A program made the translations under genes and the position numbers. The notes beneath the pieces are model-generated. The model did not search any database, was not told the DNA's origin, and saw only the letters and a list, made by a program, of their open reading frames with translations. DNA of 64,000 nucleotides from a virus. Lineage: Duplodnaviria; Caudoviricetes. Position 1 is the stretch's first letter. Every line of letters begins with the position of its first letter. Of this stretch, positions 1 through 64,000 are shown piece after piece. The stretch is taken from IMG/VR virus record IMGVR_UViG_3300036971_000130, one strand, 5' to 3'.

Positions 1-3000
1 GTTGGCGTTGAGGTCGTGCCAGACGAAGTCACCAACCGATGCGGGAAGGTACGCACCGAGGTCGATGGTGTCGTCCTCGTCGCCCGATTCGAGGGTCACC
101 GTGGTGGTGAGACCGTTCGAGTCGGTGGCCGGGGTACCAGCGCCCTCAGGCGACAGTTCGTAGCCGTCCGACGTGGTGAAGGTGACCGTGTACTCACCAG
201 GAACGAGATCGGTGAACTCGTAGGCACCGTTCTCGTCGGTGGTGGTCGTGTCGGTGAAGCCGTCGGGACCGGAGATGGTCACCGTGACACCCTCGATGCC
301 AGGCTCGCCAGCATCCTGCACGCCGTTGGCGTTGAGGTCGTTCCAGACGAAGTTGCCGACGGTGGCCGGACGGTAGAGACCGAGGTCGATCGTCGGATCG
401 TTGTCACCAGCGGACAGGACCACCGAGGTGACGAGTCCGTTGGAATCGACGGTCCGGTCGGTGCCGACCGCAGTCGGGGACGGGGTCCACGACGGGGACA
501 GGAAGGTCACCTGATAGGTGCCGGGCACGAGATCGGTGAACTCGTAGGCACCGTTCGAGTCGGTGACGACATCGGCGGTGAACCCAGCCGGTCCGAGGAC
601 ACGGACGGTGACACCAGCGATGCCCGGCTCACCGGCATCCTGGATGCCGTTGGCGTTCAGGTCGTGCCAGACGAAGTCACCGAAGGAGGCGAGTTCGTAG
701 ACGCCGAGGTCGATGGTCGGGTTGTTCTCACCGGAAGCGAGGACGATCGTGGTCGTGAGACCGTTGGAGTCGACCGCACGATCGGTTCCGACAGCCGTCG
801 GGGAGATGACGTGACCAGCAGGCGTCGTGAACGTGACGGTGTACGAGCCGGGGACGAGGTCCGTGAACTCGTAGGCACCATCGGCGTCAGTGGCCGTCGT
901 GTCGGTGAAGCCAGCCGGACCGGTGATGGTCACGGTGACACCCTCGACACCGTTCTCGCCAGCATCCTGCACGCCGTTGGCGTTCGTGTCGTACCAGACG
1001 AAGTCACCGACCGAAGCGAACTCGTAGAGACCGAGGTCGACGGTCGAGTTCGTGACGCCGCCAGCGAGAGCGACCGTGGTCGTGAGACCGTTGGAGTCGA
1101 CCGCACGGTCGGTGCCAACCAGAGCCGGGGACAGGTTGTAGCCGTCCGGCGTGGTGAAGGTGACCGTGTAGGTGCCGGGCACGAGATCGGTGAACTCGTA
1201 GGCACCGTTCTCGTCGGTGGTGGTCGTGTCGGTGAAGCCGTCGGGACCGGAGATGGTCACCGTGACACCTTCGATGCCAGGCTCGCCAGCGTCCTGCACG
1301 CCGTTGGCGTTGAGGTCGTTCCAGACGAAGTCACCAACGGTTGCGACCTGGTAGACGCCGAAGTCGATCGTCGGGTCGCTCTGACCGCCGGTCAGCGTGA
1401 CCGTCGAGGTGAGACCGTTCGAGTCGTTGTCGTCGTCGCCGGTGTTGGCCGGGGACTCGGTGTAGCCGTCGGGCGTGGTGAACGTGACGGTGTAGGTGCC
1501 CGGCGGAAGGTCGATGAACGAGTAGTTGCCGTTGGCGTCGGTGACGACCGAAGCAGCCTCGTCATCGGAGTTCGTCAGGGTCACCGTGACACCAGCGAGA
1601 CCGGGCTCGCCAGCATCCTGGATGCCGTTGGCGTTCAGGTCGTTCCAGACCCGGTCACCGAGCGAGGCAAGCTGGAAGATGCCGTAGTCGATGGAGAGGT
1701 TCGTCTCGGCGTTGCCGAGGACGACCGTGACAGCGGCACCGTCGGAGTCGACCTCATCGTCGGTTCCGGCGTTGTACGGAGCAGCGATCCAGCCGGTCGG
1801 CTCGGTGAAGGTCACCACGTAGGTGCCAGGCGGGAGGTCGCTGAACAGGTACTTGCCGTCGGCATCGGTCACCGTGTTGACGGTCCCGTCGGGGCCGTTG
1901 AGGGAGACACCGACACCGGGGACACCAGGCTCACCGGCATCCTGGATGCCGTTGCCGTTCAGGTCGTTCCAGACCGTGTCACCGATGGCCCCGGTCTGGT
2001 AGATGCCGAGGTCGATCGTGCCGTTGTGCTCACCAGCCGCCAGCGTGACGTTGGAGTTGGCACCGTTGGAGTCGACAGCCGTGTCCGTTCCAGCGTTGGT
2101 CGGGGAGGCCGAGTAGCCGGTCGGGATGATGAAGTCGACGGTGTAGGAACCGGGAGCGAGACCGGTGAACTCGTAGGAGCCGTCGGAGCCGGTCGTGGTG
2201 ATGGCTACGACGAGACCGTCACGAAGGAGGGTCACGACGACACCTTCGACGCCGTCCTCGGTTCCATCCTGGATGCCGTCGCTGTTGGTGTCGAGCCAGA
2301 CCCAGTCACCGAGCGAAGCAGGTTCGTAGAAGCCGTAGTCGATCGAGAGGTCTTCGTCGCCCGAAGCGAGGGTCACCTCGTAGTCGTTCGGGTTGGAGTC
2401 GTTCTCCGGGTCGTCGCCAACGCCGATGGGCGAAGCAACGAAGCCGTCGGGGGCCGTGACGTGCACCGTGTAGGTGCCGGGGTCCACCTCGAACTGGTAC
2501 CAGCCGTCACCATCGGTCTGCGTGGAGTCGATCACGTTGCCGTCGGCATCGAGCAGTTCGACGGTGACGTTCGGGATACCGAACTCGCCTTCCTCCTGGA
2601 TGCCGTTGGCGTTCGTGTCGTTCCAGACGACATCACCGAGCAGAGCGGTCGAGTAGAAGCCGGTGTCGATGGTCGGGTTGTCCTCGCCAGCGGTGAGGGT
2701 GACCGGGACACCGTTGCCGTCGGAGTCGATGGTGTTGTCGTCTCCGACCTGGTAGCCGGTCGGACGGCAGCGGCCGGGAACGATCCGGTTTTGACCACCA
2801 TTGTCGCCGGGGTCGAACGGTGGGGTGCAGCCGTTCGGGACATCGAAGACGATGACGTACTCACCGGGAGCGAGGTCGTGGAAGTAGTAGTTGCCGTTGG
2901 CGTCGGTCACCATCGAGGTGACGACGGAGCCATCGGGACGGGTGAGCCAGACGGTGGCACCTTCGATGCCGGGCTCGCCGTCATCCTGGATGCCGTTGGC

Positions 3001-6000
3001 GTTGATGTCTTCCCACACGAGGTTGCCGACCGAAGCGGTCTGGTACATGCCGAGGTCGATCGTCATGTTGTGGGTGTTCTCGGGGAGCGTCACGTTGGAG
3101 GTGAGACCGTTCGAGTCGTTCGCCGGGTCGCCACCAACACCAGACGGGGAGACCGTCCAGCCGGAGGGACGAACGAAGTTCACCGTGTAGGCACCGGGAG
3201 CCAGATTGTCGAACAGGTAGGCACCGTTGGCATCGGTCGTCGTCGTTGCGACAGTGAGGCCATCACGGACCAGGTTGACGGTGACGTTCGGGATTCCGAC
3301 CTCACCGGCGTTCTGGACACCGTTGCCGTTGACATCGTTCCAGACGAAGTCACCGATGGACGACGGACGGTAGAGGCCGAGGTCGATCGTCGGGTTGTTG
3401 TTGCCGTTGATCGTCACCGTCGAGGTGAGACCGTTGGAGTCGACCGAACGATCGGTGCCGACAGCCGTCGGGGATGCGACGTAGCCGGACGGAGCGGTGA
3501 AGGTGACGGTGTAGTCGCCAGCCGGGAGGTTCGTGAACGAGTAGGCACCGTTGGCGTCGGTCGTGCGGGTCTCGCTGTAGCCGTTCGGGCCGGTAGCGGT
3601 GACCGTGACACCGGAGATGTTCGGCTCCCCGGCATCCTGGATGCCGTTGGCGTTCACGTCGTGCCAGACCCGGTCACCGATGGAGCCGGGGACCCAGAGG
3701 CCGAGGTCGATCGACATGTTGGCTTCGCCGTTGCCGATCTCGACGGTCGTGGTGAGGCCGTTCGAGTCAGCTTCACGATCGGTCCCAACGGCCGTCGGAG
3801 ACAGCGTGTAGCCGGACGGCATCACGAAGGTGACGGTGTACTCGCCGGGAGTGAGGTCGTAGAAGCCGTAGACGCCTGTGGCGTCAGTGGTGGTCGTGGC
3901 GGTGACCCCACCGGGGCCAGCCAGGTTCACGGTCACACCAGCGATGCCGGGCTCACCGGCGTCCTGGATGCCGTTGGCGTTGAGGTCGTTCCAGACGAGG
4001 TCACCGACAGCGGCGGTCTGGTAGAAGCCAGCGTCGATGGTCAGGTTCGTGTCGTTGACCTCGGTGCCGGTGATGGTCACCGGGGCGTTGCCACCAACCG
4101 GGTTGGAGTCGACAGCACGATCGGAACCGACAGCCGAAGGCGAAGGGACGTGACCAGCGGGGGTCACGAACTGGACCGTGTAGGAGCCGATGCGGAGGTT
4201 CTCGAACAGGTAGTTGCCGTTGGCGTCGGTCGTCGTCGTGGCGATGACCGCACCGGTCGAGTTCAGCAGGCGGACGGTGGCGTTCGGGATGCCGTTCTCG
4301 CCAGCGTCCTGGATGCCGTCACGGTCGTCGTCGTACCAGACACGGTCACCGAGCGAGAAGGCACGGATGACCACGGTCACGTCGTTCGACCGGATCGGGA
4401 GGATCGGTCCGTCGGTACCGTTCCGGATCGAGCCACCGACATCGTTCGTGTAGATGTCGCCAGCAGCGTTGCCAGCCGTCGTCATCTGAACGGTGTAGGT
4501 CCGGGTCTCGCCGGAGCCGAGAGCGTTCGAGTCCTTGATGCGGACAGCGGTGACGGCACCCCAGTTGGTGATGCCAGCGGCAGCGACCCAGGTGGTCGAT
4601 CCGCCGGTCTGGTTGGAGGCAGCCAGCGGGTTGTAGGAGATCGAGGCCGGGGCGGCGGTCGTGTACTGGTAGGTGCGACCAGCGACAGCGGTGAGCGGCC
4701 CGGAGAGTCCGACGGTGCCGGAGAAGTCCGAGGCAGGTTCACGGTCGACGGAGTCGTCGCCGTTCCACGGGAGAATGTCGATCACGTCGATGGCGGCGAT
4801 CGTGGTCTCACCCTGGTTGGTGAGGATCAGGTCCCACGGGATCGTCGAGTTCGGGTAGTTGATCGCCGGAGCGGAGGTGCCCTTGGTGATGTTCAGTTCG
4901 TAGCGACCGACACGGAACGAGACGGCCTGCGTGTCGACCATCGGGTTCTGGGCGTCGGTTGCGCCGGTCGGCTGGACGATGCCTCCACCGACGACACGAG
5001 CGGTGTTGGTCCAGGAACCACCCGGCGTTGCGACGCCGACCTTGGCCCTGGCCGTGAACTCGATCTTGACGATCGAGTTGTTCGGGATCTTCGGGAGGGT
5101 CCAGACACGGTGGTTGGATGCGTTCAGGGTCGGCTCGATGTTCGAGGTCACGCCGTTGATGGTGACGACCGACGAACCAGCCTGGTAGTTGAACGGGGAC
5201 GAGGTCTGGCTGACCGACTCATCTCGGACCTGAAGGCCGGAGATGTTGCCGCCGGAGATGCCGGAGGTGTCGACATCGAGGCAGAACTGGACGGGAGCGC
5301 CGACAGCGATCTCTGGGGTTCCGGTCTCGCCACAGACGGTCTTGTCGAAGGCTGCGACAGCGTTCGTGGTGATGATCCGGTCACCGGAGCGGGAGTCACC
5401 GGTGTTGGCGGGGACGTTGTAGATGTCTGCCTTTCCATCGGGAGCGGTGTTCGTACCAATCCAGTAGGAGTCGTAGGCGTTCAGGTTGGTGTTACGGGTG
5501 AAGCCGTTGATACCGAGCGCCGTGTTGCCGTAGAAGCCGTTGGAGGAAGCGTTCCAGAAGCCGAGGACGGTTCCGTTGGTGTAGGAGCCGATGGTGAACG
5601 GGACACGGAGAGCGAGGACGATGGTCCGGTTCTCGTTGGTGGTCGCCGTGACAGCCGGGCGCATGTCGCCCCACGCACGAACGGCGTTGAACGTTGCCGG
5701 ACGGGTGTCGGACCACGTTGCGTCGGAGTCGTCGCACTGGGTGGTGGCCGAGATGCCCGAGATCGTGGCGTACTGGATGCGGATGGCACCGTGAGCCGGA
5801 GTCGTCAGCGTCGGGTTGCCGGTGAGGGACGATCCGTGGACATCAGCCACAGCGTTGCCGGAAGCAGTCATCGTCTGACGGAACTTCATGCAGACGGCGG
5901 TGCCCTGGATGTCGCCGGTGAAGCGGGACGGGTTGACGGCCGAGTAGGCGACAGCGTTCACCTGAGCGCCGGTGAAGGTCCGCTGCTCACCGCCGGTGCC

Positions 6001-7272
6001 GTAGTTCTGCGGGACGAACTGCGGGTAGAGGAAGGTCGAATACTGACCTTCGAGGGTGCCCGCTCCGGGGCCGAGGCCATAGGAACTGTTCACCCACGCC
6101 GAGAACTGGTTGCGGTACCCGAACTCGACGACCTTGAAGAACGAGGACGCTGCGGAGTTGTTGGTCGTGTTGAAATCGGAGACGTTCGCTCCGCCACCAC
6201 GGGGGACACCGACGACGTTCGTGATGTTCAGGGTGAAGGGGGTCGTGCCGACCGGGATGTCGGTCTCCGGCACGAAGATCGTGAGAGCGCCGGAGGTTAC
6301 GACTCGGTTCGACATGCCCGAAGCGGAGAGCGTCTCGTTGTTGAACCCGGTGACGGAGGTGTCGACCGTGGTGTCACCCGAAGACGAGAAGGTGCCAGCC
6401 CAGGCACCGGAGCCGGGGATGATCCACTCGGCCGAGTTGAACGCCACCGAGGAACCGCCGGGAGCAGCCTGCGAACGGAAGGGACCGGACGAGTTCAGAC
6501 CGAGAGGTGTCGTCTGGTGAGGGAACGCCATGTTGGTGTTCGTGGTCAGACGAGCGTTCGGGAACTGGGTCTGGATGTTCGCCCAGTTGGCGACGAAGGA
6601 GACCGACGACAGCGGCAGGGAACCGAAGGCACCGTCAGCGGACGTGCGAACGTCGATGGCGTAGGTCAGGAAGCGACCGGGAGTGCCACCAGCACTCGGG
6701 GTCTGTGTCGAAGCGATGAGACGGGTGGACACGTCGACACGGGGAACACCGGTGATTCGGATGGTCGGAGCGGACACGGGCGCTCCGCCGACGGTCACCG
6801 ACTGCGAGAGCAGGTCGTTGTTTTTCACGTCGCCGCTCGCCTGCACGGCGTAGTCGAGAGCGATCGTGGTTCCCTGTGTCATCGGTCCGAGGTTGCAGGT
6901 GAGGGTCTTCTGGTTTGCAGAGACCGACGACCCCGGCATGTTGCAGGCCTTCGGCGGGTTGATCCCGTCGTCGTTGGCGGAACCATCAAGGAACCGGCCG
7001 TTGGTCAGGGTGATGACCGAGACCACGTTGCCGACCGAATCGGCCCCGTTCTGGGAGACGTTGAGACGGAACTGAGCCTTGTCGTAGGTCGGGATCACAC
7101 CGTCGGTTGGCGACCCGGATGACGAGTCGGAGACGATGGAGAGCACAGCATCCGTTCGTGGAGGTCCGGTCTCCGCAGAAGCGATTGTTGCGAAGCTCGA
7201 AGCTCCGATCAGAACTGCGAGGATCGGCAGGAGCCGACGCACTCGCTTGTCGGATGTGACCCGTGCAGTCAT
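1..7272 (-). CDS. Giant secreted surface protein/adhesin with about 14 SdrD_B (CnaB-like) repeats; 3' end truncated by the window edge (>2424 aa)
   Basis: Manual minus-strand translation from ATG 7272 (RBS AAGGGA) gives MTARVTSDKRVRRLLPILAVLIGASSFATIASA|ETG, a signal peptide. Repeats of about 108 aa with GDFVWxDxNxNGxQDxGEPGxxGVTV...YxFxxLxPGxYxVxFxxP...xDxG occur every ~325 nt from 1 to 4350. It is absent from the ORF track because no stop lies inside the window. Confidence 0.93.
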   Translation of the reverse strand, partial: MTARVTSDKRVRRLLPILAVLIGASSFATIASAETGPPRTDAVLSIVSDSSSGSPTDGVIPTYDKAQFRLNVSQNGADSVGNVVSVITLTNGRFLDGSANDDGINPPKACNMPGSSVSANQKTLTCNLGPMTQGTTIALDYAVQASGDVKNNDLLSQSVTVGGAPVSAPTIRITGVPRVDVSTRLIASTQTPSAGGTPGRFLTYAIDVRTSADGAFGSLPLSSVSFVANWANIQTQFPNARLTTNTNMAFPHQTTPLGLNSSGPFRSQAAPGGSSVAFNSAEWIIPGSGAWAGTFSSSGDTTVDTSVTGFNNETLSASGMSNRVVTSGALTIFVPETDIPVGTTPFTLNITNVVGVPRGGGANVSDFNTTNNSAASSFFKVVEFGYRNQFSAWVNSSYGLGPGAGTLEGQYSTFLYPQFVPQNYGTGGEQRTFTGAQVNAVAYSAVNPSRFTGDIQGTAVCMKFRQTMTASGNAVADVHGSSLTGNPTLTTPAHGAIRIQYATISGISATTQCDDSDATWSDTRPATFNAVRAWGDMRPAVTATTNENRTIVLALRVPFTIGSYTNGTVLGFWNASSNGFYGNTALGINGFTRNTNLNAYDSYWIGTNTAPDGKADIYNVPANTGDSRSGDRIITTNAVAAFDKTVCGETGTPEIAVGAPVQFCLDVDTSGISGGNISGLQVRDESVSQTSSPFNYQAGSSVVTINGVTSNIEPTLNASNHRVWTLPKIPNNSIVKIEFTARAKVGVATPGGSWTNTARVVGGGIVQPTGATDAQNPMVDTQAVSFRVGRYELNITKGTSAPAINYPNSTIPWDLILTNQGETTIAAIDVIDILPWNGDDSVDREPASDFSGTVGLSGPLTAVAGRTYQYTTAAPASISYNPLAASNQTGGSTTWVAAAGITNWGAVTAVRIKDSNALGSGETRTYTVQMTTAGNAAGDIYTNDVGGSIRNGTDGPILPIRSNDVTVVIRAFSLGDRVWYDDDRDGIQDAGENGIPNATVRLLNSTGAVIATTTTDANGNYLFENLRIGSYTVQFVTPAGHVPSPSAVGSDRAVDSNPVGGNAPVTITGTEVNDTNLTIDAGFYQTAAVGDLVWNDLNANGIQDAGEPGIAGVTVNLAGPGGVTATTTTDATGVYGFYDLTPGEYTVTFVMPSGYTLSPTAVGTDREADSNGLTTTVEIGNGEANMSIDLGLWVPGSIGDRVWHDVNANGIQDAGEPNISGVTVTATGPNGYSETRTTDANGAYSFTNLPAGDYTVTFTAPSGYVASPTAVGTDRSVDSNGLTSTVTINGNNNPTIDLGLYRPSSIGDFVWNDVNGNGVQNAGEVGIPNVTVNLVRDGLTVATTTTDANGAYLFDNLAPGAYTVNFVRPSGWTVSPSGVGGDPANDSNGLTSNVTLPENTHNMTIDLGMYQTASVGNLVWEDINANGIQDDGEPGIEGATVWLTRPDGSVVTSMVTDANGNYYFHDLAPGEYVIVFDVPNGCTPPFDPGDNGGQNRIVPGRCRPTGYQVGDDNTIDSDGNGVPVTLTAGEDNPTIDTGFYSTALLGDVVWNDTNANGIQEEGEFGIPNVTVELLDADGNVIDSTQTDGDGWYQFEVDPGTYTVHVTAPDGFVASPIGVGDDPENDSNPNDYEVTLASGDEDLSIDYGFYEPASLGDWVWLDTNSDGIQDGTEDGVEGVVVTLLRDGLVVAITTTGSDGSYEFTGLAPGSYTVDFIIPTGYSASPTNAGTDTAVDSNGANSNVTLAAGEHNGTIDLGIYQTGAIGDTVWNDLNGNGIQDAGEPGVPGVGVSLNGPDGTVNTVTDADGKYLFSDLPPGTYVVTFTEPTGWIAAPYNAGTDDEVDSDGAAVTVVLGNAETNLSIDYGIFQLASLGDRVWNDLNANGIQDAGEPGLAGVTVTLTNSDDEAASVVTDANGNYSFIDLPPGTYTVTFTTPDGYTESPANTGDDDNDSNGLTSTVTLTGGQSDPTIDFGVYQVATVGDFVWNDLNANGVQDAGEPGIEGVTVTISGPDGFTDTTTTDENGAYEFTDLVPGTYTVTFTTPDGYNLSPALVGTDRAVDSNGLTTTVALAGGVTNSTVDLGLYEFASVGDFVWYDTNANGVQDAGENGVEGVTVTITGPAGFTDTTATDADGAYEFTDLVPGSYTVTFTTPAGHVISPTAVGTDRAVDSNGLTTTIVLASGENNPTIDLGVYELASFGDFVWHDLNANGIQDAGEPGIAGVTVRVLGPAGFTADVVTDSNGAYEFTDLVPGTYQVTFLSPSWTPSPTAVGTDRTVDSNGLVTSVVLSAGDNDPTIDLGLYRPATVGNFVWNDLNANGVQDAGEPGIEGVTVTISGPDGFTDTTTTDENGAYEFTDLVPGEYTVTFTTSDGYELSPEGAGTPATDSNGLTTTVTLESGDEDDTIDLGAYLPASVGDFVWHDLNAN

Positions 7273-7376
7273 GTGTTCCCTTGGTGGATGATCCGTCATC
7301 GGAGACCGATCGTGTGACACTAGTACGTTTGCGTGGCGATGTCACCACACTCTGTCAAAATTCTCTCAGGTTGCTC

Positions 7377-8033
7377 TCAGAGAAGGCCGGTGACCAGGGC
7401 AGAAGCCCATCGTCGAGCACCGGCATCGTAGGTTCCGTGAGCAACCGTCTGGAAGTGAACGAGGTCGTCGGACCGAACGGCGATACGGCCGTCCCGCCCG
7501 CAGTACGTCTTCTCCACAGACAGGCAGGGAAGGGTCTTGGTCCAAGCCCCTTCCGCTGAGACAGCCCTGCTGCCAGACTCGTCGACGCTCCACCCGAATC
7601 CCCGAGCCATCGCTGCGAGGCGATCGTTCAGGGCCGGATCGGGGTCGGTGTGGTGGCGAGGCGGAGGCACCGCCCACGTCACCGGGACCAACTGCTCCTT
7701 GGCGATCTTCGCCACACCGGCCAGAGCGGTCCGGTAGTTGTCGATGAATGCCTTGGAGCCAACCGCCAGGCCAGGTTCACCGGTGACCGGAGCACCCATG
7801 CAGGGCGTGAGGGAGTTGCCGTAGAACTCGATCACGAGACGATCGACCTTCGGCTTCGAGCGGAGCCTCTTGGTGATCGACGGGACCATGTCGCAGGGGG
7901 CGGTGCCGCCGAGGGCGTTGACCTCGGCCTTCCCGAGACCCTGAGCGGCGGTTTCCCACTCCAACTGAGCCCTGGCCTGCCAGGTGATCGAGTCACCGTA
8001 GAAGGCGACCATGATGGCGATGGATGCCCTCAC
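7377..8033 (-). CDS. SGNH/GDSL hydrolase-fold protein
   Basis: FYGDS block I, G block II, FYGN block III, DxxH (DLVH) near the C-terminus. Start is either GTG 8033, overlapping the upstream stop, or ATG 8012. Confidence 0.7.
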   Translation of the reverse strand: MRASIAIMVAFYGDSITWQARAQLEWETAAQGLGKAEVNALGGTAPCDMVPSITKRLRSKPKVDRLVIEFYGNSLTPCMGAPVTGEPGLAVGSKAFIDNYRTALAGVAKIAKEQLVPVTWAVPPPRHHTDPDPALNDRLAAMARGFGWSVDESGSRAVSAEGAWTKTLPCLSVEKTYCGRDGRIAVRSDDLVHFQTVAHGTYDAGARRWASALVTGLL

Positions 8034-9142
8034 CGAAGCATCGAGTCCGAGAACTCGTCCGGCCACACGCTGCCAGCCGGGCGGAGAGCTTCGACGTGAG
8101 GCACCAGACGTGCGCTGATCACATCGGACCGTCCAGCTTCGACAGCGGAGATCATCACCTTGACCGTGCGGTTCCAGATGTTGACGAAGCTGTCGCTGTG
8201 GGTCTTGGACCGGAGGAAGGATTCGAGGCCCTGAGCCAGAGCGAACAGGCGATCGTCGCCGCTGTTCCAGTTCACGATCGAGGGGTCACGCAGGACCGAC
8301 GGGATGTCGTAGAGGTCGTTGGCCTCGTACCACTGCATGAACTCGGTCGCAGCGCCTCGACCGACAGCACCGGCGAAGATCAGCGACATCGCCTCATGGT
8401 CCTTCGGCCGAAGTTCGACGGCCGCACGAGCGGCGTTGGTCCACGAACGAGGGGACGGCCAGATCACCGGGTCCTCGTGGTGCGTGGGGAGGTCACCTTC
8501 GAGCAGGTGGTTGCCACGGAGGAAGGTCGTGATGCCAGACCGAAATCGCATCCGGTGAGACTTCATCTCGTCGCCTTCGAGGTTGTGGATGAACTTCTCC
8601 ATCGGCTCGTACTCCATCTGCTCGAAGTCGATGGCGAAGCCGTCCAACCATGCCTCGGTCTGGAAGTCCCAGGTGAGATGGACGAAGCGGTTGGCGACCG
8701 GCATCGAGAGGGTCCAGCCGTCCGTGGCGATCCTTGCGGGGTTGGCGATGGCGACCATCCGCACACCTTCGAGGTGAAGCTCACCAACCCACCGCTCCTG
8801 CACAACACGCTGCTGGGCACGCTGGATTTCTGGGGCACCACCGAACTCGTCGAGCAGGAGGACCGAGCGTGGTTCGCTGGTTCCTGCCGCCCTCTCAGCG
8901 AGACGTGCTGCCCACTTGATCGGAGTGTAGGAGCCGTCCTCGGTGGCGAAACCGAGGAAGTCGGTCGCCTCACGGTTGGACCCGACGACAGTTTCGACGT
9001 AGAGGCCCCATCCTCGAAGCACCGACTCCAAGGTGGCGGTCTTTGCGATACCGGGGTTGCCCCACAGTAGGACGGGTACGTCAGCCTTGACGCACGCAGC
9101 GATCGCTCTCATCATCGGCTGGTTCGAGTAGTTGACTTTCAT
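8030..9142 (-). CDS. MoxR-like AAA+ ATPase (AAA_5 type)
   Basis: Walker A GNPGIAKT, Walker B LLLDE, AIANP, NRF and PSPRSW motifs; RBS AGGAG. Confidence 0.85.
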   Translation of the reverse strand: MKVNYSNQPMMRAIAACVKADVPVLLWGNPGIAKTATLESVLRGWGLYVETVVGSNREATDFLGFATEDGSYTPIKWAARLAERAAGTSEPRSVLLLDEFGGAPEIQRAQQRVVQERWVGELHLEGVRMVAIANPARIATDGWTLSMPVANRFVHLTWDFQTEAWLDGFAIDFEQMEYEPMEKFIHNLEGDEMKSHRMRFRSGITTFLRGNHLLEGDLPTHHEDPVIWPSPRSWTNAARAAVELRPKDHEAMSLIFAGAVGRGAATEFMQWYEANDLYDIPSVLRDPSIVNWNSGDDRLFALAQGLESFLRSKTHSDSFVNIWNRTVKVMISAVEAGRSDVISARLVPHVEALRPAGSVWPDEFSDSMLR

Positions 9143-9240
9143 CGTACTCCTGGTGGTCGGGACGGCCTACCCAACCATCATGGGTTGGCGAAGAACCCCT
9201 CCGAGGAAGGGTGCCGGTCCGTCAGTTCACCAGGAACCTA

Positions 9241-10122
9241 TCAGCCGGGGGTGACACTCCCAAGCGGCTCGCCGTAATTGTCGAACTCGGGCATCTCTCC
9301 GTAGCGGTGGAGAGGGAAGCTGTCACCGTCACGCTTCTTACGCCAGACCGTCGGGATACTCACCTCGGTGAATCCGTGCTTGGTCATGGTCCCACGGCGC
9401 TTGGGGGACGGTGTAATCCATCTCACCGAATCGCCGTCATCGTCCTTGACGCACCACTTCGATCCGTACTGCGTCGACACCATCCGGATGTCATCTCGGA
9501 CCTGCCCAGTTTCGAGATCGACGAGGTAGGTCTTGTCGTAGCTGAAGTACCTGTCGTCGGATTCGATGATCCCCAGCGAGCATTCCTCGCAGGTGCAGCC
9601 ACCGAGGTACTTCGTCGGGTGGCCGTGAGGTGCAACGAACGCACAGTCCTCGCAGGTGCAGCCGTACTCCAACCGAGAAAGCGTTCCGTGTTCACCGTAC
9701 TCAGCGGTGATCGCTGCTTCACGAGCTTCCGTCTCGGCGTCCCACTTCCTCCGACGGGCTTCAGCTTCGTCGAGTCGACGGGCGGCACGCCAGTCTCGCC
9801 AGTGCCGAGCGAGTTCCTCCCTGTTCATTCCGACTCGCTCGGCGCAGTCGGACCCGATGTCATGGACCGTTCCCGTCTTCGTGTCCTCGACGACGTAGCA
9901 GTTGATGATGGCGGTGCCACAGTTCGCACAGGTACCGCCCGGTTGGACCGGAGCGTCAGGGGCAGCCTGGAACACCTTGCGGGTGAAGCCCTTGATCTTG
10001 CACTGCGACAGCCAAGGGAGCGTCGACCCGAGGTCGACATCGGACTTCGAGTGCTCGACCGTCCCGAACTGGCCGTCGTTGCCAGCCTCTCCGGTGTGCT
10101 TCTTGCGGATCTTCTCGCTCAC
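9241..10122 (-). CDS. Cys/His-rich (Zn-binding) hypothetical protein with N-terminal R..GQF..H...DL tag
   Basis: GTG start at 10122 overlaps the upstream stop. CxxC...GSDC and two HG-x-GCTCExC motifs. Confidence 0.7.
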   Translation of the reverse strand: MSEKIRKKHTGEAGNDGQFGTVEHSKSDVDLGSTLPWLSQCKIKGFTRKVFQAAPDAPVQPGGTCANCGTAIINCYVVEDTKTGTVHDIGSDCAERVGMNREELARHWRDWRAARRLDEAEARRRKWDAETEAREAAITAEYGEHGTLSRLEYGCTCEDCAFVAPHGHPTKYLGGCTCEECSLGIIESDDRYFSYDKTYLVDLETGQVRDDIRMVSTQYGSKWCVKDDDGDSVRWITPSPKRRGTMTKHGFTEVSIPTVWRKKRDGDSFPLHRYGEMPEFDNYGEPLGSVTPG

Positions 10123-10982
10123 TACGACCTCGTCACGCTGTCGATGCCGTCGAAGAACATCTTGGCGAACCAGCGAACAGGTCGGAGAGACGACCTGAAG
10201 GCCCGCTCCTTCCACATGTCTCGGCGGTTCTGCTTGGCCTGCTTCTCAGCTTCGATGTTCCGCTCCCGGAACGCCCGGTCCTGGTCCACTAGCTTCTGCT
10301 CGTTCACCTGGTGGCGTTCGAGGTGCCGCTGCATCGCTTCGACAGCGTTCGAGTCGATGTAGGGGTCGCCGTAGTCGTCGACGCTCGTGACGATGTACCC
10401 GCTCCATCCAGCGGCCCTGGCCTTGTTGTGGAGGTCGATGATGCCGGGGAGGTTCCGGGCTGGGACCATCTGCGACTTCCGAGGCGAGTCGATCAACTGG
10501 TCCGGGTTGTTGTCCTCGATGTGGTGAAGGGACCGGATGATGTAGTCCCGGTTCTCGTCACCTCGGTCGTAGAAGTCGTCGTCAGCGAGAGGTCGGACCG
10601 GGAACCCGTCCTCAGGCTCGACCAGCGGAGCCCTCTGCTCCATGTCGGCCAGCAGTGCTTCTCTCGCTCGGTCCGCCCGAGCCCAGTCGGGTTCGTTCGG
10701 GTAGTCGTCTGCGGTGATGTCGCTGACACCATCCCAGAGGTCTCCTTCTGGTGCGGAGCGATCCAGCCACTCCCCGAACTCGGGGTCGTCCATGAGGATG
10801 TCGTCGTAGTTGTCGTCGTCGTCGTCGGTGAGGTCGCTGGTGAGGTCGAGTTCGGGTCCTCGACCGAAGTCCGTCCTGTCGAACCGGCCACGGTCTCGGT
10901 TCTGGCTGTGGCTGTGATGAGCGTCGCCGTGATGGCGGCTACCATCCTGCGGAGGTCGGAACGAGGGGGAGAATCCAGGCAT
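10122..10982 (-). CDS. Acidic hypothetical protein with N-terminal RDRGRF...DL tag; probably leaderless
   Basis: 286 aa ORF; CCAATAGTT sits 5 nt before the ATG and there is no RBS. Confidence 0.7.
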   Translation of the reverse strand: MPGFSPSFRPPQDGSRHHGDAHHSHSQNRDRGRFDRTDFGRGPELDLTSDLTDDDDDNYDDILMDDPEFGEWLDRSAPEGDLWDGVSDITADDYPNEPDWARADRAREALLADMEQRAPLVEPEDGFPVRPLADDDFYDRGDENRDYIIRSLHHIEDNNPDQLIDSPRKSQMVPARNLPGIIDLHNKARAAGWSGYIVTSVDDYGDPYIDSNAVEAMQRHLERHQVNEQKLVDQDRAFRERNIEAEKQAKQNRRDMWKERAFRSSLRPVRWFAKMFFDGIDSVTRS

Positions 10983-11065
10983 ACTCCAACTATTGGCGGC
11001 TGGCTGGTCAACCCGCCACCCATGATGATCTGGAAGTACTCACCCGAATAGGACATTCCACCCAA

Positions 11066-11536
11066 ATGCTCAACCGCATGAAAACCGAGACACACGAAGA
11101 AATCTCCCGTCGATGGTTCCCCGAGGGAACGTTCGTTCGGTCGGATGGTGGCGTCTTCTTCAGCCCTGTCGTCGGTGGCCGTTGGGAGGTCCACCTGAAT
11201 GATGGGACCTACATCCTCTACGACAGCGTGGGACGCTTCTCGACAGCCCCGTGCCCCATCTCAGGCATCTACCCGATCGTCTCGAAGCTCGAAGCTCGGA
11301 TGGTCCACTGCTCCGGTCTGAACCTCGAAGACTACGACCTCGCTGTCCTGCCGTCGGGGGTTATCGACCTCAACATCGAGATGGTGAACGGCAACGTCGA
11401 TCTCCTGGCGATGGTCTCGAAGCATGACAGGTCGGTCGAGACCATCGGTCTGTTCGGTACCTACCAGGGGGCGGTCTCACTCGCCAGCCTCGTCGGCTAC
11501 AGTCGAGACGACTGGGAAGGCGTCCTCGTATCGTGA
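11066..11536 (+). CDS. Hypothetical protein
   Basis: 156 aa ORF with globular composition; GTGA coupling to the next ORF. Confidence 0.6.
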   Translation: MLNRMKTETHEEISRRWFPEGTFVRSDGGVFFSPVVGGRWEVHLNDGTYILYDSVGRFSTAPCPISGIYPIVSKLEARMVHCSGLNLEDYDLAVLPSGVIDLNIEMVNGNVDLLAMVSKHDRSVETIGLFGTYQGAVSLASLVGYSRDDWEGVLVS

Positions 11537-11829
11537 GCGACAACGAAGTGGAAGTCGAAGCGAGCCAAGCCGATCTCGAAACGATGCTGGTGCAGAACCG
11601 GCCGTTGAGGATCGAGGCGATCGACAGATCAACCATGTTCGTTGTCGGCTCCGAGCCGAACTCGTCCCACTGCTACCGAGAGGTCGACGGCCAGGTTGTC
11701 TGGTCCGCCAACATCAGCGGACGAGATCACAGCAGGCAGTTGGCTGCGTTGTTCGACGTGTTCACGTCCCGGCCTGTCGTGTTCTGGTCCTTCGACCCGT
11801 CGAGGACTTTTTCCTTCGGACGACCCTGA
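11533..11829 (+). CDS. Hypothetical protein
   Basis: 98 aa ORF, translationally coupled to the upstream gene. Confidence 0.55.
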   Translation: MSDNEVEVEASQADLETMLVQNRPLRIEAIDRSTMFVVGSEPNSSHCYREVDGQVVWSANISGRDHSRQLAALFDVFTSRPVVFWSFDPSRTFSFGRP

Positions 11830-11842
11830 TCCTCCACGTCGT

Positions 11843-11864
11843 TGTCAGCCCCCTCCGGTAAGGT
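11843..11864 (+). promoter_or_regulatory. PafBC/RecA-NDp-type promoter, TGTCAG-N10-TAAGGT
   Basis: Exact spacing match to TGTC[AG]G-N10-TAnnnT. It precedes a 43-aa ORF (11899-12030) and the ORF at 12042. Confidence 0.65.
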
Positions 11865-12041
11865 GGCGGCAACAACTACGGATGAGGGGATCATCACCAT
11901 GAGAGAGCGTTGCTCTGTCTTTTTCAACACCAAGATCATGTACGAGTACCACCCGGTGATCGTGCGCCAACGTCGTCGGGCCCGTCTGGCTGCGGCGGCG
12001 ATGATCGCTTCCAAGTCAACGAGCGTGTAGTATGGGTGGGT

Positions 12042-12344
12042 ATGTCCGATCACCCCATCACACGGACCGTCTACCGACACACCGTCGACCACCTCTCAGG
12101 TGATCGTTCGGCCAAAGGCCGATGCCTCGAAGTGCTCCGGTTCTTCGGTCATGGGGAAGCCACGTTCGAGGCCATCTGCGCCGCCGTCCTCCAAGCACGG
12201 AACGCTGCTGTCGATGCCAGCCCGCTCTACGAGGGGCCTTCGACGCTCATGCTCTCGATCTCACGTTTCGAGCGTGAGACGATGAAGCAGCAGATGTCCG
12301 TCGATGCCGTCTGCTCGTTCCTGACTCGACTCGCACCAGCCTGA
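12042..12344 (+). CDS. Hypothetical protein
   Basis: ATG 12042 (MSDHPIT...) within track ORF 11910..12344; TAGTAT lies just upstream. Confidence 0.5.
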   Translation: MSDHPITRTVYRHTVDHLSGDRSAKGRCLEVLRFFGHGEATFEAICAAVLQARNAAVDASPLYEGPSTLMLSISRFERETMKQQMSVDAVCSFLTRLAPA

Positions 12345-12383
12345 CCTCTACCGATCCGTCAGTCGACGGGCTACGCTGAGGAC

Positions 12384-12581
12384 ATGCCAGCCACACCACA
12401 GCAACACAAGGTCAGGCAGGATCGTCCCCTCGGCGTCATGTTCCGTGCCTGCACAAGATGCAAGGAAGTGAAGCGGACGAGGACCGACTTCAGATGGATG
12501 CCCGGCCGGGTCAGGTTCCACCCGTGGTGCCTGCGGTGTGAAGCAGACCGTCGGAAGTTCAGGTCACACCGGAAGCAGTAG
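12384..12581 (+). CDS. Small basic Zn-finger protein
   Basis: CTRCKEVK...WCLRC; TACGCT-N6-ATG leaderless-like start. Confidence 0.5.
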   Translation: MPATPQQHKVRQDRPLGVMFRACTRCKEVKRTRTDFRWMPGRVRFHPWCLRCEADRRKFRSHRKQ

Positions 12582-12812
12582 CTTCGGTTCGTCGCCAGGC
12601 CAGTAGATGTCTTCGCAAGGCCACGGGCGAGGCTCGTTGCCGTCGAAGGACACCCATGCCTTCGGGAACCCACCCTTCATCGTGACCGCCGTCGAATCGC
12701 CAGAGCGATGCTTCTGCGGCACCTCAGCGACGACAGCAAGGTGGTGGACACCTGAAGCGTCCACCACCACGATCACGTCATCGACAGATAGCCGTCCCCA
12801 GCCGAAGCGCAT
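12564..12812 (-). CDS. Small hypothetical protein (beta-rich, possibly SH3-like)
   Basis: 82 aa ORF starting 3 nt after the upstream stop. Confidence 0.45.
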   Translation of the reverse strand: MRFGWGRLSVDDVIVVVDASGVHHLAVVAEVPQKHRSGDSTAVTMKGGFPKAWVSFDGNEPRPWPCEDIYWPGDEPKLLLPV

Positions 12813-12815
12813 CGG

Positions 12816-13334
12816 TCAGTGGTCAAGCCAATCGGGAACCATCTCACTCGGCCCCCAACCGATGAAGGAAGGCTCGTTCTGAACGTCCCACCATTCGAGA
12901 GCGTCGTACGGGGTGAAGACCCGGTCCGGCTCACCGACCTTGGATGGGAACGGAACCGGGTACGCCCGCATCCGACGCTTGTCTTCTTCGGTGAGAATGT
13001 CCTCGTGACGAAGCATCATCTCGCATCGAGCAAGCATCCGGGCTTCCTCGGAGATGATGTTGTCCGGACCACCGAGGCGTGCGGTGACCACGTCGATCAC
13101 GTCGTCGGGAACATCGACCGTGGTCCAGAACCCGACGTATTCCTCCACCGACCGGAAGTGGGGAGGGTAGACGAAACTCCCCTTCTCGACCGGCATCCGG
13201 AGGTTGTCCATCGGCTCGTGGTAGTTGGCGGTGAACTGACCGCCCTGGGGTGTTCCTGCCGCCAGACGGGCACGTCGAGCGCCAGGGGTCGTCGCCTCCC
13301 GGACGAACCGGGCAAACTTCTGTCCAAAGTTCAC
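12816..13334 (-). CDS. Hypothetical protein with N-terminal RLAAGTPQGGQF..H..NL tag
   Basis: 172 aa; GTGA coupling to the upstream gene. Confidence 0.65.
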   Translation of the reverse strand: MNFGQKFARFVREATTPGARRARLAAGTPQGGQFTANYHEPMDNLRMPVEKGSFVYPPHFRSVEEYVGFWTTVDVPDDVIDVVTARLGGPDNIISEEARMLARCEMMLRHEDILTEEDKRRMRAYPVPFPSKVGEPDRVFTPYDALEWWDVQNEPSFIGWGPSEMVPDWLDH

Positions 13335-14440
13335 CAGTCGACTCCATCCAGGTCGTTCACGATCTCATCGGGGCGGTAGCGCACACCTTCACGTCCGACG
13401 CTGAAGGGGTCGATACCGGTGGTGTCGGACTCCATCGCCTCCATGACCACATGGGTGATCGTGGTGCTGATTTCTTCCAGGCGTTCGACGATCGCCTGGA
13501 CAGGTCCGTATAGGAGTTCCTCCATCGTCACCGAGTCCGAGAAGTTCTCCCCGATCTCGGAACCGACCATCCGCCACCACTCGGCTTCGGCGTCCATCCC
13601 GCTGTAGGAGATGGCTCCGAGGTCGGCCAGGGTGCGAGTTCCGTTGATGGCTCGCATCCGGTCGATCGGCACGAGTTCCTCGTCTTCCTCGGCCATCTTG
13701 ATGATGACCGAATCGGACGTGTCGGACTCAGGAACACCGTCGGTGATGCCGAGAGCGAGACCCTCAGCGATGTCACGGAGCGCCTCAGTGTGGACCGCCC
13801 AGGTCATCTGGTAGACGAGGCCGATCCACCCTTCCGCTTCGATCATCCCCTGGTCGGGGTTGTCGGAGTTCGAGTCGATGGCGACACCGAGGTCGATGGC
13901 GTCGAGAACCTCATCGGGTTCACCGTCGAGCCACCGGGCGACACGCTCCATGTCTTCGGCGTTCGTGATGTCGAGGCCAGCCCCAGCCAGCACGTTGTAC
14001 CACTCGCCGGTCTCGACGTTGTAGAAGCCGGTCGACATCATCTCACCAGCGACACGAACAGCCCACAGGTCGTCCGATTCGAGGGTGTAGGTCGTCTCGA
14101 TCTCCTGAGCGGTGAAGGTCATCATCTCGTCGACCTCGACCTCCACCTCGTAGCGGTGGGCGAGCTTCGGCGGAAGCCACATGAGCGGGTGCGCCATCAT
14201 CCGAGGGTCGATCCCGGCCCAGCGACGACGGGAACCGCCGAACGCACCCTCCGCCGGGTAAGCGGGAGGGTAGAGCGGAATCGGAGTCGAGATCAGCGGG
14301 GTCGAAACCAGGTCGGACGGGTCCATGAGGGAGACTTCCGTCCAACGGTAGAACCGGTTGACGACCTCCAACGGATCGGCGCTGACGAACAGGGTCTCAC
14401 CAGGCTCGTGGAACCAGCGAATCCATGGACTTGCGGTCAT
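13331..14440 (-). CDS. Acidic hypothetical protein
   Basis: 369 aa; strong RBS (AAGGAG/GAGG). Confidence 0.7.
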   Translation of the reverse strand: MTASPWIRWFHEPGETLFVSADPLEVVNRFYRWTEVSLMDPSDLVSTPLISTPIPLYPPAYPAEGAFGGSRRRWAGIDPRMMAHPLMWLPPKLAHRYEVEVEVDEMMTFTAQEIETTYTLESDDLWAVRVAGEMMSTGFYNVETGEWYNVLAGAGLDITNAEDMERVARWLDGEPDEVLDAIDLGVAIDSNSDNPDQGMIEAEGWIGLVYQMTWAVHTEALRDIAEGLALGITDGVPESDTSDSVIIKMAEEDEELVPIDRMRAINGTRTLADLGAISYSGMDAEAEWWRMVGSEIGENFSDSVTMEELLYGPVQAIVERLEEISTTITHVVMEAMESDTTGIDPFSVGREGVRYRPDEIVNDLDGVDW

Positions 14441-14524
14441 ACCTCGCTCCTTCTTGTAGTCGGGTGGCTGCTACCTTGAAACTGTGACTTCGATGGACCC
14501 TCCATGGTCGGAAAGTCCGTTTGG

Positions 14525-15160
14525 CTACTCGAACCCGACGCTTCCGACAGCGAAGTCGGAGACGGAGAAGGTCCCGTTGGCCTCGGACAGCCGCACCCAG
14601 GTGGGCGTGAGCGTGTCTTCGTTGGTCAGCTTCCCGTCCTTGTTGTAGCTGTAGGTGCCACAGGAGACCCGCCAGGTGCCGGGCTTCGTCTCCGCTGCGA
14701 CGAGGAACCTGGAATCGGTCCGCCCCTCATCTGGGGTGACTCGCAGAGCGGAGAGCTTGGTGACCGCCTCGGGGGTCATCAGCGACGAGAGGCGTGCGGT
14801 GAAGGCCGTCGAGTTCTCGTTGGAGACCGAGGCAGCGTAGGCACAAGCCCAGCGGGTTGCGACCGCTTCAGCGTTCGACCGATCGACGTTCGAGAGGTCG
14901 AGATCCGACGGCGTCCACACGTCTTCGGTCTCGTCGTGCTCACCGCCGTTCTCGTTTTCCTCGGACTCGTAGTCGATGACAACGTCATCGACCTTCGTTG
15001 GCGACGTGACCTCGTTGTCGATCGTCGTCGTCGGTTTGGCCGACTTCTGGCTCACGATCGCTTCTTCGGCGTTGCGAGACTGGCGGTTCAGGAACACGAA
15101 CCCGAGGATTACGAGGATGGCGACGCAGAACATCATCATCCGGCGATCGTTCAGTGACAT
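14525..15160 (-). CDS. Membrane-anchored conjugation accessory protein (VirB8/TcpC-like architecture)
   Basis: N-terminal TM helix, acidic linker, and an alpha/beta C-terminal domain (AEAVATRW..AY); last gene of the tra operon. Confidence 0.5.
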   Translation of the reverse strand: MSLNDRRMMMFCVAILVILGFVFLNRQSRNAEEAIVSQKSAKPTTTIDNEVTSPTKVDDVVIDYESEENENGGEHDETEDVWTPSDLDLSNVDRSNAEAVATRWACAYAASVSNENSTAFTARLSSLMTPEAVTKLSALRVTPDEGRTDSRFLVAAETKPGTWRVSCGTYSYNKDGKLTNEDTLTPTWVRLSEANGTFSVSDFAVGSVGFE

Positions 15161-15161
15161 G

Positions 15162-18100
15162 TCAGCTTCCTGTCGTTGACCAGTGCCAAGACTCGCTCGG
15201 CAGGTTCTTCAGTCCGTACTTGGCTGCGTTCTGAGCCAGCCACTTGTAGCAGGCGGTTGCCCGAGTCGAGCAGTTCGCCCAGTCGATCGCAAGACCCTTC
15301 TGGTGCTGGGACTGTCCCGGCTTGGCAGTCGGGGGACGGCACGAACCGGACGGCATCTCGTAGATGGCGTACTGGGACGTACCGCAGTGCTTCTTGCGGA
15401 GTTCGATCTGGAGGGTGACGGACCGGTAGGAGTTACCGACAGCCATCGGCACACCGTCAGCGGCAGCGTCAGCGATCAACTGGTTGATGATCGGCACCAT
15501 CTGGCAGTTCGTCTCTGCGTTGCCGATCGGGCAGACAGCGACCGGAGCACCAGAGTCGATGTTCACGATCATCCCGTCGCCTCCACCGCTCACCGAGCAG
15601 TCGGTCGCCGGAGTGGCGGGGAGCCCGGTTGCGAGCCCCTTCAGGAACTCGGCATACACCTTGTAGCCCTCAACGGTGTAGTGGATGCCGTCATCGGCCC
15701 GCTTGCCCTCCATCGAGGTCTTCGCAGCGGCGTCCCAGTCGGCCACCTTCAGGTTCGGGTAGGTGCTCGTCGCTTCGGTCAGGGCGGCGTTGACCCCGTC
15801 CTTGGCGGCACCGAGCTTCGTGGAGCCGGTGTCGACGTTCACCCACTGGACCTGCTTGGTCGTGCCGACCATGTCCATGACCGACTTGATCTTGGCGGCG
15901 AAGTCTTCCTTCGTGCTCGTGTAGTCGTTCGTGCCGAGAGCGATGATGATGGCGTCGGAGTTCGGAGCTTCCTTCGTCACGATCTCCGGGGCCTCCGAAG
16001 TCGGACGACCGACCTTGGCGTCGACCGTCCACTCGCTCGGCAGCCCGGCGGTCTTCGCTCCATCGGTGAGAGAGTCACCGATGAGAAGGACTCGGGCGGG
16101 AGTTGCAGGGGTGCCTGCGACCGTCGTGGTCGTGGCCTCACCGCCAGTCGTCGTTGCACCGGCGGCAGTCGTGGTGGTAGCTCCTGCGGCCGTCGTCGTG
16201 GTAGCCCCGGACCCGGACGTGTCACTCGGAGTGCCGTTCGGGAGAGGACTGCTGTCGGAGTCGATGATGGGGAACCAGCCGACAGGGGTCGACTGGGTCA
16301 CGCCGTAGGTGGCGTTGCTCTCCTTGATGGTGGCGAGGATCGCCGCAGCATCCGGGATGGCCTCGGCGTACTTCCCAGGGTAGGCGGAGACCTGAACGTC
16401 CTGAGCGGCAACACCCGGCTCCATCGCCTCCCAACCAGCGTGATCGAGAAGACCAGGAGGGTTGCCCTTGTTCGGTCCGGTCGGACCACCGTAGAACGCC
16501 CTCGACGAGTAGATGGCGTCACCGACCTGCTCCTTGGTGCCCCATCCAGATGCGGGACGCTGCTGGAACAGACCAACCGAGTCGTGGTCGACAGCGACCT
16601 GACCGTTCAGGAGGTTGAGTTCGACGATGGCCGTCGCCAGAGCGATGATCTGTCCACGCTCGGGGACACCCATCGACTTGCCGACATCGACGATAAGGAC
16701 GGCGTTCGCCCAACGCTGCTGGGTCAGCGGGATGTTGTGCCCCTTGTAGGCGAGGATGTCACCGATCTTCAGCGGACCGCTCGTGGGAAGCGGGATGCCG
16801 GAGACACCGCTCTGCGAACCCGAACCACACGCTGGGGTCTGGTTCATCCATGCGAGCGCCGTGTTGTAGATGGTTCCGGCAACGATGTCGGAGTTCTGTC
16901 CGTCCGAGAGGCCCTTCAGTGGGAGAGCCTTGATGACGGCGAGCCAGCCCTCCTTCTCCATCTCGAAGGAACCATCGGGGCCGAACTTCTGCTCGACCTT
17001 GATGGCGTTGATCTGGCGTGCGACGTAGACCGTCGAGTCGTACGGCTTCTGGACATCGACCTCAGCCTTGTCGCTGATCGCCTTCTGTTCCTCGACGTAT
17101 GTGTTCCAAGCTTCTTCTTCGACCAGCATCATCCCGTACCACGGACCACCCTGGACCTTGATGTCCTGCTGGGTGGTGGTGGTCACCGGAGCGGTCGTCG
17201 TGGTTGCGACCGTCGTGGTCGTGTCACCTCGAACCGTGATCGGAGTTTCCGTCGTCGACGTTGCACCTTCAGCGGTGGTGGTCGTCGTCATCGACTCCGA
17301 AGCGACGTTGGTCGGGGCCATGTTCGAGATCGGCGTGTCATCCACGATCGGCGGGTCGGTGATCGGGAAGACATCGCCGTCGTGGGGGACTTCGGTGGTC
17401 GTGGTTGCGCCTTCGGGCTCGACGAACTCCACGGTCGTTGCCGTGGCGAGAGGGTGATCCTTCTCGTAGTCGTCGGGGTTGTAGTCGTTGGCGTAGTCCT
17501 CCATCATCTTGCCGTCGGCGTCGTACGGCCAGATGCGGACCTTGCCGTCTGGGGCAGCCATTCCGTGGTTGGTCTCGTACCGTCCGATGGCGGCGAGGAT
17601 CTGCCACTGGACATCGTTGTCGTTGCCGATCTGCTGGTACATCATCAGAGCGGAACCGGGCGTTCCATCACGCATGGCGTACTGTCCGGAAGCAACGTCG
17701 TTCTGCGACATCGACATCGACATGCCGCTCACGCTGATCAGGACCATGACCAGCAGGAGCCCGACCATGAGTAGCGGAGACAGGAGAGCGAGAGCGGGCT
17801 TGATGAACTCCTTCAGGCCCTTCTTCGCCGCACCTCCGATGCCGTCCTTCTTCATCGACTTGGCGAACTTCTTGCCGCCCTTGATGCCGGAGGCAACCAG
17901 GCGAGCGGGCGGTGGGGCAGCCTTCGAAACGGCGTCGAGGCCCTTGTCTGCGGCAGCTTCAGCGCCACCCTTCTTCGCTGCACCGGCAGCGGCACCGGCT
18001 GCACCTGCGGCAGCGGCCTTGCCTCCCGACTTCCCGCCCTTCTTGTCCTTGCCTGAGCGGTCGGGCGTCTCAACGCCCTTCTTGTCGTCCTTCTTGTCCT

Positions 18101-18560
18101 TGCCGATGCTGGTGAGCGCACTCGTGCCCTTGGCTGAGTCCTTCTTGTCGTCGGAGGACTCGCCGGACTTCTTCCCCTTCTTCCCGCTGCCGGTGGCGGA
18201 GACCTCGGCCTCCCCTCCACCTTCGGCTCCGGTCTCGTTGCCGTGCTCAGGAGGGTTCTCGTCGCTGTGGTCACCACTGTCGCTGTCGTCGTCGGCTTCG
18301 ACACCACGAAGTGCGGCGCTCTTGCGCTCACGTTCCTTGGCCGTCATCGTGCGACCACGACCGGACTTCGACCAGTCACGGGACGGACCACGACGGGGGA
18401 CAGCCGGGGTTTCCGGTTCGGGAGTTGGCTCCGGGGTCTGATCCTCGGAGGTCTTCTCCGGTGTCCGGTCCTCGGGCTTCTCGACAGGATCGCCCGAAGG
18501 CTGAGGACGATCCTGGTCCTCAGCCTTCTGGTCTTCTGGCTTCTCGTTCATCTCACTCAT
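15162..18560 (-). CDS. Multidomain conjugative cell-wall hydrolase: two lysozyme/transglycosylase-like domains, SGNH domain, M15 D,D-peptidase
   Basis: True start is ATG 18560 (MSEMNEK), in ATGA overlap with the VirB6-like stop. TM helix; WQILAAIGRYETNHG; IALATAIVE...DSVGLFQQRP..GWG...VQVSAYP; IGDSL/ALGTND/DGIH; SYRS...PGQSQHQKGLAID...ESWHW. Confidence 0.85.
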   Translation of the reverse strand: MSEMNEKPEDQKAEDQDRPQPSGDPVEKPEDRTPEKTSEDQTPEPTPEPETPAVPRRGPSRDWSKSGRGRTMTAKERERKSAALRGVEADDDSDSGDHSDENPPEHGNETGAEGGGEAEVSATGSGKKGKKSGESSDDKKDSAKGTSALTSIGKDKKDDKKGVETPDRSGKDKKGGKSGGKAAAAGAAGAAAGAAKKGGAEAAADKGLDAVSKAAPPPARLVASGIKGGKKFAKSMKKDGIGGAAKKGLKEFIKPALALLSPLLMVGLLLVMVLISVSGMSMSMSQNDVASGQYAMRDGTPGSALMMYQQIGNDNDVQWQILAAIGRYETNHGMAAPDGKVRIWPYDADGKMMEDYANDYNPDDYEKDHPLATATTVEFVEPEGATTTTEVPHDGDVFPITDPPIVDDTPISNMAPTNVASESMTTTTTAEGATSTTETPITVRGDTTTTVATTTTAPVTTTTQQDIKVQGGPWYGMMLVEEEAWNTYVEEQKAISDKAEVDVQKPYDSTVYVARQINAIKVEQKFGPDGSFEMEKEGWLAVIKALPLKGLSDGQNSDIVAGTIYNTALAWMNQTPACGSGSQSGVSGIPLPTSGPLKIGDILAYKGHNIPLTQQRWANAVLIVDVGKSMGVPERGQIIALATAIVELNLLNGQVAVDHDSVGLFQQRPASGWGTKEQVGDAIYSSRAFYGGPTGPNKGNPPGLLDHAGWEAMEPGVAAQDVQVSAYPGKYAEAIPDAAAILATIKESNATYGVTQSTPVGWFPIIDSDSSPLPNGTPSDTSGSGATTTTAAGATTTTAAGATTTGGEATTTTVAGTPATPARVLLIGDSLTDGAKTAGLPSEWTVDAKVGRPTSEAPEIVTKEAPNSDAIIIALGTNDYTSTKEDFAAKIKSVMDMVGTTKQVQWVNVDTGSTKLGAAKDGVNAALTEATSTYPNLKVADWDAAAKTSMEGKRADDGIHYTVEGYKVYAEFLKGLATGLPATPATDCSVSGGGDGMIVNIDSGAPVAVCPIGNAETNCQMVPIINQLIADAAADGVPMAVGNSYRSVTLQIELRKKHCGTSQYAIYEMPSGSCRPPTAKPGQSQHQKGLAIDWANCSTRATACYKWLAQNAAKYGLKNLPSESWHWSTTGS

Positions 18561-21367
18561 GGCGTGGTACCTCCACCGGAACCGCCCCCGCCGGAACCTC
18601 CGGAACCACCAGTGCCGCCAGAGCCGCCGCCACCAGCGGGACGGCCACCGCCACCATGACGACCGCCACCACCGTGATGACGGCCACCACCGTGATGACG
18701 GCGACCGTTCGAGCCAGCACCGCCGCCACCACCAGCCGGGCGAGGACGGTGATGCGGTCGAGGCGTGCCACCACCGCCGCCAGCGGGGTTGTTGCCGGGG
18801 TTGTTGTTGTTCCCATGGTTCCGAGCGTAGCTGTCCACGGCAGTGCGCTGGTGATCCATGAAGTACCTGGACGTGGTCCTCTGGTCGCCATCGGGGTTCC
18901 GACGACGTTCCATCATGTTGCGTCGAGCACGGTTCAGGGACCGAGCACCGGCAGCCGCAGCCACCGGAACAGCGATCGGAGCAGCGAACGCCGAAGCGCC
19001 GAACGCAAGGCCAGCACCAGCGAGGATGGCACCTCGGGTAGCCATGCGCTTCATGCCGCCGCCCTTCTTCCAGTTCGACAGGCCGTTCTTCGCTGCGCCA
19101 CCGAGAGCGCCGAGGCCGTACTTGGCACCAGCCCAAGCCTGACCGATGCCAGGTGCGCTCCGGACCTTGTTATAGAACCCGGACATGAACTTCGTGTTCG
19201 AAAGCTGACCCGCACGATGCGTCGAGAACGGAGCCCGGAGGTTCGCCAGAGCGCCGTGCTTCTGACGAGCAGGCTTCGCAGCCGCAGCACCAGCAGCAGC
19301 AGCACCAGCGGCAGCACCGGCAGCGGCGGATGCACCAGCGGCCTTCCGCTTGTTCCTGACCGCAGTGTTCTTGCCGTAGGAACGACGATCGAGACGACGA
19401 TCGACGGCCCGACGGGCGGAACTCGTACCACGACGAGCGAGACGATCGACACCGGCGACGGTGGCTCCGCCAGCAGCACCAGCCAGAGCACCGTAAGCCA
19501 TGGCCGACGACGGCGAGAACGGCGACGGCATGCCCATGGCATCCTTCATAATCTTCTGAAGGATGATGATGGCGGTGATCGGAGCGAAGCCCATCCACAG
19601 GAGTTGCAGGAAGGAGCCAGGCCCGAAGGACTCAATGCCGATCTGGTTCAGGAACCCGGTCACGATCGTGACGAGGCCGAGGATCAGCATGAGGCCAGAC
19701 GAGTAGATCGTCATGCCGAGCAGGAACTTCACGAACTTGGCAAGCTTCGAGTCCCCGCCCCCGGACCCGAACAAGGCGAAGACGAGCATCGGGAAGATCA
19801 TCACGATCATCACGACCGAGACCGTCTTGGCGATGATGACACCACCAGCGATGAGACCGAAGACGATCATAATGAACAGGGCCGAGATCACGTAGATGAA
19901 GGCGACCGCCATCGAGTTGGCGTAGGCGTCACCGTGCCAGGTCATCAGGAAGTCACGGGCGCTCGACGATTCCTTGGTGTTGTCGTTGATGTAGCCGGAC
20001 GAGTCGGTCCACTCGAATCGGGTGTCCTCGGCGTTCCAGTCGTCCCAGACGCTCTCGCAGGATTCGGCCCACGAAGTTCCGTCCTCGCCTCGGGTGACCT
20101 CGGGCCAGGAATCCTTGCCTCCACCTTCGGCGGACTCGTCCGAGGTCGGCTCACCCTTGACGTTCACGGTCGTGAAGTTGCCCTTGGAGTCGAGAGCACA
20201 GCTAGCCCACCAGATGCCAGCCTGGTCCCTCGTCTTGTTGTTGCCGCCGGTGAACAGTTCCGTCGACGGGATCTGAGACTCGAACTTGTTGAACACCATC
20301 GTCGAAGCAGCGATGCGGTCACGCTCACGGGTGGCGTCGAAGCCTGCACCCTTCGCCTTGTTCTTGTAGCCAGCGATGTACTTGGCGTCGACCAGCTTGT
20401 ACCCGGCGTTGCGATCGAGCAGGCGGCAGTAGACACGCTCGCCGTAGTTGTTCTTGGTGCCGAACTGGACCCGGATGTAGGAGGACAGGCCAGACTGCTC
20501 CCACATCGACGAGATGACGAGAGGCAGCGAGGCAGCGTCCGGGTTGCGGACGTTGTTGGTGTAGCGGGCACGCAGGTTCGCCACGTACATCCGGCACGAG
20601 AGCGGATCGTTGGCAGAACTGTTCCCGGAGGTTCCGTAGGCACCCGGACCAGGCATCTGGTTCACCAAGGCGTTCGTCGGCATCGACGCCACCGAGGTGA
20701 CGATGTTCTCCGTCTTCTGGGCGAACCAGGCGGGCGAACCACCTGCCACCTTGTTCGTCTGGTTCGTCTGGATGGCACCGTTCATCAGGACGATGAAGAC
20801 GGTCAGCGTCATCACGGTCTGGACGAGCTTCTTCTTCGGGTTCTCGGCGGTCTTGTTCGCCTTCCAGAGAGCGCCGATGATGGCGCACGCAGCGGCGAAG
20901 GAGACGAGCCCGGAGTCCAGCATGGCGTTGCCGAGGGACGCCGACACCCGGTCGGCCGCACAGCCGCCGGAGTCGAGCAACGTGTAGTCGGAGGCGAACA
21001 TGATGAAGCCACCGGCGACGGACCAGAACGTGTCACCCCAGGTCAGGGAGACCGACTGGATGAAGCTTCGGTTCAGCTTCTTGTCGATGTCGTCGGTGAC
21101 GCCAGCGCCAAGACGGGAGTGAAGCTGGGACGTGGAGCCAGCCCAGCGGGTCAGCGGCAGGTACTTCTCGGCCTTGACCTTGCTGTCGGTCTCGTCGCTG
21201 AGAGTGGCGTCTTCCGCCTGGACATCGTCGAATCGACGGCATTCGCCGTTGGCCGACGCCTGGGCGGCAACGGCGTCAGGGGTCTGGGCATGGGCCGCAC
21301 CGGAGAACGCCCCGAACAGCATCACGGCCGTGAACATCACGACCAGGATCTTGGAGATGAGCTTCAC
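18557..21367 (-). CDS. Polytopic conjugation membrane protein (VirB6/TcpH-like)
   Basis: Signal peptide (AHA|Q), two clusters of TM helices, Ala/Gly-rich basic C-terminal tail; lies between the PrgI-like gene and the hydrolase. Confidence 0.7.
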   Translation of the reverse strand: MKLISKILVVMFTAVMLFGAFSGAAHAQTPDAVAAQASANGECRRFDDVQAEDATLSDETDSKVKAEKYLPLTRWAGSTSQLHSRLGAGVTDDIDKKLNRSFIQSVSLTWGDTFWSVAGGFIMFASDYTLLDSGGCAADRVSASLGNAMLDSGLVSFAAACAIIGALWKANKTAENPKKKLVQTVMTLTVFIVLMNGAIQTNQTNKVAGGSPAWFAQKTENIVTSVASMPTNALVNQMPGPGAYGTSGNSSANDPLSCRMYVANLRARYTNNVRNPDAASLPLVISSMWEQSGLSSYIRVQFGTKNNYGERVYCRLLDRNAGYKLVDAKYIAGYKNKAKGAGFDATRERDRIAASTMVFNKFESQIPSTELFTGGNNKTRDQAGIWWASCALDSKGNFTTVNVKGEPTSDESAEGGGKDSWPEVTRGEDGTSWAESCESVWDDWNAEDTRFEWTDSSGYINDNTKESSSARDFLMTWHGDAYANSMAVAFIYVISALFIMIVFGLIAGGVIIAKTVSVVMIVMIFPMLVFALFGSGGGDSKLAKFVKFLLGMTIYSSGLMLILGLVTIVTGFLNQIGIESFGPGSFLQLLWMGFAPITAIIILQKIMKDAMGMPSPFSPSSAMAYGALAGAAGGATVAGVDRLARRGTSSARRAVDRRLDRRSYGKNTAVRNKRKAAGASAAAGAAAGAAAAGAAAAKPARQKHGALANLRAPFSTHRAGQLSNTKFMSGFYNKVRSAPGIGQAWAGAKYGLGALGGAAKNGLSNWKKGGGMKRMATRGAILAGAGLAFGASAFAAPIAVPVAAAAGARSLNRARRNMMERRRNPDGDQRTTSRYFMDHQRTAVDSYARNHGNNNNPGNNPAGGGGGTPRPHHRPRPAGGGGGAGSNGRRHHGGGRHHGGGGRHGGGGRPAGGGGSGGTGGSGGSGGGGSGGGTTP

Positions 21368-21780
21368 TGGCGGCTGCTCCGAACGTAGTAGGGGACGGTC
21401 CCGTTGACGGGGACCGACGACCGAGAGATGACGTAGTACCGGCAGAAGATCGGCTCGACAGGCTGACCTGCGACGACCCAGGTTCCGACGTTCGACTTCT
21501 TCTTGGTCCTGATGTGATCCCAGAGAGGAAGCCGGAGACCTGACTGGACTCGGTAGTTGATGAAGAAGAAGAAGATCCCGATGACCAGCGGGATGCAGAG
21601 GATGGAGTTGATCCCGAAGAACGGGAAGGCCAACAGCGTGACGAACACACCAGGGAGGAACCCTGCGATGCAGATGATGAAGGTCTTCTGCTGGATCTCG
21701 AACCCAGAGATCGTGACACGACGAGACTCGTTGAGGTCTCGGGTCAGGTGGGTGAGGGTGAATACCTCGTAGTCGCTCAT
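21364..21780 (-). CDS. PrgI/TcpE (VirB3-like) two-TM conjugation protein
   Basis: ATG 21780 with RBS AGGAGG; two TM helices then R..GLR.P.W; position in the tra operon. Confidence 0.6.
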   Translation of the reverse strand: MSDYEVFTLTHLTRDLNESRRVTISGFEIQQKTFIICIAGFLPGVFVTLLAFPFFGINSILCIPLVIGIFFFFINYRVQSGLRLPLWDHIRTKKKSNVGTWVVAGQPVEPIFCRYYVISRSSVPVNGTVPYYVRSSRQ

Positions 21781-21801
21781 CTTTTCCTCCTGGTCAGACG
21801 A

Positions 21802-21831
21802 GAAGGGCGACACCCGGAGGTGTCGCCCTTC
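21802..21831 (-). terminator. Perfect 13-bp hairpin (UCCG loop) after the pilin-like gene
   Basis: GAAGGGCGACACC-TCCG-GGTGTCGCCCTTC. Confidence 0.7.
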
Positions 21832-21855
21832 GATGTGGTGGGCTGCGGACGACGC

Positions 21856-22194
21856 CTACGAAGCGTTCTTCGAGATGATCTTGGCGAGGGCGTTGGCGAG
21901 AAGGTCGATGATCGTGAGGATGTTCGGGATGATCAGACCCGGAGCCGACAGGATCGCACCGATGAGGATGGCGTAGCCGATGTTCGATCCGCTACCACCA
22001 CCACCGCCGCCACCGCCGGACTTGCGCTTGTCCCACAGCATCTTGACGACAGCGAAGACGACGATCAGCATGCCGACGACGTTCATCAGGGTGGTGATGC
22101 CACCCAACGTCCCCGAGATCGTCTCCCAGAAGTCCTTCCAGCCTCCTGCGAGGTTCACGGTATCGCCGGTTGCTCCGAAGATGGTGCTCAACAT
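21856..22194 (-). CDS. Small two-TM pilin-like (VirB2/TrbC-like) conjugation protein
   Basis: 112 aa, two hydrophobic helices separated by a Gly-rich loop; RBS AGGAGG; first gene of the tra operon. Confidence 0.55.
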   Translation of the reverse strand: MLSTIFGATGDTVNLAGGWKDFWETISGTLGGITTLMNVVGMLIVVFAVVKMLWDKRKSGGGGGGGGSGSNIGYAILIGAILSAPGLIIPNILTIIDLLANALAKIISKNAS

Positions 22195-22261
22195 GTCTTG
22201 GCCCTCCTAGGCTGTCTACTGAGAAACTGTGACTTCCCCCATCACCCCATGGTGAAATAGG

Positions 22262-22705
22262 TCAGGATGCCCGGACGAGCATCTCCATCTCCCGAACTTC
22301 GGGATCGCTGAGAATCCTCTCCCGCTGCTCATTGGAGAGCGGGAAGCGGAGAAGATGACGAAGAACGATCGGGGACGAATCGCCAGCGAGCAGGTCGTTG
22401 ATCTTCGGATCGCCACGATCGGCAAGCTCGAAACGGACCATCGGAGACGGGTCGTCGACAAGGCGACGGGCCTGCTCGTCCGACAGGACGGGGTTCGTTG
22501 CAGCGGTCGCCCGAACGTGCTCGCTCGGGTGGTTGACGAACTCGTCGAGCGACTGGCTGTCGTTGCAGTTGAACGCAGCCTCGATCGCCTCGTCGTCGAG
22601 GGCGACCGGGTCACGGCTGATCTTCGGGTCGCCGCCGGTCCCGTACTGGGAAGGACCGAACGTGCCGTTGCCGAAGCGGATCTGGCTGGTGTTGTCGTTG
22701 CTCAT
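22262..22705 (-). CDS. LRV/HEAT-like repeat protein with N-terminal RFGNGTF tag
   Basis: ATG 22705; repeats HPSEHVRATAATNP, DPSPMVRFELA, DSSPIVLRHLL. Confidence 0.65.
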   Translation of the reverse strand: MSNDNTSQIRFGNGTFGPSQYGTGGDPKISRDPVALDDEAIEAAFNCNDSQSLDEFVNHPSEHVRATAATNPVLSDEQARRLVDDPSPMVRFELADRGDPKINDLLAGDSSPIVLRHLLRFPLSNEQRERILSDPEVREMEMLVRAS

Positions 22706-22715
22706 CTCAGGTACC

Positions 22716-24071
22716 TCACGCCGAGACCTTCGTCCGGGTTCGAGGGGCGGTTGCAGCGAGGATCGCCGCATCCCAGGTTTCGTCCTCACGTCCGGGAACG
22801 AACATGATGGTCTGCATGATCTTGCGCTGGTCCTCGTAGGTCCCAGCGTCACTGAACGGGGCGAACAGCGCCCGGACCGTCCGGTCGCTTGCCGTCTCGT
22901 CGCTCCACTGACGCCACGCCTCCGCTACTCCACCGACATCAGCGATTGCCTTGCGGTGAGCGGTTGCACTGGTCGTCGAGAACTGCTCGTCACCGGACTT
23001 GACCTGGCTTGCGCCGGTCTCACGACGGAGGATCGACCAGAGTTGACGCTTGATCATGCTCTTGTCGCCACCAGCGAGAGCCTCGGCAGCGCCATGGTCG
23101 AAGGTGCTGAAGGTCGTTCCGGCCTCCATCGGAGAACTGGAACCGGTGAAGCTCGGGGCGGCGATGTCGATGCCGGGGCTGTCCTCGTCACCGCCAGCGT
23201 CGAGGGACAGCGTCCCACGCTTGATCTGCTGGATCGAGTGGAAGCCGATCGTCGGACGGCGGGTTGCAGCGAAGCCCATCCGGATCTCATCCGCGATCTC
23301 GTCACGGCGGGCTGCCGAGACAGGACCACGACGGCCTTCTTCTTCGACTCGCTCGGACCACATGCGGTAGGCGTTGCGGTTCACCGACTGATCGGTGCCC
23401 GTGATGGCCTGACGAGCGACGTTGTCGACGATCGTGTTGATGTTCGGAGCGGCAGAGGTGAGGATGCCTCCCGGAGCGATGACACCTTCGTCATCGACCA
23501 GGCGGCTCTCGCCGTCCACCATCCGGCGACCGTTGGCTCCACGGACACGCTCGACGAAGCGAGACTGGGTGTTGCGCCAGGTCGTCAGGAACTCGCTGGT
23601 GGCAGCGTTCACGAGGTCTTCGTGGCTGTCGAAGTGCTGTGCGAGGGAGTCACGGGACCGCTTGAAGTTGAGACCTGCACGGAGGTTCAGCGTCTTCAGG
23701 ACGACCGCCTCGTCGTAGGAGCCGACGCCGTAGGCATCGAGGATCTCCTGGTCGGTAGCGGTCTCCGGGTCGATCGTGGCGAGTTCGTTCGAGCGGTCGG
23801 GAACGAACTTCTCGCCCTTGGCTTCAGCGGCACGCCGAGCACGGCGCTCACGCATTCGGGCGAGACGATCCTCAGGGATGACGACTTCCTCGAACACGGG
23901 AGCAGGAACAGGAGGGTTGTCCTCCTGCCACTCGGAGATGTCCGCTCGGATGTTGCGCTCGAACATGGCGTCGATGTCGACCAGGTCAGTGGTAGCACCG
24001 AACCCACGATCGCGAACGGAGAACTCTCCGACAACGTTCCGAGGGTGGCGTGCTTCATCCCAGGTCTTCAT
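22716..24071 (-). CDS. Hypothetical, possibly divergent sigma-70-like protein, with N-terminal WDEARHPRNVVGEF tag
   Basis: ATG 24071 follows CCAATAGTT-N5. HEDLVNAA is region 2.2-like and LSLDAGGDED is region 3.2-like. Confidence 0.6.
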   Translation of the reverse strand: MKTWDEARHPRNVVGEFSVRDRGFGATTDLVDIDAMFERNIRADISEWQEDNPPVPAPVFEEVVIPEDRLARMRERRARRAAEAKGEKFVPDRSNELATIDPETATDQEILDAYGVGSYDEAVVLKTLNLRAGLNFKRSRDSLAQHFDSHEDLVNAATSEFLTTWRNTQSRFVERVRGANGRRMVDGESRLVDDEGVIAPGGILTSAAPNINTIVDNVARQAITGTDQSVNRNAYRMWSERVEEEGRRGPVSAARRDEIADEIRMGFAATRRPTIGFHSIQQIKRGTLSLDAGGDEDSPGIDIAAPSFTGSSSPMEAGTTFSTFDHGAAEALAGGDKSMIKRQLWSILRRETGASQVKSGDEQFSTTSATAHRKAIADVGGVAEAWRQWSDETASDRTVRALFAPFSDAGTYEDQRKIMQTIMFVPGREDETWDAAILAATAPRTRTKVSA

Positions 24072-24104
24072 ACCTGAACTATTGGTGGCGAAAGCGGGCA
24101 TCTG

Positions 24105-27100
24105 TCAACTCCTGCGAAGGGTGGCGGCGAAGTTCAGTGCAGCCGCTCCGGGAACTTCGTCAGCCCGGACGATCCAGGTCCGACGATGAATGTCAGAACG
24201 GGTGCTCTCCCGCATGATCGGGACTCCGTCATAGACCAGAGCTTTCGTCTCCGACATCATCGACTCGTCGTTCAGGCGGTCGAAGCGACTGCCGGTCAGA
24301 TGGTCGATGTTGTCGAGCGGAGTCTCGATCTCCGGTCTCGTACGACAGAGTACATTGCGAGCGCCGTCGAGCCAGTCATCGGTACCCGTAACCGAAGCTT
24401 CCACGATGATCTCGTCCACCTGGCCGGGCGACCACGGGAACTCGTAAACGGCTTCGGACATCTCGATGAACTCCGACACCGTCCAGCGTCCGACCATGCC
24501 GGACCTGTCCGGCGGACGCACCGTGCCGGTGAGGGAAGGGGCTTCCATCGTGGCGACAGATCCACCGTCATCGGGCTTCGTCCCACCACCTCCGACCTCG
24601 AAGTTCGAGACGATCTGATCGAAGATCGCATCCACGTCCTCGGTCTCTGGTCCAAGTGCGATCGGTTCGTCTTCAGGTGCCGGAACCGGGTCGTCTTCCG
24701 GCTCTGGTTCCTGAGGTTCTGTGGGTTCAGTCGGCGCAGACGGAGGACCGTCGAAAATCGACATCTGACCCATCCGTGGATCGTCGTCAGGACGATCGAA
24801 GATGAACTCGGGAACCTCGAAGCTGTCACGGAACGACGTGTCCTTCAGAGACAGGACTTCGAGATCGTCGAGGGTCAGTTCCGGACGTTCGTCTGCCGGT
24901 TCGACGTGCTCGACACCACTGCTGTCGTCATCATCGAGAGCGTCAGGCGGAGGTGGAGCCTGACGGACCTTACGGAGACCTCGGACGATCACGACATCAC
25001 CGACGCTCGGGATGTTGCCCTGAGCGGTGAGGCGATCCATCGTACGGCTCCATGCCACGCCACGGATGTAGGTGCTCGAACCTTCCAGGATGTAGGACGC
25101 ACGGCGACCCCAGTGTCCGGACTTCTCAGCCCACGAAGCGAGGACGCCAACGGTGACGACGGTCTGCTTCGTGGTCTCGGCCACGACCCGAGAGATCGGT
25201 TGAGGCTTGATCCCTGACAGACCGACGGACTTCAGTTCGTCGGTGTGGTGCGTCAGCGGCGAAGCCGACAGGAGAACACCCAACAGCTTCCGCTCACGAC
25301 GGGCCTGCTCCACGTAGGACCAGGACATCAGCGGAACGTCGTCCTCGGCGTAGGCGACGATGCCTGCGGTCGCCAGCAGGAACATCAGCGACTTCCGGGC
25401 AGGCGTACCATCGGGGAGCTTCGGAGCGAACTCGTCCATTGCCCCTGACTCGATGAGCTTCGGGATCTCGCCTCGGCCGACTCGCATCTCCGGCGGGAGG
25501 CCGGGGTCGAAGCACCGTGAGCAGAGATCATCGAAGGACGTGAACAACCCTCCACGGTCACGTTCAGCTACGAGACGATGCATCTCGGAAGCGTTGGCAC
25601 CTTTGATCTCCGAGAGGCCGAACGAGACCTCGTTGCTGGCGTTGACCGAGGTCTTCACCAGGCTTCCGTTCACCGACGGGAGCACGACGGCGACACCTTC
25701 CTCACGCATGGCGGTGAGCATCGACAGTCGGCGTTCGTTGTCCTTCGTCGACATGAGCAGACCAGCGGCGTACGCCTCCGGCCAGTTCGCCTTCAGGTAG
25801 GCGGTCATGTACGAGAGAGTTCCGTACGAGAACGAGTGGGCCTTGTTGAACGAGTATTCACCGGCCGACTTCATCGTGTCCCAGAGCCGCTCGGCGGTCT
25901 CGTAGTGGAACGCTGGCTTCACGAGGTTGCCATCCTCGTCCCGGATCTCCTGCTGGGCACCTTCGACGAACTGGGTGCCGACCTTCGCAAGTTCGTCGGC
26001 GTTCTTCTTCGAGACCGCCTTCCGAAGCTTGTTCGTGCCGACCGGGTCGAAGCCTCCGACCTTGGCGGCAATCGACATCATCTGCTCCTGGTACACGCAG
26101 TTGTGGACCACGACGCCGTTGGCGATGAAGTTGTGGATGCCCGCAACCGTGATGTCGTAGACCCTCTCGATGCCTCCGGTTGCGATCTCGGGGACCTCGA
26201 TCCACCGGATGCCGCCGGGTTCGGATGCCGAATCGAGGAACGAGATCAGGAATGCGTTCTCGTTGTTCGGCATCGGCCTCACCTGGCTCTGGATGCCGAG
26301 ACGCAGAGCGAGGAACTGGATCTGCTCGACGATCGTGGGCGACACCGTGAACAGTGGCCTCCCACTGGCGATGATCTGGCTGACCAACGCTCGAACGATC
26401 TCGTCGTCCGCCGACATGAACTCCTGGGGGATCGCCTCGTCGACGAACCACGAGTCTTCGGCCAGCGTGACACCGATGCCCCTGGCGTTCACGATCGAAA
26501 CCAGATTGTCTCGCTGGTGCTCGACATCAGGGTTGAGGTACCGGCTCGGTTCGGCAACGAGGTCACCGGAGACGAGATCGCCTGCTGCGATCCACCCTCG
26601 GTTCGTCAGAACCTTGTGGTCCGGCGTGGCTCGCAACGTCTGACCGTTCGAGAAGGAGAGCTTCATCACTTGGCGATCGCCGTTGTCCATGAAGTGCGTG
26701 ATCTGCCCGGATGCCAGGTTGTTGTCCTCGTCGACGCCCTGAACCACCTCACCGACTTCAGCCTCGTCGATGTTGATGAGGTGGCCTCTCGTCACCGAGT
26801 AGATGCGAGTGTCCCCGGTCACGCAGACGCCGTAGGTGTCAGCGAAGACCGACTCGATGATCTCGTTCTCGACCTCGGCGTTCTGTGAGGTGCGGGTGTA
26901 CATGCCGTAGTCGACAGCCTCACGGCCGTGCTTGCGCTCCACGTACCTCGTGTGCATGTTGGCACCGAGTGGGCCAGGTCGGTACAGGGCGAGTAGAGCG
27001 GAGAGGTCGTTGAGGCTCGTCGGGCGCATGTCTACGGTGAGAGCCGTCATGCCCTGGGACTCCAACTGGAAGACGCCGGAGGTCTTGCCTTCACCGAGCA

Positions 27101-29111
27101 GCTTCCATGTCTTGCGGATTCGCTGACGATCGACTTCGGTCAGGTTCGGGTCGTCGAGATCGGTCGGGAGGAAGTCCGGGTCGATGTCTTCGCCGGTGGT
27201 CTCCTTGATGACGTTCACGCAGGATGCGACCACGTCGAGGTTCCGGAGGCTGAGGGCGTCGATCTTCATGTAGTCGGCGGCGCTGATGTCGACAGCGTCG
27301 TTCTGAAGAACCGGGACATCCGAGGTCGCCGTGTAGCGCCGGGGAAGGTCGCCTTCCATGCTCACATCGGAGACGACGATGCCGCAGGCGTGGATGCCCT
27401 CCTTGTCGATGAGATCCTCGAACTCCAACGCCAATGACACGACCGCCTGGTAGGCGACGTTCTTGTCCTTGCGGGACAGGAAGTCCGAGGCGAGGGTCTT
27501 GATCTTCTCGCTGGCGCTCTCGTCGGTCGCCATGTGGAGGGGGAGCGGCTTGCCGCCTGGGAGCATCGGGATCGAACGGGAGAGTTCGTCTCCGATATCG
27601 GTCTCATCGAGGACCGACGCTGCGGCCTTCAGAGCGCCCTTGGACTTCAGCGTTCCGAGGTTGCCGATTCGAGCGACCCGGTCGTAGCCCCATCGCTGAG
27701 CGAGGTAGACGAACACCTCGTTGCGTCGGCCGGTCTCGAAGTCGATGTCGATGTCGGGCATCTCCATGCGGTCGATAGAGAGGAACCTTTCGAACAGGAG
27801 GCCGTTCGAGATCGGCTCGACGTTGACGATGCCGAGGCAGTAGGAGATCGCACATCCGGCAGCGGAGCCTCGTCCGGGGCCGACTCGGATGCCGACCGAA
27901 CGTGCCCACTCGATCATGTCCTGCACGATCAGGAAGTAGTCACCGAGGCCCTTCGTGTCGATGATCCCGAACTCGAAGCTGATCCGGTCCTGGACGACCT
28001 TGTCGATCTTGCCGCTGGCACCGTAGCGCCACCAAGCTCCGGCGATGATCTGGTCCCACAGGTAGGCCGAGGAACCTTCGAGGCCCTTCGCCTTCGCCAT
28101 GGCGGACGGAGTCCAGTCTGCTGGCGGGTCGAACTTCGGCAGACGGATGCGCTTCTCACGGACCCCGATGACATCGTCGTCAGTGACCATCTCAGCGATC
28201 TTCAGGGAGTTCACGACGGCGAGTTCTGTGCCGGGCTGGTTGTTGAACAGCGCCCGCATCTCGGCCGGGGTGCGGAGGTGGTAGCCCTCACCCTGGAACT
28301 TGAACCGACGATCGTCGCTGATCTGCGACTTCGTCGAGTGGCAGAGCCACGCTTCGTGACCGTCGGCGTTCTCGGCTTCGACGTAGTGGGCGTCGTTGGT
28401 GGCGACGACTTCGAGCCCGAACTTCTTGGCGAGTTCGACGAGCCCGCCGATGACCTTCTTCTCGGCAGCGATGCTGTGGTCCATGACTTCGACGAAGACC
28501 CGGTCCCGTCCGAAGGCCCCGACCAACTGGGCGAGGTTCCTCTCGGCGGTCTTCATGTCGCCCTGCAAGATCGGACCGGCGACCGGACCACCGAGGCAGC
28601 CGGTGAGGCAGATCAGCCCGTCTTGGAGGGAGCACAGGAGGTCGAGGTCGATCCTGGGCTTGTACCAGGTTGCCGCTTCCCGGTTCGCTGCATTGTTCAG
28701 CCGGACGAGGTTCTCCCATCCGGTGCGGTTGTAGGCGAACACGGTGATGTGCTGGTACCGCTTGTGCTTGGTCTTGCCGGTCGCATCGCCGGAGGCCGAC
28801 GAGTCGAGGTCGATGTCGTTGATGCCGACGATGATCGAGTCACGGTCGAACCGGCTGCCGATCGACAGGTAGAACTCGCAGCCGATGATCGGCTTCACGC
28901 CCTTGTCGAGACATGCCTCGATGAACTTCCGGCAGCCGGAGAGTGTCCCGTGGTCGGAGATCCCCACAGCGGGCGAGTCGTCCCCGTCGGCCAGACCGTT
29001 GCGGAAGGCTGCTCCGGCGAGGGCTTTGATCCGGGCGGCTCCGTCGAGAACGCTGTGGGAGGTGTGGTTGTGCAGTGAGACCCATCCAGGTCGGAGGATC
29101 TCAACGGTCAT
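24105..29111 (-). CDS. dnaE: DNA polymerase III alpha subunit with one intein and a long acidic C-terminal extension
   Basis: PHP motifs HNHTSHS/SDHG/TNDAHY; GPGRGSAAG; FERFL..R..MPDIDIDF; GIHACG; GVFQLES; YRPGP; YSFNKAH. Confidence 0.97.
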   Translation of the reverse strand: MTVEILRPGWVSLHNHTSHSVLDGAARIKALAGAAFRNGLADGDDSPAVGISDHGTLSGCRKFIEACLDKGVKPIIGCEFYLSIGSRFDRDSIIVGINDIDLDSSASGDATGKTKHKRYQHITVFAYNRTGWENLVRLNNAANREAATWYKPRIDLDLLCSLQDGLICLTGCLGGPVAGPILQGDMKTAERNLAQLVGAFGRDRVFVEVMDHSIAAEKKVIGGLVELAKKFGLEVVATNDAHYVEAENADGHEAWLCHSTKSQISDDRRFKFQGEGYHLRTPAEMRALFNNQPGTELAVVNSLKIAEMVTDDDVIGVREKRIRLPKFDPPADWTPSAMAKAKGLEGSSAYLWDQIIAGAWWRYGASGKIDKVVQDRISFEFGIIDTKGLGDYFLIVQDMIEWARSVGIRVGPGRGSAAGCAISYCLGIVNVEPISNGLLFERFLSIDRMEMPDIDIDFETGRRNEVFVYLAQRWGYDRVARIGNLGTLKSKGALKAAASVLDETDIGDELSRSIPMLPGGKPLPLHMATDESASEKIKTLASDFLSRKDKNVAYQAVVSLALEFEDLIDKEGIHACGIVVSDVSMEGDLPRRYTATSDVPVLQNDAVDISAADYMKIDALSLRNLDVVASCVNVIKETTGEDIDPDFLPTDLDDPNLTEVDRQRIRKTWKLLGEGKTSGVFQLESQGMTALTVDMRPTSLNDLSALLALYRPGPLGANMHTRYVERKHGREAVDYGMYTRTSQNAEVENEIIESVFADTYGVCVTGDTRIYSVTRGHLINIDEAEVGEVVQGVDEDNNLASGQITHFMDNGDRQVMKLSFSNGQTLRATPDHKVLTNRGWIAAGDLVSGDLVAEPSRYLNPDVEHQRDNLVSIVNARGIGVTLAEDSWFVDEAIPQEFMSADDEIVRALVSQIIASGRPLFTVSPTIVEQIQFLALRLGIQSQVRPMPNNENAFLISFLDSASEPGGIRWIEVPEIATGGIERVYDITVAGIHNFIANGVVVHNCVYQEQMMSIAAKVGGFDPVGTNKLRKAVSKKNADELAKVGTQFVEGAQQEIRDEDGNLVKPAFHYETAERLWDTMKSAGEYSFNKAHSFSYGTLSYMTAYLKANWPEAYAAGLLMSTKDNERRLSMLTAMREEGVAVVLPSVNGSLVKTSVNASNEVSFGLSEIKGANASEMHRLVAERDRGGLFTSFDDLCSRCFDPGLPPEMRVGRGEIPKLIESGAMDEFAPKLPDGTPARKSLMFLLATAGIVAYAEDDVPLMSWSYVEQARRERKLLGVLLSASPLTHHTDELKSVGLSGIKPQPISRVVAETTKQTVVTVGVLASWAEKSGHWGRRASYILEGSSTYIRGVAWSRTMDRLTAQGNIPSVGDVVIVRGLRKVRQAPPPPDALDDDDSSGVEHVEPADERPELTLDDLEVLSLKDTSFRDSFEVPEFIFDRPDDDPRMGQMSIFDGPPSAPTEPTEPQEPEPEDDPVPAPEDEPIALGPETEDVDAIFDQIVSNFEVGGGGTKPDDGGSVATMEAPSLTGTVRPPDRSGMVGRWTVSEFIEMSEAVYEFPWSPGQVDEIIVEASVTGTDDWLDGARNVLCRTRPEIETPLDNIDHLTGSRFDRLNDESMMSETKALVYDGVPIMRESTRSDIHRRTWIVRADEVPGAAALNFAATLRRS
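26100..26825 (-). mobile_element. Class 1 intein in DnaE (242 aa, endonuclease degenerate)
   Basis: TYGV|CVTGDT...ATPDHKV...VYDITV...VVHN|CVYQEQ; interrupts the conserved TYGx-xYQEQ segment. Confidence 0.93.
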
Positions 29112-29279
29112 GCTGGTTCGTGACCTTCATCGGTGCGGCTTTCGGGTTTGCGCTTCCCGAGCGGAGTGACCGCCGGGGTGCTCCGCTGTCATGGGGCGGA
29201 GGGGCAACGGGTTGGACTGTACACGATCGGGTCTCGAAGGCAAGCCGTCGATCTGAAAATCGTAGAGACATAGAGGGAG

Positions 29280-29481
29280 AGAGGGGTAGGGGGGTAAATT
29301 ATAGACATATGTATGGGTTTTCTTGTACACCTACTACTACCTACCCCTCTACCTACTCCATACAACCTACGTTCTCCCAGGTCAGAGTGGAGATCGCTGT
29401 TCTTCGCCGGATTCCAAGAATCGCCTGTTCAGACCGCAGATCCGGCACTTATCCACAGACTTGTCCACAACCTTATCCACA
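29280..29481. promoter_or_regulatory. oriC-like region: AT-rich core, 11-bp inverted repeat, DnaA-trio-like repeats, three tandem DnaA boxes
   Basis: TTATCCACA 29449, TTGTCCACA 29461 and TTATCCACA 29473; TTGTACACC-TACTACTAC 29323-29340; IR AGAGGGGTAGG 29280-29290 / CCTACCCCTCT 29340-29350. Confidence 0.7.
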
Positions 29482-29537
29482 GAAGACAGAGAGCGAACGA
29501 GTTGGACCAGACCGAAAACCCCACCCATATTGTGACC

Positions 29538-29791
29538 ATGCAGCCCGCTTTCGAGTTCGGAGACCCCATCGAGAGAGGACCCCAGAGCCGCTACTGGTGG
29601 GTCCGTCGATGCCCGGACTGCGACGAGGTGATCGCCACCGAGGAAGAACTTCCTGGCATCTCGGGTGCGAAGGATGCGATCGGGGGCTCTCGGAGGCGTC
29701 TCCGAAGGGGCGTTTCGAGCGCATCGAGGTAAAACACGAAGATGGGGGTTGCGTCCACCCTGGATGCATGTGTATCGTCCCAAGCCCATGA
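29538..29791 (+). pseudogene. Small Cys-rich protein, apparently frameshifted at a G5 run near 29682-29686
   Basis: MQPAFEFG...CPDC...KDAIGG; one extra G would continue into LSEASPKG...CVHPGCMC..P* and end in an ATGA overlap with the next gene. Confidence 0.45.
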
Positions 29792-30999
29792 CGGCCGACG
29801 CTCTCGCACAGATCAGGGACATCCTCCCCGAAGCTCTGCGACCTGGCGCGTCCAGCCTCGAAGCGGTCGAAGCGATGAAGCAGTTCCTCGTTCCCGATCT
29901 CGTCGAGCAGATCGACGCCATCCTGTCTGCTGTCTACCACCAGGAAAGTGACCCTGACCTGGTGATTCGCCTGATCGACGATGAGCCATTCATCTACGAT
30001 TGGGAGGGCATCGAGCCCGACTTCACCGACGATCCCATTGACCCCGTTGACGTACCCGATTGGGCCGACGAAACCGATGAGATCGGACCGGAGAACGAGT
30101 CAGATCCCGCCGTCGCACAGATCGACGACACGGAACAGCCTTCCGCCCACGGGGCAGTTGAGCCGTCCCACAACCACGCTGACCTGGTGGAATCCGGGTC
30201 TGACGAGGTAGCACCGGTTCCCGAACCGCAAGTTCAAGCAGCGCACGCCGACCTTCGGACCTCTACAGACGATGTCCCTGGCGAGGGTGGTCAGGACTTG
30301 GATGAGCGGAGCACCCTTGACTCCCCCAGTAGACCAACAGGGGCGACGAACACCAGCACCGAGGAACCGGACTACTTTGGCAGGCCAGAGGACTTCACGC
30401 CGGGCGTCAAGCCTGTGTTCGTGGTACCCGAGTTGTTGAGCGCCGAGTGGGATGACCCGCTGAACCGGCCACCGGAAACACCTCCTGACCAGGTTGTTCT
30501 TGCTGAACCTGTGATCGTCGAGGATGAGCCTCCCTCTGTGGATGACACGACCGAGGCAGTCCCGAAGCAACCGTCGCAACGACGGACGCAGGAGACGAAC
30601 CACTGGGACCAATACGAGAACCCGGACTACGAGTTGACCGACGGTGACATGGCAGACGCTCTGGCGGACGCCGAACGGATGTTCGATGAGATGATGCGTT
30701 CCGAGCCGGAAGCTCGTCCTCCGCCGACACCTGAACCACCCCAACCTGAACCAACACCGCTGAAGCCGCCTGTGGCTACTTCAGCGACCGATCCGAGGGA
30801 CAGTCTCATGGTCGATTCCGAGTCCGATCTTGGGCACATCCACATGCTCGTGGAGGTGCAACGAGGCAAGCGGTTCGCCAAGTGCGGCCACGAGCGCATG
30901 GACAAGGCGAAGACCAGCTACGCCGACGAGTTCACGGTGTGGCACAACGATGTGTCGTGCCCCACCTGCATCGAGGTGATGACGGCCCCCGCCGCCTGA
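29788..30999 (+). CDS. Acidic/Pro-rich disordered protein with C-terminal Zn-finger (H..CG...CPTC)
   Basis: ATG 29788 (MTADAL); about 403 aa. Confidence 0.65.
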   Translation: MTADALAQIRDILPEALRPGASSLEAVEAMKQFLVPDLVEQIDAILSAVYHQESDPDLVIRLIDDEPFIYDWEGIEPDFTDDPIDPVDVPDWADETDEIGPENESDPAVAQIDDTEQPSAHGAVEPSHNHADLVESGSDEVAPVPEPQVQAAHADLRTSTDDVPGEGGQDLDERSTLDSPSRPTGATNTSTEEPDYFGRPEDFTPGVKPVFVVPELLSAEWDDPLNRPPETPPDQVVLAEPVIVEDEPPSVDDTTEAVPKQPSQRRTQETNHWDQYENPDYELTDGDMADALADAERMFDEMMRSEPEARPPPTPEPPQPEPTPLKPPVATSATDPRDSLMVDSESDLGHIHMLVEVQRGKRFAKCGHERMDKAKTSYADEFTVWHNDVSCPTCIEVMTAPAA

Positions 31000-31000
31000 A

Positions 31001-31362
31001 CTACCTCGGGCTGATGTTCGAGCCGTTGATGTTGTAGTGGTAGACCTTGGTCTGCACGCCCGAGCGGGTCATCGTGACCGTCTGGGGACCAGCGAAACGA
31101 CCTCCGACCGAGTCGAGGTAGGTCTCTGCGTAGACGACCACCGCACGTCCAGTGGCGTCCTTGACGCTGCACTTGAACTTCTCGGTGAGGGTCGAGTCAG
31201 CGCCGTAGGTGTCGACCGTCGACTTCGTGAGCTTGCAGGAGGTCAGCTTGGCGTTGCCGCCGACGTACCTGACATCACCAGCGTTCACGAACTCGCCGGA
31301 AGGCAGGCGGTGACGACGAGGGCAATGAACATCGCTGCTGCGATCAGTGGGGTCTTCTTCAT
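31001..31362 (-). pseudogene. Lipoprotein split by a 1-nt frameshift just after the lipobox
   Basis: MKKTPLIAAAMFIALVVTAC then LPASS*; adding one base after TGC gives xSGEFVNAGDVRY... in frame with ORF 31001..31288. Confidence 0.6.
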
Positions 31363-31386
31363 GCCGAAGATGCTACCACAAGGGAG

Positions 31387-31407
31387 TTGTCCACAGGCTG
31401 TGGACAG
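31387..31407. promoter_or_regulatory. Inverted DnaA-box pair TTGTCCACA-GGC-TGTGGACAG
   Basis: Actinobacterial DnaA box plus a 1-mismatch reverse box with 3-nt spacing, in a divergent intergenic region. Confidence 0.6.
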
Positions 31408-31451
31408 TCGGACCTGGACACGTTTGGTTGTCGCCATCCATGGTGAGAATC

Positions 31452-31631
31452 ATGGACATGAACCGCTTCCAGAGGATCACCACCAACACGGAACTCGTGA
31501 ACGCCTTGTTCTACGTTCTCGTGTGGACGATGTGCCTCGTCACCAGCGTCATCGCCTTCAGGATCAACGACATCGCAGGGTTCATCACCATCCTGGTCAT
31601 CGCCTACCTGTCCAACGACAAGAAGAACTGA
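31452..31631 (+). CDS. Small two-TM membrane protein
   Basis: MDMNRF...; two hydrophobic stretches, 59 aa. Confidence 0.5.
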   Translation: MDMNRFQRITTNTELVNALFYVLVWTMCLVTSVIAFRINDIAGFITILVIAYLSNDKKN

Positions 31632-31636
31632 CCGCC

Positions 31637-32191
31637 TCAGTCCATGAAGGCTTCGAGATCACGAAGCCAGCACTGCACCGGAGCGATCCACAGCGTGCCG
31701 AGACGGCCATGCGTCAATTCGACGACCCGGAGTTCACGGGGCACGTCGTTCTTCTTGTCCTTCAGCCAGTCGAGGGCTGCGGTGAACTTCGCCGTGGTGA
31801 AGGTCTCCGTGGTCGATCGGTTCCCGACGTTCGGGTCCGGCCACTCGTAGGAAGCCGCCAGCCAGCGGACGGTGACACCGTCGTCGAGCACCTTGCGTGA
31901 GTTCGGGAGCGGCACCATCGCAGCGCCCCAGAGAGCCCCGGCGTTGAGCCTCTGGCGCTCAGCGCCATCGGACCCCTGACGGATGCCGGACGTGACGTTC
32001 TTCCACGCCTTCACCTGGACCACGGTGTCACGAAGGATGCGTACATCCCCCATGTCCTCCTTGCGGCCAGCGCCGAGTTCACGCATCCGCACGCCGGACT
32101 TCAGCATGTGCTCGGGAGCGATCTCCAACAGGACAGCGACAGCTTCCCGCTCGAACGCATCGCCCTTGTTCTTGTTGGCGTTCCTACCCAT
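31637..32191 (-). CDS. PD-(D/E)XK Holliday junction resolvase-like nuclease
   Basis: NKNKGDAFERE...EDMGD...VVQVK pattern of Hjc/phage-type resolvases. Confidence 0.75.
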   Translation of the reverse strand: MGRNANKNKGDAFEREAVAVLLEIAPEHMLKSGVRMRELGAGRKEDMGDVRILRDTVVQVKAWKNVTSGIRQGSDGAERQRLNAGALWGAAMVPLPNSRKVLDDGVTVRWLAASYEWPDPNVGNRSTTETFTTAKFTAALDWLKDKKNDVPRELRVVELTHGRLGTLWIAPVQCWLRDLEAFMD

Positions 32192-32702
32192 TGGGTTTCT
32201 TCCTGTAGATCGAGAGGGAGAAGGAGCCGCCTGACGGCCCCTTCCTGGCCTTCACCGGGTCACCGTAGGTGATCGTCTCGTACTGGTACTGCTTCTCTGA
32301 CAGCGACCACGAGACCTTCCGTGGCTGGTCAGGAGGGAAGTACGACCGACGACGACGTTCGAGACGCCAGCGGTAGGTTCGGGTTGGCACCCACGCCGAC
32401 TTGCGCCCGTTGTGCGACTTGCAGAGGTACTGCAAGTTCTGCATCGAGGTTGCTCCGCCCTTCGACCACGGGTAGACGTGATCGGCTTCTTCGGCACCTC
32501 CACGGCACCGGAACCAGAACGGATGCTTGTGCTCGCAGCGGTCACCGCACCGTCTACGGCCGAGCTTGCGTTGCTCGTCGTCGTAGAACCTCTGCGGGTC
32601 CTTGTTGACCTGCCCTCCACGCTTCGATGCGACGAGTCCGAGGACGACGAGGACAACCAGTCCAGCGACGATCCAAGGCCAGTGGGTGAGGGCGGCGTCC
32701 AT
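32184..32702 (-). CDS. HNH endonuclease with N-terminal TM helix
   Basis: CE..C...ADHVYPWSKGGAT...NLQYLCKSHN.RK; residues 8-25 hydrophobic. Confidence 0.85.
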   Translation of the reverse strand: MDAALTHWPWIVAGLVVLVVLGLVASKRGGQVNKDPQRFYDDEQRKLGRRRCGDRCEHKHPFWFRCRGGAEEADHVYPWSKGGATSMQNLQYLCKSHNGRKSAWVPTRTYRWRLERRRRSYFPPDQPRKVSWSLSEKQYQYETITYGDPVKARKGPSGGSFSLSIYRKKPNG

Positions 32703-33385
32703 TATCCACAGGCTACTGTGGACGACCAGTTCATGCGAACAGCACCAGTGTTCGATGCGTAGCGGACCGAGTAGCTACCAGGCGAGACGCCGAAGTCCTT
32801 GGAGATGGAACCGCCAGCGGACTCGTTGATGTTCACGCCCGGCCCGGAGACGGACAGGCTGACCGTGCCATCACCGGAGACGTTCAAGCTCAACGACCCG
32901 GAGCCGGAGCAGGTGATCGTCTGAGTCTTCGACACGCCGCTCTGCGGTCTCGTGGTGACCACCGGCGGCTGCGTGGTGACGACAGGTGGGTCGGTGACCA
33001 CCGGAGGATCGGTCCTCGGAGTGGTGACCACCGGCGGATCAGTGGTCGGAACGGTCTCGGGTGACGTGGTGATGACCGGAGCTTCGGTGGTGGTCGTGGA
33101 CTCCACCGGTTCCTCAACGGTCGTCGTGGTTTCCTTCGGCTTCCCGGTCGTCGACGTGGTCGTAGGCGGCGTCGTGTTCGTGGTCTCCGTGGCCTTCGAC
33201 GTGGTCGTCGAACCGTTCGCCACAGCGGGGGTCTTCTTGCCGCCCTGACCGATCGCCAGGAAGCCACCTACCCCGAGCACCACGATGACCGTGAGGACGG
33301 CAACGACGAGCTTCAGGGGTACGCCGAACCTCCACCGGAAGGTGGAGCCCATCGACCTCTCGAACTCGATCTTGTTGCCGTCCAT
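32702..33385 (-). CDS. Membrane-anchored Thr/Pro-rich surface protein with small C-terminal beta domain
   Basis: ATG 33385 with RBS GAGAGGA; TM helix, TDPPVVT repeats, two Cys. Confidence 0.65.
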   Translation of the reverse strand: MDGNKIEFERSMGSTFRWRFGVPLKLVVAVLTVIVVLGVGGFLAIGQGGKKTPAVANGSTTTSKATETTNTTPPTTTSTTGKPKETTTTVEEPVESTTTTEAPVITTSPETVPTTDPPVVTTPRTDPPVVTDPPVVTTQPPVVTTRPQSGVSKTQTITCSGSGSLSLNVSGDGTVSLSVSGPGVNINESAGGSISKDFGVSPGSYSVRYASNTGAVRMNWSSTVACG

Positions 33386-33465
33386 TTCAGTCCTCTCACG
33401 AGAAGTGCCCGGCCCCATTGTAGGGACCGGGCACTCAGGTTCTCATTTAGCCCCGAAGGGCCGGA

Positions 33466-33891
33466 TCAGAAGGCTTCCTCGTCGTTGGACGCTGCGGCGG
33501 CAGTCGGACGAGCGGAACCGTTGCCACCGCCGTTGCCGGATGAGCGGGTGATCTCCGCCGTGGCGAAGGCGAGGTCGACGGACACCTTGTCTGCAACGAT
33601 CGAGGTGACGGGGACCTTGACCTCGTTACCCTCGTCGTCCTTCAGGACACGGTCGAACTGGGTCAGGTAGCCCTCGATCGTGACGCGGTCGCCCTTCTTC
33701 AGCGTCTTCGAGGCGTTGACGGCGCTGAACCAGTTGGTGACGGAGAACCGGATCGAGGTCTCGTTGTCGCCGCTGCCCTCGTTGGAGATGAGGAACAGGT
33801 TGACACGAGCCTTCTTGCCGTCAGCAGCGGGGGTGAAGGTGGGATCGGAACCGAGGTTCCCGGTGATGAACACCGTGTTGTTGAACGCCAT
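33466..33891 (-). CDS. ssb: Single-stranded DNA-binding protein
   Basis: NTVFITGNLGSDP, LKKGDRVTIEGYL, acidic tip DEEAF. Confidence 0.93.
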   Translation of the reverse strand: MAFNNTVFITGNLGSDPTFTPAADGKKARVNLFLISNEGSGDNETSIRFSVTNWFSAVNASKTLKKGDRVTIEGYLTQFDRVLKDDEGNEVKVPVTSIVADKVSVDLAFATAEITRSSGNGGGNGSARPTAAAASNDEEAF

Positions 33892-33908
33892 GATGGTGCT
33901 CCCTTGGT

Positions 33909-33954
33909 AGACCGGCCGTAGCCGGTGGTGATTGGAGACCGGCCGTAGCCGGTG
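33909..33954 (-). repeat. Two identical 19-bp hairpin-forming direct repeats in the ssb leader
   Basis: AGACCGGCCGTAGCCGGTG at 33909 and 33936; on the mRNA strand each folds as ACCGGC-UACG-GCCGGU. Confidence 0.8.
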
Positions 33955-33987
33955 ATAAGGAGCCGGAATCGCTGGCTTCTTGACTAC

Positions 33988-34009
33988 ATTCTCTACAAGG
34001 GGGCTGACA
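33988..34009 (-). promoter_or_regulatory. PafBC/RecA-NDp-type promoter of ssb, TGTCAG-N10-GAGAAT
   Basis: Same motif and spacing as at 11843, 43190, 44287 and 57627. Confidence 0.65.
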
Positions 34010-34047
34010 GTCTGTGGTGATTTACGAGGAATCTCCGAAAGATTTTC

Positions 34048-34758
34048 TCAGAACCAGTTGCCGCCGAAGGCACCGACATCGAACAGCCGCCAGGTCACGA
34101 AGCCGATGGCGAGCAGCAGGAGCGGGGAGACGATCGAGTTCTCGACGAACCCGCCGGACTTGAACAGGCCAGCGGAGAACTTCGTCTTCGTGAACGGGGC
34201 CAGCCAGGAGATACCTGCGGGCGTCGGTGTGTCACCCAGCAGGTGCGTGAAGTAGGGGACGGGGATCGCTGCGTAGAGCCACCAGTCGGGCTGGAACCCC
34301 TTGGTGGCGGCGAGCCAGGCGACGAAGATGCCGACAGGGATGGCGATGGCAGCAGCCACCTTCTCGTACTTCTCGGGGAGGATCGCTGCGGTACAGAACG
34401 GCCATCCGAGGGCGATCGTGAGGCCGAGGGTGGCACCGAGTTCCCAGCCGGGACCGAAGACGTTGATGAGCGCCCACACCCAGGCGGTCAGGAGCGGAAT
34501 GATGACGAGCGGCCAGTGGGTGCGGGTCCGGTGAGCGCCGGTGAAGATCCGCATGAAGGAACCGAGCGGTCCAGCGACCTGCGACGCCTTCGAGTGCTTC
34601 TCGTCGATGTCCGCTGCGAGAGCGGCACCTGCGGCCACGACCGCCCCGGCAACGATCACCGATGGCAGCGGGAGGTTCAGGTCCCAACGGGAGTGAGCGA
34701 GGACGAGAGCGCCACCGTAGGCAGCGACACCGGACATGGCGTGGTTGAGGCCGTTCAT
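34048..34758 (-). CDS. YdjM-like membrane-bound metal-dependent hydrolase
   Basis: M.G.NH, GAALAADID...S, HRTRTH, THLLGD..TP.G; several TM helices. Confidence 0.85.
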   Translation of the reverse strand: MNGLNHAMSGVAAYGGALVLAHSRWDLNLPLPSVIVAGAVVAAGAALAADIDEKHSKASQVAGPLGSFMRIFTGAHRTRTHWPLVIIPLLTAWVWALINVFGPGWELGATLGLTIALGWPFCTAAILPEKYEKVAAAIAIPVGIFVAWLAATKGFQPDWWLYAAIPVPYFTHLLGDTPTPAGISWLAPFTKTKFSAGLFKSGGFVENSIVSPLLLLAIGFVTWRLFDVGAFGGNWF

Positions 34759-34811
34759 GGTCACCATCATGGGTCGGGAAGCGGACGAAATCGTACCCCA
34801 TCGTGTGACAT

Positions 34812-35264
34812 GTGTGTACACTCCCCTTCGTGGAAAAATGGGATGTCAGATACCGAGCCCTGATCGAGTACGTGGAGCGTGAGGGCCTGATCCCGTCCGC
34901 CCGCCGAGATCAGCGGATGGGCTCATGGGTGGCCGAGCAGAAGCGACGGCTCCGGAAGGGGATCATGCCCACCGAGCAGCGTGAGCTTCTCGAAGCCATC
35001 GACGGTTGGTACTGGGACAACGAGGATCTCCATGCCAGGGCTGGGTACAGTTCGCTCTGGAAGCGCAACTACGACAACCTGCTCACCTACATGGCCGAGA
35101 ACAGCCGGTACCCTTCGCAGTTGAATGCGGATCGCTCGATCAGCAAGCTCGGCTCCTGGGTGTCCAGGCAGCGTCAGACGTACCGTGGGGACAAGAAGTC
35201 ACGCCCCCTCACGGCTCGACAGATCGAGATGCTCGAACGCCTCCCCCAGTGGAACTGGGGTTAG
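34812..35264 (+). CDS. Stand-alone tandem helicase-associated (HA) domain protein
   Basis: Two W...Y..L..Y....G..P.....G.WV..Q....R.......R...LE.I..W.W repeats. Confidence 0.8.
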   Translation: MCTLPFVEKWDVRYRALIEYVEREGLIPSARRDQRMGSWVAEQKRRLRKGIMPTEQRELLEAIDGWYWDNEDLHARAGYSSLWKRNYDNLLTYMAENSRYPSQLNADRSISKLGSWVSRQRQTYRGDKKSRPLTARQIEMLERLPQWNWG

Positions 35265-36820
35265 CGCCGGTACCCGAGGATGTTCTCCAAGGCGATCGCA
35301 CGACCTTCGGCGTTGGCGTCGTAGGTCTGGCTGCTTCGGTCCACGTCGTAGCCAGGCCGGATCGGGTTGTAGAGCAGGTCGCTCGGTTCCCTCTTGTCAG
35401 CGATCGCTTCAGCGGCGCTGACGTACCCGGCGACGTAGGCGGAGAGTTCAGATCCGGTCTTGTCGGTCGGCGGGATCGTGGTGCCTGCGAGAGCAGGGTG
35501 CGTCGAATGGGTCTCGGCCTTCCACCTGTCCGGGTGGTTGGTGGCGAGCGCCACGGGGCCAGAGGGTCGGGTGTACGGCTTGTTGGCTGTCCGGGCCTGG
35601 TGTGATCCGGCGATCGCCCTCGTCATCTGATCGACCGCTTCGACCGTCTTGCGTCGAGGGTTGTACGGGGACAGTGTCCTGACCGAAGCCGAGATCCTCT
35701 TGTTCGTGTCGAGCAGGACATCGAAAGCTTCGTCGTAGCTGCTCGTGGCGAGAGCCGGGTCCCTGATGATCTCGTCAGCGAAGCCGCCGAATCCCGCTCC
35801 CCACTTCCGGATGGTCCTGTGGGGGATGCCGGTCTCGCCGTGGATGTGGGCGACATCCTCGGGGCTGAGAGGGGTGCCGAGGTAGTAGCTCCCGTCCGAG
35901 AACGAACGCCCCTCCACGATGGTCGACCCGTACACGCCTTCGGGGGCGTGGTCAGCGAACAGGACGGCGATGGCCGTTCGACGACTCAGGTACACGGTGA
36001 GGTTGGGGTCCGACTCGGTCTCGAAGGTCTCGGAGGAAACGAGGCCACGGAGACCAGCGTCCGAGATGAGAGGTGGCACGGTGTCGAAGTGGTCTTCCAG
36101 GAGAGCGATGCGCTGGTTCCGACCGACGAGGTGTACCCTTTCCAGAATGCTGCCAGGCATCGGCGTTCCCGTGCCTTCCCTGCTGATCGCTCTGACGAGA
36201 TCCGATGCGACATCGTCGTTCGGTGAGATGCCGTACTCCCTGGCCTGGTCAGCGAGACGGGGGTTCGCCCCGAGTTCCTTCCAGCGAAGCGCCTCACCCA
36301 GTGGGTACCCGGAGTCGGTCCACTTCCGTTCCTCGGTGACCGGAATCCCGGCCATGAGCCATTCGAGGGACCGGTCGCATTCGGACGTGATGAGTTCGCT
36401 GTCACGCCACCCGTCGGGGAACACCGCTTCCTCGTAGGAGATGAGCAGGTCGTCCTCCCCCATCAGGCCATCCTCGGTCGAGTAGCCAGACCAGACGACC
36501 TGACCGTCGGCATCGAGAACGTAGGCCAGGTGGTCCGCTCCGTCGGGAACGTGATCGCCGTAGTCGAATGGCCTCGTCGAGATCGTGAGGGACGAGACCC
36601 AAACCGCTTCCTCCGGGTCGAAGTGGGACGGCGAGACCAGGTCGTAGACGTTGGCCTCGGTGTCGGAGTCGAAGACCGCCCCATCGAGTTCGTTCAGCCG
36701 CTCATCACGGATGGTCGAAACAGACGAGAGGTCGATGTCCGCCCCGAAGTTGTGGACGAAGCTGGTCCACCTGCCGAGACGATCACGGGGGCCGGAGCCA
36801 GGGGGCATTGTTGAGGTCAT
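35261..36820 (-). CDS. Hypothetical protein with N-terminal PRDRLGRW..H..G.DIDL tag; probably leaderless
   Basis: 519 aa; CCAATAGTT-N5-ATG; WxxxG helical repeats mid-protein. Confidence 0.7.
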   Translation of the reverse strand: MTSTMPPGSGPRDRLGRWTSFVHNFGADIDLSSVSTIRDERLNELDGAVFDSDTEANVYDLVSPSHFDPEEAVWVSSLTISTRPFDYGDHVPDGADHLAYVLDADGQVVWSGYSTEDGLMGEDDLLISYEEAVFPDGWRDSELITSECDRSLEWLMAGIPVTEERKWTDSGYPLGEALRWKELGANPRLADQAREYGISPNDDVASDLVRAISREGTGTPMPGSILERVHLVGRNQRIALLEDHFDTVPPLISDAGLRGLVSSETFETESDPNLTVYLSRRTAIAVLFADHAPEGVYGSTIVEGRSFSDGSYYLGTPLSPEDVAHIHGETGIPHRTIRKWGAGFGGFADEIIRDPALATSSYDEAFDVLLDTNKRISASVRTLSPYNPRRKTVEAVDQMTRAIAGSHQARTANKPYTRPSGPVALATNHPDRWKAETHSTHPALAGTTIPPTDKTGSELSAYVAGYVSAAEAIADKREPSDLLYNPIRPGYDVDRSSQTYDANAEGRAIALENILGYRR

Positions 36821-37011
36821 GCTCTAACTATTGGCGGGGAGCGTACCGATTTGCGTGCAGGTCGAACTGGGCCTGCACGTCGGTCGCTGCCTTGGCGTGG
36901 ATGTCCCATCGTCCGCAGGTACACTCCCCGTAGGTGGCCCCTGCCCGCTGCTTCAGGTTGTGCTCGACCGGCTTCTTGGCTGTGGTGGCTGTCGTCATCT
37001 CTCCGTCTTTC

Positions 37012-37854
37012 CTAGGCCACGTCGATGTCGAGGTGGTCTTGGATGACCTCGATGGCGTGGGCTTTCAGGATGCGGATGATATTACGGCACCGTGACACTG
37101 AGATGCCAGAGTCTCGTGCGATCGTGGTCACATTGAAGACCGCTGGGGCGTTGGGGTCCATGCACGGATGCAGGTACATCTCCGCCACCCGGCCGTGGTC
37201 GTCGCTGATCGAGTAGGCGTAGTCGATCAGCGTTCGGGCGAACCCGGCAACCTCGGAAGCAGCAAGGCTTCCCTGACCGGGGAGCGTGAGTTCCTCGATG
37301 TCGTGGTTCTGACGCATCACGTCGAAGTCGTTGTGCTCACCGACGAGGATCGGACGGATCTGGATGCGATCGCTCTCGGTGACCCTTCCGACCTTCGTCG
37401 GATTCCCGAACCTTGCGTTGATGTCGTTCTGGGCAGCCTCGATGACTTCTTCGGTCGTCGGGAGGGTGCCGTTCATCGCCGTGAGAGCTTCTTCTGCCTT
37501 CAGGGTGATGCGCCAACGGTCGACCTGGCCTCGTGATCCGGAGACGCCGGTCGACGAGACGGACTGTGAGAAGTCCCGCATCGGGGCGACCGACTCACGC
37601 CGGAGGATCTGAAGGAAGTCGTACCCTGCCAGGTTCGGTCGGTTCAGGATGGTGTCCGCCTGCATGGCGACGATCTGCACGTAGTCGTCGATGTCCCGGT
37701 TCTCCTGGATGCCCCGGTACAGGAAGGTGCCAGCAATGGCCCGGTAGTTCGGCATGGCATCCCGATGGAAGGCGTTGATGGCTCTGGTCCGACTGCGACC
37801 TTCGCTCATCCCCATGATCTCCAACGCTCGGTCGGTCATCTGGCTCATCTTCAT
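37012..37854 (-). CDS. Divergent sigma-70 family factor (FliA/WhiG-like layout)
   Basis: Region 2-like DIDDYVQI...MRDF; region 3-like AEEALTAMNGTLPTTEEV; region 4 HTH-like VTTIARDSGISVSRCRNII. Confidence 0.65.
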   Translation of the reverse strand: MKMSQMTDRALEIMGMSEGRSRTRAINAFHRDAMPNYRAIAGTFLYRGIQENRDIDDYVQIVAMQADTILNRPNLAGYDFLQILRRESVAPMRDFSQSVSSTGVSGSRGQVDRWRITLKAEEALTAMNGTLPTTEEVIEAAQNDINARFGNPTKVGRVTESDRIQIRPILVGEHNDFDVMRQNHDIEELTLPGQGSLAASEVAGFARTLIDYAYSISDDHGRVAEMYLHPCMDPNAPAVFNVTTIARDSGISVSRCRNIIRILKAHAIEVIQDHLDIDVA

Positions 37855-38243
37855 CGGGTGCGCTCCCTCATCGGGGTGAACGGGAAGCCCGCCCAGAGTT
37901 GCTTTGGCGTTGTGGCTTCCACGTAAGCGTTGATCCTCGAACCTTGGGAACGGACATCGACCAGCCAGCCTACCGTGAGAACGTCCTTGGTTCGGATACC
38001 AAGGATTCGACGCATGATGGTGATGGTCTTTCTGGCCCCCGAGATTGTAGACCCTGGCGGAGCGGTGAGCACCTGTTCGAGCGGCATCTTCCAGAGGTCA
38101 CGTCCGTCAGGCGTCTGAGCGTGCAGGATCAGGTCGTCGACCGTGAGGATTCCCTCCCGGATCGACAGCAGCCAGTCTCCCCGCTTCTCGTAGATGCGGA
38201 GGCGAGCTTCGTTGAGCTTCTCGACCGAGTTCTCCGGCCGCAT
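37851..38243 (-). CDS. Actinobacterial IHF (mIHF/sIHF)-like nucleoid protein
   Basis: KLNEAR..R.DWLLSIREG.LTVDDLI...LWKMPLEQVLTAPPG..ARK parallels the mIHF pattern AR..RAELK..LK.G...V....LGKMKV..LL.ALP.VG..KA. Confidence 0.6.
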   Translation of the reverse strand: MRPENSVEKLNEARLRIYEKRGDWLLSIREGILTVDDLILHAQTPDGRDLWKMPLEQVLTAPPGSTISGARKTITIMRRILGIRTKDVLTVGWLVDVRSQGSRINAYVEATTPKQLWAGFPFTPMRERTR

Positions 38244-38249
38244 GCAGGT

Positions 38250-39077
38250 CTACGTCCTCGCTGTGACGGGCTTGTAGGCGAGGGAGCGGAACACCGTCTC
38301 CAACGTCACATGACGATCCGGGAAGTGCTCGTTGTAGATGCGCCAGACCGACTCGACATCCATCCCATCGGCGTGCTCCTTGGCGAAGGACCGGATCTCA
38401 GCACCACGACGGGTGTCGTTGGTGACCGACCTGATCGCTTGACGGCAGACGTTCTCGATCCTGAGAGCGATGATCCGATGTGGCTCCTGCTCAGAGCCGA
38501 AGTCTTCCTCGGTCACGCCGGTGATGATCTTCTCGATCGGGGACTGACCAGAGATGGTTTTGCCTCCGAAGTCGACGACCGAGGAAGCGAGATCCGCCAC
38601 CGTGCTGTCGGTGTTCAGGGCGATCAGACGCTCACGAACCTGATCCGAGATGACCTCTCGCAGTTCCCAGTTGGCGTCCTTGGTTCCACGAGCGAGATCC
38701 CAGATCTCAGGCCGTGGCACTCGTCCGATGGTCTGCATCCCGTCGATGTCCACGGAGTAGGCCCACCGGGTTCCTCCGGGAGCGTAGAAGTCGACCATGG
38801 ATGTGCCGCTGCGCCCGTCGGAGGTCGTCCATTCGAGCATGGTGCCGTCGGGGATGTAGGCGAACGGCCCGACGCCTCCCCAGTTGACCTTCACCCGGCG
38901 ACGCTTGCCCTTGGGTGTGGTCGTCGTGACCCAGATGGGCAGGACCACGGGGATGCCTTCGTGCTGTGGAGTGGGGGTCTTCGAGTAGGCGATGTGCCAG
39001 AGGTAGTTCGAGACCGCCCAGTTCATCCGCTCGACACGTTCGAGGGGGACCATGTGGTTAGGCAGCATCTTCTTCAC
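38250..39077 (-). CDS. Hypothetical protein
   Basis: 275 aa ORF in a tightly packed operon. Confidence 0.65.
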   Translation of the reverse strand: MKKMLPNHMVPLERVERMNWAVSNYLWHIAYSKTPTPQHEGIPVVLPIWVTTTTPKGKRRRVKVNWGGVGPFAYIPDGTMLEWTTSDGRSGTSMVDFYAPGGTRWAYSVDIDGMQTIGRVPRPEIWDLARGTKDANWELREVISDQVRERLIALNTDSTVADLASSVVDFGGKTISGQSPIEKIITGVTEEDFGSEQEPHRIIALRIENVCRQAIRSVTNDTRRGAEIRSFAKEHADGMDVESVWRIYNEHFPDRHVTLETVFRSLAYKPVTART

Positions 39078-39915
39078 CTCTGGCCTTCACGGCGACCATG
39101 ATCATTGCGATGCATGCGATTGGGACGATCACGAGAATGATGTACTTCAGGACGAGGAACAGGGCGGAGATTCCAACGAGGAAGCTCGGAGTCGGGTTCT
39201 CCTGCGACCGGACGGTGGTCCAGGCGTAGAGCCCGACGATGATGGCGATGACACACCCGACGAAGACCGGGATGCTGAGTCCACCGGGGAGGAACGTGGA
39301 GACGAGGAAGGCGATCGCTCCGGCGGAGACGGGGATCACTGCGGACGCCGGTGACTGCCAGAGCGATCCGTCCGACTTCGAGACCTGCCTGGTTCCCGAC
39401 GTGGTCGAGAATCTCTCCGAGAGCGTCGAGATCGCAGCCTTGACCTTGACGAGCAGGTCGCTCTCGCCCCGCTCTGGCTTGGTCTTCTCGGGCCTGCCGA
39501 CCGTCTCGGACTTCGGCTCCCTCTCCCTCTCCCGCTTCAGCTTCGACACATCGAACAGGTCGGTGAACATGTCCGATGTGGGTGCGCCGATGTCCTCAGC
39601 ACCACCACTCTCGAACCAGCCTTCGTCGAGGTCCGCTGCGATCCTTGACGGAATCCAGCTTTCGCCAGTCCCCGGATCACGCCAGCCAGCGAAGGCGGTG
39701 TCAGGCACCGGGTCCGTGACGAGCGTCGGAGTCGGCTGCTCCTGTTCGCTCGTGATCGCCCGGTAAGCGTCGTCGACTTCGAGGTACTTGGCGAGATCAC
39801 CGGTTTCTGAACGGTCGGGGTGGTAGCGGAAAACTGCGCTTCGCCAGGCTGCCCGGACGACTGCTGGGCTAGCTCCACGCTCGATCCCGAGCACCGACCA
39901 AGGGTCGACGCTCAT
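39058..39915 (-). CDS. J-domain (DnaJ-like) membrane protein
   Basis: DPWSVLGI...VRAAWR...YHPDR..GD...EV..AY; four C-terminal TM segments. Confidence 0.85.
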   Translation of the reverse strand: MSVDPWSVLGIERGASPAVVRAAWRSAVFRYHPDRSETGDLAKYLEVDDAYRAITSEQEQPTPTLVTDPVPDTAFAGWRDPGTGESWIPSRIAADLDEGWFESGGAEDIGAPTSDMFTDLFDVSKLKREREREPKSETVGRPEKTKPERGESDLLVKVKAAISTLSERFSTTSGTRQVSKSDGSLWQSPASAVIPVSAGAIAFLVSTFLPGGLSIPVFVGCVIAIIVGLYAWTTVRSQENPTPSFLVGISALFLVLKYIILVIVPIACIAMIMVAVKARGEEDAA

Positions 39916-39918
39916 GGA

Positions 39919-41820
39919 TCATCCTCGCTTCTTGAACAGCGACGAGAGGATGCCGGTCTTCTTCTCGGAGATCGGCTCCGGCTCGAAGTCGGGGTCCCCG
40001 GTGACCATGAGAACCACCTTGTCGATCGCCGCCGAGAAGTCGGGGTGACCGGAGACCAGGTGGCCGGTGTTGGTCAGGAGGATCACGTCCTCCTGCTGCT
40101 TGATGATCCCGACGATGTTGATGCCGGGCGAGAAGTTGCGCTCGACCAGAGCGAGATCGAGGTCGTTCGGGACACGGTTCAGGAGCAGGAAGATCCGGTT
40201 CGGGTCGATCCCGTCCTGATGGATCAGCTTGTCGACGAGCCAGCGGTTGTTCGTGATGCCCTCACGGTCGGCGTCGGAGACGACGAAGACCCATCCTCCG
40301 CCGGAACGAACGGTCGGGATGGCGATGTAGTCGACCATGCCTCGGGCGTCGGTGGCTTCGACCGTCTGGGTGTCGAACACGACCAGGTCCACCTGGCTAC
40401 GGATGGCGTCGAGCACCCGCTGGTAGTCGTCGATGCTGACCTGGCTGACGTTGTCCTTGTCCGGACCGAAGACCGTGGCGAACCTGATCGGCTCACGGAT
40501 GCCAGCGTTCGCACGAGCGTTCGAGAGGGTCTCACCGGTCGTGACCGCACGAGCGAGGGAACCCTCGGCACGGGCGTGGTAGATCGACCTCGGGGACGAG
40601 ACCCGAAGCTTGCCCTGCACGTCGGCCTGGCCGATGTTGCCGTCGATGAGGACGACCTTCATCGGGTCTTCCGGGGAGAGGGCGTAGGAGCGGTTGGCTG
40701 CCCGGTCGGCCGTGGTGATGGAGACCGTGGTCTTGCCGACACCACCCTTGCCCGACATCACGAAGATCACGGGAGCGGTCTTCTGACCGAAGATCCGGGA
40801 AGGGGAAGCCTTCGGGGTGGTACCGAACCCGTTGCCGACCGCCTGAGCTTCGCTGAACATGTCCGGCTCCGGCGGGGCAGGAGCAGGTTGGTAGACGGCT
40901 TCGGGAGTCGCCGTGGTGCCGAAGATCGACGGTTCCGGGGGAGGTGCAGGAGCGGGAGGCTGGAACCTCGACGGCTCGGGCTGCGGGGCGGGAACCTCAA
41001 CCTGGCGGGCGAAGGGATCGTCAACAGCCGGAGCCGGTGGCTGGTACACCGGCTCCGGCTGGTACGCAACGGGAGCCTGATGCTGGGCAGGCTCCGGCTG
41101 GTACTGGGCTGGCGCTGTGAACGGGTCATCAGCGGGCGGAGGGGTCACGGTCTCGAACGGGTCGACGTAGGAGGTCTGAACCGGAGGGGCCGGAGTCGGC
41201 ATGACCGCCGGGGTGGCGAACGGATCGTCGGGGAGTTCCTGCTGGACCGGAACGGGGGCGCTCGGCTGCATCGTCTCGAACGGGTTGTCGTCGGCGGGCT
41301 CGGGGGTGATCGACGCCGGAGGCATCGACTCGAACGGATCTTCGACGGGGACCGGGGTTGGGGCAGGGGCCGGGGCCGGGTCGACGAAGGACATCCAGTC
41401 GTCCTCTGCCGGGACGGGTTCGGGTTCCGGTTCGACATGGACGGGGGCGGGAACGGAGCCGTCGCCGTGGAAGATGGCGTCGCCATCGGGGCTGCTGATC
41501 TCGCTGATCCCGAGTCCGAGCAGGATGGCGTTCACGGTGAGTCCGGACGGGACCTTCCGGAACTGCTCGGGCGATTCGTCACCGATCACGTTCACCGAAG
41601 TGGCGAGTTGAGACATGGCGGTGAGCCATGCGGTCAAGCCGGGCTGGTGCGAGAACAAGGCGATGATGTGGATGGGTTCCCCGGCTGCCTTCGCAGCGTC
41701 CACCTCGTTCTTGATCAACATGGCGTTCTGGCGGAACTCCCCTCCACCGACAACGGTGATCCCGTTGCGGGAGAAGATTTCTGCGAGTTCTGGGAGGTCA
41801 ATCAGACCGACGGAGGTCAC
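39919..41820 (-). CDS. MinD/ParA/CpaE-family ATPase with long Pro-rich linker
   Basis: Deviant Walker A SGKGGVGKTT, VVLIDGN, VVFDT, LLLNRV; C-terminal amphipathic GILSSLFKKRG (MinD-like membrane targeting sequence). Confidence 0.85.
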   Translation of the reverse strand: MTSVGLIDLPELAEIFSRNGITVVGGGEFRQNAMLIKNEVDAAKAAGEPIHIIALFSHQPGLTAWLTAMSQLATSVNVIGDESPEQFRKVPSGLTVNAILLGLGISEISSPDGDAIFHGDGSVPAPVHVEPEPEPVPAEDDWMSFVDPAPAPAPTPVPVEDPFESMPPASITPEPADDNPFETMQPSAPVPVQQELPDDPFATPAVMPTPAPPVQTSYVDPFETVTPPPADDPFTAPAQYQPEPAQHQAPVAYQPEPVYQPPAPAVDDPFARQVEVPAPQPEPSRFQPPAPAPPPEPSIFGTTATPEAVYQPAPAPPEPDMFSEAQAVGNGFGTTPKASPSRIFGQKTAPVIFVMSGKGGVGKTTVSITTADRAANRSYALSPEDPMKVVLIDGNIGQADVQGKLRVSSPRSIYHARAEGSLARAVTTGETLSNARANAGIREPIRFATVFGPDKDNVSQVSIDDYQRVLDAIRSQVDLVVFDTQTVEATDARGMVDYIAIPTVRSGGGWVFVVSDADREGITNNRWLVDKLIHQDGIDPNRIFLLLNRVPNDLDLALVERNFSPGINIVGIIKQQEDVILLTNTGHLVSGHPDFSAAIDKVVLMVTGDPDFEPEPISEKKTGILSSLFKKRG

Positions 41821-41863
41821 GTTCCAGGCTCCTTGCTTGGCGTCTGGATGGTATCTCTACACA

Positions 41864-41901
41864 AAGAACCCCCAGCCATGGTGAAATAGCTGGGGGTTCT
41901 T
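41864..41901 (-). terminator. 13-bp hairpin terminator with a promoter-like loop
   Basis: AAGAACCCCCAGC-N12-GCTGGGGGTTCTT followed by TGTG. Confidence 0.7.
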
Positions 41902-41940
41902 CAGAAGGGCAGAGTCACCGCACTGCGGCGATGGGTGCTG

Positions 41941-42555
41941 CTACGGGCGCTCGTACATCGGAGCGTACGTCGGGTTGTCGGCGTCGTAGTCCGACGCACG
42001 GAACTGCGGGACGATGGCCCGGAGGACTCGGGCGCTGTGGCCCTGCGTGCCGGGGATCGACTCGTGAGCGACCACGAACGAGCACTTCCAGCCCTTGTGC
42101 TGCTGTGCGATCTGGGCGAGGTGACGCCCGTAGGGGGTGTTCAGGAAGTCCGTGCGAGCGAACTCCTTCTCGAAGGTCGCCCCGTCGGAACCAGGGGTCC
42201 CCTTCCAGCTTCCCATCGAGACCATCGCACGGGCCGAGGTCTTGCTCACTCCCTCCCTCGGCTCGATCTTCTTGACCCCGAGCAGGGTGCCGTAGAAGAT
42301 CGAGATGTTCGGGTCACCGAAGGCGTCGATGACCTGCCCGATCGGGCCACGGGGGTCCCGAACCAGGAGAAGGGTCTCGGCCAAGGTCTGGGCGACCTGG
42401 ACGGTGCGATCTTCCTCGATCACGTTCTTCTTCTCGCCTTCGCCGGAGGTCTGGAACGACTCCGGGTCGAGGGATGCGAGGATGTTGCTCACCACGGCGA
42501 GCCGCTCTCCCTGGTCGAGAATCAGGGGGTTCTTGTTCTTGGGTCCGTCAGCCAT
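41941..42555 (-). CDS. Hypothetical protein
   Basis: ATG 42555 (MADGPK) with RBS AAGGA. Confidence 0.65.
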   Translation of the reverse strand: MADGPKNKNPLILDQGERLAVVSNILASLDPESFQTSGEGEKKNVIEEDRTVQVAQTLAETLLLVRDPRGPIGQVIDAFGDPNISIFYGTLLGVKKIEPREGVSKTSARAMVSMGSWKGTPGSDGATFEKEFARTDFLNTPYGRHLAQIAQQHKGWKCSFVVAHESIPGTQGHSARVLRAIVPQFRASDYDADNPTYAPMYERP

Positions 42556-42583
42556 GACAGTTGTCCTTTGTGGGTTGTGACGC

Positions 42584-44242
42584 TCAGGCGTCGGCGATCT
42601 TCCACAGCGGGTAGGCGGGGGCCTTCTTCGCTGCGGCAGCCTTCTTGGCGACAGCCCCACGAGGGGCAGCCTTCGGCTGGTTCTTGGTGCCGTGATCGAC
42701 GAGGGTTGCGATGGCGGCGTCGAGGTCGAAGCCTTCCTCGTTCTCGGCAAGGGAGAGGGCGGAACGGGTCATGCGGGTGACCACGTTGACGGCCTGATTG
42801 TACCAGGCCCGCCACTCGTCGGCGGAGGTGCTGCCGATCGGCGGCTTGCGCTGATCGCAGAAGGCGAAGTAGAAGCCACGGATTCGAACGTGGCTGCCGT
42901 GCTGGCGATCCGTTGCACCGAACACCTTGTTCTGCACGGTGTCGCAGATCGACAGGGCGAGCATCGCGATGGAGTCCATCGCCGGTGACGTGACCGGGAA
43001 CTCCGAAGCGTCGATGATCTGGAATGCGTGCGACACACCGGACGCCGATGCGGTCATGGCGTAGGAGTTCGGGTTGATCTCCCGGCCACCGTTCGGGAGG
43101 TTGATCCACTTCTCCCAGGGCTTGCTTTCGGACATGGTGTCCTCTTTCCGTCTGCCCGATTCGTGGCTCTCACGACCGGGGTTCCCACCAGTATGCAGGG
43201 AGGGGCTGACAATCTGAAGAACGCCGTCTTCGGACTGGTCAGATCCTCCACGTCGGAGGGTGTCCAACTTGATGATGGTTCCGTCTGCTGCAACGGGCCG
43301 AGACCACCTGGACCTCTGACCCTTCGGGCATGATGCCACAACCGGGCACCAAGGGCAAAGGGGAGATGGCTTCGCCTCGAACTCGTTGGCGTCCACGGAG
43401 TACCGGAGCCGCCGCCAGCCCTTGTTGAACCGCTCGAAGGTGCCGGACATCTCGGATTCGGAGGTGTCGACGTGGCGGACGACACCGTGGCGGGTGAACA
43501 GGAGCTTGGCTCCGACCGGGCGCTTCCCGGTGAGCTTCTCGACAGCGGCGAGGTAGAGACGAAGCTGGTCGCCCTTCTCGTCGGGGCTGTAGACCTTCCC
43601 GACCTTCCCGGCCTTGTAGTCACCGACGATCATGTTGCCGTTGTCGTCGAGTTCGGTGCGGTCGATGAAGCCGGTGAACGGGGTCCCTGCGATCTCGACG
43701 AGGACGTTCTCCGGCTTGACCTTCTCACCCTTCTTCACAGGGATGTTGATGGGCCACTCGTTGCGGAAGACGTTGACCTTCTGCGGGTCCTCCATGTGCC
43801 ACAGGCCGATGGTCCGCTTCCAGATTTCGGAGATCAGGGTGAGCCTGGTCCGCCTCTGGTGTTCTTCGTCTCCCTCGAACGGGTTGGTCACATCGAAGCC
43901 GTGGTCACGCATCTCCTGTGCTTCGACGACAGCCGATTCGATCGTCTCGTCAGCGACCTGAGTCGTGATGGTTCGAGCCATCTCACGGGTCCGCTTCTCG
44001 GCAGGCAGGTTGAACATCGCCTCCAACACCGAGTGGGCGTTGGTTCCCAGCGGTGCCGGTCCGAAGGGGTCGAACTGCCGGGGGAGCGCCTTGTCGGCTG
44101 CGGTCCTCGCCGGGCACGAGTTCATCGAGTTCGCCGTCGAAGCCGACAGACGATCACGGTTGGCCTTCCCGAGAGATTCGGGGCTGAGTGTGAGGTGACC
44201 CTCCGGGGTCCACCACATGCCAAGCTGTTCGCTCTGGCTCAT
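42584..44242 (-). CDS. RecB/AddB/Cas4-like PD-(D/E)XK nuclease with Fe-S cysteines, in frame with a second protein that starts at 43135
   Basis: LSAS....SCP, GTNAHSVLE, E, GFIDR, IVGDYKAG, QLRLY, CPWCP...C. Internal ATG 43135 has its own RBS (AGAGGA) and promoter. Confidence 0.88.
   Translation of the reverse strand: MSQSEQLGMWWTPEGHLTLSPESLGKANRDRLSASTANSMNSCPARTAADKALPRQFDPFGPAPLGTNAHSVLEAMFNLPAEKRTREMARTITTQVADETIESAVVEAQEMRDHGFDVTNPFEGDEEHQRRTRLTLISEIWKRTIGLWHMEDPQKVNVFRNEWPINIPVKKGEKVKPENVLVEIAGTPFTGFIDRTELDDNGNMIVGDYKAGKVGKVYSPDEKGDQLRLYLAAVEKLTGKRPVGAKLLFTRHGVVRHVDTSESEMSGTFERFNKGWRRLRYSVDANEFEAKPSPLCPWCPVVASCPKGQRSRWSRPVAADGTIIKLDTLRRGGSDQSEDGVLQIVSPSLHTGGNPGRESHESGRRKEDTMSESKPWEKWINLPNGGREINPNSYAMTASASGVSHAFQIIDASEFPVTSPAMDSIAMLALSICDTVQNKVFGATDRQHGSHVRIRGFYFAFCDQRKPPIGSTSADEWRAWYNQAVNVVTRMTRSALSLAENEEGFDLDAAIATLVDHGTKNQPKAAPRGAVAKKAAAAKKAPAYPLWKIADA
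43190..43211 (-). promoter_or_regulatory. PafBC/RecA-NDp-type internal promoter, TGTCAG-N10-CATACT
   Basis: Shares AGATTGTCAGCCCCT with the 44287 site. Confidence 0.65.
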
Positions 44243-44286
44243 CTTCGTCCTTGCTGTTCAGGTCGATCGCCTGAACTCCGTCGTCC

Positions 44287-44308
44287 TTCTTACCTGAAGG
44301 GGCTGACA
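44287..44308 (-). promoter_or_regulatory. PafBC/RecA-NDp-type promoter of the recB-like gene, TGTCAG-N10-TAAGAA
   Basis: Motif and spacing conserved; located in the divergent strand-switch region. Confidence 0.6.
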
Positions 44309-44442
44309 ATCTGGCTGAGTCCGACCAGGATGTCAACCTCCCGAAGAAAATCTCGGAGAAGTTTCCATCAGCCTCCCAAACGTGGTACGAATGGAGGTTC
44401 ACTGGGCCACCAGCATCGGCCCCCGATCCTTCAAGGACAAGT

Positions 44443-44976
44443 ATGAGTGACGCCTGGTCGACTCCCAGCGACGATTTCGTCGACACCGTTTCCGAGGTTG
44501 AGAGCGCCCCGGAACCCGAGGCCAAGAGCGCCGAAGGATCGAAGAAGACGACTCGCAAGAGGACTCCCGCAACGACGAAGGCCGTTGTCACGGCCGTGGC
44601 CTCGAAGACCATCGAGGTTCGCAACGCCGACAAGCAGGTCCGTGAGATCACCGCCAAGGTGCTCGGATCGAAGGCCGAAGATGTCCTCACCGTCACCGTC
44701 GACACCTTCGGCTCCGACGGGTCTGCTCTCGCTGCTGTGAGCACCCTCATCGACATGGCCGACCTCCCCGCCATGCGCTGTGGTGCTGTCGCCGCTTCGC
44801 TCTCGAAGCCGGAGCTTCGCCGGATGTGGGACATCCTCGGCGCTGTCGGGTTCGTCGAGGGCACGCCCCCGAGCGACCAGATCGAGGCTGCGATGACCGT
44901 GGCCGAGTGCGTCCAGCAGTTCGACGATGCGACGCTCACCAAGATCACCAACGTCCAGGGCATCCTGACCGTCTGA
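44443..44976 (+). CDS. Hypothetical protein
   Basis: 177 aa; RBS AAGGA; first gene of the plus-strand block. Confidence 0.65.
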   Translation: MSDAWSTPSDDFVDTVSEVESAPEPEAKSAEGSKKTTRKRTPATTKAVVTAVASKTIEVRNADKQVREITAKVLGSKAEDVLTVTVDTFGSDGSALAAVSTLIDMADLPAMRCGAVAASLSKPELRRMWDILGAVGFVEGTPPSDQIEAAMTVAECVQQFDDATLTKITNVQGILTV

Positions 44977-45392
44977 TGCGACGTTGCCGAGCATGGCGGT
45001 GGACCGGCCTGACCGCCGGTCACCTCAACCACGAACCTGGAACCTGCAAGGACTGTTGGCGACCATGCCGTCAGCAGTTTCACGATGAAGGTGTCGACCT
45101 GTGCCCGGACTGCGAAGCGCAGTACGCCAACCATCCGTCGCCGGTCCTCCGGCTGAAGCTGGTGAACACCGTGCAACTCCGCAGGCAGACCTACCAGCAC
45201 ATGACCACCGACGGTGATCCCCAGATCGCCATGATCGCAGCGGACAAGGGTTCCAGGGTCAAGGACTTCCACATCCCACAGCCGCCGCCTCCACCCTCGT
45301 CAGACGACTGGTTCGGCGGTGGTACGGTGGTGGCCGACGACCCGACCGAAGACGTAGTAGCAGCCAACAACGACATCTGGCCGTGGGGCTAG
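44976..45392 (+). CDS. Small Cys-rich protein with HEAT/LRV-like segment
   Basis: ATG overlaps the upstream TGA; CKDC, CPDC, HPSPVLRLKLV. Confidence 0.55.
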   Translation: MRRCRAWRWTGLTAGHLNHEPGTCKDCWRPCRQQFHDEGVDLCPDCEAQYANHPSPVLRLKLVNTVQLRRQTYQHMTTDGDPQIAMIAADKGSRVKDFHIPQPPPPPSSDDWFGGGTVVADDPTEDVVAANNDIWPWG

Positions 45393-45399
45393 TAGGAAC

Positions 45400-48300
45400 A
45401 TGACGGAAGACCTTCTCTTTTCAGACGCTTGGCCGAACGACCTCTCGATCGGCCATCGGAAGTACCTGGCTGACCGAGGTGTCAGCCCGCAGGTTGCCAA
45501 GGCTCGTGGGTACACGACCGCAACCACCCAATCAGCCCTGACCACCTTCGAGTTCGGCAAGGGTTCCAACCCGGTCAAGGCGATCAGGGCGGGGAACTCG
45601 GCCATGGTCATCCCGCTGTACCACTCGGATTCGACCATCCCGTCGATCTACCAGGCCCGTCTCGACACCCCGAGGAACGAGCGAGGCAAGCCCGTCAAGT
45701 TCGAGGCTCCCGCTGGCCGTCGTCGAGGCACCGAGCCGGGTGATCTTCCCTCCGACGTGAACCCTCTCGCTCACGAGTGGGCTCTTGACTCCGAGGTTCC
45801 GCTGTTCATCACCGAGGGCATCCCGAAGGGCGATGCGGTCCTCACTGCTGCTCTCCGTGAAGGCATCGAGATCGTCCCGGTCTCGATGACCGGCGTGACG
45901 ATGGGGTTCGAGACCAAGCGTGATCAGGACGATGTCGTGGTCTCCCGTGAGATCACCGACTCCCTCTACGCTCTCACCCAGGGCCGTGAGGTCGTCTACC
46001 TCTGCTGGGACTCCGACTGGGCGACGAAGCCCGCTGTCCGTGACGCCCTCATCAAGACCGGCAAGATCCTCTCCAAGATGGTCGACCGTGTCATCTACCT
46101 GAACATCCCGCCGCTCGAAGGTGCGAACAAGACCGGCGTCGACGACTGGCTCGTCAAGGACGGCTCCACCCTCCGGTTCCTGCTCGACGAATGCCAGATG
46201 GAGTCCCCGGACGCCAAGCCGAAGGCGGACGAAGGCGAAGCTTCCAGCGACGACGACTACGACGCCTCGTCCTCCCAGGTCATGTCGATCGAGGGGTTCG
46301 ACCTCCCGATCGTGAACATCGACCCTGACCGTCTGGTCATGTGGACGTGGGAGAACAAGAAGGAGCCCGGCCAGGTCAAGGCGACCGCAACCACGAAGAT
46401 GGTGGTCCTCGGCGCTGTTCCCACGATCACGCAGATCATCTCCACCCGCCGGATCAACGATCACCTGATGGAGACGGTCGAGGACTCCTACGTCATCACC
46501 GTCGAGTGGATCGACCAGAGGACCGGCCGTCGTCGGTCCCAGGACATCGACCTGCTGGCGTCCGAGCTTCCGATGCTCGACAAGTGGCTGACCACGGTCG
46601 GCGCTCTCGCCACCATCGTGAAGCCGACGACCACCGTGAACCAGCGGTTGGTCGCCAACACGATCTCGGCCCACTCGGGCATGAGCGAGATCGAGACCTC
46701 GGTGACGACCTGCACGACCGGTTGGTACCTGAACCGTTCGGAGGCCCCGTACGGTTGGCGCTACGTCCACTCGGACGGCTGGGTCGGCTCCATCCTCAAC
46801 GACGAAGGCCAGCGGATCACCAACGAGGGTGACTCCGTTGTCGTGCGGACCGAGTCCAACGCCCAGTACGCATCGCTGAGGCTCGACAAGGGCCAGCCGG
46901 ATGCCGCCGATTTCAACGAGTGGATCGACCGTTGGGTCATGGGCGACGAGATCAACGTCCAGTTGCGTGACGAACGTCAGAAGGAACTCATCCTCGACGG
47001 CGACAAGAAGGCAGCGGACGTGCTGTCTCGGCGTCTCTCCTTCGGAGCGATGATCGTCGCCCGCTCCATCATCCCTGGCGACCCGGCCAAGGGCACCCCG
47101 ATGTTCGTCGGCGTTCCCGGCGCAGGCAAGACCCTCATGGCCCGGATCATCACCTCGTCCTTCGGCGCTGCCTACGGCACCAAGGTCTACGCATCGCTCG
47201 GCTCGACCGCTGCGGGTGTCGAGGTCCAGGTCGCTGACGCTCGGAACATGACCGTCCTGCTGGACGACTACCGTGTCGCCGGTTCGCCTGCTGCTCAGGA
47301 GAAGATGGACCAGATCGTCGACCGCATGGCTCGTGGAGCCTACGACGGCGCTCAGGTCTCCCGTTCGACCCGTGACCTGAAGGCGATGGCTGCTCCGAAG
47401 GTCGCCGGAACCGTCATCCTCACCGGTGAGGGTCTGCCGATGTCGTCGAACTCGTCGAACTCGACGATCCAGCGTCTTCTCGTCATGGACGTGCTACCGG
47501 CCACCTCGCCGGTCTTCGACATGATGGACCGCCTCTGCATGGAGCCGGACCTTCAGCGTTCCGCCACCGCTTGGATGATCGGCCAGTTGGCGATCATGCT
47601 CGACGACGAGACCAAGGCGATGGAAGACGCTGCGACGGCTGACGGCGAGGCGAACGTCGATCGGTTCGTGACCCCGAACAAGGTCACCCGGTCCTTCGTC
47701 GAACGGCTCAACGAGATCACCGACGAGATCGACAAGGGCACGTTCAGCCGTGTCCAGATGTCTCCGACGGAGACCCCGAACGACCGCTCCCGGATCGCCA
47801 TGCGTGACATGCTCGTCGGTGGCGCTCTGATCGTGATGCTGGCCGAGAAGTCCGGCTGGATCAAGAAGCCCCGTGACCACGTCCGTCTTGTGAAGCGGAT
47901 GTGTGATGTCGCTTCTGAGGTTCTCGCTCAGACCGCTCGACGTGTCGCTGAGACCTCCCCGGAGCGTCAGATCATCGGCCTCATCCTCTCGTCCATCGGT
48001 TCCTCGGCTTACCTGGCAACGCCGGGTGGCGAGTTCCCGACGAACCCGGAGGCCGCTGTCTCGTGGGGTTGGTCCAAGGACGAGGACCGCTGGATGAAGC
48101 GTGGCGACCGCATCGGTTACGTCACGGACTACAAGGGCGAGATCGTCCTGGCGCTGGACCCGACGCTGGTCGGACGAGCGATCAGGAGCCTCTCGGACGC
48201 CTCATTCAATGTCAAGACGATCCCCGCCATGTTGGCGGCGGGAAGGGATGAGGACGGAAAGTCGTTGCTTGTCAGCGGCACTCCGGAGAACCCGTTGACG

Positions 48301-48408
48301 AGGATCACCGTCAACAACCATGGCCGTGAACTGATCCTGGTTCGGCCCGAAGTCCTCGGTGTTAAGGTCACCGAGACTGCGATGAGCAAGGAAGGACAGG
48401 ACTACTGA
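45400..48408 (+). CDS. Primase-helicase: DUF3854-like TOPRIM domain plus C-terminal AAA+/SF3-like (DUF927/Cch-like) ATPase
   Basis: HRKYL..RGV....ARGY, FITEG..KGDA, VYLCWDSD, KTGVDDWL; Walker A GVPGAGKT, Walker B VLLDD, ILTGE, QRLL. Confidence 0.85.
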   Translation: MTEDLLFSDAWPNDLSIGHRKYLADRGVSPQVAKARGYTTATTQSALTTFEFGKGSNPVKAIRAGNSAMVIPLYHSDSTIPSIYQARLDTPRNERGKPVKFEAPAGRRRGTEPGDLPSDVNPLAHEWALDSEVPLFITEGIPKGDAVLTAALREGIEIVPVSMTGVTMGFETKRDQDDVVVSREITDSLYALTQGREVVYLCWDSDWATKPAVRDALIKTGKILSKMVDRVIYLNIPPLEGANKTGVDDWLVKDGSTLRFLLDECQMESPDAKPKADEGEASSDDDYDASSSQVMSIEGFDLPIVNIDPDRLVMWTWENKKEPGQVKATATTKMVVLGAVPTITQIISTRRINDHLMETVEDSYVITVEWIDQRTGRRRSQDIDLLASELPMLDKWLTTVGALATIVKPTTTVNQRLVANTISAHSGMSEIETSVTTCTTGWYLNRSEAPYGWRYVHSDGWVGSILNDEGQRITNEGDSVVVRTESNAQYASLRLDKGQPDAADFNEWIDRWVMGDEINVQLRDERQKELILDGDKKAADVLSRRLSFGAMIVARSIIPGDPAKGTPMFVGVPGAGKTLMARIITSSFGAAYGTKVYASLGSTAAGVEVQVADARNMTVLLDDYRVAGSPAAQEKMDQIVDRMARGAYDGAQVSRSTRDLKAMAAPKVAGTVILTGEGLPMSSNSSNSTIQRLLVMDVLPATSPVFDMMDRLCMEPDLQRSATAWMIGQLAIMLDDETKAMEDAATADGEANVDRFVTPNKVTRSFVERLNEITDEIDKGTFSRVQMSPTETPNDRSRIAMRDMLVGGALIVMLAEKSGWIKKPRDHVRLVKRMCDVASEVLAQTARRVAETSPERQIIGLILSSIGSSAYLATPGGEFPTNPEAAVSWGWSKDEDRWMKRGDRIGYVTDYKGEIVLALDPTLVGRAIRSLSDASFNVKTIPAMLAAGRDEDGKSLLVSGTPENPLTRITVNNHGRELILVRPEVLGVKVTETAMSKEGQDY

Positions 48409-49646
48409 TGGCGAAAGACAAGAAGCGGTTCCCGCCGCAGGACACGATGTTCGGGGAGGACGTGACCTACGCTCCCCGTGATACGTCTCCGAAGGTCAAG
48501 ATGCACTGGGTCGCCAAGTTCGCTCGGGTCGGCATCGTCTTCGTGCTGATCACCGCCCCGCTCGTCATGTTCGCTGGCTTCATCTCGTTCGCCAAGGGGA
48601 ACCCCGAGATCCCGCCTGCTCTCGCCACCTCGCCCGGCCGTGTGGCCGCTGAGGACGCTCTGCTCTCCTGGCTCGATCGTGACCCTTCGCCGCTCCCGAA
48701 CGCTCAGGTGATCGCCTGGGAGGGCTACCGTGACATCTCGTCAGAGGTCATGGAGCCGAACTCGGACAACCCGTACACGGTGACCTACGAGGCCAACGAC
48801 TTCGTGGTCGGTGTACCGGCCGTCACGAACGCCGAACAGTCGACCACCACCGAGAAGGCCGACACCGACGCCGAGAAGGCCATCCGTGACGCCCTCCCGA
48901 CGTGGAAGGCCACGTACCGGGCGACCGTCGTCGTTGCCGTGGACAGCCGTGGTGGCGGAGTCGTCGTGACCACCCCGTCTCTCGTGCCGATCGCTGAGCC
49001 CCCGGCGAACCTCTCCCCGGTCGACATCGTGACGCCGAAGGGCTGGTCCTCCGCTGTCACCAACGAGAACATCAAGAAGTCCATCCAGCGTTGGGCTGAC
49101 GCCTACGCATCCGGCGACGCCGAGGAACTTCGTCTGGCTGTCGGTGACGGCAGCGAGACCAACACCTACACGCCGATGACCGGGCTCACGTCGCTGACCG
49201 CCGATGTCGGCAACGCCATCTCGAACGACAACGGCAAGAGCATGGTCGTCCGGGTCGAACTGGCACCCCTATGGGACGGCCAGAAGGCGACCGACGAGGA
49301 TGCTCCTGCTACCTTCTCGATGGATGTGCTTGTAGCTCAGGCCAACACCGGTGCTCCTGTGGTGGTAGCCTGGGGTCCCGCTGGTGAGGGAACGTCCCTC
49401 GTCAAGTTCGGGAACGCTCTGCCCGGACCTCGTGCTGACATCACCACGACGGCCGAGGACACCACCCCGGACTCCACCACCACAACTGCCGCCGACGACT
49501 CCGAAGACGAGAAGTCCTCGAAGTCCACCACCACCACGACAGCGGCCGATGACATCGAGCAGGAGTCGCCTCCCGAAGATGTCACCACCACCACGAAGGT
49601 AGCGCCGACGACCACGGCAGCACCGACAACCACCGGAGGAACCTGA
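48408..49646 (+). CDS. TcpC/VirB8-like conjugation protein
   Basis: Single TM helix, two extracellular alpha/beta domains (IQRWADAYASGD..L), Thr-rich tail; coupled to virB4. Confidence 0.65.
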   Translation: MAKDKKRFPPQDTMFGEDVTYAPRDTSPKVKMHWVAKFARVGIVFVLITAPLVMFAGFISFAKGNPEIPPALATSPGRVAAEDALLSWLDRDPSPLPNAQVIAWEGYRDISSEVMEPNSDNPYTVTYEANDFVVGVPAVTNAEQSTTTEKADTDAEKAIRDALPTWKATYRATVVVAVDSRGGGVVVTTPSLVPIAEPPANLSPVDIVTPKGWSSAVTNENIKKSIQRWADAYASGDAEELRLAVGDGSETNTYTPMTGLTSLTADVGNAISNDNGKSMVVRVELAPLWDGQKATDEDAPATFSMDVLVAQANTGAPVVVAWGPAGEGTSLVKFGNALPGPRADITTTAEDTTPDSTTTTAADDSEDEKSSKSTTTTTAADDIEQESPPEDVTTTTKVAPTTTAAPTTTGGT

Positions 49647-52600
49647 TGGCGAAGCCCAAGGCGATGAGGTCGCCCGACGTTGCCCCGTCCTACCCGACCG
49701 CTGTTCGCATGCGCTTCACGGGAGGACGAGTCCAGAACACCCAGGGAGCCATGTGGGCGTACTTCACCATGCCGCTCACCCCGGTGTGGGACGCTTCCAG
49801 CGATGCCGAGCGCATCAACGGTGCCACTCCGATGATGGAGGCGCTCAAATCCCTCTCGGAGATGACCAACACGTCCGTGAAGCGACGTGCAGCAGCGAAG
49901 TCGAACTACCGAGAGTTCCACGCTCTCCTGGTCGACGTTCCGGTCTTCTACCAGCCCGATCCGGACAACGCCATCGCCCCGCACCTGAAGCGTGAGTACG
50001 GCCGCATGGAGGTCCAGAAGCGGGTCTGCGTCTTCGGTGTCAGGCTCATCGACTCGATGACCAGCGGAGACGGCGGGATCAAGGACCAGTTGTCCTCCGC
50101 CTTCTCGACCGTGAGTTCCGTCATCATCGACGGCACCCTCCCGCTCTCCGCCTTCGATGCCGACTACAAGAAGGTCAGCGGAGCGATGGCGAGGGCCGGT
50201 CTCTCCCAGGCAACGAACCAGGAACTCGACTTCGTCGACTCCTGGTGGGATCGCTACCACCGATCCGATGCTCCGACGTTGGAGCACCCGGACCACATCC
50301 ACGTCTTCGCCAACTCGGAGGAAGCTCGACGGGCAGCCTCCGACTTCGATTCGGACTGCACGCACCCGGAGTGGGACACCCTCGACGAGAGCCAGATCAC
50401 GTTCCTGTCGGTGGCCGACATCGGCCTGGCGGACTCCGTCGATTCGATCTCAACCACAGCCATGTGGGTCTGTGGTCTCATGCAGGGTGGCAACGCTTCT
50501 GCCGTGTCCTTCCGAGGCAAGATCGAACCGTCGGTGGTCACCCGACAGGAGCTTCGCCGGAAGGCTCGTGCTGTCCGAAGCGACATCAACGATGCAGCGG
50601 CAGCGAACAAGGCCCAGCGTGCCGAGCAGGACGAGATCCTCGGGAGCCTCGAATCCTACGAAGCTCACTTCTCGGACCGCAACTCCGAACCGGTCATCAT
50701 GGACATGTCGATCGTCGTCGCAGCGTCCGGCAAGGTCAACGACCCGTCCGGGTACTCGCAGTCGGTCGGGGTCGAATGCCTGACCATGTCGTACAAGCAG
50801 ATGCCCGCTCTGACCGAGTCCTGGATCGCCAGCCCACTTCGGGCGAACCCGAAGCTCCACGACATGCCGATCCAGACGCTCTCCTACTCGGGCATCGCCA
50901 ACATCTCCCGTGTGGGTGACCGCACCGGTGCTCTGCTCGGGATGACCGAGAACGACCGCCAGCCTGCCTACGTGATGCCGTCGGCAGCCTCGAAGCTCGA
51001 CTCGGAACCGCTGTTCGTCGTTCCTGGAACCACCGGCTCCGGCAAGCTTCTGACGCTCGACACCCCGGTCATCACCCCGAACGGGAAGGTCCCCATCGGG
51101 GAACTGAAGCTCGGTGACGAGGTCTTCACCCGCCGGGGGACGGTCACCACCGTGAGCTACCTGTCTCCGATCGACGAGACTCCGGATCTCCACCGGATCG
51201 AACTGAGCGACAACCAGAAGATCAAGGCGGACAAGAACCACCAGTGGGTCGTGGTCGATCTCGAAAGCAAGACCGGCGGCGCTGCCATCCTCCGCTCGAC
51301 GCACGAGGCTCGAACGGCAGCTTTGACGAAGTTGGCAGAGTCCGCTCCGACGAACGCTTTCGGCTTCGACATCTCCATGGACTGGTTCCGGGAGAACTAC
51401 CCGAAGTTCGACGAACTCCCCTGGTCGACGGCCGATGAGTTCGAGCACATCCTCGACTTCATGGAGGTCGACGAGATCAGCCCGAAGTCTCTCGTGACCG
51501 CTGTCGCCGCCCGACTCGTCGACCGCTTCAGCGGAACGGTATCACTCGGGTATAACGAGCAGCGCATGACCACGAAGGAGATGGTCCTCGCCGGTCTCAT
51601 CGGCCGAGACGGCAAGAGCCGTTTCGCCATCGCACCGGCATCTGCTCTCCGAGTCGATGAGGTCGGGTTCTCCACCTCGATGCTCGAAGCTGGGCTCCTG
51701 ACCCGTCAGGGCAACACCGAACTGGTCAAGGAGATCGCAGCGAAGCTCGGCTCCCCGGATCAGCGCAAGGACTTCCTCAACGGGTGCTTCGGCTTCGTCG
51801 ATCGCACCCCGCTGTCCTTCCCGGCGGAGACGGCGAACCTGCTCATCGACATCATCCGTTCGGTGGGCTGGATCGCCAAGACCCGTCAGGACGACCGTGG
51901 CATCGAAATCGAGATCGACTCCGAGGTCTTCCTGAACATCCGATCGGCCACCCCGATCGAGTCCGAGCCGGGCATGTGCATCTCGGTCGCTGACGCCGAC
52001 TCCACCTACCTCTGCGCCGGGTACGTCCCGACCTCGAACACGATGGTGCTGCTCTCGCTCGCCGTCCAGTTCTCGATGGCCGGTCATGCCACGATCATCG
52101 TCGACCCGAAGCAGGACTCGGACCACAGCGCCATCGTGCTGTCGACGCCGAACGCCAAGGTCATCTCCCTCGACTCGATCATGCGTGACCCGGAATCGGA
52201 CGGCATCTTCGACCCCATCCGATTCTCGAAGGAGCCGGAGTTCGGACTCGAACTCGCTCACTCGATGCTCATGTACATCAACCCGTGGGGTCGGAACCGT
52301 GAGAACGTGGACGCCGAGATCGCTGATGCGCTCTCCTACGGCGTGTACGAACGAGGTGCCGTCTGCACGGGGCAGGCACTCCAACTGGCCGTGGAAGACG
52401 GCAAGCTGTCCAAGGCAACCTGGGAGCCTGTCACCCAACTGTTCCGGCAGCCGACCTTCGCAGCCTGCTGTGGACGGAACCCGAACATCAAGGGCCTCTC
52501 GGTGGCCGAGGGGATCACGCTGATCAAGGTCGGCAACCGATCTCTGGCACTCCCGCTGGGCAAGGCAGACTCCGAGATGTCCACCGGTGAGCGTTCGACG

Positions 52601-53302
52601 CTGACCATGATCCGGAACATGGTGTACGGCTCTGCCGTTGCGCTCTCAGGTCGAGCCAACACGGGCGTGGTCATGCTCGACGAGGCGTGGGTCTTCCTCG
52701 GCGCTGGTGCGTCCGAGGTCGAGAAGCTCGGTCGTCTCGCTCGTTCCCAGAACGTCCTCCCGATGCTGTTCACCCAGAAGATCACCGACGCCGTGAAGGC
52801 TGGTGTCGGTGCCTACATCTCCCGTGGCATCATCCTTCCGGTCAAGGACCGTGATGAAGCCGTCGCCTGCTGTGAACTGTTCGGTCTCGAACCCAGCATG
52901 GAACGGCTCAACCGGATCACCGCCAAGGCGTTCACCGGCGCATCGGACGAAGAAGGCAACGGCGCTCCGAATTGGAGGTCGATGCGCCACCTTCAGGACC
53001 CGGTCACCGGCAAGCACCTTCGTGGCACCATCGGGATCTACTGCGACCTGTTCGATCGCTCGGTCCCCGTCGAGATCATGCTCTCCGACCACTTCCTGAA
53101 CCTCGCATCGACCAACCCGGAAGACCAGGAGCGTCGGAAGCAGGAGCGCCTCGCCATCGAGGCCGGGGGGCGGGAGGCCGCTCTCGCCATCGCTCCGGAG
53201 TCCGAAGTTCATGTTCCGGTGGTTCAGGAGATCGAGTCTGAGCCCGCTGACCTGGACGTTCCCCAGGCGTTGGATGATCCGTTCGATGGTCTGCTAGGGT
53301 GA
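49646..53302 (+). CDS. virB4: VirB4-like conjugative ATPase containing an intein
   Basis: Walker A GTTGSGK|T split by the intein; IIVDPK, FDP, VMLDEAW.F, LGRLARSQN...FTQ. Confidence 0.85.
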   Translation: MAKPKAMRSPDVAPSYPTAVRMRFTGGRVQNTQGAMWAYFTMPLTPVWDASSDAERINGATPMMEALKSLSEMTNTSVKRRAAAKSNYREFHALLVDVPVFYQPDPDNAIAPHLKREYGRMEVQKRVCVFGVRLIDSMTSGDGGIKDQLSSAFSTVSSVIIDGTLPLSAFDADYKKVSGAMARAGLSQATNQELDFVDSWWDRYHRSDAPTLEHPDHIHVFANSEEARRAASDFDSDCTHPEWDTLDESQITFLSVADIGLADSVDSISTTAMWVCGLMQGGNASAVSFRGKIEPSVVTRQELRRKARAVRSDINDAAAANKAQRAEQDEILGSLESYEAHFSDRNSEPVIMDMSIVVAASGKVNDPSGYSQSVGVECLTMSYKQMPALTESWIASPLRANPKLHDMPIQTLSYSGIANISRVGDRTGALLGMTENDRQPAYVMPSAASKLDSEPLFVVPGTTGSGKLLTLDTPVITPNGKVPIGELKLGDEVFTRRGTVTTVSYLSPIDETPDLHRIELSDNQKIKADKNHQWVVVDLESKTGGAAILRSTHEARTAALTKLAESAPTNAFGFDISMDWFRENYPKFDELPWSTADEFEHILDFMEVDEISPKSLVTAVAARLVDRFSGTVSLGYNEQRMTTKEMVLAGLIGRDGKSRFAIAPASALRVDEVGFSTSMLEAGLLTRQGNTELVKEIAAKLGSPDQRKDFLNGCFGFVDRTPLSFPAETANLLIDIIRSVGWIAKTRQDDRGIEIEIDSEVFLNIRSATPIESEPGMCISVADADSTYLCAGYVPTSNTMVLLSLAVQFSMAGHATIIVDPKQDSDHSAIVLSTPNAKVISLDSIMRDPESDGIFDPIRFSKEPEFGLELAHSMLMYINPWGRNRENVDAEIADALSYGVYERGAVCTGQALQLAVEDGKLSKATWEPVTQLFRQPTFAACCGRNPNIKGLSVAEGITLIKVGNRSLALPLGKADSEMSTGERSTLTMIRNMVYGSAVALSGRANTGVVMLDEAWVFLGAGASEVEKLGRLARSQNVLPMLFTQKITDAVKAGVGAYISRGIILPVKDRDEAVACCELFGLEPSMERLNRITAKAFTGASDEEGNGAPNWRSMRHLQDPVTGKHLRGTIGIYCDLFDRSVPVEIMLSDHFLNLASTNPEDQERRKQERLAIEAGGREAALAIAPESEVHVPVVQEIESEPADLDVPQALDDPFDGLLG
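51047..52039 (+). mobile_element. Atypical (class 3-like) intein in VirB4 Walker A, 331 aa
   Basis: GK|LLTLDTPVITPNG; ADKNHQW (W); GMCISV (C); VPTSN|T (T). Confidence 0.88.
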
Positions 53303-54555
53303 CGCATCCAAGAATGCTGGCAGTAACCGAACCAACGCAGAAGACCAGGGGACTGGCGTCTGCCAAAACCCCCTCCCTGAAGCACCGGATGACGAAGATC
53401 ACCAAGAACGGGTCACAGGCCCATCGTGATGAAGTCGACCGGCAGGCACAGCAGATCGCCTCGGAGTTCTTCCGGGGTGAGATCACCGAAGCGCAAGCCC
53501 GTGATCTGATCTGCACGCTGGCGTTCTCGATCGACCTGGACTACCTGTTCATCCCGCTTCGCCGGTTCCTCGACAACCGGTTCCGGGATCGGGTGATGAA
53601 CGAGGCCAACGATGCGTTGATGGACTCGATCATCGTGAACCCGGAGAACCAGGCGAAGAACAAGCTGGATCTCGAACGCATCCTCCATGGTGATTCGCTC
53701 TCGGGCTGGTCTCGGATGGTGGTTGCGTCGCTGGTTCGGTACCGGGCCAGTGACGCCGAGTACCGTCGTCTCTCGAAGCGCAACGACCTGCTCTTGCGTT
53801 CGCCCTCGGATGGGTCGCCGTCGGTCACCGATCGGATGATCGTGACCGAGGACGCTGACGAACGAGCCACGATCGCCGTCGAGTTCCTGAGCACCATCCA
53901 CGGAGGCAACGAACTCGAACGAGGTGGGGTCATCGCTCGCTCGGTCTCCTGGTACCTGGACATCCCGTACCCGTGGCCGCAGACCTCTGACATCCGTCAC
54001 TGGGTGGCCTCTGAGGTCCACGGCCCGAGGGATTCGTCGAAGGCTGTGGCGGACGGCCTGAACAACCCATCGCACCCGCTCTACGACCTGTTCGCTGCTT
54101 GGACCGAGTCCGGCAAGGAAGCGATCGTCGAAGCTGATCAGAGGATCACCTTCGCCTGGGTCAAGTCCCTCGGGGTGGCAACCCCGTCCCCCGGCCGCAC
54201 CGTCCGTGACCACCTGGTCCAGACGATGCGATCGAACTCCCCCGACATCCCACACCGGGCTGTCACCCGTTTCTGCGACGCTCTCCGGACCGCCATGTCC
54301 GGCGTGCAGCGCACATCCCGACGGAACGTCAACGACATGCTCGTGAAGTCTGACGAGCAGATCATGGTCGACCGTGAAGCTCTCCGTGAGGCAGGGCATC
54401 ACCTGGCGACCTACGTGAACCCTGATGCAGCAAAGGATGGCCTGGTCTCTCAGACCGTCGTCCAGCAGATCATCAGGGAGAGCATCGGCATCATGCTGTC
54501 CTACGAGTACACCCGTGCAGCGTCCGCCGAGAACCGACGGAAGATGGTTTCGTGA
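53299..54555 (+). CDS. Hypothetical protein, possibly sigma-like DNA-binding regulator
   Basis: 418 aa (start may be ATG 53389); SLSGWSRMVV...ASDAEYRR weakly resembles sigma region 2.3-2.4. Confidence 0.55.
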   Translation: MTHPRMLAVTEPTQKTRGLASAKTPSLKHRMTKITKNGSQAHRDEVDRQAQQIASEFFRGEITEAQARDLICTLAFSIDLDYLFIPLRRFLDNRFRDRVMNEANDALMDSIIVNPENQAKNKLDLERILHGDSLSGWSRMVVASLVRYRASDAEYRRLSKRNDLLLRSPSDGSPSVTDRMIVTEDADERATIAVEFLSTIHGGNELERGGVIARSVSWYLDIPYPWPQTSDIRHWVASEVHGPRDSSKAVADGLNNPSHPLYDLFAAWTESGKEAIVEADQRITFAWVKSLGVATPSPGRTVRDHLVQTMRSNSPDIPHRAVTRFCDALRTAMSGVQRTSRRNVNDMLVKSDEQIMVDREALREAGHHLATYVNPDAAKDGLVSQTVVQQIIRESIGIMLSYEYTRAASAENRRKMVS

Positions 54556-54742
54556 CCGCCTGAGATGCGGTCACGTTCCGTTTTCTGGACATAGTTCCAG
54601 GTCTTTTCGACCATGGAACAGGGGTGGGCTTGTAGAGATACAAGTCACCTCCGCTTCGATGACAGAAGTTCGTCGCAGCCTCCGATAGTTCTACCACGCC
54701 ACCTGGATAGCCTTCAGCGGAAGGCAGCAGAAAGAGACTCCA

Positions 54743-56929
54743 ATGACCATTCTCGACCCCGTCGGGCCTGCTTCCCTCACCTCGAATTTCAAGAACATCG
54801 ACGAACGGATCATCCGTGCAGAGGTCCGCATGTACCTCGACGGTAACTCGTCGACCGAATCCCTCGTCCTCACGCTCGGGGAGCCCAACTGGGGTCCGAT
54901 CGGTGAGGAAGTCTTCCTCCGGACCTACTCCCGTGAACTCCCCGACGGCCAGAAGGAGCACTGGGCTGACACCTGCCGCCGTGTCGTCAACGGCAACATG
55001 GGTTACGCGTCGGATGAGCACCACCTCCCCGACGAGGACATCGACCTGTTCCTCCTGATGTACTATTTCCGTGCGCTACCCGCCGGAAGGCACCTGTGGG
55101 TCACCGGCACCGCCACCTCGACCTTCAGCCGGAACTGCTGGGTCAGCGGGTGGACGGCGAAGACCTCCGACCACTTCCACTTCCTCTCGTCTCGTCTGTT
55201 CGAGGGCGGCGGCGTCGGAGCGAACTACTCCTTCGACCTGCTCGCCGGAACGTCTCCGCTGGTCCGCAAGGTCAACGTCATCTTCACCTGCGACCCGGAG
55301 CACCCGGACTACGACGCTGTACGAGCGGCCGCTGGCGACCGCTTCGTCGATGGTGTCGGAACCGACGGGTTCATCGTCGACGACAGCCGTGAAGGCTGGA
55401 CGGATCTGTACACCACCATCGTCGACATCGCTCAGGGCGTCGGCTACGTCAACGCTGAGACCCTCGGCACCCGGATGCTGAAGATCGACGTGTCGAAGGT
55501 CCGCCCCCAGGGCTCGCCTCTCCGCACCTTCGGAGGCCAGGCTTCCGGCCCCGATCCTCTCGTGACCGCAACCATCGAGATCGCTGATGTGGTCAACGGT
55601 GCGGCAGCCGAGCGTCGGCGTCTCACCGGCCTCGAAGCCATGCTCATCGACCACTCGATCGCTGCTTCGGTCGTCGCCGGAGGAACCCGCCGTTCCGCTC
55701 GCATCGCTGCGATGCGCTGGGACGACCCCGAGGTCTTCGACTTCATCGTCTGCAAGACCGACCACATCCACCACTGGTCGGCCAACATCTCCATCGAGAT
55801 CAACGACGACTTCCACGCAGCGTTCAACGACCCGACGAACCCGCTCCACGAGCACGCCGTGAAGGTCACCGACCAGGTCGTCGAAGCCATGCTGCTCAAC
55901 GGCGAGCCCGGCTTCATCGACACCTCCCTCGCTTCGGTCGACGAGACCGCCGCTCTCCGGATCTGCAACCCGTGCGGTGAGGTCTTCCTCGCCTCCGCTG
56001 ACGCTCTCGGCTTCGATTCCGCCGCCGGTGAGTCCTGCAACCTCGGTTCGGTGAACCTCGATGCGTTCGGCACCGACGATGAGGGGATCGAGCACGCCTA
56101 CCGTCTGCTCGCTCGCTTCCTCTACCGTGCGACCGAGAACAAGCACGCTGTGGACGAGGCCGGGATCGTCGAGAACGTCAACCGCCGCATCGGTGTCGGG
56201 TTCATGGGTCTCCACGGCTACGCCCTCACTCACGGCATCCGCTACACCGAGATCGCATCGTCGACGCTCATGGCCGAGAAGCTCACCCGCTTCGCTGCGG
56301 TGATCCGCAAGGCCGCTGACGACCTCGCTGACGCCCTCGGGACGCCTCGTGCGGTCAAGGTCACGGCGATCGCTCCGACCGGCACCATCGCCCAGATGGC
56401 CGGTTGCACGTCCGGCATCCAGTCGATCATGTACGCCTACTTCATCCGTCGTGTCCGCTTCGAGGCTGGTAACCCGGCCCTGGCCGACTACGCCGCTCAG
56501 GGCTACAACATCGTCGACGACATCTACGCCGCCAACACCAAGGTCGTCGAGTTCACCGTCTACGACTCGATCCTCGACCGGTTCCCGGCTGAGATGGTCG
56601 AAGCGTCCACCGATGTCTCCGTCGGCCAGTTCTTCGATCTGGTCGCCATGGTCCAGCGGACCTTCTGCGGTACCGGCAACGGCAACGCCATCTCGTCGAC
56701 TGCAGCCGTCGATCCCGAGGCCCTCTCCTTCAAAGAACTGAAGGACGCAGTCGTCAACTCCTTCGGCAAGGTCAAGGGCATCACCATCTTCCCGCCGGAG
56801 TCCCGCCCCCTGCCCCCGTACGAGGGGATCACCAAGGAGCAGTACGACGCCATGTCCGTTGGAGCCTCGCTTGTGGCTGGCGACTCCAACGACGGCGAGT
56901 GCGGACCGGGCGGTTGCCCCGTTCGGTGA
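54743..56929 (+). CDS. nrdJ: Class II (adenosylcobalamin-dependent) ribonucleotide reductase, monomeric/phage type
   Basis: LPAGRHLW, NCW, GGGVGANYS, GG.RRSA, NPCGE, CNLG, TAIAPTGT, C-terminal ECGPGGCPVR; no nrdB nearby. Confidence 0.93.
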   Translation: MTILDPVGPASLTSNFKNIDERIIRAEVRMYLDGNSSTESLVLTLGEPNWGPIGEEVFLRTYSRELPDGQKEHWADTCRRVVNGNMGYASDEHHLPDEDIDLFLLMYYFRALPAGRHLWVTGTATSTFSRNCWVSGWTAKTSDHFHFLSSRLFEGGGVGANYSFDLLAGTSPLVRKVNVIFTCDPEHPDYDAVRAAAGDRFVDGVGTDGFIVDDSREGWTDLYTTIVDIAQGVGYVNAETLGTRMLKIDVSKVRPQGSPLRTFGGQASGPDPLVTATIEIADVVNGAAAERRRLTGLEAMLIDHSIAASVVAGGTRRSARIAAMRWDDPEVFDFIVCKTDHIHHWSANISIEINDDFHAAFNDPTNPLHEHAVKVTDQVVEAMLLNGEPGFIDTSLASVDETAALRICNPCGEVFLASADALGFDSAAGESCNLGSVNLDAFGTDDEGIEHAYRLLARFLYRATENKHAVDEAGIVENVNRRIGVGFMGLHGYALTHGIRYTEIASSTLMAEKLTRFAAVIRKAADDLADALGTPRAVKVTAIAPTGTIAQMAGCTSGIQSIMYAYFIRRVRFEAGNPALADYAAQGYNIVDDIYAANTKVVEFTVYDSILDRFPAEMVEASTDVSVGQFFDLVAMVQRTFCGTGNGNAISSTAAVDPEALSFKELKDAVVNSFGKVKGITIFPPESRPLPPYEGITKEQYDAMSVGASLVAGDSNDGECGPGGCPVR

Positions 56930-56945
56930 TCGAGCACCATCGAGT

Positions 56946-56982
56946 CTGAGAGGTGCGGCAGTCCAACTGTCGCACCTCTCAG
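56946..56982 (+). terminator. Intrinsic terminator after nrdJ
   Basis: CTGAGAGGTGCGGCAG-TCCAA-CTGTCGCACCTCTCAG then CGTTTT. Confidence 0.8.
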
Positions 56983-57064
56983 CGTTTTCATGGACACCCA
57001 ACCCATGATGGTCACAGGTGTGCCAGCTAGGCTGCCGCCTCCAACCTCCGATGAAGGACATCAA

Positions 57065-57625
57065 GTGAGCGCACGCAACGGCCGGACGAACAAGCCCGCC
57101 ACGAAACGACGGACCCCGAAGAAGGACGCCGCCGTGATCGAGACCTCGGCTGTGGAAGTCGAAGTCGAAGCACCACAGAAGAAGTCGCCGCCCGCCAAGG
57201 TCGGCTTCGTCGGGAAGGTCAAGGAGGCCCTCCGTTTCACGTCGATCAGGGAGTCCCTCGCTCCGTACGGCGGGTTCCTGCGGTGGGCACGGGGCTGGTT
57301 CTGGTACCTCCTGCTCGGCTACCTGATCGTCTTCGTGGTGAACTCCACGATGTTCCGGATCGAGGACAAGACCGACGATGTGCGTCAGTTGACGTTGATC
57401 GTCATGGTCCTGCTTCCTGGTATCGTCCTGAAGGCGTTCATCAGGACGGCGAAGCTCTGGAAGTGGTTCGCCCTGGCGCTCGTGATGACCGGAATCACCG
57501 GCGACAGTGCGCTCATCGTTCTCCTGTTCGGTGCAGCGACCCTCCTTCGCCGGGAGATGCTCTGCATCCGCAAGCTCGGGTTCCGTTGGACACAACCCAT
57601 GATGGAAGACACGCCGGACCGCTGA
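57065..57625 (+). CDS. Membrane protein (about 4 TM) with basic N-terminus
   Basis: GTG 57065 with RBS GAAGGA, within track ORF 56990..57625. Confidence 0.6.
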   Translation: MSARNGRTNKPATKRRTPKKDAAVIETSAVEVEVEAPQKKSPPAKVGFVGKVKEALRFTSIRESLAPYGGFLRWARGWFWYLLLGYLIVFVVNSTMFRIEDKTDDVRQLTLIVMVLLPGIVLKAFIRTAKLWKWFALALVMTGITGDSALIVLLFGAATLLRREMLCIRKLGFRWTQPMMEDTPDR

Positions 57626-57626
57626 C

Positions 57627-57648
57627 TGTCAGTGGTGACTGGCAGAAT
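57627..57648 (+). promoter_or_regulatory. PafBC/RecA-NDp-type promoter of dinG, TGTCAG-N10-CAGAAT (leaderless)
   Basis: TGTCAGTG...CAGAAT ends 8 nt before ATG 57657. Confidence 0.7.
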
Positions 57649-57656
57649 AGGTAGCT

Positions 57657-60188
57657 ATGCAGACGGAACTGAAGCAGGCGTCACAGCGGGTGATGCGGCG
57701 AGTCATCGAGATCATCACCGACGGTGAGTTCAGCGAACCTCGGCCTGGACAGGGCGCTCTCTCCGACGACATCGTCGACACGATGGAGGCCGGTGGAGGC
57801 CACCTCATCGGTGAAGCACCGACCGGGACCGGGAAGTCCTTCGCCTACGGCGTCCCGCTGTTCGTCGCTGCCGCACTGAGCGAATCGCCGCTCGGAGGCC
57901 CGTCACGTTCGGTCATCTCCACCGAAGGTCTCGCCCTTCAGACCCAGTTGGAGAGCAAGGACTTCCCGGTCATCCAGCGAGCCGTCATGGATGTCACAGG
58001 GAAGCACGTCCCGTTCTCCGTCCTGAAGGGGTGGTCGAACTACGCCTGCGCTCTGCGTGCGTCGGCCACCGCCCACTCGCTCTATGTCAGCGACACCGGT
58101 CAGGAGTTCGACTACAGCCCGACCTCGATCTCCGGAATGAAGAAGCTCGCCTCCTACGTCGAAGACGAGTGGCTGAAGCTTCCGCCCGAGAACGGTGCGT
58201 TCAGCCTGTCGTTCAAGGACAACGGTCGCATGGTGAGCCTGGACGGCTTCGAGCACGCTCGTCGTGAGGTTCTCGAAGCTCTCCGCTGGGCGATCCCCGC
58301 TTCAGTCGGTGCGAAGAACCTGACGGGCGCTCCCGACTCTCCGATCACGGCCAACCAGTTCGGTGAGGTGGTCGCTGACCGCCACGGTGCGCCGGTCGAG
58401 ATCAGCAACCACATGTGGAACAACCTGTCGATCTCGTCGAACGCATGTCCGAAGGCGGACAACTGCCCGCTCGGTGAAGTCTGCCGTCCGGCGGCTGCCC
58501 GAGTCAGGGCTTCCGAGGCGAGCGTGGTCATCACCAACCACACCCTGATCGGCATTCAGGCAGCGAAGCAGGCGAAGGTGGTCATCGGGAACTCCCGGCT
58601 CGGAACCTTCGACACCATCGTCATCGACGAAGCTCACTCCCTCCCGAACATCGTCCGCAGCCAGGGTGCCAACGAGGTCTCCGCAACCCGCTTTGAGCGC
58701 CTCGCCAAGCGACTCGAACCGATGGCGTTCACGGTCGGTGACAACAACCTCCTGGTGTCGGTGAAGGTCGTGGCCTCCGCCATCGAAGACGATCTTCAGG
58801 ATGCCCTCCGGGTGCTTCAGGGCGGTCGCCTGAAGCCTCTCCGTGATGGCGACACCGTGACGGTCGACCCGGACAAGGTCCAGCCGATCGCTCACAGTGA
58901 GGAAACCCTCGTCAACTGGATCGAAGCGGTGTCCTCGATGGTGTCGACCGCCGAGGACCGGTGGGCCGGAAGCCACGCTCACCGCAACGACTGGCTTCGT
59001 GCGCTCTCGATGGGCAGCCGTCTCAACGACCTGAAGGCAGCGATCACCGACGCCAACTCCGACTCCCCGTTCATCGCTCGATGGATCGAGAAGGAACGTG
59101 ACGAGGACGGCGGTCGGTTGGTCACGAAGCTCTCCCCGGTCGTCGTAGCTCCGATGCTCAGGGCGAACGTGTGGACGACTCCGATCGACCCCGACGAGGT
59201 CCGGGGCACCGACGATGACCAGGACGACGACGGGCTCTACGAGTCGTCCGACACCGGCTACTCCCTCTCCGACCTTCTCCGGATGGCCGAGAGCGAGAAC
59301 TACGACGCCGACGAGGACTCGACGATGGAGGTCGAGCAGCCGAAGTTCAAGCTGAACGTGATCGCTGTCTCCGCCACGGTTCCCCGCAACCTCCCGTACG
59401 AGGCCGGGATCATGTCCCCGATCAAGAAGTACGAGTCGCCGTTCTCGTCGGCCTACAGCAAGTCGACCATCTACATCCCGAAGGTCGGTGGCGCTGTCCG
59501 AGATGGCCTGATCTCCGATCTCACCCGTGACCGTGCCCGTCCGAGCATGGACACGAAGAAGCACGCCGAGTGGGCCGCTGACGAGTTCGCTGAGATGGTG
59601 CTCGCCAATGAGGGGCACGCTCTCATCCTGGCTGCGACGACATCGAACGCCAAGCTCTACCACGACCGGATCAGCAAGGCCGTCGACGGCCGCTTCGAGG
59701 TCTACAGCCAGTGGTCTCGGGGCACGACGACCCAGGTCGTCTCGGTGTGGAAGGAAGATCAGCCGTCGGTCCTCGTCGGCACCCGTGGTCTGATGACCGG
59801 CGTCGACGCCCCCGGCAAGACCCTTACCCTGCTCGGGATCGACCGTCTCCCCCGTGCCGCCAGCAACCCTGTCGATGACGCTCGGGTGGCTGCGATCTCC
59901 GAGGAACGTGACCTCGACAAGTGGACGGCCGACCTTCAGGTCTACGTGGTCGACACCGCCGTGCTCGTCGAGCAGGCAGTTGGCCGTCTCATCCGTGCGG
60001 TGTCGGATACCGGCGTTGTCGCTTTCCTCGACCCACGGATTGTGCCAGGATCACAACTCTCCCTGGCGGCGAACGCCAGGGACATCTACCTCGAAGCTCT
60101 CTCCATGTTCCCGAAGGGGACCGGCTGCCGTGTGGCGGAGCGAGACGAGGTTCTCGAACGACTCCGCCGACAGGCCAAGGACTACTGA
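57657..60188 (+). CDS. dinG: DinG/YoaA-family Fe-S SF2 helicase
   Basis: RPGQ, EAPTGTGKSFAY, LQTQL, KG.SNYAC, C....CP..C, TNH, IDEAH, SAT, GVD.PG, Q..GRLIR..D.G. Confidence 0.92.
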   Translation: MQTELKQASQRVMRRVIEIITDGEFSEPRPGQGALSDDIVDTMEAGGGHLIGEAPTGTGKSFAYGVPLFVAAALSESPLGGPSRSVISTEGLALQTQLESKDFPVIQRAVMDVTGKHVPFSVLKGWSNYACALRASATAHSLYVSDTGQEFDYSPTSISGMKKLASYVEDEWLKLPPENGAFSLSFKDNGRMVSLDGFEHARREVLEALRWAIPASVGAKNLTGAPDSPITANQFGEVVADRHGAPVEISNHMWNNLSISSNACPKADNCPLGEVCRPAAARVRASEASVVITNHTLIGIQAAKQAKVVIGNSRLGTFDTIVIDEAHSLPNIVRSQGANEVSATRFERLAKRLEPMAFTVGDNNLLVSVKVVASAIEDDLQDALRVLQGGRLKPLRDGDTVTVDPDKVQPIAHSEETLVNWIEAVSSMVSTAEDRWAGSHAHRNDWLRALSMGSRLNDLKAAITDANSDSPFIARWIEKERDEDGGRLVTKLSPVVVAPMLRANVWTTPIDPDEVRGTDDDQDDDGLYESSDTGYSLSDLLRMAESENYDADEDSTMEVEQPKFKLNVIAVSATVPRNLPYEAGIMSPIKKYESPFSSAYSKSTIYIPKVGGAVRDGLISDLTRDRARPSMDTKKHAEWAADEFAEMVLANEGHALILAATTSNAKLYHDRISKAVDGRFEVYSQWSRGTTTQVVSVWKEDQPSVLVGTRGLMTGVDAPGKTLTLLGIDRLPRAASNPVDDARVAAISEERDLDKWTADLQVYVVDTAVLVEQAVGRLIRAVSDTGVVAFLDPRIVPGSQLSLAANARDIYLEALSMFPKGTGCRVAERDEVLERLRRQAKDY

Positions 60189-60346
60189 TGAAGTGCGAAC
60201 TCTGCAACTCCGAACACCCGACCGTGATCGTCACCGTGCCGATGGCTGGGTTCCGACCGGAGTACCCGGTCTGTGACGGCTGCCTCGAAGACATCTCGGT
60301 GTATGTGTCCGAGATGAAGGAGATCCCGGAGCCGGTCAATGCCTGA
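60188..60346 (+). CDS. 52-aa Zn-ribbon protein
   Basis: MKCELC...VCDGC; overlaps both neighbours. Confidence 0.55.
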   Translation: MKCELCNSEHPTVIVTVPMAGFRPEYPVCDGCLEDISVYVSEMKEIPEPVNA

Positions 60347-63300
60347 TGGGACCGGGTCCACCTGGCCCACCGAACCGAACGCCATGCTGTGTGGGACGGT
60401 CTACGAGCCGACCATGCACCTCTGGTTCGACACCGACGACACCCACCTCAGCAACGGACGACCGCTGACTGAGGTCATGGGTGTGATCGGCGCTGTCCAC
60501 GACCCGGAGAAGTTCTGCTGGACGATCACGTCGTTCCCGGATTCCTCGGCCTCGATCTCATCCAGGCTCGAACGGGCCGGGTTCGGCCACGTCGCCAACC
60601 ACATCGAGACCGACGAACTCCCGGCGTGGGTTCCCACCGACATCGACTCCTTCGTCAAGCCGTTGGTGACGACGAACAAGGCGAAGACGGTGTACCGCAT
60701 CCGCCAGCGCATGGCTTCGGCCGAGACGATGAAGGCACTTCCTGGCACCTTCGACGAACGTGGTTGGGTGGACATGACCCCCGAGCAGTTCGTTGTGCTC
60801 GGGGACTGGGACAGGTTCGTCGTCGACCCCGAGACGATCCCGACCACCGTCGATGAAGTCGATGACGACCTCGACTTCGAGGACCCGACCGCTGTCGCCC
60901 CCACCACCGTTGCGGTCGTCTCGAACCAGAGCGCCGTGGTGTCGGGCACCTTCCTGAAGCCACTGATCGAGCTTCGGTTCGGATGGGACGCCGTTCACCC
61001 GAACAAGGAGAAGAACCGGCGCATCCTCGACCTGGTGAAGACCACCCCAGGGGCGAAGTGGAACCCGAAGCACGAACGTGGCCGGTGCTGGACGATCCCC
61101 GGCCTCGGCTACTCGAAGACCTCCCTCGACGATCGCCTGATCCGGACCGGCTTCACCAACATCTCGATCAAGATGGACGGGGTTCAGGTGCCCGAGTGGG
61201 TTCCGTCGACGTTCCTCCTGTTCGACACGGAGGTGCTCTGCACCCCGGTCATCACCTACTCCGCCCGCAACGGCATGATCCAGGTGTGGCCTCGCCTCGG
61301 TGGACCCGGCAACGTGAAGCGTCTTCTCCCTGAGGGCGTCGGCGCTTGGGACTCCGAGAAGTGGGTCTTCGAGTTGAGCTACTCCGAGTTCATGGCGTCG
61401 AACATCGAACCGGACGACTGCTTCACCGAACCAGGCGTCCTCGAAGCGGCCAAGGCAGAAGAAGAACGCCGTTCGCATCTCTCGCCTCACGCCGGGACCG
61501 TCGGTCTCGCTGTCTCGCTGGAAGCTGCCGGTGGGGCCGCTGACGCCCTCATCGAGAAGGTCGGAACCGTCCCCGAGTGGTTCGGCCTCGAACTCGATCC
61601 GTACCAGGTCGCTGGCGCTCTGTCGGTCGTTTCCGGCCACACGCTGCTCTCTGACGAGATGGGGCTCGGCAAGGGCTCGCCTCCGTGGGTGAAGATCCTG
61701 ACCCCGAGCGGTTGGACCACCTACGGTGAGGTCCAGGTCGGGGATCTTGTCGTCGGTTCCGATGGCAAGCCCACGAGGGTCACCGGTGTCTTCCCCCGAG
61801 GCGAACTCGATGTGTTCCGGGTGACGATGTCCGACGGTGCCTCGGTCGTTGTTGACGCCGATCACCTGTGGACGATCAGGTCGATGGTGAACCCGACCGG
61901 CTACACCGTCGAGACCCGTTCGCTCATGGACGTGAACTTCTACGACCAGTTGACCTTCATCCCGATGGTTAAGCCGGTCATGTTCGACGCTGAACCGAAC
62001 CCTCCGTCGGACCCGTACCTGGCGGGCAACATCCTGGCCGAGTTCGATGCCGCTGACTCCCACATCCAGAAGGCGTACCTGTACGCAAGCCCCTCGAACC
62101 GCATGGAGTTCCTGCGAGGCATGATGGATGTCGGCGGCGACCCGAAGGATCGCACCTACGTCACCAAGTCGACGATGGTCGCTGAAGACCTGACGTTCCT
62201 CGTCCAGTCCCTCGGAGGATGCGCCCGCTCGGAGACCAACGGTGTCACCCACTGCATCAAGTTCGCCTTGAACAGCACGCCGGAGACCTGCCCGTTCAGG
62301 GACAAGGCCAAGGCCGAGACCTGGATGAAGAACGCCCAGTTCACGGCAGATCGGGTCATCCGCTCGATCGAGCCAGCAGGTCGTGACGAGGTCATCTGCA
62401 TCTCCGTCGAAGCTGAGGACTCGTTGTACGTCACCGAGGACTTCATCGTCACGCACAACACCCGTCAGGCGATTGCTTCTGCTGCCATGGTCGGTGCCAG
62501 TCGCACCGTTGTCGTCTGCCCGCCTGTCACCACGACCGGCTGGGAACGTGAGGTGAGCGCATCACTGCTTCACCATTACCCTAATGGCGAGTTCTCGGAG
62601 CCGCCGCTGTTCACCGGAGGCAAGAACAAAGGGAAGCCGAACGTCGACCACAACATCGTGGTCTTCCGTGCCGGACGCAAGGAGAAGGAACTCCCCGAGA
62701 CCGGCGTGGTCATCATCCCCGACTCGATCCTCTCATCGAGAGACGAGCTCCGGGCAAAGATCATGGAGTGGGAACCCGACGTGGTCCTCGTGGACGAAGC
62801 TCACCGAGCGAAGAACACCGAGTCGAAGCGGTCGATCGCTGTCCGTGATCTCGCCTCTGTCGCTCGTCGCATGTCGGTGGCGATCACCGGCACTCCGTCC
62901 TTCGGCAAGACCGACGAACTCCGAGGCCCTCTCGATGTCGCTGGGCTGCTCGGTCCGGTCTTCGGTGGGACCGACAAGTTCCGCACCGACTACTGCCGTG
63001 AGGACCAGTTCCACGGCTGGCACACCCGCAAGCAGAAGCTCCCGGAACTGAAGCGGAAGCTGGACGAGGAATGCTGGGTCCTCCGGTTCAAGTCCGATGT
63101 GGCGACCGACCTTCCTCCGAAGCGTCGGCAGACGAAGTTCCTAGACGTGGATCTCTCCGGCTGGAACGAAGCCCACAAGCAGGTCGAAGCGAGAGTCGAC
63201 GAGTGGCTCGACTCCTTCATGCAGAAGCAGGTCGACAAGGGCGTCGAACAGCCTCAGTTGCCTGATGACACGACCTGCCAGTCGTGGTCCCGGTCGAAGA

Positions 63301-63956
63301 TCGGGCTCATCAGCATCCTCCGTTCGGCGGCTGCGAAGTCGAAGCTCCCTGCTGTCATCGAAGCTCTCGACGAGTACATGACGGCCCACCCCGCAGACGA
63401 GAACGGTCGCTACGATCGGCCGCTCATCATCTGGGTCCACACCCTCGATGTGGCTGACGCCCTGTTGGAGCAGATTCCGAAGCACCTGAACGCTCAGGCG
63501 ATCCTCGGTGCGACATCCGACTCCGCCCGAGCACGGATCATCGACGACTACCAGGCGGGCAAGGTCCCGGTCCTCGTTGCGTCGCTTCAGGCGGCGAGCG
63601 TCGGCATCACCCTCACCTCTGGCTGTGATGCGTGGTTCCTCGAATTCGACTGGACCCCGTCGATCAACGCTCAGGCTGAGGATCGGCAGAACCGTCGAGG
63701 TCAGACCCGTCCGGTCACCTGCACCACATGGATCGCAGCGAAGACCTTGGACGAGCGCATCCACAAGGTCAACCGTGAGAAGGGTGACGTTCTCGATGTG
63801 CTCATGCCGAAGTTCGACGACAACGTGTCCGGCATCTCCGCTTCCCACGAGAGCGAGCACGGTTCGATCGGCCCGTTCGAGATCATCGAGGAAATCGTCT
63901 TCGCTCGTCGGGCGAAGTGGTTGAGCGGCAAGAGCGCCAAGGCCATGTTGGGCTGA
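60339..63956 (+). CDS. SNF2-family helicase (HARP/SMARCAL1-like) containing an intein
   Basis: LDPYQ, LLSDEMGLGK|T, VVCP, VDEAH, ITGTP, LPPK, GITL, WTP...QAEDR..R.GQ. Confidence 0.93.
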   Translation: MPDGTGSTWPTEPNAMLCGTVYEPTMHLWFDTDDTHLSNGRPLTEVMGVIGAVHDPEKFCWTITSFPDSSASISSRLERAGFGHVANHIETDELPAWVPTDIDSFVKPLVTTNKAKTVYRIRQRMASAETMKALPGTFDERGWVDMTPEQFVVLGDWDRFVVDPETIPTTVDEVDDDLDFEDPTAVAPTTVAVVSNQSAVVSGTFLKPLIELRFGWDAVHPNKEKNRRILDLVKTTPGAKWNPKHERGRCWTIPGLGYSKTSLDDRLIRTGFTNISIKMDGVQVPEWVPSTFLLFDTEVLCTPVITYSARNGMIQVWPRLGGPGNVKRLLPEGVGAWDSEKWVFELSYSEFMASNIEPDDCFTEPGVLEAAKAEEERRSHLSPHAGTVGLAVSLEAAGGAADALIEKVGTVPEWFGLELDPYQVAGALSVVSGHTLLSDEMGLGKGSPPWVKILTPSGWTTYGEVQVGDLVVGSDGKPTRVTGVFPRGELDVFRVTMSDGASVVVDADHLWTIRSMVNPTGYTVETRSLMDVNFYDQLTFIPMVKPVMFDAEPNPPSDPYLAGNILAEFDAADSHIQKAYLYASPSNRMEFLRGMMDVGGDPKDRTYVTKSTMVAEDLTFLVQSLGGCARSETNGVTHCIKFALNSTPETCPFRDKAKAETWMKNAQFTADRVIRSIEPAGRDEVICISVEAEDSLYVTEDFIVTHNTRQAIASAAMVGASRTVVVCPPVTTTGWEREVSASLLHHYPNGEFSEPPLFTGGKNKGKPNVDHNIVVFRAGRKEKELPETGVVIIPDSILSSRDELRAKIMEWEPDVVLVDEAHRAKNTESKRSIAVRDLASVARRMSVAITGTPSFGKTDELRGPLDVAGLLGPVFGGTDKFRTDYCREDQFHGWHTRKQKLPELKRKLDEECWVLRFKSDVATDLPPKRRQTKFLDVDLSGWNEAHKQVEARVDEWLDSFMQKQVDKGVEQPQLPDDTTCQSWSRSKIGLISILRSAAAKSKLPAVIEALDEYMTAHPADENGRYDRPLIIWVHTLDVADALLEQIPKHLNAQAILGATSDSARARIIDDYQAGKVPVLVASLQAASVGITLTSGCDAWFLEFDWTPSINAQAEDRQNRRGQTRPVTCTTWIAAKTLDERIHKVNREKGDVLDVLMPKFDDNVSGISASHESEHGSIGPFEIIEEIVFARRAKWLSGKSAKAMLG
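61674..62459 (+). mobile_element. Atypical (class 3-like) intein in SNF2 Walker A, 262 aa
   Basis: GK|GSPPWVKILTPSGW; DADHLW (W); VICISV (C); IVTHN|T (T); remnant LAGLIDADG helices DPYLAG and FLRGMMDVGG. Confidence 0.9.
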
Positions 63957-64000
63957 CCCTGATCGGCCATCCATGATGGTGCCATGAAGCACACGTTCAT

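Follow-up and report, generated by a model that had tools for sequence, protein, structure and literature searches.

The proteins IPI-III and Alt of phage T4 and the packaged Dar proteins of phage P1 are unrelated proteins that carry a short N-terminal label, are packed into the head and are injected; the T4 capsid targeting sequence comprises about 10 residues, which the prohead protease cuts off at L/I-x-E. The known T4SS signals, i.e. C-terminal basic tails, BID domains and the TSA/TSB signals of relaxases, are C-terminal or represent internal folded domains, and the partners of ParA/MinD ATPases typically carry short basic N-terminal peptides. Polyvalent proteins of phages and conjugative elements, together with solo-domain versions, were described by Iyer, Burroughs, Anand, de Souza and Aravind (2017, J Bacteriol, PMC5512222); delivery of their effector bodies with the DNA is predicted and in few cases shown, and it is the ArdC-N domain, rather than a linear motif, that this work puts forward as the "header". 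In the MuF polymorphic toxins of temperate phages, which belong to the head module, the variable C-terminal cargo is believed to be carried by the virion (Jamet et al. 2017, PMC5576092). The peptide analysed here was not found in a text search of the former paper and is not mentioned in the latter, and a literature search yielded no published description of it.

The window, which is the whole stretch of 64,000 nucleotides under study, encodes six proteins (P1 to P6) on the minus strand, for which an earlier note had claimed a common N-terminal tag on unrelated bodies lacking a signal peptide. Translation of the ORFs indeed places the six peptides at the proposed starts, no pair of bodies is related (0 BLASTP pairs with E < 0.1), and on direct reading a hydrophobic signal-peptide-like stretch is absent from all six. 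P2 and P3 have the G-x-[FW] core at residue 32, the other four at residues 14-17. The six-way likeness inside the window is, however, statistically weak: all pairwise phmmer comparisons gave E ≥ 0.25, the member left out of each leave-one-out HMM did not stand out from the six-frame noise, and the six-sequence profile matches no further ORF in the window. A post-hoc tag regular expression applied to the first 40 residues found nine matches in the window where 1.07 were expected (p = 2e-6), three of the nine being spurious. Since the tests within the window are weak, confirmation rests on evidence outside it. The motif model that the note had suggested as a check thus fails as a leave-one-out test in the window, whereas profiles from megaplasmids of cultured strains recover P1 and P3.

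The window backbone is syntenic with the plasmids pACHL01 of Pseudarthrobacter chlorophenolicus A6, pCPAA3 and pYJN5-1 and with scaffold 5 of Arthrobacter terrae, the genes in common being those for DnaE, DUF3854, PD-(D/E)XK, SNF2 and VirB4-like, TcpC-like, DinG-like and MinD-like proteins. This places the uncultured, metagenomic, plasmid-like actinobacterial element as a distant member among giant (0.4-0.6 Mb) plasmids of Micrococcales, which have VirB4, TcpC and T4CP genes and of which the tag motif is the hallmark. In pACHL01, 49 genes (about 9% of the plasmid genes) encode tagged, unrelated soluble proteins; the offset of the tag from the nearest upstream ATG is 0-11 residues in 47 of them, while the remaining two, with offsets of 49 and 75, look like mis-chosen starts. 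The bodies include a NAD-dependent DNA ligase, Fic, a ParB-like nuclease (ParBc_2), LPD29 and DUF2958, and seem cargo-like. The statement that the tag is not found on recognisable enzymes is therefore valid for the window, but not for pACHL01, where it heads the ligase and the Fic enzyme. The largest tag cluster of pACHL01 is located directly downstream of, and co-directional with, the genes for the T4CP and a 1416-aa FtsK-like protein, and Clp_N-domain proteins are encoded upstream of the T4CP. About 30-45 tags of many flavours are present in pCPAA3, in which no Clp_N protein was found. Any match to the tag was obtained in only 4 of 301 Micrococcales genomes. All 38 matches in the A. terrae genome are located on two contigs, one of which is a 195-kb scaffold with the P5 orthologue, and all three in the C. 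pusillum genome are located on the plasmid; the comparison with host chromosomes, likewise proposed in the note, thus showed that, in both host genomes examined, the tag occurs on the element alone.

These relatives allow the six proteins to be judged individually. P5 (451 aa, positions 22716-24071), a core protein of the plasmid family, has the N-terminus MKTWDEARHPRNVVGEFSVRDRGFGATTDL (nt ~23964-24065), which represents the canonical WDExxHPRxxxGxF form, and a tag form of its own is found on each of the orthologues in pACHL01, pYJN5-1, pCPAA3 and A. terrae. P3 (172 aa, 12816-13334) carries the near-canonical GGQF-type tag RLAAGTPQGGQFTANYHEPMDNL at residues ~22-45 (nt ~13176-13277) and matches the tag profiles of pACHL01 (E = 7.4e-5) and pCPAA3 (E = 2.5e-4); tagged orthologues are present in pACHL01, pYJN5-1 and A. 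terrae. The tag of P4 (147 aa, 22262-22705; residues 1-33, nt ~22601-22702) is degenerate and precedes a body of LRV/HEAT-like helical repeats. Its AF2 model has a pLDDT below 50 for residues 1-33 and of about 90 for residues 38-146, with 1LRV as the best PDB match and a sub-threshold Pfam LRV match. The alignment of P4 with its A. terrae orthologue, which has a canonical tag, is gap-free from residue 1, and tagged positional orthologues are found in pACHL01 and pYJN5-1. The orthologues of P3, P4 and P5 are body-homologous and syntenic, and have RxPxGxPxGGQFAxxxHxEPxxxL, the canonical tag, in the corresponding position.

P1 (293 aa, Cys-rich, 9241-10122) carries KKHTGEAGNDGQFGTVEHSKSDVDL at residues ~6-30 (nt ~10009-10110), which matches the pCPAA3 tags RKSHTGEAGNKGEFGTHTRSEAEVTL (E = 1.6e-5 and 6.9e-5) and a pCPAA3-only tag profile (E = 1e-4); in a tblastn search against pCPAA3, residues 1-79 were covered (E = 3e-5). 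P3 with the pACHL01 profile, and P1 and P3 with the pCPAA3 profile, were the top six-frame matches in the window. P6 (519 aa, 35261-36820) is an orphan protein, whose tag GPRDRLGRWTSFVHNFGADIDL (nt ~36710-36811) is, on direct reading, identical in 7 of 11 residues to HPRDKDGRWTD of the phage polyvalent protein P0004. When an external HPR profile was run against 41 window proteins, P5 (E = 0.008) and P6 (E = 0.018), both of the WDExxHPRxxxGx[FW] form, ranked first and second. P2 (286 aa, acidic, 10122-10982; tag core NRDRGRFDRTDFGRGPELDL, residues ~26-50, nt ~10824-10925) was not recovered by any of the external profiles (pACHL01 tag, HPR, pCPAA3), although it belongs to profile A3, which matches phage HPR proteins; it is the weakest member, placed here by its architecture and the common promoter box only. 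We consider it highly probable that P1, P3, P4, P5 and P6 belong to the tag family, and reasonably likely that P2 does. The single consensus given in the note merges at least two flavours, namely GGQF (P1, P3) and HPR (P5, P6 and probably P2).

Taken together, the six N-termini appear to be local copies, diverged from each other, of a single short linear motif that is portable and comprises about 25-30 residues. It consists of one or more basic residues (often HPR or RxP), 2-8 residues, G-x-[F/W], four residues, [H/R/Y/F] and a tail of 2-8 residues, often acidic or rich in Pro/Gly, which ends in [L/I/V]-x-L; a basic residue is invariant. The codons of conserved tag residues are fixed at positions 1 and 2 and vary at position 3, Arg and Leu each being encoded by five codons. 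From this synonymous variation we conclude that the tag is under selection at the level of the peptide. The models predict it to be disordered, with a pLDDT below 30 for the tag region of the A. terrae P5 orthologue.

The motif is found in phages and in plasmids of different phyla, i.e. also beyond T4SS-bearing elements. A profile of P2, P5 and P6 only, searched against 1.84e9 proteins, identified P0004, an ART-PolyVal protein with six HPR copies (E = 6e-8), and P0006, an XkdF-type protease with three copies (E = 3e-4), and the library search with P5 likewise matched phage HPR proteins. Proteins of phages and plasmids thus do contain HPRxxxGxF and PxGxPxGGQF peptides, as the earlier note had stated. 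The tag core, WDExKHPRDxxGx[F/W], opens modules of phage polyvalent proteins and of proteins in prohead-protease/scaffold position in head-gene clusters: the HPR core begins the ART-PolyVal module of P0004, and three copies precede the protease domain of P0006. One of the two genes is located beside capsid genes, and the other, P0006, immediately downstream of the portal and MuF genes and ahead of the major capsid gene. The motif is also present in a downstream neighbour of each of the two genes and in a cut ORF upstream of P0004.

Three exact copies of the box CCAATAGTT are present in the window, all on the minus strand and each exactly 5 nt ahead of the ATG of a tagged unit, namely at 10988-10996 (P2), 24077-24085 (P5) and 36826-36834 (P6). 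The box may represent the -10 element (AATAGT) of a leaderless promoter. P1 and P4 are tagged but not leaderless; the GTG start of P1 shares one base with the P2 stop, so that the two genes may be translationally coupled, and the start of P4 is SD-led, 10 nt past the P5 stop. P5 and P4 open an operon that continues into membrane and hydrolase genes. This downstream module (15162-22194, minus strand), whose synteny is conserved in the relatives, encodes two small membrane proteins (21856-22194 and 21364-21813), a signal-peptide-bearing protein of 936 aa (18557-21367) and a large protein that combines GDSL lipase and VanY domains (15162-19136), and resembles the envelope module of a transfer apparatus. 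As T4SS markers, the element encodes a sub-threshold TcpC-like protein and a VirB4-like AAA_10 ATPase with an intein (48366-53302, plus strand), with orthologues in pACHL01 and pCPAA3. A 633-aa MinD/ParA-like ATPase, whose gene is followed by that of a J-domain protein, belongs to the core genes that the window has in common with pACHL01 and pCPAA3.

The proposal of a portable address label or docking motif fits the N-terminal position, the modelled disorder, the peptide-level selection, the unrelated bodies, the restriction to the element and the sharing with phages, and we regard it as likely that the tag acts as some sort of address or partner-docking signal. The best explanation as a whole, for which we see a slightly less than even chance, is a tag family that would serve as a header or docking peptide of DNA-accompanying proteins. 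A shared putative partner would read the tag, and the tagged proteins would enter the new cell together with the mobile DNA, in plasmids via the conjugation machinery and in phages via the capsid interior, and might act early there, e.g. in DNA sealing, anti-defence or host takeover. In its favour are the cargo-like bodies in pACHL01, the largest pACHL01 tag cluster behind the T4CP and FtsK-like genes, the operon that P5 and P4 form with the envelope module, and the phage head-gene clusters. That the signal serves such ride-along delivery specifically is put forward tentatively. Several observations count against this explanation. The export machines of phages and plasmids are unrelated, and a single receptor for both is hard to picture; HK97-type capsid, Terminase_6N, portal and MuF genes were not found in the megaplasmids, and the phage mechanism is therefore not simply transferable. 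Several flavours are present on one element, both in pCPAA3 and here, which would not be expected with an element-specific receptor in tight co-evolution with the tag. The narrower suggestion in the note, a substrate signal for co-transfer through the T4SS of this element, is likewise tentative, as phages also have the tag and the substrate signals known for T4SSs are not N-terminal. Moreover, PLSDB types pACHL01, pCPAA3 and pYJN5-1 as non-mobilizable, and no report of their conjugation was found in the literature.

Similarity by chance or composition, or a feature of leaderless 5' ends at the level of the nucleic acid, would agree with the non-significant leave-one-out and pairwise tests and with the promoter box directly at the ATG in three of the six genes, but is very improbable, since five of the six proteins are backed by external profiles and orthology and the synonymous variation points to the peptide. 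Tags on genes that are not leaderless argue against the promoter-linked variant, as does the pACHL01 box, which also heads many untagged genes (a loose tag regular expression matches 29 of 74 box-led ORFs). For P1 and P3-P6, this reading is already largely refuted. It is also improbable, albeit less so, that the tag is a propeptide or processing site, with a protease cutting at the module boundaries of polyvalent proteins or taking an N-terminal propeptide off the solo proteins, and thereby activating or releasing the body. The arrangement of the motif in P0004 and P0006 would suit such a role, and proteolytic processing of polyvalent proteins was predicted (Iyer et al. 2017, PMC5512222). However, cutting so close to the initial Met would remove almost nothing from the plasmid proteins, no protease was found conserved across the tag-bearing plasmids searched, and about 25 conserved positions are far beyond the needs of a cleavage site.

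Two further readings leave the proteins in the cell in which they are made. The tag could bring many proteins of the element together at a single hub, encoded by the element or by the host, candidates being the ParA/MinD-like ATPase, the J-domain protein with DnaK, or a Clp adaptor, for positioning on the plasmid, assembly or timed turnover rather than transfer. A disordered N-terminal tag with an invariant basic residue, the core ATPase gene, the J-domain gene that follows it and the Clp_N proteins of pACHL01 would be compatible with this, but we consider it unlikely, since the core motif occurs inside phage head-module proteins without a ParA neighbour, pCPAA3 lacks Clp_N despite dozens of tags, and there is no evident need of about 50 unrelated enzymes for one positioning ATPase. 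Somewhat less likely still, the tagged genes could be early genes in the style of a leading region, expressed after entry, whose untransported products are tethered by the tag to a conserved host machine. The pACHL01 clusters behind the T4CP and FtsK-like genes as a possible leading region, the own leaderless promoter boxes of many tagged units and the distribution across phyla, which would suit a universal host target, speak for this. On the other hand, the phage motif is located in head-morphogenesis modules, which are late genes, known universal hub motifs (clamp QLxLF, SSB tail, Tat RR) do not match on direct reading, and the flavours vary widely even inside one host.

A header or docking peptide of DNA-accompanying proteins would share features with each of the known systems. 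The adaptor peptides of the ParB, MinE and McdB type resemble the tag in being short, disordered and N-terminal with key basic residues, and the window element encodes a core MinD-like ATPase, but these systems have one adaptor per ATPase as opposed to about 50 tag clients, and their peptides do not match the tag in sequence. T4SS signals provide an address for exit by a conjugation-type channel, and the window element has VirB4-like and TcpC-like genes and its relatives a T4CP; these signals are, however, C-terminal or internal. The T4 capsid targeting sequence is likewise a short N-terminal label on unrelated proteins, but has no sequence relation to the tag, and capsid, portal, terminase and MuF genes are absent from the megaplasmids. 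With the MuF toxins, the link is the position of P0006 next to the portal and MuF genes, whereas none of the six window bodies is a recognised toxin and the plasmids lack MuF. Polyvalent proteins differ in that the six window proteins are solo proteins without an LPD domain, and their description (PMC5512222) defines domains rather than a short peptide. Like the tagged proteins, however, they are encoded on phages and conjugative elements and carry diverse effector bodies, and some of the tagged pACHL01 proteins carry the polyvalent-type domains LPD29 and ParBc_2.

Translation confirmed that all six minus-strand proteins to which an earlier note had assigned a shared N-terminal tag, namely P1 (9241-10122), P2 (10122-10982), P3 (12816-13334), P4 (22262-22705), P5 (22716-24071) and P6 (35261-36820), carry the respective peptides at their starts, and pairwise comparison bore out that their bodies are unrelated. 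The tag comprises about 25-30 residues with basic residues and a G-x-[F/W] core, and it occurs in a GGQF flavour (P1, P3) and an HPR flavour (P5, P6 and probably P2). Its core is located at residue 14-17 in P1, P4, P5 and P6 and at residue 32 in P2 and P3, i.e. within the first ~35 residues in all six proteins. The note had also claimed that signal peptides are absent, and indeed the hydrophobic fraction of the tags is only 0.15-0.29 without any hydrophobic run, so that they do not conform to Sec or Tat signals, which call for a hydrophobic h-region after a basic n-region and, for Tat, a twin arginine.

Within the window, a profile of the six sequences detected no additional copies of the tag, a profile of any five failed to retrieve the sixth above the six-frame noise, and the best E-value in the pairwise comparison of the six tags was 0.25. 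A regular expression, which was formulated post hoc and applied to the first 40 residues of the window proteins, gave nine matches compared to 1.07 expected (p=2e-6), three of which are spurious. Since the leave-one-out and pairwise tests were non-significant, the window alone is insufficient to prove the motif.

Using tblastn, we found that the backbone of the window is conserved and partly syntenic in three complete megaplasmids of cultured Micrococcales, i.e. pACHL01 of Pseudarthrobacter chlorophenolicus A6 (427 kb), pYJN5-1 of Paenarthrobacter sp. YJN-5 (440 kb) and pCPAA3 of Curtobacterium pusillum AA3 (567 kb), and in a 195-kb scaffold of Arthrobacter terrae Z1-20. VirB4-like and FtsK-like genes are present in these relatives, and a T4CP is encoded in pACHL01 and pCPAA3. 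Other searches returned nothing or the query itself, which applies to the search for related loci in viral contigs with DnaE and P6, to the PLSDB searches by megablast of window positions 20000-40000 and by tblastn of P6 and P1, and to the homologue search with P5; a metagenome scan with the promoter pattern CCNCCAATAGTTNNNNNATG gave 120 chance matches and no relatives. P5 itself was found in JGI metagenome samples only, where the longest P5-bearing contig measures 233,542 bp.

The window has a G+C content of 63%, and its genes are located on the minus strand up to position 44257 and on the plus strand beyond; an ORF with a helicase-associated (HA) domain (34809-35264, plus strand) is embedded in the minus-strand block. 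According to Pfam, the window encodes a DnaE with an intein (Intein_splicing/Hint; 24105-29111, minus strand) and a VirB4-like AAA_10 ATPase with a Hint insert (Hint_2; 49553-53302, plus strand), so that inteins are apparently present in both proteins. Further matches comprise a TcpC-like protein, a DUF3854/Toprim protein, a PD-(D/E)XK nuclease, DinG-like and SNF2 helicases, a class II ribonucleotide reductase, SSB and HNH. A MinD/ParA-like ATPase, which is a core gene common to the window, pACHL01 and pCPAA3, is followed by a J-domain protein with membrane segments at its C-terminal end (39058-41820, minus strand); the ATPase (633 aa) has a small N-domain, which a Pro-rich linker of ~230 aa joins to a P-loop domain. 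A giant surface protein (2-7341, minus strand) with a signal peptide and 13 SdrD_B/prealbumin-like repeats exceeds 2446 aa and continues past the left end of the window.

The tag is abundant in the relatives. On pACHL01, 49 ORFs match M-x(0-11)-RQP[KQR]G[IV]PxGGQFAATxH[AS]EPxxxL, which corresponds to 9% of the 541 annotated features, and the tag starts 0-11 residues past the methionine in 47 of them. These 49 copies represent our operational tag family, which is defined here and has no published counterpart: Pfam, NCBIfam and PHROGs contain no model for the tag, literature searches with motif strings yielded no description of the peptide, and the motif is not described in Iyer et al. 2017 or Jamet et al. 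2017. In the codons of the 49 copies, the conserved residues are fixed at positions 1-2 and variable at position 3; five codons are used for Arg, five for Leu, and Glu is encoded 20 times by GAA and 26 times by GAG. Selection acts on the peptide. The tagged bodies are mostly without known function, but include an NAD-dependent DNA ligase, a Fic enzyme, a ParB-like nuclease, LPD29, DUF2958 (twice) and DUF7007. In the plasmid-borne ligase (pACHL01 303216-305318), the tag forms an N-terminal extension of ~30 residues. The AF2 model of P4 shows a pLDDT below 50 and no secondary structure for residues 1-33, which are followed by a confident helical repeat with 1LRV as best PDB match; according to this model, the tag is predicted to be flexible.

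All 38 tag matches in the A. terrae genome are located on two contigs, one of which is the 195-kb scaffold bearing the P5 orthologue, and all three matches in C. pusillum are on the plasmid. Any tag match at all was found in only 4 of 301 sampled Micrococcales genomes, leaving 297 without. The six-tag profile had no matches in 401 Actinomycetes genomes, a result which carries no weight for absence. As judged from the genomes of the relatives, the tag is a property of the element and not of the host.

Outside support differs between the six proteins. External profiles recover P3 and P1, respond weakly to P5 and P6 and fail to recover P2 and P4. P3 is the best six-frame match of the window to the profile of the pACHL01 copies (E=7.4e-5), and its orthologues are likewise tagged; an iterated pACHL01-seeded profile keeps to the GGQF flavour and retrieves P3 only. 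With a profile built solely from the very diverse tags of pCPAA3, P1 (E=1e-4) and P3 (E=2.5e-4) are the top two matches of the window. The P1 peptide KKHTGEAGNDGQFGT matches RKSHTGEAGNKGEFGT of two pCPAA3 proteins with E=1.6e-5 and 6.9e-5, and a partial P1 homologue exists in pCPAA3. The body of P5 has a homologue in all four relatives, and the copies begin with individual versions of the tag, which read NRVPKGIPTGGQFAATTHAEPTLSL, NRVPKGVRTGGQFAATAHAEPTVSL or RNRNTGKPGNGGHFDG...DEDITL. The gene next to the P5 homologue in each relative is the P4 orthologue, which is tagged and has an LRV-repeat body; P4 and its A. terrae orthologue (tblastn E=2e-4) align without gaps from residue 1. A tag at the same end of orthologues in other elements was thus found for P5 in four elements and for P4 and P3 in three each. 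Homologues of P6 were not detected in the searches run, including pACHL01, pCPAA3 and A. terrae, and those of P2 were lacking in the same three. With an external HPR profile, P5 (E=0.008) and P6 (E=0.018) rank first and second among 41 window proteins, both weakly, and P2 does not match. HPR-type copies, e.g. DHPRGAAGRFIPDVRAEPAITL, are also found in pACHL01 and pCPAA3; they pair an HPR start with a GGQF-type ending, which indicates that the two flavours belong together. From these sequence comparisons we conclude that the six N-termini are members, with graded support, of a widespread, undescribed N-terminal short linear motif of mobile elements.

A profile built exclusively from P2, P5 and P6 was searched against 1.84 billion proteins and retrieved, besides these three, the phage proteins P0004 and P0006 and one low-complexity repeat protein, which looks like a chance match. 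P0004 (E=6e-8), an ART-PolyVal polyvalent protein of 1682 aa, harbors six [DP]W[DR]ExxHPRDxxGx[FW]-like copies at module starts, and P0006 (E=3e-4) contains three LWDExKHPRDHGxF copies, which precede an XkdF-type protease domain. The P0004 gene is located directly upstream of the minor and major capsid genes and the P0006 gene is flanked by portal-MuF and the major capsid gene. The HPR motif recurs in the gene downstream of each and in a cut ORF upstream of P0004, and it is absent from the portal, MuF and capsid proteins. Since p60 of Pseudomonas phage F116, a relative of P0004, has no clear HPR at the corresponding junction, the motif is not obligatory at every module start.

Regarding their genomic context, P2, P5 and P6 are each preceded by an exact CCAATAGTT-N5-ATG box, of which the window contains no further copy. 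P1 shows translational coupling to P2, and P4, behind P5, is SD-led, so that three units with one promoter type account for five of the six tagged genes. Similar yet different boxes precede untagged window genes. In pACHL01 and pCPAA3, the equivalent, element-wide box is GCCG[CT]ACAC-N9-ATG; the boxes of the window are of the CC[CA]ATnnT type instead (further loci at 34758, minus strand, and 29538, plus strand). pACHL01 contains 122 copies right at start codons, and 29 of 74 box-led ORFs match a loose tag pattern, which rules out the box as a tag-specific signal as a general rule. Since the box is element-wide and also heads untagged genes, it is rather a candidate for the general leaderless promoter of the element, which an element-specific factor might recognise.

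A conserved operon begins with P5 and P4 and further encodes two small membrane proteins, a secreted protein of 936 aa and a GDSL/VanY hydrolase. The ORFs 15162-19136 and 18557-21367 (minus strand) overlap by ~580 nt as listed, and translation of the GDSL/VanY protein probably begins further downstream. The description of the P5 body as sigma-like was not confirmed: Pfam revealed no Sigma70 region 2 or region 4 domain above the cut-off, and neither a PDB profile nor Foldseek supported this identity. The pACHL01 orthologue of P5 (357317-358351) shows sub-threshold NCBIfam ECF matches (E=3e-4; cut-off 43-260 bits), and the atlas neighbours of P5 (scores of 0.89-0.90) are leads only; the AF2 model of the A. 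terrae orthologue is poor (mean pLDDT 54), and its Foldseek matches are meaningless. With these weak leads and no domain match, we did not retain P5 as an ECF sigma factor.

On pACHL01, the genes for the T4CP and an FtsK-like protein of 1416 aa are immediately followed, in the same orientation, by the largest tag cluster (228 kb down to 200 kb). The FtsK-like protein has only one FtsK domain and was dismissed as an EccC-like (T7SS) protein. Several stand-alone Clp_N-domain proteins are encoded directly upstream of the T4CP (pACHL01 242527-245906); such proteins are present in pYJN5-1 and absent from pCPAA3, which rules them out as a universal partner of the tag.

The tag occurs on phage head-module proteins and on many solo proteins of T4SS-bearing megaplasmids, which makes "proteins that go with the DNA" the simplest common denominator. 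From this we tentatively infer that the tag may mark proteins accompanying mobile DNA and may act as a header or docking peptide, which is read by some partner. In a more specific form, which we consider rather improbable, it would be a general ride-along signal common to tailed phages and giant conjugative plasmids, by which tagged proteins made beforehand leave the cell together with the DNA and start up the element in the cell it enters. The candidate cargo would include P5, which is possibly ECF-sigma-like and heads the transfer-envelope operon, the DNA ligase, the nuclease and the Fic enzymes, and it might switch the host RNA polymerase to the leaderless promoter boxes of the element. Delivery is, however, opposed by several observations: N-terminal T4SS signals are not known, the export machines of phages and plasmids are unrelated, multiple flavours exist side by side on one element, and PLSDB types the relatives as non-mobilizable. 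Intracellular docking of the tagged proteins is an unlikely alternative to export, and it is still harder to credit that the tag is a host-hub motif acting after normal expression. That it serves as a processing site appears very improbable, and only a slim chance is left for a chance or RNA-level feature, which would mainly concern P2.

Returning to the tag as a mark of proteins that travel with DNA, the ride-along signal, if true, would represent a new sequence-defined protein-delivery code over ~10% of the genes of a megaplasmid. If the tag is an address label, sequence alone would reveal the proteins that are sent ahead with the DNA by a large class of plasmids and phages. This would directly yield a list of candidates for establishment and anti-defence, mostly without known function, and would provide a way to find the receptor and perhaps a transferable tag for inter-bacterial protein delivery. 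The question is directly testable, since P. chlorophenolicus A6 (pACHL01, 49 tagged genes) and C. pusillum AA3 (pCPAA3) are cultured.

Compared to known systems, T4SS substrate signals act in T4CP-dependent translocation and are usually C-terminal, whereas the tag, a putative signal, is N-terminal. T4-type capsid targeting sequences operate together with a prohead, comprising capsid, scaffold and prohead protease, from their own element, whereas Phage_capsid (HK97), Terminase_6N, Phage_portal and Mu_F had zero matches in the three complete relatives and the Pfam scans of the window contained no capsid, terminase, portal or MuF; a capsid-based mechanism is thus ruled out in the plasmids. Polyvalent proteins need at least two effector/LPD domains (Iyer et al. 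2017), which is the case for the multi-domain phage protein P0004 but not for P1-P6, which are solo proteins of 147-519 aa without a Pfam domain above the cut-off. Like polyvalent proteins, the six are nevertheless encoded on a phage/conjugative-type element, as indicated by the VirB4-like and TcpC-like genes of the window and by its plasmid relatives.

Follow-up and report, generated by a model that had tools for sequence, protein, structure and literature searches.

A CCNCC-AATAGTT box before start codons of an uncultured mobile element as a putative -10 signal for leaderless mRNAs

What role is played by a short AT-rich sequence that recurs at one fixed distance from the start codons of several genes, and does it link the proteins that these genes encode? 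We addressed this question in a window of 64,000 nt, the whole stretch of DNA analysed here, which belongs to an uncultured conjugative mega-element, probably actinobacterial. Most proteins of this mega-element have no homologues. On the plus strand, AACTATTGG occurs at 10988-10996, 24077-24085 and 36826-36834, with no further copy on either strand of the whole window; on the minus strand the three copies read CCAATAGTT-N5-ATG, with the ATGs at 10982, 24071 and 36820. These are the positions and the 5-nt spacing reported in the initial annotation, and its judgement that the recurrence exceeds chance was borne out by dinucleotide-preserving shuffles of the window (3 matches vs 0.01 expected). 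AATAGTT-N5-ATG likewise gives 3 matches vs 0.20 expected in the window, and CCNCCNATAGT gives 4 vs 0.11. The C-rich lead-in described in the same annotation is real, and proved to be part of a longer conserved block of 12 nt, CCNCC-AATAGTT (Table 1). The sample is three such boxes, heading genes that are unrelated in other respects, plus one variant.

The shorter ATAGTT totals five copies over both strands (128 kb), every one oriented with the next gene. None lies within an ORF that we take as a gene, all being situated at gene starts or in the gap before a ribonucleotide reductase (RNR) gene; the copy-2 site does fall within a longer alternative ORF (22716-24101, 461 aa). The DNA around the box is unrelated between copies, which argues that its identity does not come from recent duplication. 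Two simple readings of the letters were discarded: a palindromic operator, as the palindrome is not conserved (CCAA-TAG-TTGG in copy 1 only), and the TAG as a common stop codon, which is true of copy 3 only, where it ends the upstream 56-aa ORF.

Table 1 Features around the four box copies. Transcription start sites (+1) are predicted from sequence.
Feature	Position	Strand	Remarks
Box copy 1, CCGCC-AATAGTT	10988..10999	-	Proposed -10 AATAGT; proposed +1 = A of ATG 10982
Headed ORF 1, 286 aa, no known family	10122..10982	-	GC3 frame plot supports coding
Second gene of unit 1	9241..10122	-	GTG start shares one base with the TAG stop of ORF 1
Box copy 2, CCACC-AATAGTT	24077..24088	-	Proposed +1 = A of ATG 24071
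-35-like consensus TTGACA	24103..24108	-	19 nt upstream of copy 2 AATAGT; overlaps PolIII alpha stop codon
Headed ORF 2, 451 aa from ATG 24071 (461 aa from ATG 24101)	22716..24071	-	GC3 supports frame
Second gene of unit 2, 147 aa, looser GTFG tag	22262..22705	-	Called gene in L001 and L002
Box copy 3, CCGCC-AATAGTT	36826..36837	-	Proposed +1 = A of ATG 36820
Headed ORF 3, 519 aa, no known family	35261..36820	-	In-frame TAG 3 nt before ATG; GC3 supports frame
56-aa Cys-containing ORF	36828..36998	-	Between sigma-like gene and copy 3
Divergent sigma-70-family protein, 280 aa	37012..37854	-	Adjoins copy 3; assigned from predicted fold
Box copy 4, CCTCC-GATAGTT, CCTCCGATAGTT	54679..54690	+	Predicted +1 = A 54696

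Copy 1 offers the simplest setting, an 83-bp divergent intergenic gap (10983-11065) without a co-directional gene upstream; a ACCCATGAT box lies 22 bp away on the opposite strand (11018-11026). ATG 10982 is the first start after the in-frame stop and the sole in-frame start upstream of the peptide signature described below, and the GGAG before it ends 1 nt from the ATG, leaving no usable Shine-Dalgarno. Both two-gene units that had been proposed fit the sequence: the GTG at 10122 overlaps the TAG of the preceding gene, and the ATG at 22705 follows the preceding TGA by 10 nt. The second gene of unit 1 encodes a looser N-terminal tag, GQFG...DL.

Two metagenome contigs (L001 and L002), independent and near-identical, carry the copy 2 box as well, and public gene calls give ORF 2 in its 451-aa form. 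An alternative in-frame ATG, 24101, lies 30 nt upstream of 24071; it follows the PolIII stop by 3 nt and is preceded by AGGAG at a distance of 7 nt. Given this start, the copy-2 9-mer may also lie inside coding sequence. The earlier statement that a Shine-Dalgarno is lacking thus holds at usable distance before the three ATGs, but not for this alternative start. A word search of 5.8 billion proteins with ORF 2 gave near-identical copies only, nothing regulator-like was seen by Pfam in ORF 2 or in ORF 53299..54555, and ORF 3 had no match in IMG/VR or in JGI metagenome contigs. Copies 2 and 3 stand within tightly packed co-directional gene arrays, and read-through mRNAs across both are likely.

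A fourth copy differs in both its distance and its gene. Its predicted +1 lies 47 nt before the ATG (54743) of a class II RNR gene, identified by its domains; the gap that holds it spans 187 nt, and the copy retains CCNCC and the T at -6, with G replacing A at -12. An ATGACA at 54659-54664 (ATGACAGA) is in register with the copy 2 TTGACA, so that (T/A)TGACAGA at -37 to -30 is common to the two copies. Lying 47 nt from its start codon, copy 4 speaks for a role in transcription rather than in translation. The RNR gene is untagged, which shows that the box does not serve tagged proteins exclusively. The same gap also holds a recurrent motif, ACCATGG-N15-GTAGAGATAC, which could be the real promoter of the RNR gene.

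We consider it somewhat more probable than not that the box is a sigma-70-type -10 element giving leaderless mRNAs. CCNCC-(A/G)ATAGTT would be the -10 region with a C-rich extension, AATAGT occupying -12 to -7 and T -6, followed by five variable bases. Transcription would begin at the A of the ATG, yielding leaderless mRNAs for 10982+10122, 24071+22705 and 36820, while at copy 4 the box would give an RNR mRNA with a 47-nt leader. All four copies have A at -11 and T at -7 in a single register (AATAGT in three, GATAGT in one). The spacing between hexamer and ATG is 6 nt in all three leaderless copies, within the 6-7 nt range of leaderless promoters, and the predicted +1 is A throughout, preceded by T, T, C and C in copies 1-4. 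The T at -12 of the TANNNT consensus is absent, being replaced by A in copies 1-3, by G in copy 4, and by C in the commoner boxes of the element. No -35 common to all four copies was found; nnGACn hexamers in copies 1-3 were rejected as a shared -35, their spacers being 11, 19 and 27 nt. The leaderless -10 promoter of the initial annotation is therefore partly supported, by the -11 and -7 bases, the 6-nt spacing, the lack of a usable Shine-Dalgarno, the copy 1 gap and copy 4, but is weakened by the alternative start at copy 2. We infer promoter activity, start sites and co-regulation of the box genes from the sequence.

The same fixed spacing could also point to translation, with the box recruiting ribosomes or a factor to ATGs that lack a Shine-Dalgarno on polycistronic transcripts. 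Such a start-associated signal has a precedent in the SAS/ESAS sequences of Cluster K mycobacteriophages, which have an AGGAG core and are thought to act in translation, their function being unproven (PMC3203893). Like SAS, the box is a brief asymmetric sequence repeated in one orientation just ahead of the ATGs of a gene subset (for SAS, 3-8 bp from non-structural genes), with ATG preferred and an upstream stop sometimes inside the motif, as in copy 3 (PMC3203893); the location of copies 2 and 3 inside co-directional arrays also suits this reading. Unlike SAS, which contains AGGAG and can pair with the 3' end of 16S rRNA (PMC3203893), the box lacks a Shine-Dalgarno core, is not complementary to the usual anti-Shine-Dalgarno and has -10 features instead. 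SAS also keeps within a few nt of the start codon, whereas one copy of the box is 47 nt away. Copy 1, moreover, has no co-directional gene upstream, and no conserved RNA structure was found: fold z-scores around the four copies range from -0.1 to +1.7, none better than shuffled sequence, and an Rfam search of the window gave no match. We regard a translation signal as improbable.

A promoter reading is further suggested by related CC-xATxxT boxes elsewhere in the window. ACC-CATGAT boxes occur in two arrangements, leaderless at 34766 (N7-ATG) and leadered at 9177, where a 34-nt leader with an AGGAG Shine-Dalgarno follows, and this pair of arrangements is promoter-like behaviour. The AATAGTT box has CC at -14/-13 and xATxxT at -12 to -7 as they do, stands equally far from the ATG in leaderless use, and likewise comes with and without a leader; it differs in its hexamer (AATAGT, not CATGAT) and in T rather than G at -6. 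Proteins with G-x-[FW]...FG...DL in the window are headed by the AATAGT form only, not by ACC-CATGAT. In the closest related element (L003), GCCACC-CATAGT-C, a hybrid of both boxes, directly follows the sigma gene. Among the sigma-family contigs L003-L006, collected by exhaustive HMMER search, a related box is present in L003 only; the more distant L004 and L006 have neither the box nor an obvious CC-xATxxT-N5-8-ATG pattern. From these sequences, the box seems to belong with the element-wide CC-xATxxT boxes as a variant, and not to be a wholly separate signal. It would then form a sequence subclass of the element's general promoters (ACC-CATGAT), and its exact conservation suggests that this subclass is co-regulated.

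That exactness could have another source. A -10 element alone seldom needs nine identical bases, and while CC-xATxxT promoters vary (CATGAT, CATAGT, CATATT), the AATAGTT subclass is invariant; the box may then be mainly the site of a sequence-specific activator or repressor, overlapping a weak promoter. The asymmetry of the box, always oriented with transcription, is in keeping with this. Cluster A mycobacteriophages have asymmetric 13-bp stoperators, which a regulator site would resemble in its asymmetry. However, no candidate regulator was found, the fixed 5 nt to the ATG in three copies is not required of a regulator site, and the fourth copy has G for A and no tag association. We hold this reading to be unlikely, a little less so than a translation signal; it is compatible with a promoter rather than opposed to it.

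We then turned to the link between the box and the shared peptide. Across the six frames of the window, the signature G-x-[FW]-x(3-8)-FG-x(2-5)-DL has three matches, exactly in the three headed ORFs, a specificity that is partly circular as the signature was derived from these proteins themselves. It begins at 10889, 24029 and 36775, at 93, 42 and 45 nt from the respective ATGs. A simpler expression, [RK]..G.[FW], was too loose. The claim that the box ties the tagged proteins together therefore survives in one direction, with all three headed ORFs carrying the signature, but not in the other, since the RNR copy heads an untagged gene. The one-to-one match of box and tag in the window gives independent support, at the level of DNA, for the peptide as a real functional tag. 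The same match would also be expected if box and tag were relics of one ancestral 5' cassette copied before different genes, the 9-mer being kept by descent and without function. The DNA between and around box and tag is unalignable, and the ATG-to-signature spacing varies; that only the box and a few residues of the tag have escaped divergence indicates selection on the box, and we consider such a relic very improbable.

Which sigma factor might read a -10 box of this kind? The gene adjoining copy 3 is the last long gene of a conserved PD-(D/E)XK / ParA-like / DnaJ operon. The fold predicted for its product comprises helical sigma2 and sigma4 domains, arranged as in sigma factors, as seen with AF2, Foldseek and VIA-align. 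With the AF2 model (pLDDT 79), the best 50 Foldseek matches are almost all sigma factor chains, at E about 1e-3. VIA-align gave Z 11.1 over 212 residues against S. aureus SigB and Z 9.9 (rmsd 2.4, 86 residues) against the -10 recognition domain of M. tuberculosis SigC, scores that can be reached by chance among helical proteins, so that the weight lies in the dominance of sigma factors in both result lists. Searches with the sequence gave no match to curated sigma models, in Pfam (Sigma70_r2/r4; none at E<=10) or in NCBIfam, and no PDB sequence match; a relative (P0007) has a sub-threshold NCBIfam match to SigF only (E 0.024), and the search of 5.8 billion proteins returned near-identical copies only. 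On its predicted structure, this protein is a candidate reader of the element's promoters. The box keeps A(-11) and T(-7), and the host primary sigma could also be its reader. In L003 the sigma gene is followed by a comparable small ORF, containing the motif T-C-x-C-x-x-W; the 56-aa ORF is thus kept beside the closest sigma relative.

Taking box, tag and sigma together, one may speculate about a cargo regulon, in which box and tag mark unrelated proteins that are switched on together by the element's sigma, perhaps with the 56-aa Cys protein, while the tag directs them all to a single destination, such as a recipient cell reached by TcpC/VirB4-type secretion, the expression and sorting signals travelling as a module. 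We give this scheme a low probability.

Relatives of the element are scarce. Further contigs of the same element measure 1.5-5 kb only, megablast against PLSDB plasmids gave no match, and tblastn with the DUF3854 protein gave very distant matches only. An alignment-based search of genome contigs gave one 6.7-kb contig, from an 'uncultured Gordonia sp.' MAG. This MAG has no CCNATAGTT-N5-RTG, and no convincing member of the sigma family was found in 401 genomes of its order.

A leaderless promoter variant alone would be unsurprising in high-GC Gram-positives, and the interest lies in its link to the tag and to an element-encoded sigma. If confirmed, the box would offer a simple sequence handle on one set of co-expressed genes of an uncultured, very large conjugative element of actinobacterial type, and a mobile element would be seen to run several leaderless -10-only promoter subclasses that lack the T at -12, perhaps by means of a sigma of its own. 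A -10-only promoter served by the sigma of a mobile element is known from phage T4, whose late promoter, TATAAATA, is read with gp55. The box resembles it in being an invariant 8-9-bp sequence at -10 that would require no -35, with an element-encoded sigma-like protein nearby; unlike gp55, this protein is at most a candidate reader, and the box, keeping A(-11) and T(-7), could be read by a host primary sigma. A further likeness is to leaderless promoters of actinobacteria: those of M. tuberculosis have TANNNT 7-12 bp upstream of the start site, lack a -35 consensus and begin mostly at a purine (PMC3898074). The box shares with them the -10-only organisation, A at -11, T at -7, 6-7 nt to +1, a purine start after a pyrimidine, no Shine-Dalgarno and an ATG at the predicted 5' end (PMC3898074). 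It differs in having A or G instead of T at -12 and in the CCNCC that precedes the hexamer in place of the mycobacterial SRN or TGN. Whereas TANNNT has about three invariant bases with a strongly conserved T at -12, the box has 9-12 invariant bases, with its start site predicted from sequence.

Searched for on both strands of the window, the nine-base string AACTATTGG occurs three times where 0.01 are expected, at 10988, 24077 and 36826, each time on the plus strand. Read on the minus strand, all three sites give CCAATAGTT followed by five variable bases and an ATG, and the arrangement AATAGTT-N5-ATG is found three times against an expectation of 0.20; the coordinates and N5-ATG spacing reported for these sites in the initial annotation are thus correct, as is its description of all three ATGs as lacking a Shine-Dalgarno sequence and having a C-rich lead-in. 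Since many minus-strand genes of the window have a clear Shine-Dalgarno, its absence here is a real contrast. GC3 plots favour the reading frame of each of the three ATGs. Alignment of the sites in one register revealed a conserved block, CCNCC-AATAGTT, from -17 to -6, with a pyrimidine at -1 and flanks that are unrelated between sites. CCNCCNATAGT has four matches against 0.11 expected, the fourth lying upstream of the gene for a class II ribonucleotide reductase (RNR). ATAGTT occurs five times across both strands of the window, always outside ORFs taken as genes (the copy-2 site falls within a longer alternative ORF, 22716-24101); each site is in the RNR gap or at the start of a gene and has the orientation of the next gene. 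The box (CAATAGTT) is a solid observation, and slightly larger than first described.

Copies of the box, recurrent upstream motifs and selected genes of the window
Feature	Position	Strand	Detail
Copy 1	before ATG 10982	-	in 83-bp gap between ORF 10122-10982 (-) and ORF starting at 11066 (+)
Copy 2	before ATG 24071	-	20 nt past PolIII alpha stop codon
Copy 3	before ATG 36820	-	TAG within box is stop codon of 56-aa ORF 36828-36998
Fourth copy, CCTCCGATAGTT	54679-54690	+	in 187-nt gap before RNR, 47 nt from RNR ATG
Surface protein, >2,439 aa	1-7320, extends past window edge	-	at least 13 SdrD-B/SpaA/CarboxypepD_reg repeats
1,324-aa protein	15162-19136	-	C-terminal GDSL-lipase-like and VanY (D-Ala-D-Ala carboxypeptidase) domains
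PolIII alpha gene with intein	24105-29111	-	Intein_splicing and Hint domains, residues 754-1004
VirB4-like ATPase	49646-53302	+	1218 aa vs 863 aa in L004 (contig of a related element); weak Hint_2 match, 471-504
ACCATGG-N15-GTAGAGATAC	~41850-41890	-	before ParA-like/sigma operon (GTG 41820)
ACCATGG-N15-GTAGAGATAC	~54610-54645	+	before RNR gene
ACCATGG-N27 (with GAAGTCACAGTTTC inside) then GTAG	~22215-22265	-	before ORF starting at 22194
ACCATGG-N27 (with GAAGTCACAGTTTC inside) then GTAG	~14460-14510	-	before ORF starting at 14440

We posit that AATAGT is a putative promoter -10 element, which would give leaderless mRNAs at copies 1-3. It retains both key positions, A(-11) and T(-7), with A rather than T at -12; no -35 element common to all four copies was found, and (T/A)TGACAGA at -37 to -30 is shared by the fourth copy and copy 2. 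A translation signal would not fit the fourth copy because the RNR ATG is too far off, and neither a conserved RNA fold around the box nor any Rfam match in the window was found. A promoter is the only reading that would fit all four sites; the 83-bp gap in which copy 1 lies has to contain one. Judged from sequence, the leaderless promoter is the best available reading and a reasonably probable one; its main weaknesses are how few sites there are and the Shine-Dalgarno-bearing alternative start at copy 2.

At copy 1, ATG 10982 is the first start past an in-frame stop, with no further start codon before the shared peptide, and the GGAG found there cannot serve as a Shine-Dalgarno because, at 1 nt from the ATG, it is too close; a ACCCATGAT box serving the plus strand lies 22 bp from this copy. 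Copy 2 is preceded by an alternative in-frame ATG (24101) with AGGAG 7 nt upstream, which would open two production routes for its gene: the products may be 461 aa from a polycistronic mRNA and 451 aa from a leaderless one. Public gene calls give the 451-aa form. The spacer of copy 3 holds a second TAG, 3 nt before ATG 36820, that closes the downstream frame. The sequence CTGGA-CATAGT-TCCAG (54585-54602, plus strand), 30 nt past the stop of ORF 53299-54555, forms a hairpin of 5 bp whose loop is a -10-like hexamer; together with the T-rich run that comes next, it looks like a terminator-plus-promoter composite.

Near its N-terminus each of the three proteins headed by the box has G-x-[FW]-x(3-8)-F-G-x(2-5)-D-L, a signature that a search of all six frames places at just three positions in the window, 10889, 24029 and 36775, all in these same ORFs; as the pattern was built from the headed proteins themselves, only its absence elsewhere is informative. 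Looser G-x-F-(G) tags are present in the second genes of the units headed by copies 1 and 2, and in ORF 12816-13334. None of the three headed proteins belongs to a Pfam or NCBIfam family, and a homologue search with the copy-2 protein, the one searched, returned none. The earlier proposal of a box reserved for tagged proteins holds in part: the three headed ORFs are tagged, but the RNR, headed by the fourth copy, is not, which argues against exclusivity.

For ORF 37012-37854 no family matched at the sequence level, yet an exhaustive HMMER search recovered a small family of related proteins, including one 40% identical to it in L003, the closest related element. An AlphaFold model built from the relatives' alignment (pLDDT 79) matches almost exclusively sigma factor chains; the element thus encodes a divergent protein of the sigma-70 fold, 190 nt upstream of copy 3. 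Related contigs share a conserved operon (PD-(D/E)XK, ParA-like, DnaJ, two unknowns, sigma-like), followed by DUF3854, TcpC-like and VirB4 genes. A small Cys-containing ORF with a T-C-x-C-x-x-W motif is kept directly after the sigma-like gene in the element (36828-36998, minus strand) and in L003 (1440-1604), and may encode a partner or anti-sigma of the sigma-like protein. The targets of the latter could be the abundant CATGAT class of boxes or the AATAGT subclass, or it could read both classes or neither of them.

There are five ACCCATGAT boxes in the window. One box is followed after 7 nt by the in-frame ATG 34758 and another (9177) by a 34-nt leader with AGGAG and then ATG 9142; because both arrangements occur, these boxes would seem to act like promoters, leadered and leaderless. 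They share with the AATAGT boxes the pattern CC(-14,-13)-xAT-xx-T(-7), and L003 has GCCACC-CATAGT-C, a hybrid of both, directly after its own sigma gene. A ~20-nt repeat, TGGACAC(CC)AACCCATGATGG, lies at both ends of ORF 56990-57625 (56990-57012 and 57586-57605, plus strand); since it contains the ACCCATGAT box, the box there is part of a longer repeat, overlapping coding sequence (P-M-M). A second recurrent upstream motif, beginning ACCATGG, takes two forms, each followed by a leader with a good Shine-Dalgarno, and may represent a further class of promoters or operators.

The window (GC 61-65%; most genes in 1-44242 on the minus strand) is a Gram-positive-type conjugative mega-element, also encoding a DUF3854 protein, a TcpC-like protein, class II RNR and helicases. 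The PolIII alpha and VirB4-like proteins both appear to carry inteins. The surface protein, with a signal-peptide-like N-terminus, is probably an adhesin of the element, and the 1,324-aa protein probably remodels the cell wall as an enzyme of the transfer apparatus; the start of its ORF needs revision because of overlap with the next long ORF, 18557-21367. The 451-aa protein is found on a 233,542-bp contig in public records, with other copies only on short JGI metagenome contigs; contigs nearly identical to the window come from JGI samples 3300036957 and 3300036955. One contig binned as 'uncultured Gordonia sp.' encodes a protein distantly related to the DUF3854 protein, a weak hint of a Mycobacteriales host.

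Three DnaA-box-like 9-mers (TTATCCACA, TTGTCCACA, TTATCCACA), 12 bp apart, are found at 29449-29481 (plus strand), ~340 bp upstream of the PolIII alpha start, and a fourth, perfect DnaA-like box (32702-32710, plus strand) overlaps the start region of ORF 32184-32702. The window's most over-represented 10-mer is TTATCCACAG. The cluster may be a replication origin or a DnaA-controlled region of the element.

The geometry of the window's box is the same as that of actinobacterial leaderless promoters, in which, where mapped, the -10 hexamer lies 7-12 bp before a mostly purine transcription start and a -35 consensus is absent (PMC3898074).
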